From the NCBI GenBank assembly GCA_958296135.2, contig CATQHZ020000001.1, forward strand, positions 960,001-1,024,000: 64,000 nucleotides of DNA, in the 5' to 3' direction. This DNA is from an uncultured Poribacteria bacterium (GTDB taxonomy: Bacteria > Poribacteria > WGA-4E > WGA-3G). The notes beneath the pieces are model-generated. The model searched no databases. It saw only the letters and a list, made by a program, of their open reading frames with translations, and was not told the DNA's origin. The translations under genes and the position numbers were made by a program. This document shows positions 1 through 64,000 of this stretch, one piece after another (positions within the stretch are counted from its first letter, which is position 1; each line of letters begins with the position of its first letter).

Positions 1-61
1 CCTGCGCTGTAGTGATGTCGCCTTGGATGAGCTCAATGCGGGCATTTTGTGTAAGGTGCAT
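1..61 (-). CDS. Macro-domain (ADP-ribose-binding/YmdB-like) protein, 5' end only, truncated by window edge
   Basis: Minus strand from ATG at 61 reads MHLTQNARIELIQGDITTAQ; IELIQGDIT is the typical macro-domain N-terminal motif. Confidence 0.65.
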   Translation of the reverse strand, partial: MHLTQNARIELIQGDITTAQ

Positions 62-70
62 GGTTTGTTT

Positions 71-260
71 CTGTTCCCTGAAATCGAGACATATCTGGAT
101 AAATCCGTGCGAATCCGTCCGATTTCTGAAGTTCCTGCTTCATCACGAGGTGCCTCCGAATGAGGGCTTACCTTCGCTCCACAGGCGTTTAAGGTATTAC
201 CTCTCGGATACGAGAGGTAATACCCATGCCTCTCCGTCAAACCAGCGGCGAGGGTTCTAA
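71..260 (-). ncRNA. Putative TnpB omegaRNA (reRNA) scaffold
   Basis: Minus strand contains GCCTGTGGAG...GTAAG...TGAAGCAGGAA, typical of tnpB 3' regions, plus a perfect 14-bp hairpin (193-206/211-224). Confidence 0.6.
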
Positions 261-1319
261 ATTTATAGCAGCGTTCCGGTCGCGGTCCATCCGCAACCCA
301 CAGTCACTGCAGTGATACTCACGTTCCGATAACGTGAGCGTATCCTTCTTATATCCGCAAGCACTGCACGTCTTCGAGGAAGCGAACCACTGAGATGCTT
401 CCTCAATATGCACGCCAAGTGCCTGTGCCTTCGTCTTTAACTTGGAGAGGAATCCACCCAGTGCAGCGTCCGACAATGCTTTCGCAAGCCGACGGTTCTT
501 GAGCATACCTTTGACGTTCAGAGACTCAATGCCTATCGCCGACACGCCCTGCACAATCGCCGTGCTGGCTTTGTGATGCGCGTCTTCGCGGATGCAAGCG
601 ATACGATAGTGGATACGGACAACACGTTCCTTCTTTTTCCACCAATTCTGACTACGATAGACTGAACGACTCAGGGCGCGCTGCGCACGGCAAAGTTGAC
701 GTTGATAACGGGCCAAGGCGCGTGGGTTTCCAAAGGTGCGTCCATCAGAGCAAGTGGCGAGGGTGTTGATACCCACATCGATGCCCACGGGAGGCAAACC
801 ACGTAAATCGGGCTTGGAAACCATTGACAGGGTTTCGACGAGCACCGATGCAAACCAACGATGCCCTCGCTTCTTAATCACTACGCGCATCACGTCGCCT
901 TTGAACCGCAATGCTTCAAACGTCCGCACCCAGCCTATCTTCGGCAGGAAAAGCCGTTTACCTTCACATTTTATCGCATTGCGTTTATTGTCGACGCGAA
1001 ACGATTGTTTACCCGACTTCCGCTTATACTTTGGAAACTTGGCAAGTTTGTTTTTCCACCGTTGACACGCCGTGTTAAAATCATCGAAGGCATGTGATGC
1101 TACGCGGGCGATGAGCGGTTTCTGCCAGTCAAACTGCGTATCTTTTACGGCATTAAACCGAGTGCGTAGCGTGCGCCCATTCCGCCATTCGCCTTCAGCT
1201 AACCCTGCTTTGAAATCGGACAAAGCAGCGTTATAGACAAATCGGCGGAATCCCGCGTGCTGATGAAATTGTTGAACCTGTGCCGTTGTCGGGCGCAGTG
1301 CAATATTGTGCGTTTTCAT
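237..1319 (-). CDS. tnpB: RNA-guided endonuclease TnpB
   Basis: HTH start MKTHNIALRPT, RuvC-I VGIDVG, RuvC-II IGIESLN, Zn finger CSAC..CSDC, RuvC-III DRDRNAAINL; D-E-D triad intact; ATG at 1319 preferred as start. Confidence 0.95.
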   Translation of the reverse strand: MKTHNIALRPTTAQVQQFHQHAGFRRFVYNAALSDFKAGLAEGEWRNGRTLRTRFNAVKDTQFDWQKPLIARVASHAFDDFNTACQRWKNKLAKFPKYKRKSGKQSFRVDNKRNAIKCEGKRLFLPKIGWVRTFEALRFKGDVMRVVIKKRGHRWFASVLVETLSMVSKPDLRGLPPVGIDVGINTLATCSDGRTFGNPRALARYQRQLCRAQRALSRSVYRSQNWWKKKERVVRIHYRIACIREDAHHKASTAIVQGVSAIGIESLNVKGMLKNRRLAKALSDAALGGFLSKLKTKAQALGVHIEEASQWFASSKTCSACGYKKDTLTLSEREYHCSDCGLRMDRDRNAAINLEPSPLV

Positions 1320-1483
1320 GAGGTGTTCCCGTATGCCGTGTTTGCCTTTATCACAAGGTGGGCAATGCGCTGGCGGTGATATCATTGCCCAACACGGTAA
1401 CACTTATGTTGCCGTTTATCACGATAAATCCGCTTTTACCACGATGTGTCTCGATTTTCGGGGGCTAGGAACGTCCTCCTCGG

Positions 1484-1707
1484 CACGGCGAGGGACAGTT
1501 CCTCGCGCTACGGTTTTGGTGCTGCTTGCGTTACGAGGGACAGTGGACATCTCTGCAGCGAGGCTGCAGAGATGACAAAGTTAAAGTAAGGTAGCGTGTT
1601 TACGCGGGGCGACACACGCACGTTTGCTGTAGACGTGACCGTGTTTACGCGGGGCGACACACGCACGTTTGCTGTAGGCGTGACCGTGACGGCCCTCGCC
1701 CTACGGT
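1484..1707. repeat. GTAG-type REP pair, one carrying a 148-bp insert (1543-1690)
   Basis: gcgagggacag..cctcgcgctacgg hairpins; insert GTGGACATCTCTGCAGC...GGCGTGACCGTGAC with an internal tandem duplication. Confidence 0.85.
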
Positions 1708-1711
1708 TCTC

Positions 1712-2677
1712 TCACCGTCTTTTCTGAAGAAAGCCGGTCTGATGCAATTCCTGCAGCACAAATGGTTCTATCGGGTTCTCGCTGTTGAGTCGTGCGTAGC
1801 CGATACCCTGTTCTGCGCAGAAGCGTTGCAAGTTGGCACAAAAAGTTTTGTGTTGATGCTGATACTGCGCAAGGGTTTCCTCATTCATCGTAATGGCTTT
1901 CGTTTCGCCGGTTTCGGCATCTTCCAATTGCCACTGGTGTCCGTAGGGTGAAGCCTTGTCCTTCGCCATGCCCGTTTGAATTGGCTCTGTCTCCTCCGAG
2001 CTCATTAGATGAATTGCGGTTAGCGAGAACCCGCGGCCTGCCAATAGCTTGAAACCGGTTGCGTAACCGTCTGCATCTAAAAAATCTGACAAGATGACAG
2101 TGACACCTGGCCGGGGTTGATGTGTTGCAAGGTGGCTGAGGCAGGCGGTTATTCGGGTTCCGTCTGCATGGCGAGGGACAGAGGCGGACGGCTGCCCTAC
2201 GGTTACGGAAGGCGGTTCCTGTGCCTCAATTGTCTCAAGAACCTTCGTGATGCGTGGGAACTGCGATTTTCCTGATGTCGGCGGCAGGGTTGCAACGAGG
2301 CGTTCTGCGAACGTGTAAACGGCGAGGCTGTCGGAATGGGCAACTGCAATGAAGGCTAGTGCCGCTGCAATCTGCTTTGCGCGCGTTAATTTTGTCGGAT
2401 TCCCAAACTGCATCGAGCGGCTATTATCGATGAGGCATGTGACTGGCAGTTCTTCGTCGGCTTGGAAGAGTTTGATAAAGGGCTTCTCTAGGCGTGCGTA
2501 GACGTTCCAGTCGAGGTGCCGCAAATCATCGCCGAGTTCATAGACGCGATAATCGGCGAATTCGATGCCGGTTCCGCGGTTGAGGCTTCGGCGTTCGCCT
2601 CTCAATTTTCCGCGGAACGAGTGTTTCGTGCGGATAGAGTAAGGTTGAAGTTGTTTCAGAAATTCCGGTGTCAACAT
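1712..2677 (-). CDS. DUF58 family (MoxR-associated VWA-like) protein
   Basis: GERRSLNRGTGIEFADYRVYELGDDLRHLDWNVYAR, LIDNSRSM, ILSDFLD. Confidence 0.92.
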   Translation of the reverse strand: MLTPEFLKQLQPYSIRTKHSFRGKLRGERRSLNRGTGIEFADYRVYELGDDLRHLDWNVYARLEKPFIKLFQADEELPVTCLIDNSRSMQFGNPTKLTRAKQIAAALAFIAVAHSDSLAVYTFAERLVATLPPTSGKSQFPRITKVLETIEAQEPPSVTVGQPSASVPRHADGTRITACLSHLATHQPRPGVTVILSDFLDADGYATGFKLLAGRGFSLTAIHLMSSEETEPIQTGMAKDKASPYGHQWQLEDAETGETKAITMNEETLAQYQHQHKTFCANLQRFCAEQGIGYARLNSENPIEPFVLQELHQTGFLQKRR

Positions 2678-2869
2678 CGGTTTTAGCGTATTTGTCCCAC
2701 AATGTGCCAGTTCGTGATGGACGCAAGTGCCAGATTCTCCACCGTTGCACGCTTTGGCAGCGCGCCTACGGGGTCGCGTACAAGTTCAGGCCTACAAGTT
2801 CAGGCCCACAAGTTTTGTGAGGAATTATAGCAGCTCTGAAGAAAAAAAGCAAGAAATTTCAAATTTAAC

Positions 2870-2898
2870 TTGACAAACGCGGGAAAATGTGTTATAAT
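2870..2898 (+). promoter_or_regulatory. Sigma70 promoter of the tRNA-tig operon
   Basis: TTGACA-17 bp-TATAAT, perfect consensus with TG extension. Confidence 0.85.
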
Positions 2899-2971
2899 TA
2901 TTAACGGTCTTCACGTTTAGGGGTGGTAGCGGCTGTAAAAAGTTTTGCTGCCTTTAACTCACAACGAATTT

Positions 2972-3046
2972 CGGGGCGTAGCGCAGCCCGGCTAGCGCGT
3001 CTGCTTTGGGAGCAGAAGGTCGGAGGTTCAAATCCTCTCGCCCCGA
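2972..3046 (+). tRNA. tRNA-Pro(TGG)
   Basis: Cloverleaf CGGGGCG../..CGCCCCG, anticodon arm tctgc-TTTGGGA-gcaga, T-loop GGTTCAAATCC; CCA not encoded. Confidence 0.95.
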
Positions 3047-3063
3047 TCTGCCATACAAAATGC

Positions 3064-3137
3064 GCGCCTATAGCTCAATCGGATAGAGCAACGGATTTCT
3101 AATCCGTAGGTTGCAGGTTCGATTCCTGCTAGGCGTG
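3064..3137 (+). tRNA. tRNA-Arg(TCT)
   Basis: GCGCCTA../..TAGGCGT acceptor, anticodon arm acgga-TTTCTAA-tccgt, GGTTCGATTCC. Confidence 0.95.
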
Positions 3138-3191
3138 TTAGGGAAGGCGTAGTTTGCGCGGGACAGGCGTTCGCGCTGCGATAAATCTTGC

Positions 3192-3264
3192 GGTGGATGT
3201 AGCTCAGGGGTAGAGCACTTGACTGTGGATCAAGTGGGCGTGGGTTCAAATCCCATCATCCACC
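3192..3264 (+). tRNA. tRNA-His(GTG)
   Basis: G-1 plus GTGGATG../..CATCCAC-C, anticodon arm cttga-CTGTGGA-tcaag. Confidence 0.95.
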
Positions 3265-3434
3265 TTTCATCGGCTTGTAGTGCGGGATACCCTCCTGTCC
3301 TGCACTACGGGGGGCATTCTAAGAGAGGATGGGCGTTAAGACGGGCCTGTCCGCCCGACGGTTTGCGGTTCTGCTTAGCGTGGTTACTGTTTCAATCGCG
3401 ATGCTGTTCTGTCGGGTTCAAAGCGAGAAAAGGT

Positions 3435-3507
3435 GCGCCGTTAGCTCAATTGGCAGAGCATCTGACTCTTAATCAGGCGGTTGAAGGTTCGATTCCTTCA
3501 CGGCGCA
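3435..3507 (+). tRNA. tRNA-Lys(CTT)
   Basis: GCGCCGT../..ACGGCGC, anticodon arm tctga-CTCTTAA-tcagg. Confidence 0.95.
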
Positions 3508-3564
3508 ATTTTTCTGTATGGCCCGAAGGGGGCTGCGTGAGTTTTTGAGCGCGCGAGCCCTTTT

Positions 3565-3649
3565 GGGCGGGTGCTGGAATTGGTAGACAGGATAGACTTA
3601 GGATCTATTGGGGTTACGCCTCGTGAGGGTTCAAGTCCCTCCTCGCCCA
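3565..3649 (+). tRNA. tRNA-Leu(TAG)
   Basis: GGGCGGG../..CTCGCCC, anticodon arm ataga-CTTAGGA-tctat, long variable arm. Confidence 0.95.
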
Positions 3650-3892
3650 TACTGAAACCCGTGGGTTATGGCTTTCTAGTGTTCGGCATGCGTGATGCGG
3701 TATCAAGGATGCAATAGCATTTTCAGGATGGTTATCGCGCTTCGGTGCCGCCGAGAAAACTCTACCTACTACGCGATAAAATCGGAGCGCATTCCAAAGT
3801 TTTTGGAGAAGTAACTATTCCGATAAAGCACCGCGAGGTGCTTCATGTCTATAGGAGATGGCCGTGTTCCGCTTTGCGGCCGTACAGAAAAT

Positions 3893-5197
3893 TTGAAAGT
3901 TGAAGTTGAAAGGCTAGACAGCACGCAAGTCCGTTTGGATATTGAGGTGCCTGTTGAAGATGTCAATCAGGCACTTGAGGAGACGTACCAGTCTCTCCGC
4001 GACCAGGTGGCGATTCCGGGTTTTCGGAAAGGGCGCGTTCCGGTCCGAATCCTAAAGACGCGTTACCCTGAGTACATCAACAGCGAGAGCGTCCGGCACC
4101 TCGTCGTCAACGCGTATGAAGAGGCTATCTATGCGGAACATTTGACACCTCTTGCGCAGCCTGTTTTCGCGCCGCCGCTCAAACAGCTCAACGTCAGCGA
4201 GAACCGGCCGCTCATCTTCTCCGCCACCGTTGACATCCGCCCGAGTCTCAGCCTGCCCCAGTATGATGAACTGACGACAGACAAGGCCCCTGTTGATGTG
4301 CCGCGCGAAGAAGTCGACGCGTATATTGAGCAGCTGCGTTCACAATCCGCAACTTATGAGCCGCTTGAGGACGAACGGCCCGTCCAAGAGAGCGATTGTG
4401 TCCGATTGGACTGGGAGTGCTTTATCAACGGTGAACACGTTGAGGCTGAATCCCGCCAAGATGTCGACGTAGAGCTCGGCGTAGGCGCATTTCACGAGCA
4501 ACTTGAGGCAGTACTCATTGGCATGGAAATCGGGGATACGCGGGCGGTAGAGATTCCGTTTGATGCAAACCACCCTTCGCCTATCCTCGCCGGAAACACT
4601 GCGCGCTATGAGTTGACACTGCACGCGCTTACGCGGAAGCTGCTCCCCGAGTTGGACGACGAATTCGCGAAGGACCTGGGATATGAAAATTATTCCCAAC
4701 TCTACGGCGTTATCTGGAACAATCTCGTTGAGGAAGAACGGAGCCGGCATGTGGAGCGTCAACGCGCTGAACTCTTAGAGCAACTCATTGAGAAAACCGA
4801 TATCACTGTGCCGGAAACTTTAGTGCAGCAGGCACTCCGGAACCTGCAACAGCAATTTGCTGCAGAGCAGGCGCAGCAGGCAGGGGCAGGCGCGTCAGCG
4901 GGGCATCCGAGCGGCGCGCTCCCGGCAGAATTGCGGCCAGATGTGATTAAACAGATAAAGCAGTCTTGGCTCTTTGATGCAATCGCCGAGCGCGAAGGCA
5001 TTCACGTTACTGACGATGAATTGGAATTAGAGATTCGGCGCGCCGCGGAGCATCAGAATAGGGATGCACAAGACTATGCCAACTTGCTCAAATCGAGCAA
5101 CCGCTTGGAAGATTTCCGCAGCCAATTACAGAACGAGAAAATCTATCAATTCCTGATCCAACGTGCATCCACAAGTCGTTCACTTATCATCACGTGA
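3893..5197 (+). CDS. tig: Trigger factor
   Basis: Ribosome-binding signature IPGFRKGRVP, LPELDDEFAKDLG; follows tRNA-Leu, precedes clpP; TTG at 3893 (LKVEVE) or ATG at 3845 as start. Confidence 0.95.
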   Translation: MKVEVERLDSTQVRLDIEVPVEDVNQALEETYQSLRDQVAIPGFRKGRVPVRILKTRYPEYINSESVRHLVVNAYEEAIYAEHLTPLAQPVFAPPLKQLNVSENRPLIFSATVDIRPSLSLPQYDELTTDKAPVDVPREEVDAYIEQLRSQSATYEPLEDERPVQESDCVRLDWECFINGEHVEAESRQDVDVELGVGAFHEQLEAVLIGMEIGDTRAVEIPFDANHPSPILAGNTARYELTLHALTRKLLPELDDEFAKDLGYENYSQLYGVIWNNLVEEERSRHVERQRAELLEQLIEKTDITVPETLVQQALRNLQQQFAAEQAQQAGAGASAGHPSGALPAELRPDVIKQIKQSWLFDAIAEREGIHVTDDELELEIRRAAEHQNRDAQDYANLLKSSNRLEDFRSQLQNEKIYQFLIQRASTSRSLIIT

Positions 5198-5315
5198 GTT
5201 TTTCGTGCTGGCATCAAGCCTTTAGGCGTTGACGTGGCAGGGAACTCCGTTTACCTATCCGCAGGTCGCGTCAAGCGCGGAGACTTGGTATAACGCGTCG
5301 CGAAATACGAAAAAT

Positions 5316-5915
5316 ATGCTTATCCCCTTTGTTGTTGAACAAACCAGCCGAGGCGAACGTTCTTACGACATTTATTCTCGGCTTCTTGAAGACCGGATTA
5401 TCATGATAGGTTCACCGATTGATGATAATACGGTAGCGAACGTTGTCACGGCGCAGATGCTATTCTTAGAGGGCAAAGACCCGGGTGCTGACATTACCCT
5501 CTATATCAACAGTCCCGGCGGTTCTGTCTCAGCGGGCTTGGCTATCTACGACACAATGCAGTATATCAAGTCTGATGTGCAGACGTGGTGCATCGGTAGG
5601 GCTTACAGCATGGGTGCTATTCTGCTTGCTGCGGGCGCGCCAGGGAAACGCTATGCGTTGCCCCACGCGAAGGCCCTCATTCATCAGCCGATGGCGAGCG
5701 GTATCGGTGGGCAAGCTTCCGATATTAGCATCCATGCGGCCGAGATTCTACAAGAACGGGAGCGGCTTTACCAAATCTTGGCGAAGCATACCGGTCAGCG
5801 GATAGAGAAAATCGCTGCGGATGCGGATAGGGATTTTTATATGACAGCGGCGGAGGCCCTTGAGTACGGCATCGTGGACGAGGTTGTTGCGCAGCGTGCG
5901 GAACAACAGCGGTAA
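5316..5915 (+). CDS. clpP: ATP-dependent Clp protease proteolytic subunit
   Basis: [33 protein letters not shown], catalytic SMG, IHQP, DRDFYM. Confidence 0.97.
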
Positions 5916-5995
5916 GCGCGGGGGTGCTCCGTGTGCGGTTTGTAAGCGCGCCTCTGGTGTGCGTGCTGCGTAAGCCAAAAAGGATAGAACCTATT

Positions 5996-7519
5996 ATGTC
6001 ACAATCAATATACGGTGAAATGTCTTGTTCTTTTTGCAAGCGGGATAGTTCGCAAGTCCGCCGGCTCCTTCAGGGACCGCGGGCTAACATTTGCCTTCAA
6101 TGCATCGTCCGTCTTTCAGAAGCAACGCATGAGCATGCGACGTGTGCGTTCTGTGGGCTCAATAACACGCAGGTTGCGTCTGGGCTGCTGAGTGGACTTG
6201 AAGCAAACATCTGTCACGACTGCCTGGGTCAGTGCATTTCTGTTTGCAACGATGTTCTGGCGCAAGGGCCGAGTAACCGTGCTGCCGGTTCAGTGGATGC
6301 GTTTTCTCCCTCAAAATCGGAGAATGTGAACACGCGGCAGCGGCAGCCCCGTGGCCAGCGTGAGAGAGCAGAAAGCAAGAAAGAGCCCGAGGTCCCGAGT
6401 ATCCTTACTGAAGAACCGCCTACCCCCACCGAGATTAAGGCGCGGCTTGATGAATACGTCATCGGGCAGGAGCGCGCGAAAAAAGCGTTATCCGTCGCCG
6501 TTTATGCCCACTACAAACGCTTAAAACACGCTCTGACGCTAGGAAAGTCCACGGATGCTGACGATGTTGAGTTAGATAAGAGCAACATCTTGATGATGGG
6601 GCCGACCGGTACTGGGAAAACCCTGCTGGCGCAGACGCTTGCCCGCGTGTTGAACGTTCCGTTCGCGATTACGGATGCGACAACGTTGACGGAAGCGGGC
6701 TATGTTGGCGAGGATGTGGAAAACATTCTTCTTAAGCTTCTGCAAGCGGCGGATGGGGATGTTGCGCGCGCGGAAACCGGTATCATCTATATTGATGAGA
6801 TCGATAAAATTACCCGCAAATCCGAGAATCCTTCGATTACCCGCGATGTTTCCGGCGAGGGTGTGCAGCAGGCGTTGCTCAAGATTCTGGAAGGCACCGT
6901 TGCGAGTGTGCCACCCCGTGGTGGCCGCAAACACCCGCAGCAAGAGGTGATTCAGGTGAACACCAAGCCGGTTTTGTTTATCTGCGCTGGTACCTTTATC
7001 GGGTTAGAGAACCTTATCAAGCATCGGCTTGGAAAACGGCGCATCGGTTTCGGTTCCGAGATTCAGCCTGCCGGCGGCGCAACTTCCGTAGCCGCAAGGG
7101 ACACAATCCTCACCCAGGCGACACCGAAGGACCTGGTTCGATACGGCTTAATCCCTGAATTAATCGGCCGGCTGCCGATTGTGACAACCTTGCGTGAATT
7201 GGACGCATCGGCGTTAATCCGCATTTTGACGGAGCCGAAAAATGCGTTGGTGAAACAATACGCGCAACTTTTGGCCTACGAGGGTGTGCAATTAGTCGTC
7301 ACCGATGCGGCCTTATCCGCGATTGCGCAAAAAGTGATTGAGCGTGAGACCGGCGCGCGCGGGTTAAGGGCTGTGTTTGAAGACATCATGATGGATACGC
7401 TCTATCACCTCCCTTCGCTTGATGGGGTGGAAACGTGTCATGTTACGGAAGTGTGTGTGCTTGATAACGAGCCGCCGGAGCTGATTTACAGTGAGTCGGA
7501 GGAACGAAAAACGGCTTAG
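5996..7519 (+). CDS. clpX: ATP-dependent Clp protease ATP-binding subunit with two N-terminal C4 zinc fingers
   Basis: [34 protein letters not shown] loop, TGARGLR. Confidence 0.97.
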
Positions 7520-7771
7520 TTGGCTTCTGTTCCGACAAAATTCACCGACTAGTGGAAAAATTCTTGATGCCACATTATTTCGTCAGGGGTGCTTTGCGCA
7601 AAACCTGGCATAAAAATTCTCTGACGAGAGGTGTCGGTTCCAATTAACCTCTATCGTTCGGCGTTGCCTGATTCCGCACGAGTCAAGTTCGGGTGTTTTG
7701 GTTTCCCTACAGCGGGGAGACGAATCAACCTCATCAAGAATTCGCCACTGCGCCATAAGGGAGGACAAAAA

Positions 7772-10207
7772 ATGTCAAGAGAACCTGAAATTATCCGCTT
7801 ACCCATTGTCTATCTGCCGCCAGATTTTGAGACGATTTTTCCGCGGTCCAAATCGCTTTTGAACGTTGCACGCAAGATGGGTGTCAGCGCGACGCACGCG
7901 GCACTCCGCGCCCAGCGGCGGATCATCCTTCTCCACCAAGTTTTCCCCATGGCAGCAGATGAAGAAGTCACCTCTTCTGAGCAGCTCCATGGTGTCGGTT
8001 CAGTTGCACATATCATTGAGTTCTATGAGCCGGGCGATGGCACTATCCGCCTTGCGGTTGAGGCGGAGCACCGCGCTATTGTCCTTCGGTGCGCGAATAT
8101 GGAAGAATTTTTGAAAGCGGAGGTGCAAGTTGTGCCGGAGGAACTCGGCTTGGCGAGTGCTGCTGCGCCGTTGATGCAGGAAGTCCGCAAACTTTTCGGA
8201 ACGTTCGCTGCCTCAATCAATGCTGGGGGCCGCCAGAAAGAGCTCGCCGAGATCAAAGGCACCTTAGATAAGCAGGAGGAGCCGGGCCACCTCGCCGATA
8301 CGCTTGCAGGATTCATACCGCTGTCTATAACAGACCGGCGCGTCGTCATTGAGGAGTTGAACCCGATAAAGCGGTTGCAGTTCGTTGGGCGGCTCTTGAA
8401 GGAAGAGTTGGAGCGTGTTGAGCTGAAGGATGACATCCATAATCAGGTGCGCGAATCTGTTCAGAAGACGCACCGCGAATTCTATCTTCAGGAGCAAATG
8501 AAGGTTATCCAGAAGGAGCTCGGGCGCGATGAAATCGCTGAGGTTGAGGAGCTGCGGGAGCAGGTGAAAGCTGCTGGGATGCCCGAGGAGGCGGAGGAGA
8601 AAGCCCTCAAGGAACTCGCTCGGCTTGCGCAGATTCCTCCGATGTCGGCTGAATCCGGCGTTATCCGCACGTATGTGGATTGTATTCTCGCCTTACCGTG
8701 GAACGAACGCACCGAGCATCAGGTGCAGCTCCCCGAGGCAGAACGCATTCTTGATGCAGACCATTATGGGTTAGCGAAGCCGAAGGAGAGCGTGCTGGAG
8801 TATCTCGCCGTTTTGCAGCTCGTCAAGCATTTGAAGGGCCCTATTCTCTGTCTTGTTGGGCCGCCGGGTGTGGGGAAGACATCGCTGGGGAAATCGATAG
8901 CCCGTGCTACCGGCAGAAAGTTTGTCCGCATGTCACTCGGTGGGGTGCGAGATGAGGCGGAGATTCGGGGGCATAGACGTACCTATATCGGCTCGATTCC
9001 GGGGCGTATTCTCCAGGGGCTTCGCGATGTGAAATCGAAAAACCCGCTGTTCTTGCTGGACGAGATTGACAAGTTGAGCTCTGATTTCCGGGGAGACCCG
9101 GCCTCAGCACTCCTTGAAGTGTTGGACCCGGAACAGAACGCCACTTTCCGGGACCACTACCTCGATATCCCGTTCGATCTTTCAGATGTGATGTTCGTTA
9201 CGACAGCGAACACGCGTATCACTATTCCGGCTGCGCTTCAAGATAGGATGGACATCATCGAGTTGCCGGGCTACACCGATTTCGAGAAGCACAACATCGC
9301 TACCTTCGCGCCGAATGGGCTAATTCCAAAGCAGCTCAAGTTGCACGGTTTGTCGGAAGAGCACATTAAGTTTACGGAGGAGGCGATTTTTGAAATCGTT
9401 CACAAGTATACCCGCGAGGCAGGTGTTCGCAATCTTGAGCGTTCTATCACTAGCGTCTGTCGCAAAATTGCGAGGCAGATTGTGACGGATGACACGCCGG
9501 AGATTGAAGTTGACATCACGCCGTTGAACCTGAGTGACTACCTCGGTCCTGCGAAGTGGACGCGCACGAAGGCAGAGGAGCACGACGAGATCGGTGTCGC
9601 GACCGGGCTGGTTTGGACGCAAATCGGCGGCGATATCGTTTCCGTTGAAGCGACAACGATGCAGGGTGAGGGGAAGTTGAACATGACGGGGCAATTGCAG
9701 GAAGTGATGCGCGAATCGGTGCAAACTGCTGTGGCCTATATCCGTTCTAACGCTGAATCTTTTGGGCTTAGCGGGCATCGTTTTGATGAACAGGAGCTCC
9801 ATATCCATATTCCGGAAGGTGCTGTGCCGAAGGATGGCCCCTCTGCAGGCATCACTGTTGCGACGGCGATTCTGTCGGCGTTAACGGGCAGAGCGGTTCG
9901 CAAGGATGTCGCCATGACAGGTGAGATAACGCTCCGGGGGCGGGTTCTAACCATCGGCGGGCTCAAGGAGAAGGCACTCGCCGCCTATCGCAATGGCATT
10001 TGTGACATCATTATTCCGGAAGAGAACGAGAAGGATTTGGCGGACATCCCGACAGAGATTCGGGAGGGGCTTCACTTCCACAAAGTAACGGACATGACGC
10101 AGGTGCTGTCGATAGCCTTCGCCGATGGCGAGGGGCTGGTTTCGGATGCGGCGGACATGCCGGTGCCAACGGCGGATGTGCTTTTGGGTGAAGATTTCAC
10201 CGGTTAA
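7772..10207 (+). CDS. lon: Lon protease
   Basis: [33 protein letters not shown]; SD GGAGG before ATG 7772. Confidence 0.97.
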
Positions 10208-10342
10208 TTTTTCGGTGGGATGCTGCAGGAACCCCGTAGGCGTATTAATGTGGGTGCGTATGATTGATAAGGCATCGAGACGCGGAATGTCTCTCCTACC
10301 CCGTAGGCGTATTAATGTGTGTGCGTATCCCTGGGACATAAT

Positions 10343-10627
10343 ATGCGATTGGACAAATTCCTACAAGTGAGCCGTCTTGTGAAGCGGCGAACTGTGGCAA
10401 ACACGCTCTGCAACCGTGGCAAGGTTTACGTCAATGGCCACCCTGCAAAGGCTGGGAGGGCCCTGGCTGTCGGCGATATTCTCCGTTTACCGGCACCGGA
10501 ACCGGCATTCACCGAGCTCGGTGCGCCAGAACGCGACGCTGTTGAGCCTGAATACGAGGTGCTAGAGATTCCCTCTGGGAATGTTTCACGCGCTCGTGCG
10601 CCGACGTTATACCGGCTCCGGCGATAG
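10343..10627 (+). CDS. rqcP: S4-domain ribosome quality control protein (YabO/RqcP/Hsp15 family)
   Basis: MRLDKFLQVSRLVKRRTVA..VNG..K..VGD motif. Confidence 0.8.
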   Translation: MRLDKFLQVSRLVKRRTVANTLCNRGKVYVNGHPAKAGRALAVGDILRLPAPEPAFTELGAPERDAVEPEYEVLEIPSGNVSRARAPTLYRLRR

Positions 10628-10690
10628 GAGGGGAGCCCCAAGAACAACGGAGTTATCGCCGACGGCGATGACAGCCCTGGGAATCAGGAT

Positions 10691-11743
10691 ATGAACGCAC
10701 AGACACCCTCCAACGCACGCTTTGCGCCAGTACAAAAATCGCTGCCACGTATCGGCATTACGATGGGGGATGCTGCGGGTATCGGTCCGGAAATCATCGT
10801 CAAGGCGCTGGCAGCCCCGGGTCTCTATGAGGTGTGCCGTCCGATCGTCATCGGCAGTGCGGCAATCATAGAGGCCGCGCTGAGGTTCGCGCCGGCGGGG
10901 TGCGAGCGAGCGGTGCGGCTGACAGATATAGAGAGCTGTTCTTACCCTGATGGCACGATTGATGTGCTGAATATCACTTCCTTGTCACCTTCGGAGATTG
11001 CGTTGGGTAGCATCGATGCGCGTGCCGGTGCTGCCGCCGTGAAGGCAATTGAGGTTGCAACGCGCCTTGCGCTAGATGGGCAACTTGATGGCATCGCGAC
11101 CGCGCCTATCTGCAAGGCATCCATCCATCTCGCCGGTTGCCCGTACCCCGGGCATACCGAGATACTCACCGCGCTGACGCACACCGCTAAAAGTGTCATG
11201 ATGCTTCAGTCCGAGCGTTTGACTATTTCTTTCGTTACAAACCACATTCCGTTGGCAGAAGTTCCGAAACACCTCTCGGTGGAAAGAATTGTAGATGTCG
11301 TATGCATCACACGAGCGGCCCTTGTCCGCGGCGGTATTCCCTATCCGCGTCTTGTTGTCGCAGGATTAAACCCGCACGCCGGCGAAAAGGGGATGTTTGG
11401 AGAAGAGGAGAGACAGCTGATTGCCCCGGCGATTGCGGAAGCGAAAAGGCGGCTCGGCTTGCAAAAATGTGGTACCATTGCCGGTCCTTTGCCTGCGGAT
11501 ACCCTTTTCATTTCAGCGAGCCAAGGGCGTTGGGACGCGGTGATTGCTATGTATCACGACCAGGGTAACATCCCGATAAAACTTCTCGCCTTTGGTGAAA
11601 TTGTCAACATCACGCTCGGTTTGCCGATTGTGCGCACGAGCGTAGACCACGGGACGGCGTTTGATATTGCTGGTAAGGGCGTTGCCAACGAAACGAGCCT
11701 CGTCGCGGCGATAAAATGCGCTGCACGGCTATGTAACTTGTAG
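10691..11743 (+). CDS. pdxA: 4-hydroxythreonine-4-phosphate dehydrogenase (PdxA family)
   Basis: ITMGDAAGIGPEI, PGHTE, GLNPHAGE, AMYHDQG, RTSVDHGTAFDIAG. Confidence 0.95.
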   Translation: MNAQTPSNARFAPVQKSLPRIGITMGDAAGIGPEIIVKALAAPGLYEVCRPIVIGSAAIIEAALRFAPAGCERAVRLTDIESCSYPDGTIDVLNITSLSPSEIALGSIDARAGAAAVKAIEVATRLALDGQLDGIATAPICKASIHLAGCPYPGHTEILTALTHTAKSVMMLQSERLTISFVTNHIPLAEVPKHLSVERIVDVVCITRAALVRGGIPYPRLVVAGLNPHAGEKGMFGEEERQLIAPAIAEAKRRLGLQKCGTIAGPLPADTLFISASQGRWDAVIAMYHDQGNIPIKLLAFGEIVNITLGLPIVRTSVDHGTAFDIAGKGVANETSLVAAIKCAARLCNL

Positions 11744-11791
11744 TCCGAGGGGGGCTGTTCCTCGCCGTACGCTGCCCTGAGTAAAAAAACG

Positions 11792-14700
11792 ATGCTCAAA
11801 AGATTACTCCTACTTTCCTTTGCAATATGCCTCTCCTTTCATATAGGATTGTCCGCGAACGCCGCAGAAATCGCGCCGCTAAAAATTGTCGCTATTTCTG
11901 CGGATACTTTGACAGTTCGCTTCACACTGCCGGCGTTACAGTTAGACGAAGCCGAGAGCGGTGCTACTGTCTATTTTGAAGGTTCGGATTGGACGCTTGA
12001 TGCTGGGCTGCCCCGTCTGCCTATCTACACCCGGCTCATCGGCATTCCTGTTGTCGGCACGCCTATTGTCACCGTGATTCGGGCGCACCCAGAGATAAAG
12101 ACGGTTCAGGCTGTCGTCTCCAACCCGCTTGTAGCAGACGGGCACATCTCTTCGTTGACACATTTCTATCCGCAACGGCTCGTGGAAGTCGTGCCGAGTG
12201 GGTTTGTCCGAGAACGGCGTATCGCGGGTTTGCAAATCAATCCTGTGCAGTTCAATCCGGCGACGCGGCAGTTAAAAATCTTCTCTTCCGTGGAATTCCG
12301 TATTTACTTTCCCGGTGCGCCTGTGGGGCTAGCTGCACCGGCGGCATCTGTCGCCAGTTCCCGGCAATATGAAGCGATGTTCCAAGACATGCTGTTTAAC
12401 TACACTCAGGCGCGCCAATGGAGAAAACAGCGGGGCCCATCGCCATTAAGGCCGGGGATGCGAGACTTGACGACGTTGCGTCGGCCTGGTGAGCAAACCT
12501 TCGCTGCGCCAGAGCTGCCCGCTGAGCGCATTGCGACAGACAAAAAACAGCGGTTTAAGATACCTGTCACCCAGACGGCTCTGTATCGCATCACCTATAA
12601 CAATTTGAAGGCGGCAGGGGTTGCGCCGGAAACGATTAACTTTGACAGCATTCGTCTGGATAGCGGTGGACAGAAGCAGGGAATCTATATCTTTGACGAG
12701 AACGAAAATGAGACGCTGGATAGCGGCGAGAAGTTGGTATTCTATGGGCGCGCGCTGATTGACAATAAATTTACTGATGAGAACATCTATTGGCTCAGTT
12801 TTTCCACTGTTGGGGATAGTGTTCCTGTTGAAACGTCGCGCGTGGGAGAACGCGATGCAACCCCGCGCACGCAAAACCTCGTTGCGCCGCGCGCGTTTTT
12901 GACTCGCACCCGTGTGGAAGAAGACGTACATCATGATGTGTTAGCCGGGTCTGATATTAAGTCCGAATTGGCAGACCACTATTTCTGGGTGGCGTTCCGC
13001 GGCGGCAACATTGATACGAGCCGCAAGGATTTCCCCATCACGCTTCCGGGTGCGGCACCGCGGCTGGAGATTAATCGGACTGCGACGTTGCGCGTTAAAT
13101 TCCAAGGGGCGTCCCGTAGAGGTATAGCACTTCACCGCGCCCGGTTGGCTTTCAACGGTATACAACTAGGACGTGTCGAGGAGTGGAAACGCCAAGCCTC
13201 GCAGATTGCAACACGCAATCTGGAACATCGGCTTATCCATGCAGACCAGGTGAATTTCATGCGTATTGAGGCACTTGACACGAACAAGACCGCGGAGGGT
13301 GCCTACGATTTCTATTTGGACTGGTATGAATTGGATTACTGGCACGATTTCGCGGCGGAGAATAACCGCCTAGAATTCAATTCCAACACGGAACCCCGCA
13401 GTCGGGGCACCGTGCAATACCGCGTGACAAACCTCTTTGATGAGGAGATAGATGTGTATCAACTTGGCGATGGCGGCATCAGGAGTAGGCTTGTCGGCGG
13501 TGAAGTCACCCGGGGCGGTGCGACGCGTCGTCTGCTGTTTGAAGATAACATTACACAACATACGCGCTATTTTGTCATCGGTAGCACGGCGTATCGGAGC
13601 ATCAACGCGCTCGTGCCGACACCGCCGCCGACGCTCAGGAATCCTGCCAACCAAGCCGATTACATTGTCATCACGCATCCGACGTTTCGCGAGCGTATCC
13701 AGCCACTCGTTGACTTTCGGCGTTCGCAAGACTTGACAACCTTGGTGGTTGACATCGGCGATGTTTACGATGAATTTAGCGATGGGCTGTTTAATCCGTT
13801 TGCGATTCAGAAGTTTTTGCGGTATGCGTATACGAGTTGGCAGCGGCCTGCGCCGACTTATGTTGTGCTTGTTGGCGATGCGCACTACGATTACAAGAAT
13901 GCGACGGTGCAGCGCTACCGCCGCGACCCGAATTTTCGGGGTACCTACGATTTGTACCCGATTTTTGTGCCGACATACCATGGCTGGGCACCAGAGTGCG
14001 GTGAGACCGCCATGGATCATCGGTTTGTGAACATCAGCGGCGAGGATGCGCTGCCGGATATGCAGATCGGTAGGCTTTCTGTCCAAACGCCTGAAGAGCT
14101 CAGGGTGATGGTGCAGAAGATTATCAATTACGAACAAAACCTGAAGCCGGGACGCTGGCAAGCCACGTTAATCCAAGTTGCTGATGATAATTCGGACAAT
14201 CCCACCGATGGCATTTTTGAGGCATCCCGCGATGAGCTCATTCGGGATACTATTCCCGTTGGCTATGACACGCGCCAGATCTACCTCCGGAAAGTGAAGA
14301 GTCCTGTTTTAACGAGTTCGCTGATTCGTCGTGCGCTGAATGAAGGCGCGCTTGCTATTGAATACGCTGGGCACGGTGGCATCCAGACTTGGGCAGACGA
14401 GTCAATTTTCCGCATTGAGGATGTGGTCAATTTGCGGAACCGGTACCTTCCGTTTGTCATCACGACGACATGTCTGAATGGGCAGTTTGATAAACCGCAG
14501 CAGGTTGGCAACTTCTGTCTCAGTGAGCAGTTTTTGTTAGGCGAGTATGGTGCGATTGCGACGCTTTCTGCGACGCGGCTCACTTACGCTTCCGCAAACG
14601 CCGAGTTTGACAAAGACCTTTTTAAGTCCTTGTTTTCTGTCTCGCCTGCGAGTGTTGGAAACATTGTTGCGGATGCGAAGATCAAGTTTATCACGCGTAT

Positions 14701-17700
14701 CCGAAACCAGCTGTGGATTCCCGGTACTGAGCAGTATACGCTCTTCGGGGATCCGGCGACGCGGCTTGCGCGGCCCGATTTGGAAATCCGGGTTGAATTG
14801 GAACGCATTGCCGTTAACGATACGCAAGAGCTTGTTGTCCAGCAGAATGAAGTTGGTACGTGGATAAATAACATCGAGAACGTAGTCAATGACGGTTCTG
14901 GTAAGATTGCGGAGTTGCCCGAGGACAGTCAGCCGAATGCTTGGCGAAAAGCAGAAGATTTTGGCACAGAGGCACTTACAGCCACCGCCGCGTTCGCGAA
15001 TAATTTTGACGATGATTTGGGCAATGAACTCGTTCGGCGCGCCACGGGCCGCGTATGGCAGGGTGAATACGGCACGATGCGCCTTCAAATTCCTAACAAC
15101 GCGCTCCCCGGTAGCGGCGTTGTCCGCTTGTTTGCTTTTGATGATACCCGTGCTGCTGTCGGTGGTGCCCGCTTTTGGGTGGAAACGCCTGTCGTGCGAG
15201 ACATCTATGAAGTCTTGGATATTCCGACGGATACGCTGAGTATCAGTGTTCTCATTGTTGATGACAAGGGGGCGGCGGGCATCCGCAGCATCAGCGTGTT
15301 GTGGGACGATACGGCGCGGTTTGAGGACGCGACGGTACCGATGGTGAGGGTTCCTGTCGGTAGTGCGGCGGCACAGGCTTTGGCACAACGAGGGGATGTT
15401 CCACAAGGTGGCCAGTGGTATCAGTTGCAAACGCTTATCCCCCTTCCTCAGAGCGGCAGGCAAGTGCGTTACCGTATTCGCGTCACAGATAGCACTGGGC
15501 ACGAAGTGGCACATCCCTCGAAAACGGAGCGGAGCATCGTCAAGGTGCCGGAGGGCCCGAATATCGCGGTGGGCACTGATGAAACCGCCAAAGAGCCGAT
15601 CCGCTACCAGTTCAGCGAGGCGAAAGATGGGTATGAATTGGTTGCTGAGTTGATTAACAACGGTGGCCGGTTTGTCCAAGCTGATATTGATGTGGTGTTC
15701 GCGGAGGGAAATCCGGATGCCGATGGCGATAGCCGAGTTGACGAAGAGGCTGATATTTTGGGTATCACGACTGTCAAAGCGGCTGATTGGGAGGAGGGTA
15801 CGTATGCGTTGCAACGCGCTACTGCTGTTATTGATATCCACCCTCTTGGCACGGGTGTGCATAAGATTTACGCGCTGGCAGACCCGGAGGAAGATGATAG
15901 CGACAAGATTCTCGGTGCTGTTCAGGAGGTGCGCGTTTTTGATAACAAGAAGTATGTCTCTTTCATTGTCAACGATTTTAACTACAAACCTGCCGAGGAG
16001 ATCACGGCGTTTAGCCTCGACCGGGTGTTTGACATCCACTTCCCGCCCGGTGTGATTGCGACGAAAAATGAAGGCATTCCGCTCTCTGTCTCTTCGTCGG
16101 CCCCGGAAAAGGTGGTGCAGCCGGACATCCAGTTTGCGCCGATTCCGCGCGTCGCCGCCTTGCGCCGTGGGCTGATTCGGCAGGGAGACGCGGTTGCCCA
16201 ACACTATTCGGCAGCCTTTCGCACGGGGCATACCACGTTAGAGAAACCCGCCGAGGTCAAACTCCGTTTTGATGTGAGTGCGCTGGCAGACATCGTGCGC
16301 GAAAATAGCGAGCTCCGTCCAGGTACGCCAGCGTTTCAAGCTGCTGTTGCTGAAACAGCGTCGCAACTTGCTATTTATTCGTGGCAGGCGGATGCTGCTG
16401 CTTGGCGGCGTTTAGCATCACAAATTGCGCGTGTAACTGCGGAGAGCGGTGCCGATTTTCTATTGGAGAACTATGTTACCCCTATCCAGATAGAGAACGC
16501 CAGTGAACAGGAGCTCACTGCCGATGACATTACCATCAACCCGAACCTCACGCCGGCTGGAAGTTGGGTGATTCTGTTTTTAGATTCGTCGCAATATGAG
16601 GTATTTCTCAAGCGGAAAGGCGAGGCACTCATCCAGAAATTGGACAAGGCGGGGCAGCTGGACATCCCTTTGCGCGAGGAGGCGTTCGGGTTAGAACTGC
16701 TAATTCCGAGTCAAGAAAGCACACCGCTGGGGCAAAATCTCGCCTTTGAATTCGCCGATGTGCTAGCATTTGAGACTGACTATGACAGGCAGGGTGATGT
16801 TGTTCTTGTCGGTACGCGCAATGCGAACGCGGGGAACGGCAGTGCCAGCGTCAGTGCCCGCCTTGGCCCGAAGGCAGGATTTGAAGTAGGCGATTGGTTC
16901 ATCTTCTTTACCGGTCCCGCGGGTTATGAGATTCGTGATGCTGCGACGGACCCGGTGCATTTGCCGAACGGTGTCCAAGTGCGCGGAAAAATCGGTGAGA
17001 GTCTTTTCCTCAGTCACCTCGGTCTTGAAATTCTGGTGAACAGTAGCACAGAAAACTTTGAGTTTGGCGATAAGATTAAATTCAGCAGTGCGCGCGTTGG
17101 CACGATTACGGCAGAAGTGACAGCACTTACTCCCTTCGCGCTGATGCGTAGCACCGATACCACGCCGCCCTCTTTTCAGATTTGGGTGGATGGCCTCCAA
17201 CCGCAGACTGGCAGCGTTATCCCCCCGCGTCCGACTATTTCCCTTTTAATTGAAGACACGAACGGTATTGATATTGAGACCCTCACGCTTGCGAGACGGA
17301 AAGATAGCGGCGAATTTGAACCTATTCTTGAGGATTCAGGTGCGCGAGGGACGGGCCCTCGCGCACCGGTTACGGAGCACACCTATCAACGCCGCACCGA
17401 GAGCGGCATCTACTCCGTGCCAATTGACTACAAGCCGATCTTATTCCCCGGCGAATGGACTTTTGACATTCGCGCGCAGGACTTCAACGGTAACCCCCTT
17501 GGCGGTGAGGATGGCGGCATCACCTACCGCTTTTTCGTCATAGAGGAACCGGACCTCACGCCGCCTGAGATTGAAATCCAGATCGTGTCTACAGACACCG
17601 ATTCGGATGCGCCGCCGCTGCTTTTCGCCGATGGTGCCGTGCTAACCGAGCAACCGCATTTTGACATCAGGCTCACCGATGATGGCGCGATTGACGGGCC

Positions 17701-18211
17701 CACCTTTAGTCTCGCCTTAAGTCAGGTCTACGAACAACCGGTGCCGTTGGATGCATCGGCTTATGCCTTCCGGTTCGATGCTGCCGCGCCGACGACTGCG
17801 AACGCCACTTTCGCGCCAGACCTGGTTAACGGCGACTATCAGCTCTACATCATGGCAGCCGACACGAGTCAAAACACGGCGGAGTTGTCGGTATCCTTCA
17901 CCTTAAATGAGGCGGTCGCGCTTCGCGAAGTCTTCAACGTCCCGAATCCTACACCTGATGGCAGAACAGCGTTTACCTATCAGCTCGCGCAGCCGCCGGA
18001 TACGGTAAGCATCAAGATTTACACTGTTGCTGGCAGGCTTATCCGCACGTTGTTAGATGCGAGTGCGCGCCGCGGCACGAATGAGACGCAGTGGGATGGC
18101 CGCGATGAGACAGGTGTCCGCTGTGCGAATGGAGTCTATCTCTATCGAGTTATTGCGCATACGGCAGAGGGGCGTGTGGAGCAGGTTGGGAAGTTGGCGA
18201 TTTTGCGGTGA
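11792..18211 (+). CDS. Secreted C25 (gingipain/PorU-like) cysteine peptidase with C-terminal FlgD-Ig/T9SS-like domain
   Basis: Signal peptide, propeptide-like PVQFNP, DYIVITH, YVVLVGDA, catalytic YAGHG and TTCLNG, YTLFGDP; C-term NVPNP..IKIYTVAGRLIRTL..WDGRDE..NGVYLY. Confidence 0.85.
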   Translation: MLKRLLLLSFAICLSFHIGLSANAAEIAPLKIVAISADTLTVRFTLPALQLDEAESGATVYFEGSDWTLDAGLPRLPIYTRLIGIPVVGTPIVTVIRAHPEIKTVQAVVSNPLVADGHISSLTHFYPQRLVEVVPSGFVRERRIAGLQINPVQFNPATRQLKIFSSVEFRIYFPGAPVGLAAPAASVASSRQYEAMFQDMLFNYTQARQWRKQRGPSPLRPGMRDLTTLRRPGEQTFAAPELPAERIATDKKQRFKIPVTQTALYRITYNNLKAAGVAPETINFDSIRLDSGGQKQGIYIFDENENETLDSGEKLVFYGRALIDNKFTDENIYWLSFSTVGDSVPVETSRVGERDATPRTQNLVAPRAFLTRTRVEEDVHHDVLAGSDIKSELADHYFWVAFRGGNIDTSRKDFPITLPGAAPRLEINRTATLRVKFQGASRRGIALHRARLAFNGIQLGRVEEWKRQASQIATRNLEHRLIHADQVNFMRIEALDTNKTAEGAYDFYLDWYELDYWHDFAAENNRLEFNSNTEPRSRGTVQYRVTNLFDEEIDVYQLGDGGIRSRLVGGEVTRGGATRRLLFEDNITQHTRYFVIGSTAYRSINALVPTPPPTLRNPANQADYIVITHPTFRERIQPLVDFRRSQDLTTLVVDIGDVYDEFSDGLFNPFAIQKFLRYAYTSWQRPAPTYVVLVGDAHYDYKNATVQRYRRDPNFRGTYDLYPIFVPTYHGWAPECGETAMDHRFVNISGEDALPDMQIGRLSVQTPEELRVMVQKIINYEQNLKPGRWQATLIQVADDNSDNPTDGIFEASRDELIRDTIPVGYDTRQIYLRKVKSPVLTSSLIRRALNEGALAIEYAGHGGIQTWADESIFRIEDVVNLRNRYLPFVITTTCLNGQFDKPQQVGNFCLSEQFLLGEYGAIATLSATRLTYASANAEFDKDLFKSLFSVSPASVGNIVADAKIKFITRIRNQLWIPGTEQYTLFGDPATRLARPDLEIRVELERIAVNDTQELVVQQNEVGTWINNIENVVNDGSGKIAELPEDSQPNAWRKAEDFGTEALTATAAFANNFDDDLGNELVRRATGRVWQGEYGTMRLQIPNNALPGSGVVRLFAFDDTRAAVGGARFWVETPVVRDIYEVLDIPTDTLSISVLIVDDKGAAGIRSISVLWDDTARFEDATVPMVRVPVGSAAAQALAQRGDVPQGGQWYQLQTLIPLPQSGRQVRYRIRVTDSTGHEVAHPSKTERSIVKVPEGPNIAVGTDETAKEPIRYQFSEAKDGYELVAELINNGGRFVQADIDVVFAEGNPDADGDSRVDEEADILGITTVKAADWEEGTYALQRATAVIDIHPLGTGVHKIYALADPEEDDSDKILGAVQEVRVFDNKKYVSFIVNDFNYKPAEEITAFSLDRVFDIHFPPGVIATKNEGIPLSVSSSAPEKVVQPDIQFAPIPRVAALRRGLIRQGDAVAQHYSAAFRTGHTTLEKPAEVKLRFDVSALADIVRENSELRPGTPAFQAAVAETASQLAIYSWQADAAAWRRLASQIARVTAESGADFLLENYVTPIQIENASEQELTADDITINPNLTPAGSWVILFLDSSQYEVFLKRKGEALIQKLDKAGQLDIPLREEAFGLELLIPSQESTPLGQNLAFEFADVLAFETDYDRQGDVVLVGTRNANAGNGSASVSARLGPKAGFEVGDWFIFFTGPAGYEIRDAATDPVHLPNGVQVRGKIGESLFLSHLGLEILVNSSTENFEFGDKIKFSSARVGTITAEVTALTPFALMRSTDTTPPSFQIWVDGLQPQTGSVIPPRPTISLLIEDTNGIDIETLTLARRKDSGEFEPILEDSGARGTGPRAPVTEHTYQRRTESGIYSVPIDYKPILFPGEWTFDIRAQDFNGNPLGGEDGGITYRFFVIEEPDLTPPEIEIQIVSTDTDSDAPPLLFADGAVLTEQPHFDIRLTDDGAIDGPTFSLALSQVYEQPVPLDASAYAFRFDAAAPTTANATFAPDLVNGDYQLYIMAADTSQNTAELSVSFTLNEAVALREVFNVPNPTPDGRTAFTYQLAQPPDTVSIKIYTVAGRLIRTLLDASARRGTNETQWDGRDETGVRCANGVYLYRVIAHTAEGRVEQVGKLAILR

Positions 18212-18253
18212 TAAAAAAAGCCCCTTTTTTTTGCCTATAGGGAGGATGAAAAA

Positions 18254-18706
18254 TCACTCTGCGGTGGGTAGGTTGAGGGAAACCTGTTCCTCTCTCCATG
18301 CTTCGTCGATCCATTCGTCGCCGTGGTCTGGGTTGTAGATTAACCCCTTCTTGATGTGAAGATTAAGGTCAAGTTTTTCGAGAATGATATGTCCGATGAG
18401 GACGGGTGCTTCCGGTGGCAGGTCTGTTACCCGAATGGAGTCTGTCCGTTCCAAGAGGGTGAATTCGACTTCGGAATAAACGGTTCGGATGACGCTGCCA
18501 TTGGCGGTTAGTGAGTTGACTCTTCCGATGGGGCTGAGTCCGAGTTGTTCGATGATAGGTTTCGGTAGGGCTAATCGGCTTGCGCCTGTATCAACGAGGG
18601 CTTCTTCGACGGTGACGCGCCGGACCTCATTGGGGTTGATAGTGCCATCTTGGGCTCTAATCAGATCCGCCAGATTGGCGAGTTTGATTTGGGTTGTGTG
18701 CCGCAT
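18254..18706 (-). CDS. Retropepsin-like (clan AA) aspartyl protease, copy 1
   Basis: ALVDTGAS catalytic motif, TANG flap, VLIGHIILEKLDL. Confidence 0.88.
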   Translation of the reverse strand: MRHTTQIKLANLADLIRAQDGTINPNEVRRVTVEEALVDTGASRLALPKPIIEQLGLSPIGRVNSLTANGSVIRTVYSEVEFTLLERTDSIRVTDLPPEAPVLIGHIILEKLDLNLHIKKGLIYNPDHGDEWIDEAWREEQVSLNLPTAE

Positions 18707-18758
18707 TTTTTGTTCTCCTCTTGTGTTAAAGTTGAATCATCAGTGGATGTCCCTCTAT

Positions 18759-18787
18759 AGTCTATCACAAAACGATTCGGATGTCAA
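18759..18787 (-). promoter_or_regulatory. Sigma70 promoter of protease copy 1
   Basis: TTGACA-17-TAGACT on the minus strand with TG extension. Confidence 0.65.
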
Positions 18788-18823
18788 TAGAATGACAACC
18801 TTTTCCGCCGTAGGGCGAGGGCC

Positions 18824-18873
18824 GTTACGCCGAAACTTTGTCATCTCTGCAGCCTCGCTGCAGAGATGTCCAC
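18824..18873 (-). mobile_element. 50-bp REP-inserted miniature element (filled site)
   Basis: Absent from the otherwise matching paralogous REP at 19478-19503. Confidence 0.8.
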
Positions 18874-18922
18874 TGTCCCTCGCCATGCCCCGGTCCTCCC
18901 TTTGCCCGTAGGGAGGTTGAAA

Positions 18923-19375
18923 TCACTCTGCGGTGGGTAGATTGAGGGCAACCTGTTCCTCTCTCCATGCTTCGTCGATCCATTCGTCGCCGTGGTCTGG
19001 GTTGTAGATTAACCCCTTCTTGATGTGAAGATTAAGGTCGAGTTTTTCGAGAATGATATGTCCGATGAGGACGGGTGCTTCCGGTGGCAGGTCTGTTACC
19101 CGAATGGAGTCTGTCCGTTCCAAGAGGGTGAATTCGACTTCGGAATAGACGGTTCGGATGACGCTGCCATTGGCGGTTAGTGAGTTGACTCTTCCGATGG
19201 GGCTGAGTCCGAGTTGTTTGATGATAGGTTTCGGCAGGGCTAATCGGCTTGCGCCTGTATCGACGAGGGCTTCTTCGACGGTGACGCGCCGGACCTCATT
19301 GGGGGCAATAACGCCTCTCTTTGCTAAAACCAGGTCTTCAAGATTGGCGAGTTTGATTTGGGTTGTGTGCCGCAT
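18923..19375 (-). CDS. Retropepsin-like aspartyl protease, copy 2
   Basis: Near-identical tandem duplicate of 18254-18706, ALVDTGAS. Confidence 0.88.
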   Translation of the reverse strand: MRHTTQIKLANLEDLVLAKRGVIAPNEVRRVTVEEALVDTGASRLALPKPIIKQLGLSPIGRVNSLTANGSVIRTVYSEVEFTLLERTDSIRVTDLPPEAPVLIGHIILEKLDLNLHIKKGLIYNPDHGDEWIDEAWREEQVALNLPTAE

Positions 19376-19426
19376 TTTTTGTTCTCCTTTTGTGTTAAAG
19401 TGAATCATCAGTGGATGTCCCTCTAT

Positions 19427-19455
19427 AGTCTATCACAAAACGATTCGGATGTCAA
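19427..19455 (-). promoter_or_regulatory. Sigma70 promoter of protease copy 2
   Basis: Duplicate of 18759-18787. Confidence 0.65.
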
Positions 19456-19582
19456 TAGAATGACAACCTTTTCCGCCGTAGGGCGAGGGCCTGTCCCTCG
19501 CCGTGCTGGCTCGTTTCAAGAAACGTTCATGGTTTCTGTGGCTCAGCCATTTTTCGTTTGGATTGCGGGTTCGCGGGGGACA

Positions 19583-19736
19583 GTGGACATCTCTGCAGCG
19601 AGGCTGCAGAGATGACAAAGTTAAAGTAAGGTAGTTTGCTTTTGCGATGCAAAGGTCACGTCTATCAAGACAGGCGATCTGCATCGCCAGATCGACTGAC
19701 TACCGTAAACACGTTTTCTGTAGGCGTGACCGTGAC
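19583..19736 (+). mobile_element. 154-bp long form of the REP-inserted miniature element
   Basis: Same ends (GTGGACATCTCTGCAGC / GGCGTGACCGTGAC) between GGGACA and GGCCC of a REP. Confidence 0.75.
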
Positions 19737-19796
19737 GGCCCCCGCGCTACGGTGCGAGTGGCGTTTTTCGTAGTTGCAGCAATTGCAGCATCCTCT

Positions 19797-20126
19797 CTAC
19801 TGCAGCGGCGAATACGCTGTCGGCTCCAAAATCTTAGCACTCGCCACGTTTACCAGCGGCCCGCCGACTTCTGTCAGCCGTTTCGCTGCCTGCCACTCCG
19901 CATCGGCGATGAAGGCATCCCACGCGCGCTGATAATGCCCCAAATCTTCAAACGCAAGCAGATAGACGAGCTCCGTTGTCGTCGCCTCGCCGATGGCTGT
20001 TTCCCAAAAGCCAATCACTTTCATGCCGTGCTTTTCAAATAGGGGCAGCGTGATGTTGGCGAACCGATCGTTCAGTTTTTGCATTTTGCCGGGCACCACT
20101 TGATAGGTGCGCAATTCGTAGATCAT
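19797..20126 (-). CDS. NIPSNAP family protein
   Basis: MIYELRTY..PGK..RF..LFEKHG..W..F..D.EW..L.PT.YSPLQ. Confidence 0.93.
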   Translation of the reverse strand: MIYELRTYQVVPGKMQKLNDRFANITLPLFEKHGMKVIGFWETAIGEATTTELVYLLAFEDLGHYQRAWDAFIADAEWQAAKRLTEVGGPLVNVASAKILEPTAYSPLQ

Positions 20127-20259
20127 TGGTTTTCCTCCTATCGGCTGTTTTCGGTAGGGCGAGGGGTTGTCCTTCGCCGTGTATTGATTATCAGTGAAGA
20201 CATCTGTGCCTTCTGGGTTGCGGGTGTTTTTCGTTTGGGTTGCGGGTTCGCGGGGGCCA

Positions 20260-20358
20260 GTGGACATCTCTGCAGCGAGGCGGCAGAGATGACAAAGTTA
20301 AAGGTAGCGTGTTTACGCGGGGCGACACACGCACGTTTTCTGTAGGCGTGACCGTGAC
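20260..20358 (+). mobile_element. 99-bp form of the REP-inserted miniature element
   Basis: Same termini, inside a REP loop; second near-identical copy at 22126-22224. Confidence 0.75.
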
Positions 20359-20446
20359 GGCCCCGCGCTACGGTGAAAGTGGCGTTTTTCGTAGTTGCTG
20401 CATCGAGACGCGGGAGGTCTCTCCTACAGTTGGCGTGCTTTCGCCC

Positions 20447-21205
20447 TTACAAAATTCCGTATTTGTCGTACACTTCACGCAGGGTCGCGCCGTTGCGGAG
20501 GGCATCGCGGGTGCGGTTTTCACCGCTGACCTTCTGCAACGCAGCACGAATCACCTCATCCTCAATAGCCTGCGGGATCACAACTACGCCGTCAATATCG
20601 CCGAAGACGATGTCGCCAGGGTTCACCTGAACGCCGCCGCACTCGATCTGTGTGTTATAGGCAATTACCTCGCCGCGCCCGTTAGAATCCGCGGGCGAGA
20701 GCCCCGTCATAAACACCGGAAACTGCATCGCCTGAATTTGCCGCGCGTCTCGGATGAATCCGTCAATGATAGCACCGCGCGCGCCGCGTGCCCGTGCCGC
20801 CGTTGAGAGGAGTTCGCCCCAAATGCTGATGCATCGAGACCGGGAGGTCTCTCCTACCGGGGGAAATCGAGACCGGGAGGTCTCTCCTACCGGGGAGCAT
20901 TGAGACTGGGAGGGCTCTCCTACCGGGGTGGAGCAGATGAATACATCGTTCGGCTTGAGGCTATCCACCGCCGCGATTTCCATCTGGTAGGGTTCGTCTG
21001 GGATTTCATAGATGTCGACGCACTGCACAGTGAGCGCGCGCCCGACGACGATTGCCTCTGGATACAGCGGGCGGAGCGTGTGCCGCAACACCTGCTGACG
21101 ATACCCGGCTGCATCAAGCGCATCGGAAATCACGGCGGTGTGGAGTTGCGTTTCGATGAGGGCGAACAGTTCGGTATCGTTACGGGGTTGTTGGTTGGTT
21201 TTCAT
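20447..21205 (-). CDS. RraA family / HMG-aldolase-like protein with an in-frame REP-derived insertion
   Basis: TAVISDALD, WGELLS, IDGFIRD, VNPGDIVFGDIDGVVVIP. Confidence 0.9.
   Translation of the reverse strand: MKTNQQPRNDTELFALIETQLHTAVISDALDAAGYRQQVLRHTLRPLYPEAIVVGRALTVQCVDIYEIPDEPYQMEIAAVDSLKPNDVFICSTPVGEPSQSQCSPVGETSRSRFPPVGETSRSRCISIWGELLSTAARARGARGAIIDGFIRDARQIQAMQFPVFMTGLSPADSNGRGEVIAYNTQIECGGVQVNPGDIVFGDIDGVVVIPQAIEDEVIRAALQKVSGENRTRDALRNGATLREVYDKYGIL
20831..20929. repeat. Three tandem 33-bp REP units inside the RraA CDS
   Basis: (gc/aa)atcgagaccgggaggtctctcctaccgggg x3; same family occurs intergenically (20400, 34427, 51062, 59637). Confidence 0.9.
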
Positions 21206-21211
21206 GATGCC

Positions 21212-21730
21212 TTAGTAGTTGTGGTATCCCACCTCTTCTAACCGCGCCGCTTTCTCTGCGACACCGTCGCGCAACTTCGCTTTATAGGCGATGAGTTTCT
21301 CTTCGAGTTCGGGGAATTTGCGTGCCAAGATTTGCACTGCGAACAGTCCCGCGTTCCGCGCGCCCCCGGATCCGATTGCCATCGTGCCGACGGGGATGCC
21401 GGGCGGCATTTGCACGGTGGCGTAGAGCGCGTCAATGCCGTTGAGCGGCCCGCCGTCAATCGGCACACCGATGACAGGGAGTGTCGTATGCGCGGCGATG
21501 ACACCGGCGAGATGTGCGGCTCTCCCCGCGCCAGCGATGAGCACCTGTCCGCCGTTTGCTTTAATCTTTTCTGTCCATGCGAGCGTTCGTTCCGGCGACC
21601 GGTGCGCCGAGGAGATGGTTATCTCGAACGGGATCTCGAATTCTTCTAAGACCTTTGCGGCTTCTGCCATTCTGTCCAGGTCGGAATCGCTTCCCATGAC
21701 GATGCCGACGAGAGGGGTTTGCGTTTTCAT
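21212..21730 (-). CDS. purE: N5-carboxyaminoimidazole ribonucleotide mutase
   Basis: VGIVMGSDSD, SAHRSPE, IAGAG.AAHLAG, VQMPPGIPV. Confidence 0.97.
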   Translation of the reverse strand: MKTQTPLVGIVMGSDSDLDRMAEAAKVLEEFEIPFEITISSAHRSPERTLAWTEKIKANGGQVLIAGAGRAAHLAGVIAAHTTLPVIGVPIDGGPLNGIDALYATVQMPPGIPVGTMAIGSGGARNAGLFAVQILARKFPELEEKLIAYKAKLRDGVAEKAARLEEVGYHNY

Positions 21731-21889
21731 GTTTGTTGGTCCTCAAATTAATTAAGCGAAAATTCTTGATCCGTAGTTTGAGTTCGCCCGCGCTCAAACT
21801 ACGGGGTTATTGTATCCTTCGATAGGCGTGTTTGTCGCAGCGCATCTGCGCGCGCTATGGGGCGACCGGCGTTTCTTGTCTCTGTCAGT

Positions 21890-22275
21890 GATCGCGAGGG
21901 ACAGTGGACATCTCTGCAGCGAGGCGGCAGAGAGGACAAAGTTTCGGCGTGACGGCCCTCGCGCTACGGTGGAAACGGCGTTTCTTGTCTCGGGCAGCAT
22001 CGCGAGGGGAACCCTCGGCGATTAGCGATCGCCGGGCCCTCGCGCTACGGTGTATGGCCTGTTTCCAGGTTCTCGCGCTACGGTGGAAACGGCGTTTCTT
22101 GTCTCGGGCAGCATCGCGAGGGACAGTGGACATCTCTGCAGCGAGGCGGCAGAGATGACAAAGTTAAAGGTAGTGTGCTTACGCGGGGCGACACACGCAC
22201 ATTTTCTGTAGGCGTGACCGTGACGGCCCTCGCGCTACGGTGTATGGCCGGTTTCCAGGTTCTCGCGCTACGGTA
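21890..22275. repeat. REP array with 50-bp (21904-21953) and 99-bp (22126-22224) inserts
   Basis: Repeated tcgcgaggg...ccctcgcgctacgg units and duplicated spacers. Confidence 0.85.
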
Positions 22276-22287
22276 GAGTGACGGGGT

Positions 22288-23082
22288 TTATGAGTAAAGC
22301 ACGTGTGAATCCCTCGGAATGATCAGCGGTTTCGGACCGGGCGTTGGAAATTGCGATGCCCATTCTTCCGCATCGTAATCGCGGGTGACGAAACAGGCGC
22401 GGTGCGCCGGGACAGCATGCTTCAGCCCGATCCGCGTGGCCATTTTGACGCACCCGTCGTAAAACGGAAATTCACCTTCTGTCGGATGGTTCGTCAGGAA
22501 ACCGATATCGGGTTGATGCGCCGCCACTGCCGCAATCAGTTTGTCGTGCGCCGCGAAGGTGTTAATCGGATCGCCGCTGAAGTAGAGCGTTGGGCCATCG
22601 GTTGCGATGACGTATCCCAGGTGCGTCACATCGGGTGGCGCGATGTCGGCATCGATATCACCTGCGGGCGGCTTCGCGTAAATGGCATGAACCGTGAGGT
22701 TTTCAGTTAACGTCACAGATTGCCCTGCGCGGATTTCGGATACGTTGGCTTTGGCGACATCTGTCTCTGTTAGAATCTGGGCGACACTCTCTTCGGGGCC
22801 AATAAACCGTGTTGCGGAAGAGGTGTCCCAGATGCGTCGAATGGATTCGGGACAGGTGTGGTCTCCGTGCGCGTGCGTCAGCAGCACGAAGTCTGTCGGC
22901 AGTTGCGCTTCATTGAGCGGCGGTGTCGTATAAATAAACCGGTCCGCGGGGCGTTCCCGTGGAAAATAAGGATCGATTTGGATAATCGTGCGATCAGAAT
23001 CTTTCAGCGCGAAGCTGCTCTGTTCAAACCAGTGCACAGCGACAGAGTCCTTTGTCACGTTTAAATCAACGAGTGGATGCAT
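22288..23082 (-). CDS. MBL-fold metallo-hydrolase (UlaG-like)
   Basis: IDPY, THAHGDH, YFSGD, VPAH. Confidence 0.9.
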   Translation of the reverse strand: MHPLVDLNVTKDSVAVHWFEQSSFALKDSDRTIIQIDPYFPRERPADRFIYTTPPLNEAQLPTDFVLLTHAHGDHTCPESIRRIWDTSSATRFIGPEESVAQILTETDVAKANVSEIRAGQSVTLTENLTVHAIYAKPPAGDIDADIAPPDVTHLGYVIATDGPTLYFSGDPINTFAAHDKLIAAVAAHQPDIGFLTNHPTEGEFPFYDGCVKMATRIGLKHAVPAHRACFVTRDYDAEEWASQFPTPGPKPLIIPRDSHVLYS

Positions 23083-23159
23083 ATTTTTCTCTGTTCTCCT
23101 TTTCGGTTTTCGATGTTTCGAGCGTCAGGGCAGATGTCGTTCATATCCGCCCATTCCGA

Positions 23160-23552
23160 TTAATCCTGCTTCAGACGAAGATAGCAATAGACGCTGAGCA
23201 CCCCTGCAATTGAACCCAAGAGATCTGCAACCCAGTCCGCTACGGTGGCGAGTCTGCCGGGGACGAAGGTTTGATGCCATTCGTCACTCACGCCGTAGAG
23301 GATGGCGATGAGTGCTGCTGCGCTCCATCCCCACTTCGCACGAAAGCCTGGCGGCGGTGCCTTTGCGAAGGCGAGTGCCAACAGCGCGCCGAGTCCCGCG
23401 TATTCGACGAAGTGGTAGAGTTTGTCAATCGTCAGCCACTCAAATTCGGGCATCGGGAGCGGCGGCTGCTCCATTGAGGAGATGGCGAAAATCAACCCCA
23501 TGTAGAGGAGCGGCGGTGCCCAGTATTTAAGATAATGCTTTGATGATGGCAT
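23160..23552 (-). CDS. VanZ family membrane protein
   Basis: [32 protein letters not shown]; start uncertain. Confidence 0.88.
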
Positions 23553-25491
23553 CGACATCGTAAACGCATCCGCCCCACGTTCCGCCGCCGATGGCTTGCA
23601 ACGCCGCCCAGAGCCGCGTATCATCGGGCAAATCGGCATCTGGCGCGAGATCGAGGCGCAGTTGCCGTTCTGCTAGCACCCGTTCGCCTGCTGCTGCACC
23701 GAAGTGTTCACCGTTATGGCCCACCAGATCGATGCTTCCCTCAAGCCGCTTGGTGTCAATATGAATTTGGACGGTGTCGCCATCGATCACTTTTCCGATG
23801 GGACCGCGGGCGAGTGCCTCCGGTCCGACATGCCCGATACACGCGCCTGTGGACACCCCGGAGAACCGCGCGTCCGTAACCAGCGCGATGTGCTTGCCAA
23901 AAGAGAGGTGTTTGAGCGCGGCGGTGAGCTGATAGACTTCCTCCATCCCTGTTCCAAGCGGTCCGCGGCAACACAGCACGATAACGTCGCCGGGTTGCAT
24001 GCTGTTTTCGTATCGGCTTTTAAGTGCTTGGATAGCGTCCGCTTCGCGCACAAAGACGCGCGCGGGGCCCGTCATCCGATAAACGCCGTCGGCATCGACA
24101 ACACTCGGGTCGATAGCTGTGCTTTTGATGACAGCTCCTTCCGGTGCGAGGTTGCCGCGCGGGAACGTTACGGTGCTAGTCAGCCCTTTCGCGGCTGCGG
24201 TATCGGGGTTCATAATCACGGCATCTGGTTCAACGCTGTCTTGTTCAGTCAGAGTTGCGCGGACGCGAGCGCGGCGTTCGGAGGTTTCCCACCAATCCAG
24301 ATTTTTACCGAGGGGTTCGCCGGTAGCGGTGAGGACATTTTCGTTGAGGCATCCTAGTTCGCGTAGATGGAGCATGACTTCTGGGACACCGCCTGCGAGG
24401 AAGACTCTCACCGTTGGGTGCCCTACCGGTCCGTTCGGTAGCACATCGACGAGGCGCGGCACGTTGCGGTTGACAGTGCTCCAGTCTTCAACGGTGGGCC
24501 GCTTAAGCCCGGCGGCGTGCGCGATGGCAGGGATATGCAGCAACAGGTTCGTGGAGCCGCCGAATGCGGCGTGTACTACCATGGCGTTCCGAATTGCTTC
24601 GGGTGTGACGATATCTTTCATCGTGATGCCTTTCGCTGCGAGATTGACGACAGCGCGCGCCGAGCGGAGTCCCATGTCTGTCCAGATGTTCTGTCCAGAG
24701 GGTGCTAAGGCGGTGTGCGGCAGGCTCATTCCCAGTGCTTCGCCGACGACTTGTGATGTTGCGGCGGTGCCGAGGAATTGACAGCCGCCGCCGGGTGTTG
24801 CGCAAGCGCGGCAGCCCATGTCCGCTGCGTCTTGCAAGCTAATTTCTCCGTGTGCAAAGCGTGCGCCGATAGTCTGGATTTTTCCTGCATCCTCGCCTGT
24901 GGTAGGCGGCAACGTTACGCCGCCAGGGACGAGGACGCACGGCAATTCTCGCATGGAGGCTAACGCCATCATCATCGCGGGTAACCCTTTATCACAGGTG
25001 GCGACACCGACGACACCTTGTCGAGTCGGTAGGGAGCGGATGAGCCTGCGGAAGATTTGCGCTGCATCGTTGCGGTAGGCGAGGCTGTCCATCATTCCGA
25101 CGGTGCCTTGTGTTCTTCCGTCACAAGGATCGGAGCAGTAGCCGGCGAACGGAATGGCGCGAAGTTTCTTGAGTTCGTGTGCCACCGCCTGCATGAGGAG
25201 TCCGACTTCCCAGTGCCCGGTGTGGTATCCCAGCGCGATGGGAGTGCCATCGGGTGCGCGGATGCCGCCCTGCGTGCTGAGGATGAGGAACTCCTCTCGG
25301 CGGAGTTCAGTCGGTGCCCATCCCATGGCGGTGTTGTGGCTCAGGCCAAAGATGTCGCCACTCGGCCGAGTGAGGAGCATCTCTTCGGTGAGCGGGAGGC
25401 TTCCTACGGGTCCGGCCGCGTGGGTTTCAATAGCATAGATGTCAGCGGAGCCGGTATCGAGGATGTCGGTGTAGTGAATCGGTTTTGCCAT
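23527..25491 (-). CDS. YjhG/YagF family D-xylonate dehydratase (IlvD/Edd family)
   Basis: [50 protein letters not shown]. Confidence 0.93.
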
Positions 25492-25598
25492 CGGTGTTAT
25501 CCCCAATTAGTTTGATTTGCCGCGCGTCTGTAGGGAGACAGAGCTCCTGAAACGCTGTTAAGGGTTGGCACTCGTGCCAATACGCGTGGCGAGGGACA

Positions 25599-25648
25599 GT
25601 GGACATCTCTGCAGCGAGGCTGCAGAGATGACAACGTTTCGGCGTAAC
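25599..25648 (+). mobile_element. 50-bp REP-inserted miniature element
   Basis: GTGGACATCTCTGCAGCGAGGCTGCAGAGATGACAACGTTTCGGCGTAAC between GGGACA and GGCCC. Confidence 0.75.
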
Positions 25649-25676
25649 GGCCCTCGCCCTACGGGCCGCGGGCTGT

Positions 25677-27893
25677 TTATTGAAGCAGCTGCGCGATTTT
25701 CTTTCGGCCTGCTTCGACTTCGCCTTTATCGGCCTTGATTTGCAACAAGTTTGCGATGAACAGCGTCGTGTTCCAGTCAAGCAGCAAGATGTCGTTCGGT
25801 GTTGCGCCTTCGTTATTTCTAATAGTGGCATCTGCGCCGTTGTTAATCAAGACTTTCGCTGCCTCGGCGTGTCCGAGGAAGGCTGCTGCATGCAATGCAG
25901 TGCCGCCATCTCCGCCGCGCGCGTTGACATCTGCGCCGTTCTGGATGAGCAAATCGGCGATGTCGGCGTGCCCCATGAGTGCGGCCAAGGTGAGCAGGGG
26001 TGTGTCGCTTTGGGGTTCCTTTGCATTGGCATCGGCCCCGTTAGCTAGCGCGTGTGTGATGGCACCCAGGTCGCCGGTAGAGGCGGCTTCCCACAGAGTG
26101 TTTGCGTTAAAGGTATCGTCAACGCCGAGCAGTTTCGCAATTTCTTGTCTGCCGGTTCTCAGGGCGGCGAATTTTCCTTCTTGCTTGAGATTGATGCCTA
26201 GCATGCCTGCGATAAACATCGTGGTTCCCAGGTCAGTCGTTAAGACATCCGCGGGTGTTTCGCCATCTTCGTTGCGTCCGGTGATGTCTGCGCCGTTGTC
26301 AATGAGCAGTTTGGCGGCTTGGGCTTGGCCCAGGAACGCTGCTCCGTGCATCGGGGTGTCGCCATCTTCACTTCTGGCATTGACGTTGGCCCCTTTTTCA
26401 ATCAGCAGTTGCATCGCTGCGGTTTGTCCATACAAGGTTGCCCATGCCAAAGGCGGTAATCCGACTTCCTCGTCTTGCGCGTTTACATCGATGCCCTCAG
26501 CGAGCGCGGCTTCAATGGCGGCGAGTTTGCCTACCACGGCTGCGCCCCACAGCGTATCTTCAGGCAGTTGTGCCTTGACATCGAATTTGAATTCGCCTTC
26601 GTCGCTTAGGGAAAAAGGCGGTTCTGGACGTTTCCGCCAGACCGGCATTCCGTTACTGATTTCGTTCACGATATCGGCGCGGCGTTGCTGGACGAATTGC
26701 CGTGTCTCTTCTAGCGCGTCCTTGTAGGAGAAACTTTTGGGTTTTCGCCGTCGTTGCGCCTTTTCGTTTTCCCACTCTGGGTATTGCTGCGCAAGAATCA
26801 GATGCGGCGTGACGAGTGCGGCGCTCTTGTCTATTTCTGCTAACAACGCCTCTTCATTCCAGTGGGTGTTGAGCATGTCCATCATCGTCTGGGCGTATCG
26901 TTGGCGGCCGGATTCTAACTGATACAACTTGTGTGCAATGAGCCCTTGCGTTTTGACAGAGATGGGGGCGCGCATGTCGTTCCTGAATTCCAGTTTGCTG
27001 TGCTTCAGAAACAGCGAGTCCGCGCCCCACGGCACGAAGTGAAACTTATCGGTATCCGGGTGCAGATAGACGAAAAAGTTGTTATTGTTGCCGGCGTAAC
27101 CGTCCCAGAAACCGAGCAGACTTTCGATTGTCCAGAACCGATAAAATGCGTCTAAGTCCACCAATGCGCCGATGGCTTCTTCGGTTGTCTCCTTGGCGGC
27201 GAGCACGTCAATCAGTTGCTGAATCTTCGTTCTGCCGTGTTCGTCATCGCCGCGTTTGTGCTCGAAGCTATTTTCCCAGCCTTCGTAAAAATCGACGACG
27301 GTGCCTTCGTATAGAGTGCCGTTGGCATTCCCGAAGGCGCGTTTGAGGAACGGCTTGCGGATGCTTTCCACATGCGAGTAGATGCCGAGGTTCATGCCGT
27401 TGACGGTAACCTTCGCGTAGGCGCACCGCGGTGCGGGTGAACCGATGGCGTTAAACAGCGCGTATCCGATGAATTGGCTGACGAGGGCGGCATCCTGCTG
27501 GTTGTTATTCAGCGTGAGGTGCGTGTGCCCTTCAAGTTTAGCATTTTTGTCGGTATGGTTCAACTTGATTTTGAGGGAGGGGCGTGTCTCGCTGAGTGAG
27601 CCGATGAATCCTTTTTTGCGGATGCCTGCGCGCGGAAATACCACGCCGTCAATCGTGACGCTTGCCTCAACGTAAGTATACGGGCGTTCGGGCGGCTTGA
27701 GGCGGCGGTTCTCGTGCAGTGCCGTGAAAAAATTGCGGGACTGATACCGAATCGTGTCCCAATCTTCCTCCGGGACGGTGATCTGGATATCGACAACCCG
27801 GTCTGTCGGAAAAATATCGGCGGCACTAGCGTTGTAGATGGCACCGCAAAGGCAGAGGATTGCGGCAACCGTGAGAATTGTCCATTTTGTCAT
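25677..27893 (-). CDS. Secreted CotH kinase-family protein fused to ankyrin repeats
   Basis: Signal peptide; CotH motifs GIRKKG, LTLNNNQQD, LGIYSHVE, WDGY..NNNN, FVPWGAD; C-terminal ankyrin repeats (GANVNARSEDGDTPMHGAA) in two blocks. Confidence 0.88.
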   Translation of the reverse strand: MTKWTILTVAAILCLCGAIYNASAADIFPTDRVVDIQITVPEEDWDTIRYQSRNFFTALHENRRLKPPERPYTYVEASVTIDGVVFPRAGIRKKGFIGSLSETRPSLKIKLNHTDKNAKLEGHTHLTLNNNQQDAALVSQFIGYALFNAIGSPAPRCAYAKVTVNGMNLGIYSHVESIRKPFLKRAFGNANGTLYEGTVVDFYEGWENSFEHKRGDDEHGRTKIQQLIDVLAAKETTEEAIGALVDLDAFYRFWTIESLLGFWDGYAGNNNNFFVYLHPDTDKFHFVPWGADSLFLKHSKLEFRNDMRAPISVKTQGLIAHKLYQLESGRQRYAQTMMDMLNTHWNEEALLAEIDKSAALVTPHLILAQQYPEWENEKAQRRRKPKSFSYKDALEETRQFVQQRRADIVNEISNGMPVWRKRPEPPFSLSDEGEFKFDVKAQLPEDTLWGAAVVGKLAAIEAALAEGIDVNAQDEEVGLPPLAWATLYGQTAAMQLLIEKGANVNARSEDGDTPMHGAAFLGQAQAAKLLIDNGADITGRNEDGETPADVLTTDLGTTMFIAGMLGINLKQEGKFAALRTGRQEIAKLLGVDDTFNANTLWEAASTGDLGAITHALANGADANAKEPQSDTPLLTLAALMGHADIADLLIQNGADVNARGGDGGTALHAAAFLGHAEAAKVLINNGADATIRNNEGATPNDILLLDWNTTLFIANLLQIKADKGEVEAGRKKIAQLLQ

Positions 27894-28142
27894 TTTTTAC
27901 CTTCTTTTTTTCAAGATATTTTAATCATTTTTGTTCGTCTCTATAATTTACCATATTCGCTGCATATTTTGCAAGTCATTTTCTGGGTTGCTAAATTTTA
28001 TAGGAGATGCTAGACTCATTTTCAAATCATCCGGAGAGGCATTGCAACAGGACGATTCAGTTCTCCACATCTGTAGTTTCGGGCTTAGGCGAGCCCGAAC
28101 GCTATTGATTCATTTGGTGGAAGTCCTAACAAGGTGAAAATC

Positions 28143-31100
28143 ATGTCAGAAGCACTCAAAAAACAGATTGAAGGGACGCTCCTCACCTTCGCGGCATTAC
28201 CGCTTCGCGATGCTGCGACGCGCGTCCTGAATACCCTCGGTTACCACAGCGAGAGAACCGGATATCCAGCCCTTGACACGGAGGTAGCAAACAGCCTCCG
28301 GGCCGCTGCACCTGATACTCTCGGCTGGGATACCTGGGAGGCATTCCATCTGCTCTTCCAAATCACCGATGAGGAAATCAACCGGCAGGAGATGCTGTTT
28401 GAACCGGCACGCCTTGACAACGCCTTGATGCGCTCCTACATCTTCGTTGCCGTGAAACTCGCTGGCGAGAATTGGACGCGGACGGAGCTTGCTAACATCA
28501 CGCGGTTTATCAACACGCGCATCGTGCAGCCCATCATGGTGATGTTTCACTACGGCGATGCGCTGACGCTGGCGATTATCAACCGCCGATGGGATAAACG
28601 AGAGAACCCCGACGGCCGTGGCGCGCACAGCAGGCAAGTTCTGGAGAAGGTGACGTTAATCAAGGACATTAACCTGTCTGCACCGCATCGCGCGCATCTT
28701 GACATCCTCGCCGAGCTCTCGCTGGATAGCCTCGTCCAAACTGAAAGCGTTCACAATTTCGATACGCTACACAAAGCGTGGGAAGGCATTCTGAATACCG
28801 AGGCACTCAATCGGCAATTCTACGGACAGTTGTATGCGTGGTATCAGTGGGCGGTTGACGAGTGCCGCTTTCCGGACAATGCGCCGCAGTTGCAGGTTAT
28901 CCGTCTCATCACGCGCCTGCTCTTTATATGGTTCCTGAAAGAGAAGAAGTTGGTGCCTGAGACACTTTTTGAGGCAGCACCCGCGGCGGCGCATCTCACT
29001 CAGTTTTCGCTGGAGACATCGGACTATTATCAAGCGATGCTGCAGAATCTCTTCTTCGCGACGCTTAATACGCCGATAAGTGAGCGCGCGTTTAGCCCGC
29101 GCAATTACCAAGGGCATCGCGATGCCAGCAAGTATCGCTACGCCGATTTGCTCAGCAATCCGGCGGCGTTTCTAGCATACCTCAAGCAGGTGCCGTTCGT
29201 CAACGGTGGGCTGTTTGACTGCTTGGATACGTTTGAGGCGACGCGCGCTGGCGGTGCTCGCATCGACTGTTTTACCGATGACGCAAATGCGCGGCGGAAA
29301 CTGCACGTTCCTGCGAAATTGTTCTTTGACGAAAATAGCGGCCTCTTCCCGCTCTTCTCGCACTATAAGTTCACCGTGGAGGAGAACACGCCGATAGAGC
29401 AGGAGGTTGCACTCGATCCTGAGTTGCTTGGGCAGGTATTCGAGAACTTGCTGGGTGTCTATAACCCGGAAACGCAATCGTCAGCGCGCAAAGCCACCGG
29501 CTCTTACTATACGCCGCGCCAGATTGTAGATTACATGGTAGATGAGGCCCTCATCGCCTATTTTCTGCAGAAAGTGGTGCCTTTTGATGGAGACCGGCAG
29601 TTTTTGGCAGCGCGGCTCCGCGACGATTTGCTGGCTTACGAGGCACAAGGCACCGCCGATGAACCGAACACACATCTCATTCATGCAGATGAGGTTGAAC
29701 CGATGATTGCGGCGATAGATGCGCTTAAAATCATCGATCCGGCCGTTGGTTCCGGTGCGTTTCCGATGGGTATTCTGAATAAATTGGTGCTGATCTTGCA
29801 GAAGTTGGATCCGCAGAATGCGCATTGGAAGGCGCTGCAGTTGCGGCAGGCGGCAACTATCCCGGATCCGCACAGTCGGGAGGCGGCGTTCAAGGGCATC
29901 GAGAACGTCTTCTCCGCGGCGAACCGCTATAACGACTACGGTAGGAAGCTCTACCTGATTCAGAACTGCATTTACGGCGTGGACATCCAACCGGTGGCGT
30001 GCCAGATTGCGAAACTCCGCTTTTTCATCTCGCTTGCCATTGAGCAGGAACCTGATAACGAGGCGGAGAACTTAGGCATCCGTCCTTTGCCGAATTTAGA
30101 GACGCGCTTCCTCGCGGCGAATACGCTGCTCGGCTTGAAAGGCGAAGCGATGCTCACCAGCGCGAGAACCCAAGAACTTGAGCGCGAGCTAGTCCTCAAC
30201 GGTGAACGGCATTTTCATGCCATCACGCGTGAAGAAAAGCGGGCGTGTCAGAAAAAAGACAGAGCGTTGCGCGAGGCATTAGCGGCGGAATTGCGGGAAG
30301 TCGGCATGCCTGCGGAGGATGCGGAGAAAATTGCATCGTGGGACCGCTATGATACGCGCGCTGTTGCTGATTGGTTTGCGCCCGAGCGGATGTTCGGAAT
30401 TCGGGAAGGGTTTGATGTTGTCATTGGTAATCCGCCGTATGTCCGTCACGAGAAGATTCGCGCGCTCAAGCCGGCGTTAAAAACGCAGTTTGACAGTTTC
30501 TTCGCCAGCACGGCGGACATCAGCGTCTATTTCTACAAGCGCGGTGCGGAACTGCTGCGGGATGGCGGTATTTTAACCTATATCTGCACGAACAAGTTTA
30601 TGCGGAGCGGGTATGGGAAAAACCTCCGGCAGTTCCTCACGTCTGAGATGTCGCTCCGGATGCTGTTAGATTTCGGGGGTGTCGCTGTTTTTGAGGCGGC
30701 AGTGGATACGTGTATTGCCCTTGCTGAAAAAGGTGCGCCCGCTTCCGAGCACTCTTTTCGCGCTGCATCGCTCAGACAAAGTTCTGAGGATTTCGATGTC
30801 CGGGAAGCGTTTGAAACGCAGTCGTTCCTGATGCAAGCATCCCAATTAACCGAGGAGGGATGGGCATTGACATCACCAGAAACCTTTGCCCTCATTGGGA
30901 AACTCCAAAGTGCTGGTACGCCGTTAGGGGAATATACCGATAACGGTCTATATCGCGGATTGATAACTGGATGCAACAATGCTTTCATTATAGATGAGTC
31001 TGCACGTGCTGCGTTGGTTGCTGAGGATGTCAAAAACACGGAGCTCATAAAACCGTTGCTTCGCGGACGTGATCTCCGTAGATGGAAATCAACGGAGACA

Positions 31101-31742
31101 AACCGGTACCTGATAGCCATAGCGAGTAGTGCGAACCGAGAGTGGCCCTGGTCAGATGCAAAAGACGATGCAGAGGCGGAACGGATTTTTGCCGAGACTT
31201 ATCCTGCTATTCATCACCATCTGAACCATTATCGGGACCGGCTCCTTGCCCGCGACGACCAAGGCAAATTTTATTGGGAATTCCGTTCGTGTTCTTATTA
31301 CGCCGAATTTGAAAAGCCGAAAGTTATCTATTCGGATATCAGCCCATTTATGCGCGCTTGTTATGATACCACAAACGCGCTTTGCTTGCAGACGACTTAT
31401 GTTTTGCCAACGACAGACCTCTCGCTACTTGCGATTTTGAACAGCCGGGTCTTTGATTGGTATGCTCGGCACAAGTTTCAGAGTCTGAACGATCCGTGGG
31501 CAGGCGGCGGCTTGCGGTTCATTCGCCAATATATGGCTCATGCGCCGGTCGCGGCTCGGACAGCGGCGGAGAAGGCGGAGCTCTCTCGTCTCGTGACGCA
31601 GATTTTGGCAGACCCGGGCAGCGATAATGTTCGCGCGTTGGAGCGGGAAATTGATGCTGTCGTCTATCGGCTGTATGGGTTGTCGGCGGCGGAGGTTGCG
31701 TTGATTGAGGGGACGTATCGGGATGCGGGGATGGGGGTGTAG
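28143..31742 (+). CDS. Type IIG / Eco57I-like restriction-modification adenine methyltransferase with TaqI-C-like TRD
   Basis: NGGLF, LLGQVFENLL, TGSYYTP, DPAVGSGAF (motif I), VIGNPPY (motif IV), IKPLLRGRD, AILNS, EIDAVVYRLYGL. Confidence 0.9.
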   Translation: MSEALKKQIEGTLLTFAALPLRDAATRVLNTLGYHSERTGYPALDTEVANSLRAAAPDTLGWDTWEAFHLLFQITDEEINRQEMLFEPARLDNALMRSYIFVAVKLAGENWTRTELANITRFINTRIVQPIMVMFHYGDALTLAIINRRWDKRENPDGRGAHSRQVLEKVTLIKDINLSAPHRAHLDILAELSLDSLVQTESVHNFDTLHKAWEGILNTEALNRQFYGQLYAWYQWAVDECRFPDNAPQLQVIRLITRLLFIWFLKEKKLVPETLFEAAPAAAHLTQFSLETSDYYQAMLQNLFFATLNTPISERAFSPRNYQGHRDASKYRYADLLSNPAAFLAYLKQVPFVNGGLFDCLDTFEATRAGGARIDCFTDDANARRKLHVPAKLFFDENSGLFPLFSHYKFTVEENTPIEQEVALDPELLGQVFENLLGVYNPETQSSARKATGSYYTPRQIVDYMVDEALIAYFLQKVVPFDGDRQFLAARLRDDLLAYEAQGTADEPNTHLIHADEVEPMIAAIDALKIIDPAVGSGAFPMGILNKLVLILQKLDPQNAHWKALQLRQAATIPDPHSREAAFKGIENVFSAANRYNDYGRKLYLIQNCIYGVDIQPVACQIAKLRFFISLAIEQEPDNEAENLGIRPLPNLETRFLAANTLLGLKGEAMLTSARTQELERELVLNGERHFHAITREEKRACQKKDRALREALAAELREVGMPAEDAEKIASWDRYDTRAVADWFAPERMFGIREGFDVVIGNPPYVRHEKIRALKPALKTQFDSFFASTADISVYFYKRGAELLRDGGILTYICTNKFMRSGYGKNLRQFLTSEMSLRMLLDFGGVAVFEAAVDTCIALAEKGAPASEHSFRAASLRQSSEDFDVREAFETQSFLMQASQLTEEGWALTSPETFALIGKLQSAGTPLGEYTDNGLYRGLITGCNNAFIIDESARAALVAEDVKNTELIKPLLRGRDLRRWKSTETNRYLIAIASSANREWPWSDAKDDAEAERIFAETYPAIHHHLNHYRDRLLARDDQGKFYWEFRSCSYYAEFEKPKVIYSDISPFMRACYDTTNALCLQTTYVLPTTDLSLLAILNSRVFDWYARHKFQSLNDPWAGGGLRFIRQYMAHAPVAARTAAEKAELSRLVTQILADPGSDNVRALEREIDAVVYRLYGLSAAEVALIEGTYRDAGMGV

Positions 31743-31850
31743 TGGGGTTGGAGCGAAAATCGAGACGCGGGAGGGCGCGCCGACGCATGCTATAATCTTG
31801 TCTATCCTGATTCAGACAAAGGCAGGTAACCTTGCAATGCTTTTTTGCAA

Positions 31851-31985
31851 AATTTTCTTGACATCTGTCTGTGGAATAGATTATCATAAAAATGAGGGGG
31901 AATCATCTGCTATCGCCGAATTTCTGATTTCCCTGATTTTGAGGCATCGCACTGCTGAATGCGACGCTGTTTTGAAAGGAGGTGA
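31851..31985 (+). promoter_or_regulatory. Promoter plus leader cassette, copy 1
   Basis: TTGACA-18-TATCAT, conserved leader with TCGCA/TGCGA hairpin, SD AAAGGAGGTGA; repeated at 33257-33387. Confidence 0.7.
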
Positions 31986-31990
31986 AAAGA

Positions 31991-33178
31991 ATGAAGAAGG
32001 TTTTTATTTCCTATGTTCGTGAGAACATGGACATAGTTGATCGGTTCTGCGAGGAACTTAAATCACGCGGTATTGAAGTTTGGCTGGACCGGGATGCTAT
32101 TGATCCGGGTGCCCGATGGAAGCCAGAAATTCGGCGGGCTATTCATCAGGGGACTTTCTTCATCGCGTGTTTCTCAAAGGAATATAGTAGTCGTGGACAG
32201 ACGTACATGAACGAAGAACTCATAATTGCAATTGAAGTCTTGCGTCAATTCCACGCGAATCGAATCTGGTTCCTTCCTGTCAAGTTGAACGAATGCGAAA
32301 TTCCTGATACTGACATTGGGCGTAACGAAACCCTACGGGATCTGCAGTCTGTTGCCCTTTACGAAGACTGGAACCGTGGTATTCAACGTATCCTTGATGT
32401 GATTCAACGCGAGTCTCCTTCTGTGTCAGAAGTTTCGCTCCCTTTTGTTGAGGAGCTTCAGGATCAGGCGGATCTGACATCCGATAACTCTGAAAATGAA
32501 CGCCAAGCGGAATCAGTGTTCCAACAAGGTAATCATTGGATGATGTCAAGTCAACTAGATATGGCAATAGAAGCCTACTCGAATGCTATTGCTGTTAATC
32601 CGCGCCATGCTCGGGCTTATCACTATCTGGCATTTGCTTATGAACGCAAAGGCGAGTTTGACGAGGCCATCGCGAACTATAGCGTCGTCATAAACCTTGA
32701 ACAGGAATTTTTAGCAGATGCCTATAACAATCGCGGCAATGTTCATTTTAAGAAAAATGAAGTTGACACTGCCATCTCGGGCTTCAGTGAGGCGATAAAA
32801 CTGAAGGAAGATCATGCCGCAGCTTATTGCAATCGCGGCGGTGCTTACTTCAAAAGAGGCGAGTTCAGTAGGGCTAAGGCGGACTGTAACAAAGCGATAG
32901 ATCTGGACTTGGATTTCGCGGGTGCCTATTATCTTCGGGGTATTATTTACGTACGAGAAAATCGTCATAATCACGCCTTCAATGATTTTGATAAGGCGGT
33001 TTCCCTGAAACCCGATTTCGCCGAGGCCTATTACAATCGAGGAGTTTCCTACATTAGGAGACATGAGTTTGACCGCGCCTTTAACGATTTTGATAGGGCA
33101 ATAGAACTGAAACCCGATTTTGCTGAGGCAATCAAGGCTCGGGATCTTGTTCATCAACGACTACAGGAACAGACATAG
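31991..33178 (+). CDS. TIR domain plus tetratricopeptide-repeat protein
   Basis: KVFISY..E, VWLDR..I.PG..W, FIACFSKEY, YMNEEL (putative catalytic Glu); ~6 TPRs (AYNNRG, AEAYYNRG). Confidence 0.92.
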   Translation: MKKVFISYVRENMDIVDRFCEELKSRGIEVWLDRDAIDPGARWKPEIRRAIHQGTFFIACFSKEYSSRGQTYMNEELIIAIEVLRQFHANRIWFLPVKLNECEIPDTDIGRNETLRDLQSVALYEDWNRGIQRILDVIQRESPSVSEVSLPFVEELQDQADLTSDNSENERQAESVFQQGNHWMMSSQLDMAIEAYSNAIAVNPRHARAYHYLAFAYERKGEFDEAIANYSVVINLEQEFLADAYNNRGNVHFKKNEVDTAISGFSEAIKLKEDHAAAYCNRGGAYFKRGEFSRAKADCNKAIDLDLDFAGAYYLRGIIYVRENRHNHAFNDFDKAVSLKPDFAEAYYNRGVSYIRRHEFDRAFNDFDRAIELKPDFAEAIKARDLVHQRLQEQT

Positions 33179-33256
33179 CCCTAGTCTCATGCCCAAAGTG
33201 GTTACTTCCAACCGCGCCTCCCTCATCAAACCCGCGGGGTGGTTAGGTTTTGACAG

Positions 33257-33387
33257 AATTTTCTTGACATGCATTTGCCGAATAGGTTATCATTAGAATG
33301 AAGGGGTATCTGCTGTCGCTGGACGCTGATTTCCCTGATTTTGAGGCATCGCACCGCTGAATGCGACTTTGTTTTTAAAGGAGGTGA
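33257..33387 (+). promoter_or_regulatory. Promoter plus leader cassette, copy 2
   Basis: Homologous to 31851-31985. Confidence 0.7.
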
Positions 33388-33392
33388 GAGTC

Positions 33393-34355
33393 ATGATGAA
33401 CGTTCCGGCACAAGTAGAATGCGCGAACCGTGTCTATTCAGAAGCAATAGATTTAGTGAGTGCTAACAACTTTCTTGGTTGGCGACAACTTTCCAAGCGA
33501 GTTTGGTTAAATGCCCGCGAATCTTTAGTTCAATTGGGGCAAAACGAATTATTACCTGGGCCGCGATTGGGAAATACGGAAGATTTCGTAGACAAGGCGG
33601 TTGAGAGTATTTCGCCGCTCATTTCGCTAGCACTCGCGGGGGTTGAATCCGGCATTGAACAACTTAGAGATCAGAAATCTGTCTTTCTGGATCTGCTAAG
33701 CGTTTCCGACCCGGATCTTAACCCGTTCCTTACTTGGGAACGGCTCCGCCATACTCTTGGGTACGTAGACCACAGTTTGCATGGTGCTCTCTGCCTTGAT
33801 ATGGGACAAATCGATCTTGCGCTGGATCTGGCGCGAGTTAAAGTTGACTTGTATCGCGCGGAGGATTTCCGAGAGGTGTGGGAAGAAATTCCGCTTGTTG
33901 GTTGGTCTCAACTCATTGGGGAGAATGATTGTACGGAAGGATGGAAGTACATTGCCTCTGCCTATGAGAGATGGGACTGGTTGTCTCCCATATTCGCGGA
34001 CGACTTGAAGTACCGGACTTCATTGGTTGCGTATTATATGGCGTTGCACATCCATGAATTAGCGAAAGCCATCGTTTTACGCAGGCAAGGAGAGTCAAGG
34101 ACAAATTTTGCTAGTAATCTTTTTGTGCCGTTGACTTTTGTTTCCGAAGGGCGCGACATAAATGAGCGGGCTATGTCGTTACTGCACTGTCATCCTGAAG
34201 CGGTTACGACGTTGTGGTCTAGTTTAAACGTCACACGCGCAGATATGGAGGACTCCTGGGACAATTGGCTTGGCGAATGTCAGGTCTGGTTAAACAGTGT
34301 CTATAAATCTTCTTGTCAGGAAGTGCATCATAAGCATTTCTTTGAGAATTTTTGA
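33393..34355 (+). CDS. Hypothetical protein (AT-rich, Trp-rich, helical)
   Basis: 320-codon ORF with strong SD and its own promoter; no recognised motif. Confidence 0.75.
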   Translation: MMNVPAQVECANRVYSEAIDLVSANNFLGWRQLSKRVWLNARESLVQLGQNELLPGPRLGNTEDFVDKAVESISPLISLALAGVESGIEQLRDQKSVFLDLLSVSDPDLNPFLTWERLRHTLGYVDHSLHGALCLDMGQIDLALDLARVKVDLYRAEDFREVWEEIPLVGWSQLIGENDCTEGWKYIASAYERWDWLSPIFADDLKYRTSLVAYYMALHIHELAKAIVLRRQGESRTNFASNLFVPLTFVSEGRDINERAMSLLHCHPEAVTTLWSSLNVTRADMEDSWDNWLGECQVWLNSVYKSSCQEVHHKHFFENF

Positions 34356-34404
34356 CATTACCACCGCTACCGCTTCTTGCCATCCTATGAACGACATTGA
34401 GATG

Positions 34405-34635
34405 CGGGAGGGCGCACCTAGCGAAAATCGAGACCAGGAGGTCTCTCCTACCGGGGAGGCATCGGGGCCACAGAAAACGTCCGCGACCGTTAGGTTGCGG
34501 ACGTTTTTTCGTGCAGGAGCGATCGCGGGGGACAGGCCCCCGCGCTACGGAAAAAGTGGCGGTTTTGGTAAGGTGCCCGGCATTGATGTTTTTTCGTTGC
34601 GGTTGAGCACTCGCGGGGGACAGGATCTCGCGATG
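34405..34635. repeat. REP cluster
   Basis: atcgagaccaggaggtctctcctacc and tcgcgggggacaggcccccgcgctacgg. Confidence 0.75.
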
Positions 34636-34755
34636 TGGAGGAAGTGGCGGTTTTCGTGGGGGAAAACTGAATCGCGCTGTAAAAAATCCTCCTTGATATT
34701 TCCCTGCAATTAAGTTAAAATAAAAATAATAAAAACCCTGAAGCAATGCAGCGAC

Positions 34756-36138
34756 ATGATGAATGACATTTTAACACACTCCATAGCCGAACTCACGCGC
34801 GGCGACATCTCGCCGACGGAACTGATTCAGGCGACGTTCGCACAGATAGAACGCTGTGAACCGCAACTTAACGCTTTTATCTCGCTGTTTCACGAGGAAA
34901 GCCTGCAACGCGCGAAGGAAATAGAGGCTGAGATACGCCGCGGTGAAAGCCCCGGGCCGCTCAGCGGGATTCCTATTGCGATTAAGGATATCATCTACCT
35001 CGTCGGGACTGAAACGACATGCGGCGCGAAAAATTCGGTACGCACGGTTTCTAACCGCGTAATAGACGCAACCGCCATCACACGCCTGAAAGCCGCCGGC
35101 GCGATTATCATCGGGAAGACGAACTTGCATGAGCATGCGTTCGGCGTGACGACAGAGAATCCGCACTTCGGTGCGACGCGCAATCCGTGGGACACAGCGC
35201 ATGTTCCAGGGGGTTCAAGCGGCGGCTCGGGAGCTGCTGTGGCCGCGCGGCTCTGTACAGGTGCGCTCGGCACGGATACCGGCGGCTCGGTGCGCATCCC
35301 CGCGTCGCTCTGTGGCATCGTCGGTTTGAAACCGACGTATGGTAGGATTGGTGTCCAAGGCGTGGTAGAGCTCGCGCAGTCGCTGGATTGCGTCGGGCCG
35401 ATGTGCCGCACGGCGCACGATGTTGCAATTCTGATGAACGTCCTCGCGGGCGACTTGCCGCCTGTCTCGGATTACACCGCCGACCTGGGGAAGCCCATCG
35501 ATGGGATAAAGGTAGGGTTGCACAAAGCACACTTTTTTGAGAATCTGGACGCGGAAGTGGCGGCGGCGGTTGAGACTGCGATACAGGTGTTGGAAGAGTT
35601 AGGCGTTGAAATAGTTGAGTTGTCCCTGCCCTCGGTGCCTGATGCGCATCATGCCGCGCTCACGATTTTGATGGCGGAGGCAGCCCATTTCCATCGTGAA
35701 CGGCTCCTCGCGCACCGAGAAGATTACGGCACGGATGTCCGTGAACTCCTTGAGGCTGGACTTGAACTTTCGGCATTGGACTATGTCACCGCGGTCCGCG
35801 CGCGGGATGCGGCACGCCGTGATTTTGTGGAAGTGTTTTGGAAAGTTGACGTGCTTTTAACTCCGGCTACGCCTATCCCCGCGCCGCTGATTTCGGTAGA
35901 TACGGATTCTTCTGTCGGGCCATCAAATGCGCTTCGTCCGCGGCTAACGCAGGAGACTCGGATTTTCAATCTGCTGGGTTTGCCGGCGATTTCGGTGCCG
36001 TGTGGGTTTACTGAAGCGGGGCTCCCGGTAGGGATGCAGCTGGCTGGAAAGTTGTGGGATGAGAAACGGCTTATTCACATTGCGGATGCTTATCAAGCTG
36101 CAACTGGGTGGCATACGCGGTATCCGGATGGTTTATAG
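34756..36138 (+). CDS. Amidase signature family protein (GatA-like)
   Basis: IAIKD, GKTNLHE, PGGSSGGS, GTDTGGSVRIPA. Confidence 0.93.
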   Translation: MMNDILTHSIAELTRGDISPTELIQATFAQIERCEPQLNAFISLFHEESLQRAKEIEAEIRRGESPGPLSGIPIAIKDIIYLVGTETTCGAKNSVRTVSNRVIDATAITRLKAAGAIIIGKTNLHEHAFGVTTENPHFGATRNPWDTAHVPGGSSGGSGAAVAARLCTGALGTDTGGSVRIPASLCGIVGLKPTYGRIGVQGVVELAQSLDCVGPMCRTAHDVAILMNVLAGDLPPVSDYTADLGKPIDGIKVGLHKAHFFENLDAEVAAAVETAIQVLEELGVEIVELSLPSVPDAHHAALTILMAEAAHFHRERLLAHREDYGTDVRELLEAGLELSALDYVTAVRARDAARRDFVEVFWKVDVLLTPATPIPAPLISVDTDSSVGPSNALRPRLTQETRIFNLLGLPAISVPCGFTEAGLPVGMQLAGKLWDEKRLIHIADAYQAATGWHTRYPDGL

Positions 36139-36154
36139 GGGGCCGGGGGTTGTC

Positions 36155-36630
36155 GCCGCGCGCGAGAGATCGCGAGGGACAGGTCTTCGCGCTACGGTGA
36201 AAGGGGCCGTTCTGGGGGATCGGGGCTTCGCGAGGGACAGGCCCTCGCGCTACGGTATGCAGGGGCGTTTTTGTTTGGGTCTAAGGATTGCGAGGGGCCG
36301 GTCTTCGCGCTGCGGTTAAAGGGGGTTCTCTTGTTGTGAACGATCGCGAGGGACAGGTCTTCGCGCTGCGGTGAAAGGGGCCGTTCTGGGGGATCGGGGC
36401 TTCGCGAGGGACAGTGGACATCTCTGCAGCGAGGCGGCAAAGATGACAAAGTTTCGGCGTAACGGCCCTCGCGCTGCGGTGAAAGGGGCCGTTCTGGGGG
36501 ATCGGGGCTTCGCGAGGGACAGTGGACATCTCTGCAGCGAGGCGGCAGAGATGACAAAGTTTCGGCGTAACGGCCCTCGCGCTACGGTGAGACGAACGAT
36601 GTCGGGGCTTCGTGAGGGGCAGGTCCGCGC
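36155..36630. repeat. REP array with filled (36414-36463, 36522-36571) and empty (about 36228-36255) sites
   Basis: Unit gaaaggggccgttctgggggatcggggcttcgcgagggaca[insert]ggccctcgcgct occurs with and without the insert. Confidence 0.88.
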
Positions 36631-36670
36631 GCGATGGGACGCATAACGGTTATGATGAAGGGAGGAGATA

Positions 36671-37513
36671 ATGATGAGACTTGAAGGAAAAGTTGCAGTT
36701 GTCGCCGGGGCGGCATGGGGCGGCATTGGCGCGGCCACCGCCTACCGGTTCGCACGCGAAGGCGCAAAGGTGGTTGTTAATACCCGCCGCCGAGAAGGAA
36801 AATTGGCTGAAACGGTTGAACGGATTCAGGATGCAGGCGGTGAAGCTGTCGCTGTGATGGGCGATGTCGCGGACGAAACGACGTGGCAGAATCTCGTCAA
36901 AACGGCATTGACGAACTACGGCGCGCTCACGACGCTTGTCCATAACGCTGCGCATTCCTACACGAAAAAAGCGATTGAGTTTACGCTAGCGGAGTGGAAT
37001 GAAAGCCTCGGTGTGACGCTCGGCGGTCCCTGGCTCGGCGCAAAGTATTGTATCCCGGAGATGATTCGCAACGGGGGCGGGAGTCTCGTGTTTATCTCTA
37101 CCGTCAATGCCACGATTACGAACCCCGGCTTTGGGCTTTATGGCGCGGGGAAAGGTGGCCTGAACGCCTTGACGCGCAGCATCGCGCTCGATTACGGCAG
37201 GGCGGGGATTCGCGCGAACGCCATCGCACCTGGGCAGATTGTCGGTGAACGCGGGGAACTCTCCCTCGCTGAGGACGCGCTGGAGGAACAAGCCTCGCGC
37301 GACTGTTACCCGATCGGACGTTATGGCAAGCCGGAGGATATTGCCAATGCCGCGCTCTTCTTGGCATCCGATGAAGCAGATTTCGTGACAGGCATTGTCT
37401 TGACAGCGGATGGCGGCTTGACGCTGCAATCGCCGGAGGCACTGGTGCGTCCCTCTTTTCGGCGCCGCTGGCGCGATGATATTCTGGTGCCGCAACCGAA
37501 AGCGGATACCTAA
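36671..37513 (+). CDS. SDR family oxidoreductase
   Basis: KVAVVAGA.GGIG, HNAA, YGAGK, IRANAIAPG, VTG..L.ADGG. Confidence 0.93.
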   Translation: MMRLEGKVAVVAGAAWGGIGAATAYRFAREGAKVVVNTRRREGKLAETVERIQDAGGEAVAVMGDVADETTWQNLVKTALTNYGALTTLVHNAAHSYTKKAIEFTLAEWNESLGVTLGGPWLGAKYCIPEMIRNGGGSLVFISTVNATITNPGFGLYGAGKGGLNALTRSIALDYGRAGIRANAIAPGQIVGERGELSLAEDALEEQASRDCYPIGRYGKPEDIANAALFLASDEADFVTGIVLTADGGLTLQSPEALVRPSFRRRWRDDILVPQPKADT

Positions 37514-37533
37514 TTCCCGAAGGAGGCGACACT

Positions 37534-38220
37534 ATGTGTGGAAGATTTACCTTGGCAAGCGAAACCGAGGCAGTAGCACAAACTTTCTTTGACGTTGAGA
37601 TACCGATGCGGCTCGCGCCGCGCTATAACATCTCGCCGACGCAGGATGTGGCTGTCATCGCCAACACGTCAAGCGATGAACTGCCTGCAAAAATCGAATT
37701 CTTTCACTGGGGGCTTATCCCTTCTTGGGCGAAGGACCCGAAAATCGGGAACCGGATGATTAACGCGCGCTCAGAGACATTAGCAGAGAAACCCTCCTTC
37801 CGTGCTGCCTATAAACGGCGACGGTGCCTGATTGTGGCGGATGGCTACTACGAGTGGCAAAAGGTGCCCGGTGAACGGTTGAAGCAGCCTATCTACATTC
37901 GACTTCAATCCGAAAAGCCGTTCGCGTTGGCGGGGTTATGGGAGGTGTGGCAGACAGATGAGATGGAGGAGCCGGTTCGTTCCTGCACCATCATCACGTG
38001 CGCGCCGAACGCGTTGTTGAAGCAGGTTCACCATCGAATGCCGGTGATTTTACCGGCGGATGCCTATGCGCAGTGGCTCTCATCGGAGGAGCAGCCGGCG
38101 GAGGCGTTGCAGCCGCTGCTCGCTCCCTATCCGAGTGAGGAGATGGAGGCGTATCCGGTGTCGCGGTTTGTCAATCGTCCGATGAACGATTCGCCTGAGT
38201 GCATCGTGCCTTATGTGTAG
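37534..38220 (+). CDS. SOS response-associated peptidase (SRAP/YedK, abasic-site crosslinking)
   Basis: MCGRF N-terminus, RYNISPTQ, INARSET, GYYEW, HHRMPVIL. Confidence 0.95.
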   Translation: MCGRFTLASETEAVAQTFFDVEIPMRLAPRYNISPTQDVAVIANTSSDELPAKIEFFHWGLIPSWAKDPKIGNRMINARSETLAEKPSFRAAYKRRRCLIVADGYYEWQKVPGERLKQPIYIRLQSEKPFALAGLWEVWQTDEMEEPVRSCTIITCAPNALLKQVHHRMPVILPADAYAQWLSSEEQPAEALQPLLAPYPSEEMEAYPVSRFVNRPMNDSPECIVPYV

Positions 38221-38279
38221 CGGTAGGCGCGCTTTGAAAGCGCGCCTCCGGCAGGTTCCTCCCTTCGGGAGATACAAGA

Positions 38280-41200
38280 ATGTCAGTCAACTTCGCCATC
38301 TCACAGATACTCATCAGTGGCCTCCTCGGCGTGCTTACGTTCGTCTGGGGCATTCTCCGGTATCGCCGGAAAGCCCGGCACCGCCGCGGTGCCGCAAAAC
38401 TGCAGGCCTACCTACTGTGGTGCCTCAGCGGCCTCATCGCTGTCAGCAGCTTCGTGCCGCTCGCCTATTTGTATACAGAGCATCTCTGGTTTGAGAGCGT
38501 TGGGTATACCGATGTTTTCTGGCGACTCTACAAGACGCGCTGGGGCATCTTCGGCATTTTCTTCCTCGTGGCACTCGTTTTTATGAACGTGAACGCCGCT
38601 ATCGCGAATCGGCTCTGTCCGGAATCGCGCGAATTTCGGCGATGGACGCACACCCGCACTGTATCCTTCCACTGGACGGTTTTCAGCCTCATCTTTTTCG
38701 CCGCGGTGCTGCTCGCCGTGCCGATGTTGCTGTTAGACGATGCGGCTATCCGCTACCTGCATCGGCCTCTGTCTGCTGTGGGTGACGATGCAGCGCGCCT
38801 CCAAAGCACGCCGCCCGGGGCAGACGATGTGTTCGGGAAACCGCTCAATTTCTATCTCTTCAACTTCCCGGTTCACCGCTGGGTAAGCCTCTGGGTAAAA
38901 ATTCTGCTGTGGGTAACGTGTGCCATCGTAGGGTTGCTATACAATTTCTACTATCGGCGCGATGCACGCACGATGACGCGCGTCAAGAAATATATCGTCG
39001 TCCACGGCTCCGTTTTATGGCTCATGTTACTAGCAACCGGGGTGTGGCGCAGTTTTGTGAATCTGTGGAGCAAGGTTTACTCGACTCCCCTCTCGGAGGG
39101 CCTTACGCGAGTTCACGGGCTTTTCTACGTGGATGTCCAGTTTGAAGGCGCGACTCAGCTCTATTGCGGTGTCCTCTTCGGTGTCGGCATCGCGGTGCTG
39201 CTGAACCTATTTTGGCGGAACCGGCTCTTGTGGTATGCCGCCATTGGGATGTGGTTTTTCGGTTATGTTACGCTGATTCACGTTTATCCACTCGCCGTGT
39301 ATTGGTGGGATGTCAGGCCGAATCCTCCCGCGAAGGAGGCACCTCACATTGCGCTGCATATTGAAAACACGCGCGACGCGTTCGATCTGGATAGCATTGT
39401 GGAAAAGGATTATGAGAAAGGCGAGGCGACCCTGGAGATAATCAATCGCAACGAGGAGGTCAAAGCGAATATCCAACTCTGGGACCGCCGTGTCCTCTAT
39501 AACGTTTTGCGCGATGACCAGATTGAAGTGCATCACGATTTTCATCCGTATACCGATGTTGATAGGTATCGGGTGGGCGGTAGGCGCGCGATGCCCGATA
39601 CCCCCGAGTCCGTAGCGCGAGGGAAACCTGTCCCTCACGAGTTGCCGGCACAGTACCGACAGGTGCTCATCGCCGCGCGAGAACCCAGCCCGGATACAAA
39701 AGAATGGTCGAAGTTGAAACTGACGTTTACGCACGGCTATGGTGTGTGCGTTGCGCCTGTGAACGAATTTCTGGGAGGTAGCGGTTTGCCGGATTTGTGG
39801 GTGAAGGATGTGCCGCTGAAGATAAGGCGTGCGTATAAAGCGGAGTTGAACGTGTCGCAACCGCGCATTTATTATGGGGAGATGACGCACGATTATGTCA
39901 TCGTTAACACTAAGGAGAGTGAGCATAACATTACCCGGAAGGTTGACTTGGGTACCGGCGATTCGCCACAAAACCAGCTGCTAGATACCGAAGAATGGCA
40001 CACGCCGCCTTATCTGGAGGCCGCGTATCACTATGATGGCAGTGGGGGTGTTGCGTTAAGTGGGTGGTTTCGGCGGCTCTGTTTTGCGATTCGGTTTGAC
40101 TTTTTTCGTATCCTGCGCCAGCCGGCGATTACCCCGGAGAGTCGTCTGATGTTCTGGCGCAAGATTGGCACACGGCGGGGCAACCGGGTTGTCACCGATC
40201 GGATTTCGCATATCGCGCCGTTCCTTAACTACGATGCAGACCCGTATGTTGTCATTAACGAGGGCAATTTATATTGGATTGTCGATTTCTATGTTACCAG
40301 TCGGCATTACCCGAACGCGCAATTCTATGAAGACGATACTTCGCTGCTCCCGGATAGCGAGTTGTATGCGGAGCCGCGGTTCAAGAAATTCAATTACATC
40401 AGAAATGCGGGGGTGGCGGTTGTTAACGCCTACACTGGCGCGGTGAGTTTTTATGCGATTAAGGACGATGAGTTGATTACGGATGCCTATCGGCGCGCGT
40501 TTCCGAATCTGTTTAGAGGGGTAGACGAGATGCCGGTCGGATTGCGAGCGCATCTCCGCTTTCCCGATTACCTCACCCGCATCCAAGCGAAGATGTATGG
40601 TGACTACCATGTCCGGGATGCGAAAACCTTTTACGACAAGGATAAGCAGTGGAAGATTCCGAAAGAGGCGTATTATTCTGAAACGCCGGACCAGGAGATG
40701 ATGCCCTACTACGCGATGCTCAAGTTACCGGGTGAGGCGCGCGCGGAGTTTGTCAACGTTATTCCGTTTACGCCGCCGAGGAAAGTGAACTATATGAAGG
40801 CGTGGATGGTTGCGCGCTGCGATGCGCCGCACTATGGACAACGTATCGTCTATATCCTATCTGACCAGGTGAGTGTTGAGGGCCCGAAGCAGGTGGAGGA
40901 CGATATTAATAAGCATTTATCTGGCAGTTTTCGGGATTGGAAGGAGGCGAACGACGTTATCCGGGGCAATCTGCATGTTATCCCGATTGAGGATGGCGTT
41001 TTTTACGTTGAGCCGATTTACCTTGTCCCGAAAAAAGATGCGACATCTCAGGAGGATAACGGCGCGGACCCGGTCCAGAAGCGGCCGAAGTTAGCGGCGG
41101 TAGTCGTCAAAGCGGGGGACAACGAGTTGGCTTGGGATACGTCGTTTGATGGCGCGATCCAGAAGATATTTTTAGGGCGCGAGGTGTCGCCTCCTATTGC

Positions 41201-41291
41201 GCCTTCTGCGGCTGAGGCGGAGCGGCCTTCAAAAGATGAGCGCATTCGGATGTTGGTGCAGCAGTTGCTGGAAGAGTTAGATGCGCCGTAA
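38280..41291 (+). CDS. UPF0182 family membrane protein
   Basis: LWFESVGY, DVDRY, TFTHGYG, QPRIYYGE, APFL.YD.DPY, NYIRN, VIRGNL. Confidence 0.9.
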   Translation: MSVNFAISQILISGLLGVLTFVWGILRYRRKARHRRGAAKLQAYLLWCLSGLIAVSSFVPLAYLYTEHLWFESVGYTDVFWRLYKTRWGIFGIFFLVALVFMNVNAAIANRLCPESREFRRWTHTRTVSFHWTVFSLIFFAAVLLAVPMLLLDDAAIRYLHRPLSAVGDDAARLQSTPPGADDVFGKPLNFYLFNFPVHRWVSLWVKILLWVTCAIVGLLYNFYYRRDARTMTRVKKYIVVHGSVLWLMLLATGVWRSFVNLWSKVYSTPLSEGLTRVHGLFYVDVQFEGATQLYCGVLFGVGIAVLLNLFWRNRLLWYAAIGMWFFGYVTLIHVYPLAVYWWDVRPNPPAKEAPHIALHIENTRDAFDLDSIVEKDYEKGEATLEIINRNEEVKANIQLWDRRVLYNVLRDDQIEVHHDFHPYTDVDRYRVGGRRAMPDTPESVARGKPVPHELPAQYRQVLIAAREPSPDTKEWSKLKLTFTHGYGVCVAPVNEFLGGSGLPDLWVKDVPLKIRRAYKAELNVSQPRIYYGEMTHDYVIVNTKESEHNITRKVDLGTGDSPQNQLLDTEEWHTPPYLEAAYHYDGSGGVALSGWFRRLCFAIRFDFFRILRQPAITPESRLMFWRKIGTRRGNRVVTDRISHIAPFLNYDADPYVVINEGNLYWIVDFYVTSRHYPNAQFYEDDTSLLPDSELYAEPRFKKFNYIRNAGVAVVNAYTGAVSFYAIKDDELITDAYRRAFPNLFRGVDEMPVGLRAHLRFPDYLTRIQAKMYGDYHVRDAKTFYDKDKQWKIPKEAYYSETPDQEMMPYYAMLKLPGEARAEFVNVIPFTPPRKVNYMKAWMVARCDAPHYGQRIVYILSDQVSVEGPKQVEDDINKHLSGSFRDWKEANDVIRGNLHVIPIEDGVFYVEPIYLVPKKDATSQEDNGADPVQKRPKLAAVVVKAGDNELAWDTSFDGAIQKIFLGREVSPPIAPSAAEAERPSKDERIRMLVQQLLEELDAP

Positions 41292-41344
41292 GCGTTCCAA
41301 GGCCGTGGGGCGGGGTTGTGCTTCGCGGAGGGCTTGATAGACCG

Positions 41345-41700
41345 CGGCATGGCGAGGGACAGGCCCTCGCGCTCGTTTGCGGCGAAAGGGGCCCTTTTCA
41401 CCGTAGGGCGAGGGCCCGGCGATCGCGAATCGCCGAGGGTTCCCCTCGCGCTCGTTTGCGGCGAAAGGGGCCTTTTCATCGTAGCGCGAGGGCCTGTCCC
41501 TCGCGATCGTTCTGCGGAACAAAAAATACGAATAGCTAGCCGAACGTTCCTCATCAGATCGCAGCATGGCGAGGGACAGGCCCTCGCCCTACGGTAAAGG
41601 GGCCGATCGTGCCCTACGGTAAAGGGGCCGATCGCAGCCTGGCGAGGGGGACCCCCTCGGCGATTCGCGCTCGCCGGGTTTTCCCGCGCGCTACGGACGA
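41345..41700. repeat. REP array
   Basis: Multiple gcgagggacaggccctcgc hairpins in both orientations. Confidence 0.85.
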
Positions 41701-41732
41701 AGGGCCTTTTAGCCGTGGCGCGGGGGTTGGAT

Positions 41733-41761
41733 TTGACATATCCATCGGTTTATGGTATAAT
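41733..41761 (+). promoter_or_regulatory. Sigma70 promoter
   Basis: TTGACA-17-TATAAT with TG extension. Confidence 0.8.
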
Positions 41762-41805
41762 AATTGGCATAACAAAAGCCTTGATATAAGGAGAATCAAT
41801 TCTAA

Positions 41806-43620
41806 ATGAAACGACACATCTTAATGCTCTTACTGATACTCGCATTGCCAACGGGCTTCGTGCAGGCGGAATCCGAGTGGACGATTACGAATAAACATCG
41901 CGTTATCCAAGAAGCATCCACGCAAACGAATAACGTGCCTGTCGGCACGAAGGTGGCAGCTCTTGCTGTCAAGACGCTGATGGGGGATACGCTCCAAACG
42001 CAGGGGCCCGTTGCGTTCGTGTTCCTCGCCACGGAATGTCCCGTCGCGCAGCGGTATGCCGTGCGGTTAAATCGCTTGCACGCCGAATTTGGCGAGAATC
42101 AGGTTCATTTTGTTGCGGTGTATCCGAACTCCAACGAATCGGATGAGGCTATAAAAACATACATCGCGAAAGCGGGCTACGCGTTCCCGATTGTGAAGGA
42201 CGCAACAGGACAGTTGGCGCGCCACCTCGGTGCGACGATGACACCGCAAGTTATCGTCGTCGATGCGGATGGGACGCTGCGCTACCGAGGCCCCATTGAT
42301 GATAACCGCTACGAGCCGCGGGTGAAACACCACTATCTGAAGGACGCGCTGGCGGCAGTCGTGAGTGGCGGCACGGTGCCTGTCCGTGAGGCTGCATCGT
42401 TCGGTTGCACGCTGCATATCGCTGAGCCGAGTGTTCCGGAGGCGGTTACTTACAGCGCGCACATCGCGCCGATACTGCAGCGGGAGTGCCAGTCGTGCCA
42501 TCGGCAGGGGGAAGTCGCACCGTTTTCGCTGGTGGATTACAGCGATGCAAAGGCATGGGCGACAGAAATCGCTGAATACACGAAAGCACGGTTGATGCCG
42601 CCGTGGAAACCTGCGGCGGGTTATGGTGACTTCAAAAACGAACGCCGCTTAACTGATACCGAGATTGCAACCATTTCCCGATGGGTTGAAACGGGCGCGC
42701 CTGCTGGCAATCTGGATGCGGTGCCACCTGCGCCGAAGTTTCCGGAAGGCTGGGCCCTCGGCGAACCGGATTGGATTGTCGAGATGCCGGTGGAGTATGA
42801 AATTGAACCGGAAGGCGAGGACGAATATCGCCACTTCATCATCCCCACGAACTTTCAGCAGGATATGTATGTGCAAGCCGTTGACGTGCAACCGGGAAAT
42901 CGGAAGACGGTGCATCACGTCATCGCCTATCTTGATGTGAACGGTGAGGCGCGCCAATTGGATGCGCAAGACGAGAAACCGGGCTATGTGACAGAAGGCA
43001 CGGGCCCCGGCTTTGACGATGCAGGCACGCTTGGCGGCTGGGCACCGGGCGTAACTCCCTCTGTTTTGCCGGAAGGTGTCGGATATCTTTTGCCGAGCGG
43101 CGCGGACATCGTCATGCAGGTGCATTACTACCGCACGGGACACACCGAACGCGACCGGTCGCGCTTGGGCATCTACTTCTCTAAAACACCGGAGACAGCG
43201 AAGCTGCACATCGCCTCGGCGATTAATTCGGAATTTGAGATACCGGCTGGCGCGGGTTGGCACGAAGTGTTGGCCTCGCGGCGCATCAAGACGGATTCCT
43301 ACCTCCTTGCTACAATGCCGCACATGCATCTGCTCGGCCGTGACATGCGCCTCGTCGCTACAACGCCTGAGGGAAACCAGATCGACCTGGTTTGGGTGCA
43401 GGACTGGGATTTCAATTGGCAGGATATTTATCATTACCGCGAACCGCTCTTCTTGCCTGAGGGGACGCAGGTGGAATTAGTCGCGCATTTTGACAATTCT
43501 GCGGGGAACCCCGCGAATCCGCATAGTCCGCCTGTCCCTGTCGGTTGGGGCGAAAAGACGACTGATGAGATGTGCATCGGGTTTATTTACTACGTCAAGG
43601 CGAGTGAGTGGGCCCCGTAG
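41806..43620 (+). CDS. Secreted redoxin + c-type heme + copper type II monooxygenase-like protein
   Basis: Signal peptide; ECPVA/YRGPIDD redoxin; CQSCH heme motif; HHVI, QVHY, PHMH, DEMC copper-ligand motifs. Confidence 0.82.
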   Translation: MKRHILMLLLILALPTGFVQAESEWTITNKHRVIQEASTQTNNVPVGTKVAALAVKTLMGDTLQTQGPVAFVFLATECPVAQRYAVRLNRLHAEFGENQVHFVAVYPNSNESDEAIKTYIAKAGYAFPIVKDATGQLARHLGATMTPQVIVVDADGTLRYRGPIDDNRYEPRVKHHYLKDALAAVVSGGTVPVREAASFGCTLHIAEPSVPEAVTYSAHIAPILQRECQSCHRQGEVAPFSLVDYSDAKAWATEIAEYTKARLMPPWKPAAGYGDFKNERRLTDTEIATISRWVETGAPAGNLDAVPPAPKFPEGWALGEPDWIVEMPVEYEIEPEGEDEYRHFIIPTNFQQDMYVQAVDVQPGNRKTVHHVIAYLDVNGEARQLDAQDEKPGYVTEGTGPGFDDAGTLGGWAPGVTPSVLPEGVGYLLPSGADIVMQVHYYRTGHTERDRSRLGIYFSKTPETAKLHIASAINSEFEIPAGAGWHEVLASRRIKTDSYLLATMPHMHLLGRDMRLVATTPEGNQIDLVWVQDWDFNWQDIYHYREPLFLPEGTQVELVAHFDNSAGNPANPHSPPVPVGWGEKTTDEMCIGFIYYVKASEWAP

Positions 43621-43631
43621 GGGGCCGCCTA

Positions 43632-43805
43632 TCGGTATCGGGACAGGGATGTCCCTCCTACATCGGGACAGGGATGTCCCTCCTACATCGGGACAGGGAT
43701 GTCCCTCCTACTGAGGAGACATCGGGATAGGGAGGGGCCGCCTGTATCGGGACAGGGATGTCTCTCCTACTGAGGAGACATCGGGACCGGGAGGTCCCTC
43801 CTACT
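43632..43805. repeat. Tandem REP units atcgggacagggatgtccctcctac
   Basis: About six copies, ending CTAC (GTAG on the minus strand). Confidence 0.85.
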
Positions 43806-44517
43806 CAGGTTCAAGCGATGGTTTCTTTCCGAGATAATACACCGCTGATGCGAGAATGTGCGCGTTCGGGTTCCAGAGGAGCATCCAGTCGAGCAACAAT
43901 AATGGGAAGGTAATCCACCCGACAATGAGCGAGATGAATTTGCCGAACACGAGGCTGCCGAAAGAGTAGAGTATCCCGACGTATTCACGGAAGATCCAGT
44001 GCAGGGAGGCAGTCGGGCCGGCGCACGCGCCGCTCTCAACTTCGGCGAAGGCCGCGAAGAGTTCGACGATTCCGGGTAGCGTCCACCGCTGATAATCGTG
44101 CGGTGAGGCGTGATACCCCTGCAGGAAAGGCACTGCGACGCAGACAATTCCTCCCGGTTTCAGCACGCGATACATTTCCGCGACGATGAGGCTTGGGGAG
44201 CGGACATGTTCAAGCACTGCTTCGGAGATGATGGCATCGAAGGAGTCATCTTTGAAAGGTAAGAGGTGTCCATCGGCGACGACATCGACTTGTGCGCCGG
44301 GCTCGATTTCAAGGTTGATGATGTTCGGTGAACGGCGGCGGATGCCGGAGCCGAGGTCGAGGATAGTTGCGTCGTCTTCGCAGTATTCAAGGACTCGGCG
44401 CACACATTTGTTCCAGCGGGGTGCAGGGTAGGGACATCCGATGAAGGGGGCAAGCAGCCGGTTTTGGCGCAATCGGCGTTTGAGCCGCGCGATAAAATCA
44501 GGACGTTGGTAAAGCAT
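43801..44517 (-). CDS. Class I SAM-dependent methyltransferase
   Basis: ILDLGSG, LPFKDDSFD, VLEHV, RVLKPGG, P.DY.RWT. Confidence 0.9.
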   Translation of the reverse strand: MLYQRPDFIARLKRRLRQNRLLAPFIGCPYPAPRWNKCVRRVLEYCEDDATILDLGSGIRRRSPNIINLEIEPGAQVDVVADGHLLPFKDDSFDAIISEAVLEHVRSPSLIVAEMYRVLKPGGIVCVAVPFLQGYHASPHDYQRWTLPGIVELFAAFAEVESGACAGPTASLHWIFREYVGILYSFGSLVFGKFISLIVGWITFPLLLLDWMLLWNPNAHILASAVYYLGKKPSLEPE

Positions 44518-44628
44518 ATCGTTTTTTCATTTTTCTGAATGAGGATGCTAGCGTTTTTACTTTATCATCAAACCTGTCGGCGTTTGCCTTGGAGCGGGCT
44601 GTTCAAGCGGCGGCAAAGCTAGAGAAAT

Positions 44629-45846
44629 ATGAACAACTATCGCGGGCAATTCCGCGCGTTTTACACCTATACGTTGCGCCTCGGTGCAAATGTATGGCAT
44701 CAATTCATTGAGCACAAATGCCTTCAGCAGGCTTCATCGCTGGCTTTCAACACGCTTCTCTGCCTTGTGCCGTTGTCCGCTGTTGCGCTATTTTTGCTAA
44801 AAACCTTCGGTGTTGTTGAGAACGAGGAGTCCCCGCTGATAGCGTCGCTCGGCAATTTTCTTCCGCATTACGGTGCTGAAGAGATTGTATCACGTCTCTC
44901 CGAATTTACCAACAAAAATCTCGGTAGCCTCAGCGTCGGCGGGTTTCTATTCTTCCTGCTGGTTTCAACGATGCTGTTTATGTCGGTTGAGCAGCACTTC
45001 AACGATATATGGGGTGCGCGCCGGCGGCTGCCGTTGCTCCAAGCGTTTCAGAAATATGCCGTTTTTTACACGATACTGTCACTTGGCCCGCTTTTAATCT
45101 GGTTTTTCTTTTCCACTGCGAACAGCTGGCTATTCTCGCACGTATTCCCATGGCTGCTGTTCTACTGCCTCTTTTTGCTGATGTATATCGCGCTGCCGAA
45201 CACATCCGTAGAATGGGGTGCGGCACTCACCGGGGCGTTCATCGCTGGCACGCTGTTCCAAATCGCGCGACTCCCGTTTGGACGCTACTTTGAGTTGGTG
45301 TGGAAGAACTATGACGCAATTTACGGCGCGCTTGCACTCCTGGTTATTCTTGCCATTTGGACATACGCCACCTGGGTTATCATCCTGCTTGGTGCTGAGG
45401 TGACAAACGCGGTTCAGCACTTCGGGAGGCGCGCGCTCCCTAGCGCGATGCCTTCTGATGAGAAGGTTAGTTATATCAACGCAGCCGGTGCTATTGCGCT
45501 GTTCCTCGTGGTAGCTGACCGGTTCCACCGCGGCAAGGGCGCGTGCTCCGCCGATGACATTGTCTCCCTCGCTCGCATCCCGGCAGAAGTGGTAGATGAA
45601 TGTTTCAAACGCTTCAAAGCGGCCGGGCTCATCTATGAAGTTGAGGGTGACACAACCGGCTATCTTCCCGCGCAAGTGCTCAGCGACATTACGCTCGACC
45701 AGGTTGTTGACGTTGTCGAGGGGGGCCTCTCCGAACATTTCACATCAGCAATGCTTGTTGCGCCGGAGGGAACGCGGATATTGCGGGAACTCCAGCGGAT
45801 TCAGGCGGAAACCCTGAAAAACGTCACGGTTGAATCGCTTTTGTGA
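44629..45846 (+). CDS. YihY/BrkB family membrane protein with C-terminal Rrf2-like HTH
   Basis: ASSLAFNTLLCLVP, FNDIWG, ALPN, IYGALA, LLGAE, C-term GYLPA..ITLDQV. Confidence 0.88.
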   Translation: MNNYRGQFRAFYTYTLRLGANVWHQFIEHKCLQQASSLAFNTLLCLVPLSAVALFLLKTFGVVENEESPLIASLGNFLPHYGAEEIVSRLSEFTNKNLGSLSVGGFLFFLLVSTMLFMSVEQHFNDIWGARRRLPLLQAFQKYAVFYTILSLGPLLIWFFFSTANSWLFSHVFPWLLFYCLFLLMYIALPNTSVEWGAALTGAFIAGTLFQIARLPFGRYFELVWKNYDAIYGALALLVILAIWTYATWVIILLGAEVTNAVQHFGRRALPSAMPSDEKVSYINAAGAIALFLVVADRFHRGKGACSADDIVSLARIPAEVVDECFKRFKAAGLIYEVEGDTTGYLPAQVLSDITLDQVVDVVEGGLSEHFTSAMLVAPEGTRILRELQRIQAETLKNVTVESLL

Positions 45847-45868
45847 TAGAGGCGGTAGCAGTTATGTC

Positions 45869-46123
45869 TTAATAGACATTGCTACGGTGTCGAATTCGGG
45901 AGACTTCAATCGACTGAGTTTGCGTGTCAAAGGTATAGAGAATTCGGTAATCGCCTACCGCCACCCTGAACTTCCCTTTGTGTTTCCCTTTCAGTGCCAC
46001 ATGCTTCATCTTATCACATTGTTTGCGTAACCGCTCAAATTTCTGGCGGATTCGTTTGCGAACCGTGGCATCCAAACGCCACAGATCGGCTTGCGCGGGT
46101 GAGGTTAACTTCAACGTATACAC
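45869..46123 (-). CDS. RelE/ParE family toxin
   Basis: 84 aa basic; Y.L.L...A..DL.RLD..VRKRI, FRV.VGDYRILY, I.HRS.VY. Confidence 0.9.
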   Translation of the reverse strand: MYTLKLTSPAQADLWRLDATVRKRIRQKFERLRKQCDKMKHVALKGKHKGKFRVAVGDYRILYTFDTQTQSIEVSRIRHRSNVY

Positions 46124-46821
46124 GCCGACTCTCTCTCAAGCGCTTTGAAAGCCTCGTCAAGCGTCCACATCTTGCCGCCGGATTTGATGTATGCGTCACC
46201 CTGGTCCAGTTCCTCGACGAACTCTGGGCGCAGCTCTAGTCCTTCATCCGGGTCATAGTGGTAATTCTCTAGTGCGAGTTCAAACAACTCGTAGGCGACA
46301 AAAAATTCGCGAAAAGCGGCATCTAACGTTTTGCAAGGAGCGTCTTGTTTCAGCAGTGCGGCGAGCCGTGCGCGCGAAATGAAGAGTTCCTGCGTGACGA
46401 GACTACGGAGCAGTGCGCAGAATTCGCCTGGTGCCAACGCCGAGATCTTCTGTTGCGGCATGGTATCGCTGTTGAGGTAAGTGCCCATGCGTCTGAAGAT
46501 GCGTTGCTTGCGCGTTGTCTTCCGGTTCGCGTGGATATAGTCGCGGTGCCGCCTCAGCTTTTTGGCGAGTGGTGTGTGCGGTTCTAGTCCTTCCCCCGGG
46601 TCTTCCTCGTATTCCTCAAGCGACAAGGCAAGTTCTTGATATCCACAGAAAAATTCACGGAAGGCTTTCTCCAACTTCGCTGTGTTCTTCGGTGAGGGAG
46701 GCTCGCTCATCAAAGTGATGAGTTTCTCTCGCCTTATGAAGATTGGCGCGTTCACGAGTGTCGGTAAAAATTGGCGAAATTCCTCAGGCGACATGTTTGC
46801 AATATCCGTTGCTTTTTCCAT
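46111..46821 (-). CDS. Putative antitoxin built from two homologous halves
   Basis: Overlaps the toxin start; acidic C-terminus DPDEGLELRPEF..GKMWTLDEA; internal duplication. Confidence 0.65.
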   Translation of the reverse strand: MEKATDIANMSPEEFRQFLPTLVNAPIFIRREKLITLMSEPPSPKNTAKLEKAFREFFCGYQELALSLEEYEEDPGEGLEPHTPLAKKLRRHRDYIHANRKTTRKQRIFRRMGTYLNSDTMPQQKISALAPGEFCALLRSLVTQELFISRARLAALLKQDAPCKTLDAAFREFFVAYELFELALENYHYDPDEGLELRPEFVEELDQGDAYIKSGGKMWTLDEAFKALERESACIR

Positions 46822-46836
46822 GCGGGGCTCCTCATT

Positions 46837-46876
46837 AAGAAAAAGGGCAGGCAGCGAGGGGGGCCTGCCCTTCCTA
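46837..46876 (-). terminator. Possible intrinsic terminator / GTAG-type hairpin after the dsRBD gene
   Basis: GGGCAGGC/GCCTGCCC stem followed by TTTTTCTT on the minus strand. Confidence 0.5.
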
Positions 46877-46885
46877 CAGAAAACG

Positions 46886-47410
46886 TTAGATAAACGTCAT
46901 CTCGTCTTGTTCTGCCTTCTCAACGAGCTCTCGGACAATGTGGAGCGTCAATCGGGCCAATTTCTGCGAGAATTCTGCATCGGTGAGGGTGCGGTATCGC
47001 GTTGGTTGCGATGCTGTCAACCGTTCGTTCGCGATGATCAGCGCGCTTGAGACGATGTCAATCGGCACTTCAATCGCCCGCAATTCAGCGGCGACCGGCG
47101 GTGTTGGCGTGGTTGCTGCGGGTGCTTGCTCGGCCACTTCGCCGGCCAAAAAGCGTTCGCGCCGCGAGTCGATCTCGGACAATATCTGCTTGGATGCGAG
47201 TTGGTGCGCGAACTTTTTGGAGCCAGGGACGGGTTCCGGTGTCTCATGCGTGCAGTCTCCGTAACGGACGGTGACGTGCCAGCTGGGTGCGTCCGGTGGC
47301 CCGTGCTGCGTTTCGGTATAGATAGGCTGGCTTAACCCGCGTTCTTGGCAGTACTGGATGAGTCGCCCTTTGTAGTTTTCTACCGCTTCATCCGTATGCA
47401 GTGCTGTCAT
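46886..47410 (-). CDS. Stand-alone double-stranded RNA-binding domain protein
   Basis: NYKGRLIQYCQ..P.Y....GPPDAP.W.VTV...GSKK.A.Q.A matches the dsRBD pattern; no RNase III domain; SD GAGGAGG. Confidence 0.8.
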   Translation of the reverse strand: MTALHTDEAVENYKGRLIQYCQERGLSQPIYTETQHGPPDAPSWHVTVRYGDCTHETPEPVPGSKKFAHQLASKQILSEIDSRRERFLAGEVAEQAPAATTPTPPVAAELRAIEVPIDIVSSALIIANERLTASQPTRYRTLTDAEFSQKLARLTLHIVRELVEKAEQDEMTFI

Positions 47411-47431
47411 GATGTGCCTCCTCGTGCCGGG

Positions 47432-47656
47432 TTAACGGCCGCCGTTGTTGTAGCGTGGCCGGTATTCCACCGTGCGCGGTTTGACTTTCCGCTGCCGTTT
47501 CATCTCAATTCTGCGCCGTTTCTCGCTGGGCTTTTCATAAAAGCTGCGTTTTTTAATTTCTGTGACGATGCCGGCTTTCCCGCACATCTTCTTAAAACGT
47601 GCGAGGGCGCGGTCGAACGCTTCACCGGAATCCACGTTAACTTCTACTTGAACCAT
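47432..47656 (-). CDS. rpsU: 30S ribosomal protein S21
   Basis: GEAFDRALARFKK..K.GI..E.KKR.FYEKPS. Confidence 0.93.
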   Translation of the reverse strand: MVQVEVNVDSGEAFDRALARFKKMCGKAGIVTEIKKRSFYEKPSEKRRRIEMKRQRKVKPRTVEYRPRYNNGGR

Positions 47657-47692
47657 TTGAAAGTTCCTCCGTAATAGAAAATAGTTATGCAT

Positions 47693-47721
47693 ATTATACC
47701 ACATTTCAATCCGAATGTCAA
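47693..47721 (-). promoter_or_regulatory. Sigma70 promoter of rpsU
   Basis: TTGACA-17-TATAAT on the minus strand. Confidence 0.85.
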
Positions 47722-47797
47722 ATCTTTTTTCTTTCGGCGCGAGCGTTTGACAATTCCTCCGAGGGCTGCTATATTCATTGCAAGAGGAGGCACCCCT

Positions 47798-48556
47798 ATT
47801 TTTGAAGTGATTATCTTATGTTTCGGCGCGTGGCTCACCGGCGTGAGCAAGGCGGGCTTCGGCGGTGGCATCGGGATGATTGTCGTTCCGATGTTCACGC
47901 ACTTTCGGTCAGCGCGCAATGTCGTTGGCTTGATGCTCCTGCTGCTATTTTCAACGGATGTTTTCTCGCTGCGGCACTATTGGAAGCGGTGGCATCGGCA
48001 GAGCATCTGGCGGTTGATACCGGGCTCTATCGTTGGCATCGCCCTGGCAAGCCTGATTTTAAAGGATATTTCTGACGTTCAGTTGAAGAAGGCGATCGGC
48101 GGCATCGCCTGTCTGTTCGCGCTGTTAGAATTGTTGCGTCCCTATTGGCAGCCCCGAATCGCGAGAGGGAAGTCGCGCTCGGTATACGGCTATTACTCAT
48201 TCAACGCGTGGCAGGGATTTTTCGCAGGCGTGCTCACCGGTATCTTCACGACGCTCGCGCACATGGGTGGGCTTGTCGTCGTCATGTATCTGCTGCCGCA
48301 ACGCTTAGGCAATACTACCTTTGTGGCGACGACAACGGCTATCTACTTCTTGCTGAACTTCGTCAAAATCCCGTTTTACGCGCGGCTGGAGCTCTTCTCT
48401 TTTGAAATTCTGGTTGAGGCGGTTGCTTTGCTGCCGTTCATCGGGCTCGGCGTGCTGACAGGGATCTCGCTTAACAATCGCGTGCCGGAGCGGCTTTTCT
48501 CTAGAATCGTCCTCGGATTCCTGCTGGCAACTGGGGTGCATTTGGTGTTGGCATGA
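47798..48556 (+). CDS. Sulfite exporter TauE/SafE family permease
   Basis: GVSKAGFGGG, multiple TM helices, AHMGG, NFVKIPFY; start uncertain (ATT 47798 or GTG 47807). Confidence 0.88.
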   Translation: MFEVIILCFGAWLTGVSKAGFGGGIGMIVVPMFTHFRSARNVVGLMLLLLFSTDVFSLRHYWKRWHRQSIWRLIPGSIVGIALASLILKDISDVQLKKAIGGIACLFALLELLRPYWQPRIARGKSRSVYGYYSFNAWQGFFAGVLTGIFTTLAHMGGLVVVMYLLPQRLGNTTFVATTTAIYFLLNFVKIPFYARLELFSFEILVEAVALLPFIGLGVLTGISLNNRVPERLFSRIVLGFLLATGVHLVLA

Positions 48557-48639
48557 TACGCAATGCACCGCTTGCCTTTGGCCCGTCGGGACGCGGGAGG
48601 AGAGTTGAGACCAGGAGGTGGGAACGGATGAAGGGCCCT

Positions 48640-49310
48640 TTCAATCGTAGCGCGAGGGAAAACCCGGCGATTCGTGCTCGCCGGGCCCTCGCCCTACGGA
48701 CTAAGGCGCATTTTCACCATCGCGCGAAAGAGGCCCTTATTAACCGTAGCGCGAGGGCCTGTCCCTCGCGATCCTTCGATCCCTCAAAACGGCCCCTTTC
48801 ACCGTCGGCCCCTTTTCACCGTAGCGCGAGGGCCTGTCCCTCGCGATCCTTCGATCCCTCAAAACGGCCCCTTTCACCGTCGGCCCCTTTTCACCGTAGC
48901 GCGAGGGAAAACTTGTTCCTCGCGAACCCTCTCGCTAGACCGATGCCTGGCGCGGCACAGTGGACATCTCTGCAGCGAGGCTGCAGAGATGACAAAGTTT
49001 CGGCGTGACGGCCCTCGCCCTACGGACGAAGGGGCTTTTTTACTGATGCCTGGCGCGGCACAGGCCCGCGCCCTACGGACTAAGGCCCCTTTTCACCGTA
49101 GCGCGAGGGCCTGTCCCTCGCGATCGTTCGCCGACACGAAAACCGCCCGAAGCCCCGGCTTTTCTGTGCAGGTCGCGGCATTGCGAGGGGAACCCTCGGC
49201 GATTCGTGATCGCCGGGCCCTCGCCCTACGGTAGAAGGGGCCTTTTTACCGATGCATGGCGAGGGACAGGCCTGCGCCCTATCGAGACGCGGGAGGGCGC
49301 ACCTACAAGC
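48640..49310. repeat. REP array with a 50-bp insert at 48960-49009
   Basis: GTAG-hairpin units with duplicated spacers; empty sister ggcgcggcacaggcccgcgcc near 49052. Confidence 0.88.
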
Positions 49311-49402
49311 GCGCATAACAAAATTCTCGCTTGCGAAATACTCGCAAATCGTGTAGACTTGCACAAAATTAGGACTGAATAAATACCAGAAGAAAAGAGG
49401 AT

Positions 49403-50401
49403 TTGAAACGAATGAACTTAAAATGGGGTGTGCTCGGTGCGGGGAGCGTTGCACAACGCCGGGCAATGCCTGCTATCCAAAAAGCCGAAGGCGCAGAATT
49501 ACACGCGCTCCTCTCTCGCGATGCTAACCGCGCAAAACAACTCGCTGCTGACTACGGCGCAGCCGCCGCCTATACCACCGTTGACGCGCTCTTGGCAGAT
49601 GATGCGCTGGACGCGATTTACGTCTCAACGCCTGTCTATCTGCATTGCGAGCAGGTTATCGCCGCGGCGGAGCGTGGTTTACACGTGTTGTGCGATAAAC
49701 CGATGGCACTCACGCCGCAGGAATGCACGCGGATGATTGCCGCCTGCGAAGCTAACGGCGTGCAGTTACAGGTGTGCTTCCTCTTTCGGTTCCACTCCTG
49801 CTTCCAGCAAATCCATGCGTGGGTAAACGAGGGACGTTTAGGCCAGATAGTTCATGGCAGAGTGCCGTTTTTGAAGCAGTATCGGCTGACTGCAGATGAA
49901 TGGCGCGCGCAGCCGGAAAAAGGCGGCGGGGGTTGCTTCATGGATTTGGGCGCACACAGCGTCGATTTGCTCCGTTACCTCATCGGTGAGGTGGCGGCAG
50001 TCAGCGCGTTCTGCAACAGCGCGATGCATCACTACGCTGTTGAGGATACGGGCGGCATCCTGATGCGCTTCGCGAACGGCGCGCAGGCGTTCACCGACCT
50101 CAGTTTCTCTGTCGCGCACTGCGACATCGTGCTGGAGCTCTACGGCACGGAAGGCACCGTCTGGGTGGACAACGATGATGGTTGGAAGATCCGCACCTAT
50201 CTTGATGGCGAGCCTGGGCGCATCGCCTCGCAGTACGAAGACCTTTATCAGCATCAGTTTGAGCATTTTGCGGCGTGCGTGCATCGCGGTGTCTCACCGA
50301 TTGTTAGCGGGCTTGATGGGTTAAGGACAAACGAGATTTTAGCGGCGGCGTATCGCTCGGCGGAGACAGGAGAGGTTGTGCAATGCGCGCCGGCTCATTA
50401 G
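49403..50401 (+). CDS. Gfo/Idh/MocA family oxidoreductase
   Basis: WGVLGAG, YVSTP..H, HVLCDKP, GGG..MD.G.H. Confidence 0.93.
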   Translation: MKRMNLKWGVLGAGSVAQRRAMPAIQKAEGAELHALLSRDANRAKQLAADYGAAAAYTTVDALLADDALDAIYVSTPVYLHCEQVIAAAERGLHVLCDKPMALTPQECTRMIAACEANGVQLQVCFLFRFHSCFQQIHAWVNEGRLGQIVHGRVPFLKQYRLTADEWRAQPEKGGGGCFMDLGAHSVDLLRYLIGEVAAVSAFCNSAMHHYAVEDTGGILMRFANGAQAFTDLSFSVAHCDIVLELYGTEGTVWVDNDDGWKIRTYLDGEPGRIASQYEDLYQHQFEHFAACVHRGVSPIVSGLDGLRTNEILAAAYRSAETGEVVQCAPAH

Positions 50402-50439
50402 CGCGAAGAATGTGGGGCGGGGGACAGGGCCGATGGCCG

Positions 50440-51410
50440 CCGTAGGGCGCGGTCTTGTGCCGCGCCGTGCTTCGGTCTAGCGAGGAGGGTTCGCGAGGGC
50501 CTGTCTCGCGCTACGGTGAAAGGGGCCTCTTTCGCGCTACGGTAAATGCTCCTTAGTCCGTAGGGCGAGGGCCTGTCCCTCGCCATGCTTCGGTCTAGCG
50601 AGAGGGTTCGCGAGGGACAAGTTTTCCCGCGCGCGAGGGTGAAAGGGGGCCTTTCTTGTCGGTCGAGAGATCGCGGCGGACAGGCCGCCGCGCTACGGTG
50701 AAAAGGGGCCGACGGTGAAAAGGGCACCTTAGTCCGTAGGGCGCGGTCCTGTGCCGCGCCATGCTTCGGTCTAGCGAGAGGGTTCGCGAGGAACAGGTTT
50801 TCCCGCGCGCGAGGGTGAAAGGGGGCCTTTCTTGTCGGTCGAGAGATCGCGAGGGGAACCCTCGGCGATTAGTGATCGCCGGGCCCTCGCGCTACGATGA
50901 AAGGGGCCGTTTTGAGGGATCGAGAGATCGCGAGGGACAGGCCCTCGCGCTACGGTGAAAAGGGGCCGACGGTGAAGAGGCCCCCTTAGTCCGTAGGGCG
51001 CGGTCCTGTGCCGCGCCATGCATCGGTCTATCAAGGAGGATCGCGAGGGACAGGTCCCGAACATCGAGACCGGGAGGTCTCTCCTACCGGGGACAGGTTT
51101 TCCCTCGCGCGACGGTGATAAGGGGCCGTCGGTGAAAAGGGCTTCTTAGTCCGTAGGGCGCGGTCCTGTGCTGCGCCATGCATCGGTCAATCGAGAGGGT
51201 TCGCGAGGGACAGGTTTTCCCGCGCGCGAGGGTGAAAGGGGGCCTTTCTTATCGGTCGAGAGATCGCGAGGGGAACCCTCGGCGATTAGTGATCGCCGGG
51301 CCCTCGCGCTACGGTGAAAAGGGGCCGTAGGTGAAAATGCCCTTAGTCCGTAGGGCGCGGTCCTGTGCCGCGCCAGGCATCGGTGAAAAGGGGCCTCTTT
51401 CGCGCGAGGG
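50440..51410. repeat. Large BIME-like REP array (~1 kb)
   Basis: Alternating ccGTAGggcgcggtcctgtgccgcgcc and tcgcgagggacaggccctcgcgCTACgg units. Confidence 0.9.
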
Positions 51411-51451
51411 TTAAAAGGGCCGCTCTGGACCTGGATGCTGTAACCTAAACC

Positions 51452-51605
51452 TTGACAAAAACGTTAAAAAATGATAGCATCTAAAAGAATTCGCAATTTT
51501 AATTTGACAAAAACGCGAAAATATGGTATATTATATAGATATGCTCATTATTGCGCGTTAAAATCACATTTTTAAGTTGACAAGCGCGCAAAAATGTGGT
51601 ATACT
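51452..51605 (+). promoter_or_regulatory. Three tandem sigma70 promoters
   Basis: TTGACA-17-TAGCAT (51452-51480), TTGACA-17-TATATT (51504-51532), TTGACA-17-TATACT (51577-51605), each with TG extension. Confidence 0.8.
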
Positions 51606-51662
51606 ATTTATGTCATTGATTTAGGGCACGAAATTTAACGCAACTAATAAAGGAGCACGAAC

Positions 51663-52052
51663 GTGAACACTCAATTCCGCGCGGATTATCCGATTCGTCT
51701 GCAGACATCTGTGAAAGCGACGCAGCAGCCCGCGCGGCTGCGCGCCGTATCCACGTTTGCGTTTGCGCGTCCCGTTGACGATGCCCTAGACCGGATCACC
51801 CCCCCCCATCATTTACACCCGTTAACCTTTGCCGCTCTCGGCAGGAAGGGGCTCCGGGGGGATATCCTTGCTCGCAATTCCAACATGAAAACCGCGCGCG
51901 TTGCAAGCGCACGACTCACATTGCCTCGTGGCAACCGTTCACGTTCGCGTGAAAGCGGCTGCCACGGGGCTCTTCGCGTTGCACCGATGGCTGCAACGTC
52001 GAAGTCCACCAGCGTTGTTCTGGGGAAATTTCTGTCCCCACTAGGGATATAA
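51663..52052 (+). CDS. Possible upstream ORF (129 aa, basic, low-complexity)
   Basis: SD AAGGAG then GTG just downstream of the promoters; no known motif. Confidence 0.35.
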   Translation: MNTQFRADYPIRLQTSVKATQQPARLRAVSTFAFARPVDDALDRITPPHHLHPLTFAALGRKGLRGDILARNSNMKTARVASARLTLPRGNRSRSRESGCHGALRVAPMAATSKSTSVVLGKFLSPLGI

Positions 52053-52213
52053 AGGGGCAGGATAGCCGTGGGCCTCCGCCCACGGTTACCCTGTTTTCTC
52101 CGAGACTACGCCGCCTGCTGTGCTCGAATCTGCAGGTGAATTCGATAAGAGCGGAGAGCCACCGCAAACGGCGCGGTGATTCTCCAGTTCAATAAAATAA
52201 GGAAAAAATTGAA

Positions 52214-55200
52214 ATGATTAGAAAATCTTTCCTCAATCTTTGCGTTTTTCTGCTCATCGCCGGTGTTGTCGTCATGACCACCCCGATGGACGTGCACGCT
52301 ATCGCATTGAAGGATATCAAGTGGTATTACAAGCAGGCTGGCGGAAGCGTCACAGCCTCGCCCACCACCGGCGGGCAGACCCTCGCCGCCGGCGATCAGG
52401 TTATCGTTGATGTGCGGTTTCAGGTATCTACTTCGGATACGAATGTTCGGACCGTTGATGTCTATGCTTCAGCTATCTTATATCTAAATATAGGCACCAC
52501 TCCTGAATTAGAAGAAGTTGAAGCAAGACCGGTCGATAACGACGGTAACTTCTACTCGGGTTCCGTTAATGAGCAGCGTGCCGTACGAATGCGGGATGAT
52601 ACGGAGATTGTTCGGTTTGTCTATATAGTCCAGACGGGCATGGGCGCGGTCTCCCTGGATGATGATAAGGATAGCTCTGGCAAGTACTTCTACACTGGCC
52701 ATTGGCAAGCTATCGTCAGAGGCGATTCATATCGCCAAACCGTTCATCCCCATCGGCACGGTCATTCGACGTTTACGGGTGATCCTGTTGCCTATCCATA
52801 TTGGCTAAACTGGGGGGATGCGATCCCCACTTCTCCCATGGTCCTCGGTCTCACAGGACCTCCCATGGTGGATGCCACTCGCCCGGAGCTGGCAACGACA
52901 TCGACATCCGTTTTCCCGGTGAAGTTCGTTGGTGCCCCGACGCATACCGGCCCGTCCCGCTATCACAAGGTGCGCCAGACGTGTTACCACTATCACGGTC
53001 AATTCGGTAGCTCTTACACGGGCTACTGCCCTTTGGTGGAAGATCATGGCTGGGCCCTTCCCACCGGGCCGAACGCGGTGACTTTGGCCAATAGCCCGGA
53101 AGCCGGCTATTACGGCTTAGGCGACACTATTCAAATTCAGGTGACGTTTAGTAAACCTGTCACCGCCGACCCTGGTGTGACGCTGAGGATGGACTACACG
53201 TTCAACCCATTGGACCCGAACACGGAGTTTGGACTTGATGCTGCGGATAGGGCTGACGGAGATACAACGCTCACCTTCAAACACACCGTGGTAACTGGAG
53301 ATCGGAAGTTTGATGGTGTCGATCTCACCTGGAATAATCTGTGGCATAATACCCGTACCGAGCTGGGGGATGCAGCAACTATTATTTCAGCACCGAGGCA
53401 CATAAAGGACCTGGCTGGCAACACTTTTGATCCTGGTGCTTATGTTGAATTTGGTCACGATTTTGAAACGCCGCTTCGGGCGTTTCTGCTCAACATGCCT
53501 ACGCTCAGCAGTTCTAATGATGCGGCATATCCGCTTTGGAACCCGAGTGCTACGCCCGGTCAATATGCCGCTGCCTACGCCGTGGAGGTCATCAAGCACC
53601 TTGTGGATACTGTCCCGCCGACGGTGTGGATTCCCGGCGTGATAAAGAATGGTGAGACGCACACCGAGGATAGGCGCAATGCGATAGTCAACCTGGATTC
53701 CAGTGCATCTGGGTTGCCTGTGACAGATTTTGCGGCAGGGACTACGGAATCGGTGTCGCAGGACGGCGCGTTTGACGTTGAATTCCGCTTTACGAATTAC
53801 TCTGCCGCTGAGCCGAAGAGTGCCATCGCCGAGGAAATCGGGACGACGTTTGGCGCGGAGGACATCGCCATCACCGATGCAGCTGGGAATTCGCTGGACT
53901 GGACGGTTGATGCCCCGGAATACATTGGGCTCGACCATCGTGCCCTACAAAATTTCGGTTCGCCTCCCAGTGGGCATGCGCCTGGTGATGCGAAGAATTC
54001 AGCGTCGTTCTTGGTTTACAAAGCGCGGATTACGCCCGCCGCTGGTTTTAGGGGCGATGTGACGATTCAGGTTCCCGCGGGTGCCACGCAGGACATTGCG
54101 GGCAACGGGAATCTGGTATCGAATACGTTAACAGTGCCGGTGGACAGCGTGGTGGGTACGCCGGAGATTGTTGCGCCCCCCGCGGGTGTCTATACCGCCG
54201 GAGATAAGATTGAAGTGTCGGTGACATATACCCAGGAGAATCTGCGGTATGAAGGGGCCAACCTGCCGTATCTGGTGGTGTATCTGGGTGAACAGGTGTT
54301 AGCGAATGCGCGGCATGCTGTTTGGACAGCGGCGGAAGACACGAATTCGACGAAAGTGACGTTTGCGTATACGGTGGCAGCCACGGACACGGTGGCAGAG
54401 ACAGTGCGTGCTCCCTCTGTCGAGATACAGGTGCCGGTAGGGACGACGTTGCTGTCTGGGCAACAGCGGCAGTCTGGGACAGCAGCGCCTGCGATGGATT
54501 CTGGTGCTGCGCCGGCCTCGGTGCCGGCGGCGGCCCCGGGGGGTTCGCCTGTCGTCCGGGAGACACCGGTTATACCGTTTGTGCCGTTTTTCCCCGAGGA
54601 GACTTCGCCGAAGGCTGATGCCTCCGAGGTGCCTCGCAGTCCGATTGTTTTCAACGAGTTTGGCAATGGCAGCGGTGCTGCAAACGACTGGCTGGAATTG
54701 CGGAATGTCACGGGCGCGGCTGTCTCCTTGAAAGACTGGGAGCTGAGCGTCGTGCAAGATGACAAAAAGGAAGATACATCGCTCGTCGTTTTCGCGGATG
54801 TGAGCGTGCCTGCGAATGGACTGTTGCTGCTGGTGAGTACCTCGCCGGCCAAAACGCCTCTCGCCGGTGGCGATGATATTGCCACTTCCGCCGTAGAGCA
54901 GAAAGGTTCACCGCATCAGTATCTCGTTGCCTCGGGCCTCGCGTTGCCGGACGATGGGAAGTTCCTGTTGATTTTGCGCAACGCCAAGGAGAAGTTGGGC
55001 AAGAATGAGGCGTTCGTGGATGTCGCCGGTGGCGGTGGCAGTGACACGGATGCGTTCGTTCGCGAGCAGACAGGTGACTATGATACATACGTGTGGCCGT
55101 TGCAAGTGCGTGAAGCTCCCGGTGGTGATACCGAAGGGGCCCTCGGCTCTGGTAAGGTGTGGCAGCGTGCCAAGGCAGATATTGTGGGTTACCACAAAGA

Positions 55201-56320
55201 TGCCTGGGCAGAGGCGGCGTTCACCGGTATCGGCTATGACAGGACTGTCTCGAAGTCTGCGGCGACGGGTGGCACCCCGGGGTATCCGAATGGTGCGGTG
55301 AAAACGGCAGCAGCTACGCCGAAAGGCAGTATCACTATCAGCGAAGTCATGTTTGACTCGGGTGGCGGCACACTGCCACAGTGGATAGAGTTGTATAATA
55401 AATCCAAAACCGAGGCACTCAATCTGAACCGGTGGGAACTGGAGTTCCAGAATGTGGATTCCGAAGATCTCGTCGGTAGGCCGATTGTGGCGTTGACGTT
55501 GCAAGAGAAGGTGATTCAACCGAATCAGACGCTGCTGATTGTTGCGGGGCCTGCGCGTGCGTCATCAAGCACGGTATTTCCTGCGGAGCGCGTTTACAAC
55601 CTGTTGGCTTTGCATCAGCGGAACCTGCGCATTAAGACTGCGCGGGATACGTTCCTGAGCGCGGAGGGGTTCTACCTGAAACTTACCGATAGCAACGGTA
55701 ACCTCGTAGACGAGGTTGGCAACACTGATGGCAATCGTCGGACGAAAGATGCACCGGCGTGGGCGTTACCGGTGAGTGCCGAGGAAGGTGTTCGGAGTTC
55801 GCTGATTCGGCGTTACGACAACGGCGTTGCACTGAAAGGGAAGGAGCGTGCGAGTTGGGCTCTGGCATCGAACCTCAAGCGACTCGCCGTGGCAGAACTC
55901 CATTATGGGCATGCCGAGGACATCGGCACGCCGGGGTATCGGAAAGGCGGTGCCTTGCCGGTGGAGTTGTCAAGTTTCTCGGTGATGCACAATGAAGCCG
56001 GCGCGGTTGTCTTAACTTGGACGACGGAGTCTGAAGTTGACAACGCTGGGTTTAACCTGCGCCGCAGCGAAAAACGCGATAGTGGTTTCACGCTGCTGAA
56101 TGCTGCGCTGATTGCGGGTGCTGGCACAACGGGTGAGCGTCAGACGTATACGTTTACGGATACGTCTGCGAAGCCGGGTGTTGAGTACTATTATCAGATC
56201 GAGGAGGTCGCGTTTGATGGCCGGCCGGAGACGTTGGCGATGCGGATGTTGCGGGGGCCTGTCTCTGCGGCGAATCGGATGCTGACGACGTTTGGTGCTC
56301 TGAAACAGCAGGCGAAATAA
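52214..56320 (+). CDS. Large secreted protein with Ig-like and two lamin-tail domains
   Basis: Signal peptide; Ig-like VPAGATQDIAGNGN; LTDs IVFNEF..DWLELRN and ITISEVMF..QWIELYN; LPVELSSF..WTTESEVDNAGF..YYQIEEV domain; C-term PVSAANRMLTTFGALK. Confidence 0.88.
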   Translation: MIRKSFLNLCVFLLIAGVVVMTTPMDVHAIALKDIKWYYKQAGGSVTASPTTGGQTLAAGDQVIVDVRFQVSTSDTNVRTVDVYASAILYLNIGTTPELEEVEARPVDNDGNFYSGSVNEQRAVRMRDDTEIVRFVYIVQTGMGAVSLDDDKDSSGKYFYTGHWQAIVRGDSYRQTVHPHRHGHSTFTGDPVAYPYWLNWGDAIPTSPMVLGLTGPPMVDATRPELATTSTSVFPVKFVGAPTHTGPSRYHKVRQTCYHYHGQFGSSYTGYCPLVEDHGWALPTGPNAVTLANSPEAGYYGLGDTIQIQVTFSKPVTADPGVTLRMDYTFNPLDPNTEFGLDAADRADGDTTLTFKHTVVTGDRKFDGVDLTWNNLWHNTRTELGDAATIISAPRHIKDLAGNTFDPGAYVEFGHDFETPLRAFLLNMPTLSSSNDAAYPLWNPSATPGQYAAAYAVEVIKHLVDTVPPTVWIPGVIKNGETHTEDRRNAIVNLDSSASGLPVTDFAAGTTESVSQDGAFDVEFRFTNYSAAEPKSAIAEEIGTTFGAEDIAITDAAGNSLDWTVDAPEYIGLDHRALQNFGSPPSGHAPGDAKNSASFLVYKARITPAAGFRGDVTIQVPAGATQDIAGNGNLVSNTLTVPVDSVVGTPEIVAPPAGVYTAGDKIEVSVTYTQENLRYEGANLPYLVVYLGEQVLANARHAVWTAAEDTNSTKVTFAYTVAATDTVAETVRAPSVEIQVPVGTTLLSGQQRQSGTAAPAMDSGAAPASVPAAAPGGSPVVRETPVIPFVPFFPEETSPKADASEVPRSPIVFNEFGNGSGAANDWLELRNVTGAAVSLKDWELSVVQDDKKEDTSLVVFADVSVPANGLLLLVSTSPAKTPLAGGDDIATSAVEQKGSPHQYLVASGLALPDDGKFLLILRNAKEKLGKNEAFVDVAGGGGSDTDAFVREQTGDYDTYVWPLQVREAPGGDTEGALGSGKVWQRAKADIVGYHKDAWAEAAFTGIGYDRTVSKSAATGGTPGYPNGAVKTAAATPKGSITISEVMFDSGGGTLPQWIELYNKSKTEALNLNRWELEFQNVDSEDLVGRPIVALTLQEKVIQPNQTLLIVAGPARASSSTVFPAERVYNLLALHQRNLRIKTARDTFLSAEGFYLKLTDSNGNLVDEVGNTDGNRRTKDAPAWALPVSAEEGVRSSLIRRYDNGVALKGKERASWALASNLKRLAVAELHYGHAEDIGTPGYRKGGALPVELSSFSVMHNEAGAVVLTWTTESEVDNAGFNLRRSEKRDSGFTLLNAALIAGAGTTGERQTYTFTDTSAKPGVEYYYQIEEVAFDGRPETLAMRMLRGPVSAANRMLTTFGALKQQAK

Positions 56321-56353
56321 ACGTAGAGCGGGGGGTTGTCCCTCGCGATGTAG

Positions 56354-56393
56354 AAAACGGCCGTGGCCCCTTGGGGGTTGCGGCTGTTTTTTT
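56354..56393 (+). terminator. Intrinsic terminator
   Basis: ACGGCCGTGGCCCC/GGGGTTGCGGCTGT stem plus T-run after the 52214-56320 gene. Confidence 0.65.
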
Positions 56394-56399
56394 CGTGTG

Positions 56400-57710
56400 C
56401 GATGGTAAAAAGGCCCCTTAGTCCGTAGGGCGCGGTCCTGTGCCGCGCCATGCATCGATGAAAAGGCCCTTAGTCCGTAGGGCGCGGTCCTGTGCCGCGC
56501 CGTGCAATGGTAAAAAGGTGCCTTAGTCCGTAGGGCGCGGTCCTGTGCCGCGCCATGCATCGATCTGTAGAGAAGATGGCCGAAGTCCCGGGGCTTCTGC
56601 CGTTTTTCGTGTGGTCGAACGATCGCGAGGGACAGTGGACATCTCTGCAGCGAGGCTGCAGAGATGACAAAGTTTCGGCGTGACGGCCCTCGCGCTACGG
56701 TAAAAGGGGCTGTTTGGGCGGTCAGGCGATCGCGAGGGACAGGCCCTCGCGCTACGGTGAGAGGGGCTTTCTTGTCGGTCGGGGGATCGCGAGGGGAACC
56801 CTCGGCGATTAGTGATCGCCGGGCCCTCGCGCGACGGTGAAAGGGCCCCTTAGTCCGTAGGGCGCGGTCCTGTGCTGCGCCATGCATCGACCTACAGAGA
56901 AGTCCCGGGGCTTCGGGTGTTTTTGGTGTGGTCGAACGATCGCGAGGGACAGTGGACATCTCTGCAGCGATGCTGCAGAGATGACAAAGTTTCGGCGTGA
57001 CGGCCCTCGCGCTACGGTTAAAAGGGGCTGTTTGGGCGGTCAGGCGATCGCGAGGGACAGGCCCTCGCGCTACGGTGAGAGGGGCTTTCTTGTCGGTCGG
57101 GGGATCGCGAGGGGCACCCTCGGCGATTCGTGATCGCCGGGCCATCGCGTGACGGTGAAAGGGCCCCTTAGTCCGTAGGGCGCGGTCCTGTGCTGCGCCA
57201 TGCATCGGTCTGTAGAGAAGATGGCCGAAGTCCCGGGGCTTCGGGTGTTTTTGGTGTGGTCGAACGATCGCGAGGGACAGGCCCTCGCGCTACGGTGAAA
57301 GGGGCCTCTTTCGCGCGACGGTGAAAGGGCCCCTTAGTCCGTAGGGCGCGGTCCTGTGCCGCGCCATGCATCGATCTGCAGAGAAGATGGCCGAAGTCCC
57401 GGGGCTTCTGCCGTTTTTCGTGTAGGTCGGTAGATCGCGAGGGACAGTGGACATCTCTGCAGCGGGACTGCAGAGATGACAAAGTTTCGGCGTAACGGCC
57501 CTCGCGCTACGGTAAAAGGGGCTGTTTGGGCGGTCAGGCGATCGCGAGGGACAGGCCCTCGCGCTACGGTGAGAGGGGCTTTCTTGTCGGTCGGGGGATC
57601 GCGAGGGGAACCCTCGGCGATTCGCGAGGGACAGTGGACATCTCTGCAGCGAGGCTGCAGAGATGACAAAGTTTCGGCGTAACGGCCCTCGCGCTACGGT
57701 AAAAGGGGCC
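56400..57710. repeat. Largest BIME-like REP array (~1.3 kb) with four 50-bp inserts (56635-56684, 56952-57001, 57447-57496, 57634-57683)
   Basis: Higher-order duplicated blocks of GTAG REPs and spacers. Confidence 0.9.
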
Positions 57711-57717
57711 TTTAACG

Positions 57718-57750
57718 AAAAAAGGGGACTGCGCAAACGCAATCCCCCCC
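57718..57750 (-). terminator. Intrinsic terminator of mrp
   Basis: Minus strand GGGGATTGCG-TTTG-CGCAGTCCCC followed by a T-run. Confidence 0.7.
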
Positions 57751-57764
57751 TTGCCTCTCCGCAT

Positions 57765-58730
57765 TTAGAGAATTGTCAACTCCTCTTCCTCACCGCTTTC
57801 CTTCAACACCGCTTCCAATTCTGTTGCGACAGTGCCAAACGCGGCAGATTGCGGCGAATCTGGGTGCGCCGCAACGATAGGCACCCCTAAGTCGCCCGCG
57901 GTGCAGACTTCTGCATCCAGCGGAATTTGTCCTAACAGCGCAACGCTGAACCGTTCGCTCATGTTTTTCCCGCCGTCTGCCCGGAAAATCTCTGTCTTTT
58001 CGTCGCAGTGCGGACAGAGGAAATAACTCATATTTTCGATGATACCGAGGATCGGCACGCCGAGCCGTTCAAACATTGCTACGCCGCGCCGCACATCTGC
58101 TAAAGCGACATCCTGTGGTGTCGTGACGATGACTGCCCCGGTGAGGGGCATCGCTTGCGTTAGCGAAAGCGCGACATCACCTGTCCCCGGCGGCAGATCG
58201 ATGATGAGGTAATCCAATTCGCCCCAGGCCACGTCGCTCAGGAATTGGCGGATGGCACTGTGCAACATCGGGCCGCGCCAGATCATCGCCTGTTCTTCTG
58301 GCACCATAAACCCGATTGACATCAGTTTAATGTCGTGGCGGACAAGCGGGACGAGTTGCCGCTCTGGACTTGTCTGCGGCCGCTCTTGGACACCCATCAT
58401 CGTCGGTATGCTAGGACCATAGGCATCTGCGTCCATCAAGCCGACGGTGGCCCCCGCGTTCGCCAGCGAGATTGCCAGATTTGTCGCCACGGTAGATTTC
58501 CCCACGCCGCCCTTTCCGCTCGCCACGGCGATCTTATACCGCACGTTTGGCAATGCGATGTTCTGTTGCGGCGGCTGTTGTTGGGGCGGCGGCTGTTGTT
58601 GGGGCGGCGGCTGTGGTTTCCTACCGGAGACCTGGGCGCCGCTGATAACCTTCAGTTCAGGATGTGCCTTCGCCGCCGACTCCGGTTTCGGCTGCGGCTT
58701 TTTCTCTTCGCCTTTCTTAAAAAATCTCAT
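57765..58730 (-). CDS. mrp: Mrp/NBP35 (ApbC) Fe-S cluster carrier ATPase
   Basis: VASGKGGVGKST, DADAYGPS, WRGPM, DLPPGTGD, ENMSYF.CPHC. Confidence 0.95.
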   Translation of the reverse strand: MRFFKKGEEKKPQPKPESAAKAHPELKVISGAQVSGRKPQPPPQQQPPPQQQPPQQNIALPNVRYKIAVASGKGGVGKSTVATNLAISLANAGATVGLMDADAYGPSIPTMMGVQERPQTSPERQLVPLVRHDIKLMSIGFMVPEEQAMIWRGPMLHSAIRQFLSDVAWGELDYLIIDLPPGTGDVALSLTQAMPLTGAVIVTTPQDVALADVRRGVAMFERLGVPILGIIENMSYFLCPHCDEKTEIFRADGGKNMSERFSVALLGQIPLDAEVCTAGDLGVPIVAAHPDSPQSAAFGTVATELEAVLKESGEEEELTIL

Positions 58731-58926
58731 TTGTGTCGTCTCTGCTCCTTTTGTCTGTTTGTTCAGCTGTAGTTATGCTGCACCAGAGCCATTTAGGTAT
58801 CCCCATAGAGGAGCGGACCGGCTCCAAATGGCACACTAAATCGGCCTGGCACTAAATATGTTACCATTTTTTTATCTAAATCGTGTATAATAACGCGAAA
58901 AATCGCTATCTAGCAAGGATATTTCG

Positions 58927-59592
58927 ATGAACATTCTCATGTTACGCCACTCTGCTGGCTTTGAACACAGCTACCTACCGAACGCCGAAGTCGCGCTGAA
59001 GCAAATCGGCGCGGCAAACGGGTGGAACGTGGTAACGACGCACCGCTGCGACAGGATTACCGCCGACACCCTTGAAAAACAGGACATCGTCGCCTTCGCA
59101 ACGACCGGCAATCTGCCGTTTGACGATTCCCAGAAAGAGGCACTGCTCAGCTTCGTCCGCAACGGCAAGGCATTCTTCGGTATCCATAACGCCACCGATA
59201 CCTGCTACGATTGGCCCGAGTACGGCGAAATGCTCGGCGGCTACTTCGCAGGGCACCCGTGGCACGAAGAAGTGAACGTCATCGTTGAAGATGCGAATCA
59301 TCCCGCGACACGGATGCTCGGCAGCGACTTCAAAGTTGTCGACGAAATCTACACGTTCAAAAATTGGGACCGCGGCAAAACGCGCGTGCTAATGCGCTTG
59401 GACAACGACTCCATTGATGTCTCTCGCGGTAACCGGGCAGACCACGATTATGCCCTCGGCTGGTGCCATACCTACGGCAAGGGGCGCGTGATGTATACCG
59501 CCCTCGGCCATCCGGACGCACTCTGGGAGCAGCCGTGGTTCCATGAACACATCACCGGCTGCATCAAGTGGGCTGGCGGGTTGGAAGATTAA
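58927..59592 (+). CDS. ThuA domain (class I GATase-like) protein
   Basis: GFEHS, FFGIHNATDT, GGYF.GHPW, DEIY, GRVMYTALGH. Confidence 0.9.
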   Translation: MNILMLRHSAGFEHSYLPNAEVALKQIGAANGWNVVTTHRCDRITADTLEKQDIVAFATTGNLPFDDSQKEALLSFVRNGKAFFGIHNATDTCYDWPEYGEMLGGYFAGHPWHEEVNVIVEDANHPATRMLGSDFKVVDEIYTFKNWDRGKTRVLMRLDNDSIDVSRGNRADHDYALGWCHTYGKGRVMYTALGHPDALWEQPWFHEHITGCIKWAGGLED

Positions 59593-59635
59593 CGCCGGTG
59601 GGGTAGATATTTAACGGCACCCGCCTAGCCCGCGA

Positions 59636-59760
59636 AGCATCGAGACCAGGAGGTCTCTCCTACAAGGAGCAATCGCGACACGGGAGGTCTCTCCTACTGC
59701 ATCGAGACCAGGAGGTCTCTCCTACAAGGAGCAATCGCGACACGGGAGGTCTCTCCTACA
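59636..59760. repeat. Four tandem REP units (atcg(a/c)gac..ggaggtctctcctac)
   Basis: Two duplicated pairs between convergent genes. Confidence 0.85.
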
Positions 59761-59783
59761 CGCGCGCTGCAGGGCGCGGGAGC

Positions 59784-60785
59784 TCAGTCGGCGATGACCC
59801 CGGTTGCACGCAAAAGCGTCTCCTGCACGAGCAACTCGTGCGATACCGGACGGTCGCGTAACTGCGCGCCGGCGATAGTCATTAAGAATGCGTCTAATTC
59901 TAACTCATAGAGGCGTTGGCGGCCCTCACCGGCTGTTTCGACAAGTTGTTCGCCTTTAGCATAGCCGCCCTTCGCCTCTTCCAGACACAGCCGAATCTTG
60001 ATGCCCGGTTCAAACGGCTCCACGATGATGGCACTTCCTTCTGTGCCGTAGACCTCGAATCGGCGTGCCATCGGGCGCGGCTCTAAAGCGGAGATGGAAA
60101 TAAACGCCATCGCCTTTTGAAATTCATAGACGGTGAGCGTGTTGTCTTTGAAAGGTTCGACGGAACCGCCGTCGTTTCGGAGGAACGCCGTGACTTTCTC
60201 GGGTCTGCCGAGGATCCACAGCACCTGGTCCAGTACGTGGCCGCCCAGGTCGAAAAAGATGCCGCCGATGTGTTGACTGATGCGCGCGCGTGCTTCGTGC
60301 GATACGTTCGTGGACATGTGTGCGCGCACCGAGAATACATCGCCGAGGAAGCCAGAGTGCGCCCACGCCGCAACCTGCTTGAAAGCGGAGTGGTACCGCA
60401 GCATATACCCCAGCTGCACTAACAGCGATTTGTCATCGGCGGTGCTGATGACGCGCTGCCACTGCCCCCAGTTCTCGCCCGCGGGTTTATCATACCAGAC
60501 ATGCTTGCCGGCGTTGACAATTTCTTCCGTCTGGTCCAGGCTTTCAGCGTTGCTTCCTTCCGAGGCGATTGCCACGATGGTTTCGTCGTTCAGCATTTCG
60601 GTTGCGTCGGTGAACCAGTGGACATCCGCAAATGTGCCTGAGCCAGCCTGCAGTTTTGCGCGCTGTTCTGCGTCCGGTTCAAAAACGCCGGCGACTTCCA
60701 CATCGGGATTTGTCAGCATCGCCTTCAATTTTCCGCCGGCGTGTCCATGTTTTGTGCCGTATTGTGCCATCCGTATTTTCGCCAT
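59784..60785 (-). CDS. Gfo/Idh/MocA family oxidoreductase
   Basis: HVWYDKP, QLGYMLRY, GGIFFDLGGH, EVYGTEG. Confidence 0.9.
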   Translation of the reverse strand: MAKIRMAQYGTKHGHAGGKLKAMLTNPDVEVAGVFEPDAEQRAKLQAGSGTFADVHWFTDATEMLNDETIVAIASEGSNAESLDQTEEIVNAGKHVWYDKPAGENWGQWQRVISTADDKSLLVQLGYMLRYHSAFKQVAAWAHSGFLGDVFSVRAHMSTNVSHEARARISQHIGGIFFDLGGHVLDQVLWILGRPEKVTAFLRNDGGSVEPFKDNTLTVYEFQKAMAFISISALEPRPMARRFEVYGTEGSAIIVEPFEPGIKIRLCLEEAKGGYAKGEQLVETAGEGRQRLYELELDAFLMTIAGAQLRDRPVSHELLVQETLLRATGVIAD

Positions 60786-60969
60786 ATTTCGTAACTCCCA
60801 TGAAAACAGAATTGGTGTTATGTGACGATTATATGCATATCCGATTGTATGTCAAGAGATATTTATTTGTCTTATTTCTATTCGCCGCCTGGGCGACGGA
60901 ATAAAGAATTTGATTTTATTTCTGAAATTTGTTATCATTGAAGGCCGTGGGATAAGAGAGTTCGCGTTG

Positions 60970-61255
60970 CATGGCGAGGGTTTCCGCCGCGAGGGTCCGC
61001 ACGATACGAACCCGCCCTTTTTACCGTAGCGCGGTGGCCTGTCCGCCGCGATCGGTGCATGGCGAGGGACAGGCCCTCGCCCTACGGTTAACTAGGGTGC
61101 TCTGGCATGGCGAGGGACAGGCCCTCGCCCTACGGACGAAAGGCCCTTTTTACCGTAGCGCGGCGGCCTGTCCGCCGCGATCGTTCGCGCAAGGCATGGC
61201 GAGGGGCACCCTCGGCGATTCGCGCACGGCGAGGGGAACCCTCGCCCTACGGGAT
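60970..61255. repeat. REP array
   Basis: gcatggcgagggacaggccctcgccctacgg and cgtagcgcggcggcctgtccgccgcg units. Confidence 0.85.
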
Positions 61256-61284
61256 ATGGGATGGGAGAGAGAGAGGTAAGCACC

Positions 61285-62094
61285 ATGGCACAAACAACTT
61301 ACTTAGCACATCAAACCGTCAGCGACGCGCAAGTTCAGGAATGGGTGGAGACTTTCCATCGGCAAGGCTTCCTCTTCCTGCAGGACGTTTTGCCGCCCGA
61401 TTGGTGTGCGCAACTTCGGCAAGATCTGGAATGGGCGCTTGAGAATAATCCGAACGGCTTAAATAGCGGTAGTCCAGCCGGACGGATGCATCTGAGCCAT
61501 CGGATGTTTGAACACAGCGAGGCAAATCGTCGGCTGTTCGACCTGGAGCCCATCGTCACGTTTGCGGAGGCACTTGTCGCCGAGAATTGCCACGTTATCC
61601 ATAACAATTCGTTCCAGACCTTTCCCGGCGGCGGGATTACGACGTGGCACCAAGACGATGCCCCGCATTACCTCGTGACAGACGGTAAACCGCCGACGAA
61701 CGTGCGCCTGCCGGTTTTGCTGTTCACGGCGAATTATTACCTCACCGATGTCACCGAGGTAGAGTACGGCGGGACAGAGGTGATTCCGAGTTCGCATCTG
61801 TTCGGCGCGTCGCCGCCGAAGGCGTTGGAAGAGTCGGAATGGGCAGACCAGGTTCAGTATAACCTCGGCAAAGCGGGGAGCGTAGTGATGTTCAACAACC
61901 AGGTCTGGCATCGCGGCGGTCCGAATCAGAGTCAGCGGACGCGGTATATCACGCAGGTGACGTATGCGCGTCGGCTCGTTGGGCACAAGTATTATCCTTT
62001 CATGAACTATGCGATGCCGACGGCTGTCTACAAGGATGCGAATCCGCGTTTGCAGCGGTTGCTAGGGTTCCTTAATCACGGGGCTTACGGGTAA
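61285..62094 (+). CDS. Phytanoyl-CoA dioxygenase (PhyH) family 2OG-Fe(II) oxygenase
   Basis: F..QGFL, WHQD, YLTDV..GGT.VIP.SH, WHRG..N.S..R. Confidence 0.92.
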   Translation: MAQTTYLAHQTVSDAQVQEWVETFHRQGFLFLQDVLPPDWCAQLRQDLEWALENNPNGLNSGSPAGRMHLSHRMFEHSEANRRLFDLEPIVTFAEALVAENCHVIHNNSFQTFPGGGITTWHQDDAPHYLVTDGKPPTNVRLPVLLFTANYYLTDVTEVEYGGTEVIPSSHLFGASPPKALEESEWADQVQYNLGKAGSVVMFNNQVWHRGGPNQSQRTRYITQVTYARRLVGHKYYPFMNYAMPTAVYKDANPRLQRLLGFLNHGAYG

Positions 62095-62180
62095 ATGAGG
62101 CCCGGCCACGTAGGCGTTGACAACGTCAATTCAGAACGTGCGTGCAAACTGGCGCGATGCTTATGCGAAATACAGAAAAG

Positions 62181-63236
62181 ATGAAAGCAGTTGTCTTCTC
62201 AGAACAGGGTGGCACCGATGTGTTGCGTTGGACAGACATCCCTAAGCCGACGCTAGATGCTCCCGATATTCTCGTGAAGGTAGCATCATGCGCGGTGAAC
62301 TATCTGGATATCCATGCTCGGCGTAACCGGCCCGAAATCGCGGAGAAACTGCGCCGCGGGGATACGCCGCACATTCTCGGTTCGGATATCGCAGGTGTTG
62401 TCGTTGAAATCGGCGGCGACTCGGCATCGCCGGGAGTTTCTGTCGGCGACCGGGTTGTCCTCGCGCCTTGCATGCCGTGCGAAGCGTGCAGCGATTGCCA
62501 TCGGGGTGCCGAGAATTTATGCGCGATGCAGCAACTCATCGGTTTCCAGACGAACGGCGGGTACGCGGCATATGTCAAAGCGCCGGCGCAAAACGCGATT
62601 CGGATGCCGGATTCGTTGTCGTTTATCAACGCCGCTGCGATGCCGATTGCCTATTTAACAGCGTGGCACATGCTGATGACGCGGGCGCAGCTTCGCCCCG
62701 GCGAGGACATTTTAATCCTTGGTGTTGGCGGAAGTGTGGGGAGTGCCGGGTTGCAGATTGCCAACCTTGCCGGGGCTCGCGTTTTCGCCACGGCAAGCAC
62801 CTCGCGGAAATGCGAACGCGCACGGGAGCTCGGCGCGGCTGTCGCGATTAATTATACGGAGAAGGATTTCTCGGAAGCTGTGTTAGAAGAGACAGGCGGC
62901 CGCGGTGTTGACGTTGTGTTGGAGCATATCGGTGCGGCGACATGGGGACAGAGCCTCGCGAGTCTCGCCAAAAACGGGCGGCTCGTTTCGTGTGGTGTAA
63001 CAACGGGTAATATGGGGGAGATTGACATCCGAAAGATGTATCAAAAAGAGTTGACGCTGATGGGTTCCGCGCTCGGTACTGTTGCGGAACTTCGGACGCT
63101 TATCCATCTCGCTGGGCAGGGGAAGTTGGAGCCGATTATCGACAGCGTTCTGCCGTTGCAGCGTGCTGGCGAGGCGCACACATTGTTGGAAAACCGCCAA
63201 AACTTCGGCAAAGTGTGCCTAGTCCCCGAACTGTAG
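62181..63236 (+). CDS. Zinc-binding alcohol dehydrogenase (MDR) family protein
   Basis: MKAVV, ILGSD.AG, C..C..C......C structural Zn motif, GVGGSVG, N.GKV.L; start could be 62142-62181. Confidence 0.92.
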   Translation: MKAVVFSEQGGTDVLRWTDIPKPTLDAPDILVKVASCAVNYLDIHARRNRPEIAEKLRRGDTPHILGSDIAGVVVEIGGDSASPGVSVGDRVVLAPCMPCEACSDCHRGAENLCAMQQLIGFQTNGGYAAYVKAPAQNAIRMPDSLSFINAAAMPIAYLTAWHMLMTRAQLRPGEDILILGVGGSVGSAGLQIANLAGARVFATASTSRKCERARELGAAVAINYTEKDFSEAVLEETGGRGVDVVLEHIGAATWGQSLASLAKNGRLVSCGVTTGNMGEIDIRKMYQKELTLMGSALGTVAELRTLIHLAGQGKLEPIIDSVLPLQRAGEAHTLLENRQNFGKVCLVPEL

Positions 63237-63245
63237 CAATTGGGT

Positions 63246-63626
63246 TTACTCTTCATCCGTGGCAGTTTCCGAGCGGTTTTTGAGGAAATGATAGAACGCG
63301 GACAGTGCCCGTTTGTCTGCTTTCGGAAGTGCCAGTATCCCTGGGAACATCGTGCTGATTTCCGGGTCTGCAAGAATATCATCGTAGCTGCGTAGTGCGC
63401 GCCCGAGCAGCCAATCCGTTGTGACTTTCAGTGCATCGGAGAGGCTACACAGCGTTCTGCATGAAGGCGTGCGAACCCCGGATTCAAACTGCGAGATTGC
63501 TGCGGTGGTTAGGTTCGCCGCTGTCGCTAGTTCCTTCTGCGTCATTCCCAATTCCCGGCGGCGCAGTTTTATGCGCGCCCCGGTCTGCTTGTCCTGTGGT
63601 GGCATTGTGTCTGCTTTTTGGTTCAT
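63246..63626 (-). CDS. XRE family HTH transcriptional regulator
   Basis: GARIKLRR.ELGMTQKELA..ISQFESG.R.PS..L..AL.VTTDWLLG. Confidence 0.92.
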   Translation of the reverse strand: MNQKADTMPPQDKQTGARIKLRRRELGMTQKELATAANLTTAAISQFESGVRTPSCRTLCSLSDALKVTTDWLLGRALRSYDDILADPEISTMFPGILALPKADKRALSAFYHFLKNRSETATDEE

Positions 63627-63723
63627 GGATGTTCCTTAAGGAGATTCCCCCGTTTTCTCCTGACGGGGATTGCGTGTTGAAAGTGCATTTTAACAAAAGA
63701 ATGGTTTAAAATCCAATTTAATT

Positions 63724-63752
63724 TTGACAAAAAGTTGCAATTTTGCTATAAT
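63724..63752 (+). promoter_or_regulatory. Sigma70 promoter divergent from the XRE gene
   Basis: TTGACA-17-TATAAT with TG extension. Confidence 0.8.
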
Positions 63753-63886
63753 ATGTTTAAATCCACCCCATATTCCGAGATGAAAACATTTTGCCATAAA
63801 AAACATGGGAAATAGCGGCGGTTTTTCGTTGCATCCGTCGCCTTAAAAAATGTCCACATTGCCCGCAATCTGGCAAAGGAGAACTT

Positions 63887-64000
63887 ATGAAACGCAAGAT
63901 ACCGCTTCTGCTATTCTGCCTCAGTCTTTGCTTCGTCGCTGCGCCTTTCCGGCATGTATTCGCCGAGGCACATCGCGTGCAGACAGCCGTGGGAATGAAG
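63887..64000 (+). CDS. Secreted protein, 5' end only (truncated)
   Basis: SD AAGGAG; MKRKIPLLLFCLSLCFVAAPFRHVFA looks like a signal peptide. Confidence 0.65.
   Translation, partial: MKRKIPLLLFCLSLCFVAAPFRHVFAEAHRVQTAVGMK

Follow-up and report, generated by a model that had tools for sequence, protein, structure and literature searches.

The window, as we call the whole 64,000-nucleotide stretch of Poribacteria DNA analysed here, carries 14 copies of a hairpin-forming DNA module with a 50-bp core, termed M, each located in the loop of a REP hairpin (Table 1). A 17-mer of M, GTGGACATCTCTGCAGC, matched the window 15 times at two mismatches or fewer, compared with no match in 100 shuffles. Fourteen of these matches are the copies in Table 1, and the fifteenth (25619–25635, minus strand) is the second hairpin arm of the copy at 25599. 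A 20-mer from the second arm was present in all 14 copies. When the flanks were read directly, the left one ended in ACA or CCA and the right one was GGCCC in every case; the left flank is GAGGGACA in 11 of the 14 copies, GGGGGACA at 19583, GGGGCCA at 20260 and GCGGCACA at 48960. In the window, 17 sites match the empty REP, GCGAGGGACAGGCCCTCGC, with one mismatch or none. M begins with GTGGAC and ends with CGT(G/A)AC, the assignment of a single G at the junction is ambiguous, and its orientation relative to the host REP is identical in all 14 copies. The sequence-only reading had already placed 14 copies at one exact point of REP loops, and the k-mer matches and flanks agree with it. The flanks likewise bear out its claim that M had entered REP variants at 20260 and 48960. 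Its further description, of a constant orientation, no target duplication beyond the G ambiguity, no terminal inverted repeat and sizes of 50, 99, 148 and 154 bp, also holds; ten of the copies are 50 bp long.

Table 1. Copies of M in the window and an example of an unoccupied target.
Feature	Position	Strand	Remarks
M, 148-bp long form, in REP loop	1543..1690	+	Left 40-bp hairpin module + AAAGTAAGGTAG + 2 x 45-bp unit + CGTGAC; period 45, 2.1 copies at 1595-1688
M, 50 bp, in REP loop	18824..18873	-	GGCGAGGG arm
M, 154-bp form	19583..19736	+	In REP of GGGGG type; congener G002 has a probable orthologue of this REP, empty
M, 99 bp	20260..20358	+	One 45-bp unit; in REP variant GGGGCCA^GGCCCC; congeners without REP here
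M, 50 bp	21904..21953	+	Short-read contigs of 4 runs (one sample) span left junction
M, 99 bp	22126..22224	+	
M, 50 bp	25599..25648	+	Isolated REP; congeners without REP here; short-read contigs span both junctions
M, 50 bp	36414..36463	+	Unit 1 of tandemly duplicated REP + spacer
M, 50 bp	36522..36571	+	Unit 2 of the tandem duplication begun at 36414
M, 50 bp	48960..49009	+	Chimeric REP arms: left GCGCGGC, right CCCTCGC
M, 50 bp	56635..56684	+	Block 1 of three duplicated REP-array blocks
M, 50 bp	56952..57001	+	Block 2 of three REP-array blocks
M, 50 bp	57447..57496	+	Block 3 of three REP-array blocks; flank-matched empty paralogue at C1:263674
M, 50 bp	57634..57683	+	
Empty target example, REP-1 hairpin	56732..56750	+	GCGAGGGACA^GGCCCTCGC; one of 17 in the window

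We then extended the count to the chromosome, which holds about 210 copies of M (214 left modules). In 191 of the 214, the copy is bounded by a right REP arm complementary to the left arm, and 129 of these bounded copies are exactly 50 bp long. ACA directly precedes M in 197/214 copies and GG directly follows it in 185/191; the terminal hexamer is CGTGAC in 97 and CGTAAC in 80. The filled REPs fall into arm subtypes CGCGAGGG (97 copies), GGCGAGGG (33), CGCGGGGG (25), TGCGAGGG (10) and CGCGGCGG (4). Occupancy is uneven: M is found in 0/39 REPs of subtype GGCGGGGG, which has the same loop, and in 1/130 of subtype GGCGCGGC. The GTAG tag is retained in 171/191 filled and 715/787 empty REPs.

The core consists of GTGGA, a 12-bp hairpin that begins 5 nt from the left end, and a tail ending in CGT(G/A)AC; towards the right end of the short form, folding predicts no more than a weak 4-bp hairpin. 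The main hairpin is tagged with GTGG plus one spacer base rather than with a GTAG (or CGTC) directly 5′ of the hairpin. Long forms contain one to five tandem 45-bp units, each with a GTAG tag followed by a hairpin. In the 99- and 148-bp forms, a 40-bp left module is followed by a linker, one or two such units and the tail, whereas the insert of the 154-bp form differs from the 45-bp unit. The sequence-only reading had explained the size series by internal deletion; the long forms are instead short forms with added tandem units, and every old, diverged copy is built like the short form. The 12-bp stem that it had described is also predicted by folding, and in the predicted fold of a filled REP both stems are intact, with the REP stem kept around M (dG −26.4 kcal/mol, z −6.4). 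Among the short forms, 47/50 positions are nearly invariant and the 129 copies differ on average at 3.3 positions. Different but still-pairing stems were seen only in a few diverged copies, and stem covariation within the main M subfamily was not significant (3 compensatory cells; in shuffles the mean was 0.69 and the maximum 4). At three biallelic sites we found complete linkage equilibrium, both among the sites and between each site and the short or long form, which points more to recombination or recurrent change than to a simple copy-and-paste descent. M haplotypes are independent of REP arm type (chi-square p 0.28–0.75), and truncated, internally deleted or decayed copies are numerous in the genome.

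M is a discrete insertion and not merely a REP variant. At ACA^GG, eight copies of a second palindromic, GTAG-tagged repeat, X, hold either M or a diverged form of it, and three X copies are uninterrupted at this point; X is unrelated to REP-1 in its arms and has only about 5 nt in common with REP loops. In four copies an M-like element is nested within M's own hairpin loop. Using a criterion of at least 80% identity in both 35-nt flanks, we found an empty paralogue for 23/191 filled sites (41 pairs in all, of which 33 are separated by more than 10 kb); for C1:852123 and its empty counterpart at 2576013, the flanks are 100% and 97% identical. Filled–filled paralogue pairs number 22, and tandem blocks lie at 36.4 kb and 56.6–57.7 kb of the window, in line with the earlier proposal that some copies were multiplied later by array duplication. 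The arms are perfectly complementary in 152/171 filled REPs, so chimeras are rare; the few chimeric-arm copies are those at 48960 in the window, C1:851888 and C1:852410. Precise excision of M at the filled loci would be expected to leave GGGACAGGCCC, and joined M ends would read CGTRAC directly followed by GTGGAC. The sequence-only reading had suggested looking for circle junctions; the genome was found to hold no tandem, circle-like M–M junction. Short-read contigs (Logan; 4 runs, none of RNA, one sample, one study) break inside repeats, for example at 25614/25635, and the joints listed for them are repeat-induced.

We next compared two congeners, which contain 759 and 2368 copies of REP-1 and no M1. 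At least five of the M-carrying arm subtypes were also seen in the fetched congener regions, there without M. The orthology comparison covered filled intergenic spaces at C1 0.70–1.30 Mb for which both flanks lay within the 480 kb that had been fetched from G002. It was limited because REPs turn over fast and synteny is broken, and it gave one usable pair, two spaces without a REP in the congeners and otherwise non-comparable arrays. Opposite the filled REP at 19583, G002 has an empty REP of matching subtype, which adjoins the same inverted REP partner and, on the left, the same gene; this empty REP is probably its orthologue, with only the left flank conserved. The filled-versus-empty polymorphism anticipated at orthologous REPs was seen at one probable pair, whereas at 25599 and 20260 the congeners lack the REP itself, so those filled REPs may have arrived whole. 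The X sites, the arm subtypes, the paralogues and the G002 pair all agree with the initial description of M as a non-coding, non-autonomous, discrete insertion at one nucleotide of the REP loop, and they are evidence that M was gained or lost at REP loops independently and more than once. A single M2-like relic lies at the orthologous place in G002 and G000; as it is common to a congener, the M family is older than the species. The burst to about 210 copies is confined to this lineage.

We also asked on which strand M lies. The strand bearing the hairpin tag is the locally G-rich strand in 150/214 copies of M versus 426/787 empty REPs (70% versus 54%), and when clusters were collapsed the difference persisted (109/157 versus 250/491; Fisher 5e-5). 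The bias is about 70% within each arm subtype, compared with 51% for the empty REPs of two subtypes. Replication direction was taken here from local GC skew, the profile of which is irregular; replichores assigned from the extremes of the cumulative skew had unequal arms, and local skew was used instead. The orientation of M showed no link to the direction of neighbouring ORFs, as judged from crude ORF calls contaminated by REP arrays.

Only two Y1 HUH genes were detected in the genome, and both are RAYT-like ORFs. RAYT-2 lies around C1:3734478-3734807. The other, the divergent RAYT-like gene RAYT-1 (C1:4791068-4791604), is flanked by four M-filled REPs, one of them 267 bp downstream and the others 141, 249 and 382 bp upstream, all on the same strand as the gene and all REP-1 copies. 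RAYT-1 was not found in congeners G001 and G002, and its homologues elsewhere are flanked by REP-1-like GTAG repeats. When the M junctions were fitted to the CT/CA/CC cut rule of RAYTs, they mismatched in both possible registers. The genome yielded no canonical TnpA and no IS200/IS605 element with M ends, and the ends of its two TnpB-only families (IS-A and IS-B) differ from those of M. The sequence-only reading had proposed a search for a parent with both termini flanking an ORF. No longer element with M ends was found in this genome, where the orphan right ends are decayed loop inserts and none flanks an ORF; nor was an autonomous parent found in 40 relatives. A scan of 185,579 species representatives gave 17 single hits with no hairpin or tail, about the number expected by chance. 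M had no match in JGI metagenome contigs (two scans) or in plasmids or phages. As no autonomous parent was found, the enzyme that moves M is one that we infer.

On balance, and with only a slight lean, we read M as a very small non-coding, non-autonomous family of insertions in hairpin loops that is moved in trans, is older than the species and underwent a burst here. Its target would be an ACA^GG left unpaired at the apex of a long hairpin, mainly in the loop of the genus-wide REP-1 repeat and secondarily at the centre of the palindromic repeat X. Insertion would occur in a single orientation without target duplication, and some filled REPs would later have been multiplied along with REP arrays. 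As we infer it, M most likely inserts as a single strand, in a hairpin-guided reaction carried out by a Y1 enzyme in trans. M would travel as single-stranded DNA on the lagging-strand template, and a Y1 HUH enzyme would recognize the M hairpin with its 5′ GTGG tag, cut, and rejoin the DNA, a scheme modelled on IS200/IS605 transposases and on REP-associated RAYTs with their hairpins. The Y1 transposases of IS608 and ISDra2 are described as using single-stranded DNA of the lagging-strand template (PMC6006769). RAYTs are described as cleaving next to GTAG-tagged hairpins, with the tag guiding the cut and a GTGG tag shifting it to CC or CA (PMC8266576). RAYT-1, which was not found in either congener and is surrounded by M-filled REPs, would be the candidate enzyme. 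It is possible, if tentative, that M is the first visible "guest" of a REP system: at the replication fork, a RAYT-type Y1 enzyme would place this GTGG-tagged hairpin, in single-stranded form, into loops exposed by REP-1, X and even M itself. Several observations count against reading M as a mobile family: no enzyme is tied to it, its junctions mismatch the RAYT cut rule, the short form contains a single large hairpin in place of two subterminal ones, the three biallelic sites are unlinked, no tandem M–M junction was found, the skew profile behind the strand bias is irregular, and the one orthologous pair is conserved on its left flank alone.

Filled REPs could also have spread as whole units. 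M would then have entered the REP-1 loop once or a few times, the long-looped variant being spread by RAYT-1 and array duplication with no present insertion into loops; we consider this unlikely. Since RAYT-1 homologues lie beside REP-1-like repeats, RAYT-1 is more simply the REP-1 enzyme and could spread filled REPs whole; it is found in this species only among three congeners, and filled REPs flank it. The filled–filled pairs and tandem blocks also favour such spread, as do the absence of any REP in the congeners at 25599 and 20260 and a GTAG tag that is as frequent in filled as in empty REPs. The lack of M in GGCGGGGG REPs despite the same loop fits a partial unit spread, and the near-empty GGCGCGGC subtype points the same way. 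Whole-unit spread does not explain, however, why M occurs at the same ACA^GG in X, the arms of which are unrelated to REP-1, or why five or more arm subtypes carry M here and are without it in the fetched congener regions. Nor does it account for the 23 filled sites with near-identically flanked empty paralogues, the probable orthologous empty site in G002, the strand bias within every subtype and the lack of linkage between M haplotype and arm type.

We think it improbable that M spread without any transposase, by gene conversion or template switching with the REP arms and hairpin as short homologies, and was lost by slippage between arms. The complete linkage equilibrium of the three biallelic sites, the few chimeric-arm copies, the numerous truncated or internally deleted copies and a search of the genome that found no dedicated M enzyme are all in its favour. 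M nevertheless lies at the same point in X and in REP loops, which have only about 5 nt in common, and chimeric arms are rare; conversion predicts neither a replication-strand bias that is absent from empty REPs nor nesting inside M's own hairpin loop.

It is very unlikely that filled REPs are retained because they serve the host, for example as structured RNAs or protein-binding sites, with a copy number that reflects selection and not mobility. The composite predicted structure is stable and the short form nearly invariant, but a recent burst explains the low divergence equally well. At the Rfam 15 gathering threshold, the window gave 5 tRNAs only and no match to M, and relaxing the threshold to E up to 1 gave 0 matches in 18700–22400 of the window and at eight further loci. 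Orientation to neighbouring ORFs is inconsistent, M is missing in both congeners, which have the REP, and many copies are decayed. The sequence-only reading had also raised an IS110 origin. As a miniature member of that family, akin to the REP-targeting IS621 and ISPpu9, M would be moved by a DEDD recombinase and its bridge RNA. Such an origin is close to refuted, since neither PF01548 nor PF02371 had a match in this 94.7%-complete genome (controls positive in 6/14 genomes), no longer element with M ends was found in it, and a 50-bp double-stranded circle is implausible. Members of the IS110 family are described as entering REPs at fixed points without large duplications (PMC1525189).

Our reading of M as a mobile loop insertion can be set beside several known systems. 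REPs and REPINs with their RAYTs (TnpA_REP) are likewise short, high-copy, intergenic hairpin repeats. Both have a 4-nt tag 5′ of the hairpin (GTAG in REP-1, X and the 45-bp unit of M), a RAYT gene embedded among the repeats (for RAYT-1, M-filled copies of REP-1) and mosaic, BIME-like arrays. In contrast, the main hairpin of M is tagged with GTGG and a spacer base, and M sits inside another REP's loop instead of beside genes, such that the filled and empty states of its host hairpin reveal each gain or loss, which ordinary REPs do not. Nesting of this general kind has a precedent: Di Nocera et al (2013) described REP families regularly inserted at the centre of other palindromes, with hundreds of unoccupied copies of the target palindrome in Thermomicrobium roseum (PMC3733652). 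In that case a GTAG REP is lodged in a simple palindrome, whereas here the host is a GTAG REP with its own RAYT, and the guest is GTGG-tagged and modular, with 0–5 tandem units, a strand bias and paralogous filled/empty pairs. PATEs, miniature IS200/IS605 derivatives, are alike in lacking inverted termini and target duplications, in inserting 3′ of a short fixed sequence, and in having a hairpin near the end, a preference for the lagging-strand template and mobilization in trans (mechanism in PMC6006769). They differ from M in that its short form has a single large hairpin, with no cognate IS200/IS605 or canonical TnpA found in the genome. For IS1397 and ISKpn1 (IS3 family) and IS621, ISPpu9/10 and ISPa11 (IS110 family), the REP hairpin is also described as a specific target, and in silico removal of the insert restores the REP; these are autonomous elements of 1–2 kb with their own transposase and few copies, whereas M is 50 bp long, non-coding and present in about 200 copies (PMC1525189). 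Unlike a classical MITE, a cut-down DDE transposon, M has no terminal inverted repeats and no target-site duplication (ACAGG when empty, ACA[M]GG when filled), and no parent with the same ends was found. The pneumococcal BOX element (boxA-boxB(n)-boxC) resembles M in its variable number of middle tandem units between constant ends. To our knowledge, BOX does not sit in the loop of another repeat, and we know of no sequence relation between the two.

How REPs spread is unsettled: RAYTs are reported to cut and join REP DNA in vitro, with movement in cells still undemonstrated (PMC8266576). M may leave a visible trace of this process. It marks individual REPs as filled or empty and, together with the strand bias and a candidate Y1 enzyme, makes REP spread testable in one organism. 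The REP loop is a possible landing pad for a 50-nt cargo, which is relevant to hairpin-directed insertion of single-stranded DNA. If M is indeed a guest of a REP system, this species would provide a natural record of DNA movement by RAYTs, something not known to have been observed in vivo, and a minimal 50-nt cargo with loop-specific targeting. If only unit spread and recombination are at work, M would still be a clean example of hierarchical nesting among bacterial mini-repeats.

We read the window copies of a small non-coding element (M) with their flanks. A search with the 17-mer that starts M gave 15 window matches at ≤2 mismatches and none in 100 shuffles; 14 of these are the copies named in the sequence-only reading, and the fifteenth is the second hairpin arm of the copy at 25599. 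A 20-mer from the second arm found the identical 14 places. In all 14, the flanks read ACA before (CCA in one) and GGCCC after, which confirms that M sits at one exact point, between ACA and GG in the loop of the repeat GCGAGGGACAGGCCCTCGC; 17 empty copies of this repeat lie in the window (≤1 mismatch). The sizes proposed earlier also held (50 bp in ten copies, 99 bp in two, 148 bp and 154 bp in one each), as did the absence of target-site duplications and terminal inverted repeats in the 14 copies. The junctions at 21904 and 25599 were spanned by short-read contigs (four runs, one sample). In the predicted single-stranded DNA fold of a filled REP, the 8-bp stem of the REP is intact and a 12-bp hairpin is added (ΔG −26.4 kcal/mol, z −6.4).

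Across the 5.19-Mb assembly, in which the window spans C1:960001–1024000, the 40-bp left module of M was found 214 times at ≤7 substitutions, every time on the chromosome (C1), with no copies on contigs C2, C3 and C4. The GC content of these contigs is 36.8% (C2, 143,886 bp), 67% (C3) and 60% (C4), that of the chromosome is 54.4%, and they may be plasmids or foreign contigs. In 191 of the 214 cases, a right arm pairing with the left arm at ≥7 of 8 positions closes the module. Among the 23 unclosed copies, three are reverse-arm artefacts, two lie within another repeat, and in most of the others a REP-like left arm faces an imperfect partner. ACA precedes M in 197/214 cases and GG follows it in 185/191; the final six bases are CGTGAC in 97 copies and CGTAAC in 80.

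Copies of 50 bp (n = 129), 99 bp (18), 103 bp (6), 148 bp (7) and 197 bp (6) were found, and rarer classes reach 686 bp. The short form has one large hairpin; in long forms the left module is followed by AAAG(TAAG)GTAG, then one to five tandem units (period 45 bp) and CGT(G/A)AC. Each 45-bp unit comprises a GTAG tag with a hairpin after it, and copies with 0, 1, 2, 3, 4 and 5 units number 146, 24, 10, 7, 3 and 1. The unit is almost confined to M: 92 of 108 lie ≤900 bp from a left module, the remaining 16 being mostly in decayed or diverged M copies missed by the left-module search. Many copies are truncated or internally deleted. The size series had been attributed to internal deletion, but every diverged and evidently old copy is built like the short form, so that the short form did not arise from the long one by deletion.

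Seven lines of evidence read jointly (a second host repeat, host subtypes, paralogues, orthology, strand bias, nesting and unlinked variants) show that M was repeatedly gained or lost at one nucleotide. The second host, X, is a GTAG-tagged imperfect palindrome of ~200 bp that has ATACCAAAT/ATTTGGTAT at its ends and is present here in ~16 copies, always immediately upstream of genes that are unrelated (those for ribosomal proteins, trpE, aminotransferase and others). Eight X copies hold M or diverged M at AACA^GG and three are uninterrupted there; the only sequence common to X and REP-1, the genus-wide hairpin repeat that is the main host of M, is ACAGG. X has no match in Rfam, two weak matches in the congener genome G002 and none in the congener G001.

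Among REP arm subtypes, M occupies CGCGAGGG (97 filled/210 empty), GGCGAGGG (33/113), CGCGGGGG (25/88), TGCGAGGG (10/21) and CGCGGCGG (4/24). Occupancy is uneven, with 0/39 in GGCGGGGG, 1/130 in GGCGCGGC and 1/57 in GGCGAGGC; the last two carry GGCACAGG in place of GGGACAGG. REP-1 has 759 and 2368 matches in two congeners (2368 in G002) versus 477 here, and GAGGG- and GGGGG-type arms are present in the congener regions retrieved, whereas the M pattern occurs in 0 of 30 relatives.

For 23 of the 191 filled sites we found an empty paralogue with both 35-nt flanks each ≥80% identical, giving 41 pairs, 33 of them >10 kb apart; flank identities in the best pair are 100% and 97%. Genes are in good synteny with those of G002 and G001 (76–91% identity), but the REP arrays turn over. 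A probable instance of the filled/empty contrast sought at orthologous REPs was seen at 19583, where the REP of G002 is empty and of the GGGGG subtype, as here, with the same inverted REP partner and left-hand gene and a right flank that is not conserved. It was not seen at 25599 and 20260, where the congeners have no REP; the remaining loci are arrays and not comparable. Four M copies have an M-like element nested in the apical loop of their own hairpin, and the internal variants of M are unlinked to REP arm type.

Filled REPs also spread as whole units: 22 filled–filled paralogue pairs and visible tandem blocks bear out the suggested later multiplication by array duplication. The uneven occupancy of the arm subtypes also goes with such unit spread. 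In a ~500-bp duplication (18965–19473 versus 18296–18805), each duplicate contains a short minus-strand gene and is followed by a REP of its own, filled at 18824 and empty at 19483. The filled REPs at 48960–49009, C1:851888 and C1:852410 have two arms of different subtypes (GCGCGGC on the left with CCCTCGC on the right, for instance) and look like products of recombination between REPs.

The strand with the tag and hairpin is the locally G-rich one for 150/214 M copies versus 426/787 empty REPs, and with clusters collapsed for 109/157 versus 250/491 (Fisher 5e-5). The bias of M is ~70% in each subtype; by the same measure, empty REPs give 51% in two subtypes and 65% in one. M orientation follows local GC skew and showed no relation to neighbouring ORFs on crude gene calls. 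The skew of C1 changes sign several times (positive at 0.5–1.75 Mb and 2.75–3.25 Mb, negative elsewhere), with cumulative extremes 1.69 Mb apart on the 5.01-Mb chromosome, which suggests large inversions or an assembly problem.

A covariance model from 11 M copies, X-borne ones included, found in a search of 40 relatives only this genome and one 26-bit match in G002. The latter, recognisable as an M relic, has the older GGAAACC loop and AGGCGTAAC as its tail; G002 has no further such hairpin and G001 has none. Its stretch aligns end to end with C1 at ~2,594.6 kb, where the same relic is present. To judge from this shared relic, the M family is older than the separation of the two species, and its burst is confined to this lineage. 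The 129 short copies differ on average at 3.3 positions. Almost all of the short-form variation is at positions 23 (T/G), 37 (A/C) and 48 (G/A), the other 47 being nearly fixed. Each of these biallelic sites is near 45%, they are in mutual linkage equilibrium (p 0.23–1.0) with all eight haplotypes common, and the long forms and old X-borne copies that were read show the same alternatives. When position 23 is G, the stem contains an A·G mismatch. Such a pattern points to copies recombining with one another or to these sites changing recurrently.

In another family of mini-elements, Y (about 100 bp), there is an outer stem, CCGATTTTGACG/CGTCAAAATCGG, enclosing two hairpins, whose stems vary between copies and which are linked by the conserved motifs CAGTGT, ACACATCTTCGG and CCTAC. 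Y lies nested in the M stem and within long forms of M, and also in the left ends of the insertion sequences IS-A and IS-B; Y-free paralogues exist, and Rfam gave no match.

Coordinates of the mobile elements, repeats and genes discussed (window positions unless prefixed C1)
Feature	Position	Strand	Remarks
IS-B, TnpB-only IS200/IS605-type	57-1387	-	8 genome copies
IS-B ORF, 388-aa TnpB	237-1403	-	OrfB_IS605 and Cas12f1-like TNB domains
Five-tRNA-gene cluster	2972-3649	+	
RAYT-1	C1:4791068-4791604		179 aa
RAYT-2	around C1:3734478-3734807		
X copies (among others)	C1:1769690, 1983216, 2941585, 3117035, 3242289, 4674231		
Y copies	C1:1144603, 1677069, 3108305, 2785648, 203039		about 30 more

An IS110-type enzyme had been considered for M; this was not supported, no IS110 domain having been found in the genome. 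No autonomous parent emerged either, since neither this genome nor any sequence collection searched contains a longer element with the ends of M. A Y2 search says nothing either way, its control having had no match. The genome has two TnpB-only families with ends unlike those of M, IS-B and IS-A (about 1.47 kb, about 10 copies), and no canonical TnpA was found in it.

Two Y1 HUH genes are present. RAYT-2 is a clear RAYT (127.6 bits, cut-off 80) flanked by another REP, GTAGGAGAGACCTCC, with a 56% identical orthologue in G002; the GTAG-TTCGGG hairpin of X resembles the REP flanking that orthologue. RAYT-1 is divergent (RAYT model 57 bits, Y1_Tnp 29.8 bits), and its single match among solved structures is E. 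coli TnpA_REP (E 0.03). M-filled REPs surround it on its own strand, 267 bp downstream and 141, 249 and 382 bp upstream. RAYT-1 may simply be the REP-1 enzyme, because its homologues in other families (36–54% identity) are flanked by REP-1-like GTAG repeats. REP-1 is commoner in G002 than here, though neither family nor protein search found RAYT-1 in G002 or G001; in the congeners REP-1 may persist, and even thrive, without its presumed enzyme.

The DNA on which the Y1 transposases of IS608/ISDra2 act is single-stranded and comes from the lagging-strand template (PMC6006769, excerpt), and RAYTs cleave beside tagged hairpins, the tag guiding the cut, with a GTGG tag shifting it to CC or CA (PMC8266576, excerpt). 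M resembles this chemistry in its GTGG tag one base ahead of the hairpin, its left junction directly after CA, its fixed orientation without terminal inverted repeats or target-site duplication, and its bias for the strand serving as lagging-strand template, as read from local GC skew, whereas the right junction, RAC^GG, misfits the published dinucleotide rule and the short form has a single large hairpin. By analogy, the most likely mechanism is that a Y1 enzyme acting in trans would insert M as a hairpin-guided single strand into exposed loops.

Full-size ISs that target REPs are known (IS1397, ISKpn1, IS621, ISPpu9/10; PMC1525189, excerpt), palindromes of other kinds with a REP nested in them are on record, one species also having empty targets (PMC3733652, excerpt), and PATEs are described as miniature IS200/IS605 forms. 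In the literature searched (supplements excluded), we found no 50-bp non-coding modular element that occupies one nucleotide of another REP's loop, shows its own strand bias and forms paralogous filled/empty pairs. M would be of more interest if a RAYT proves to move it.
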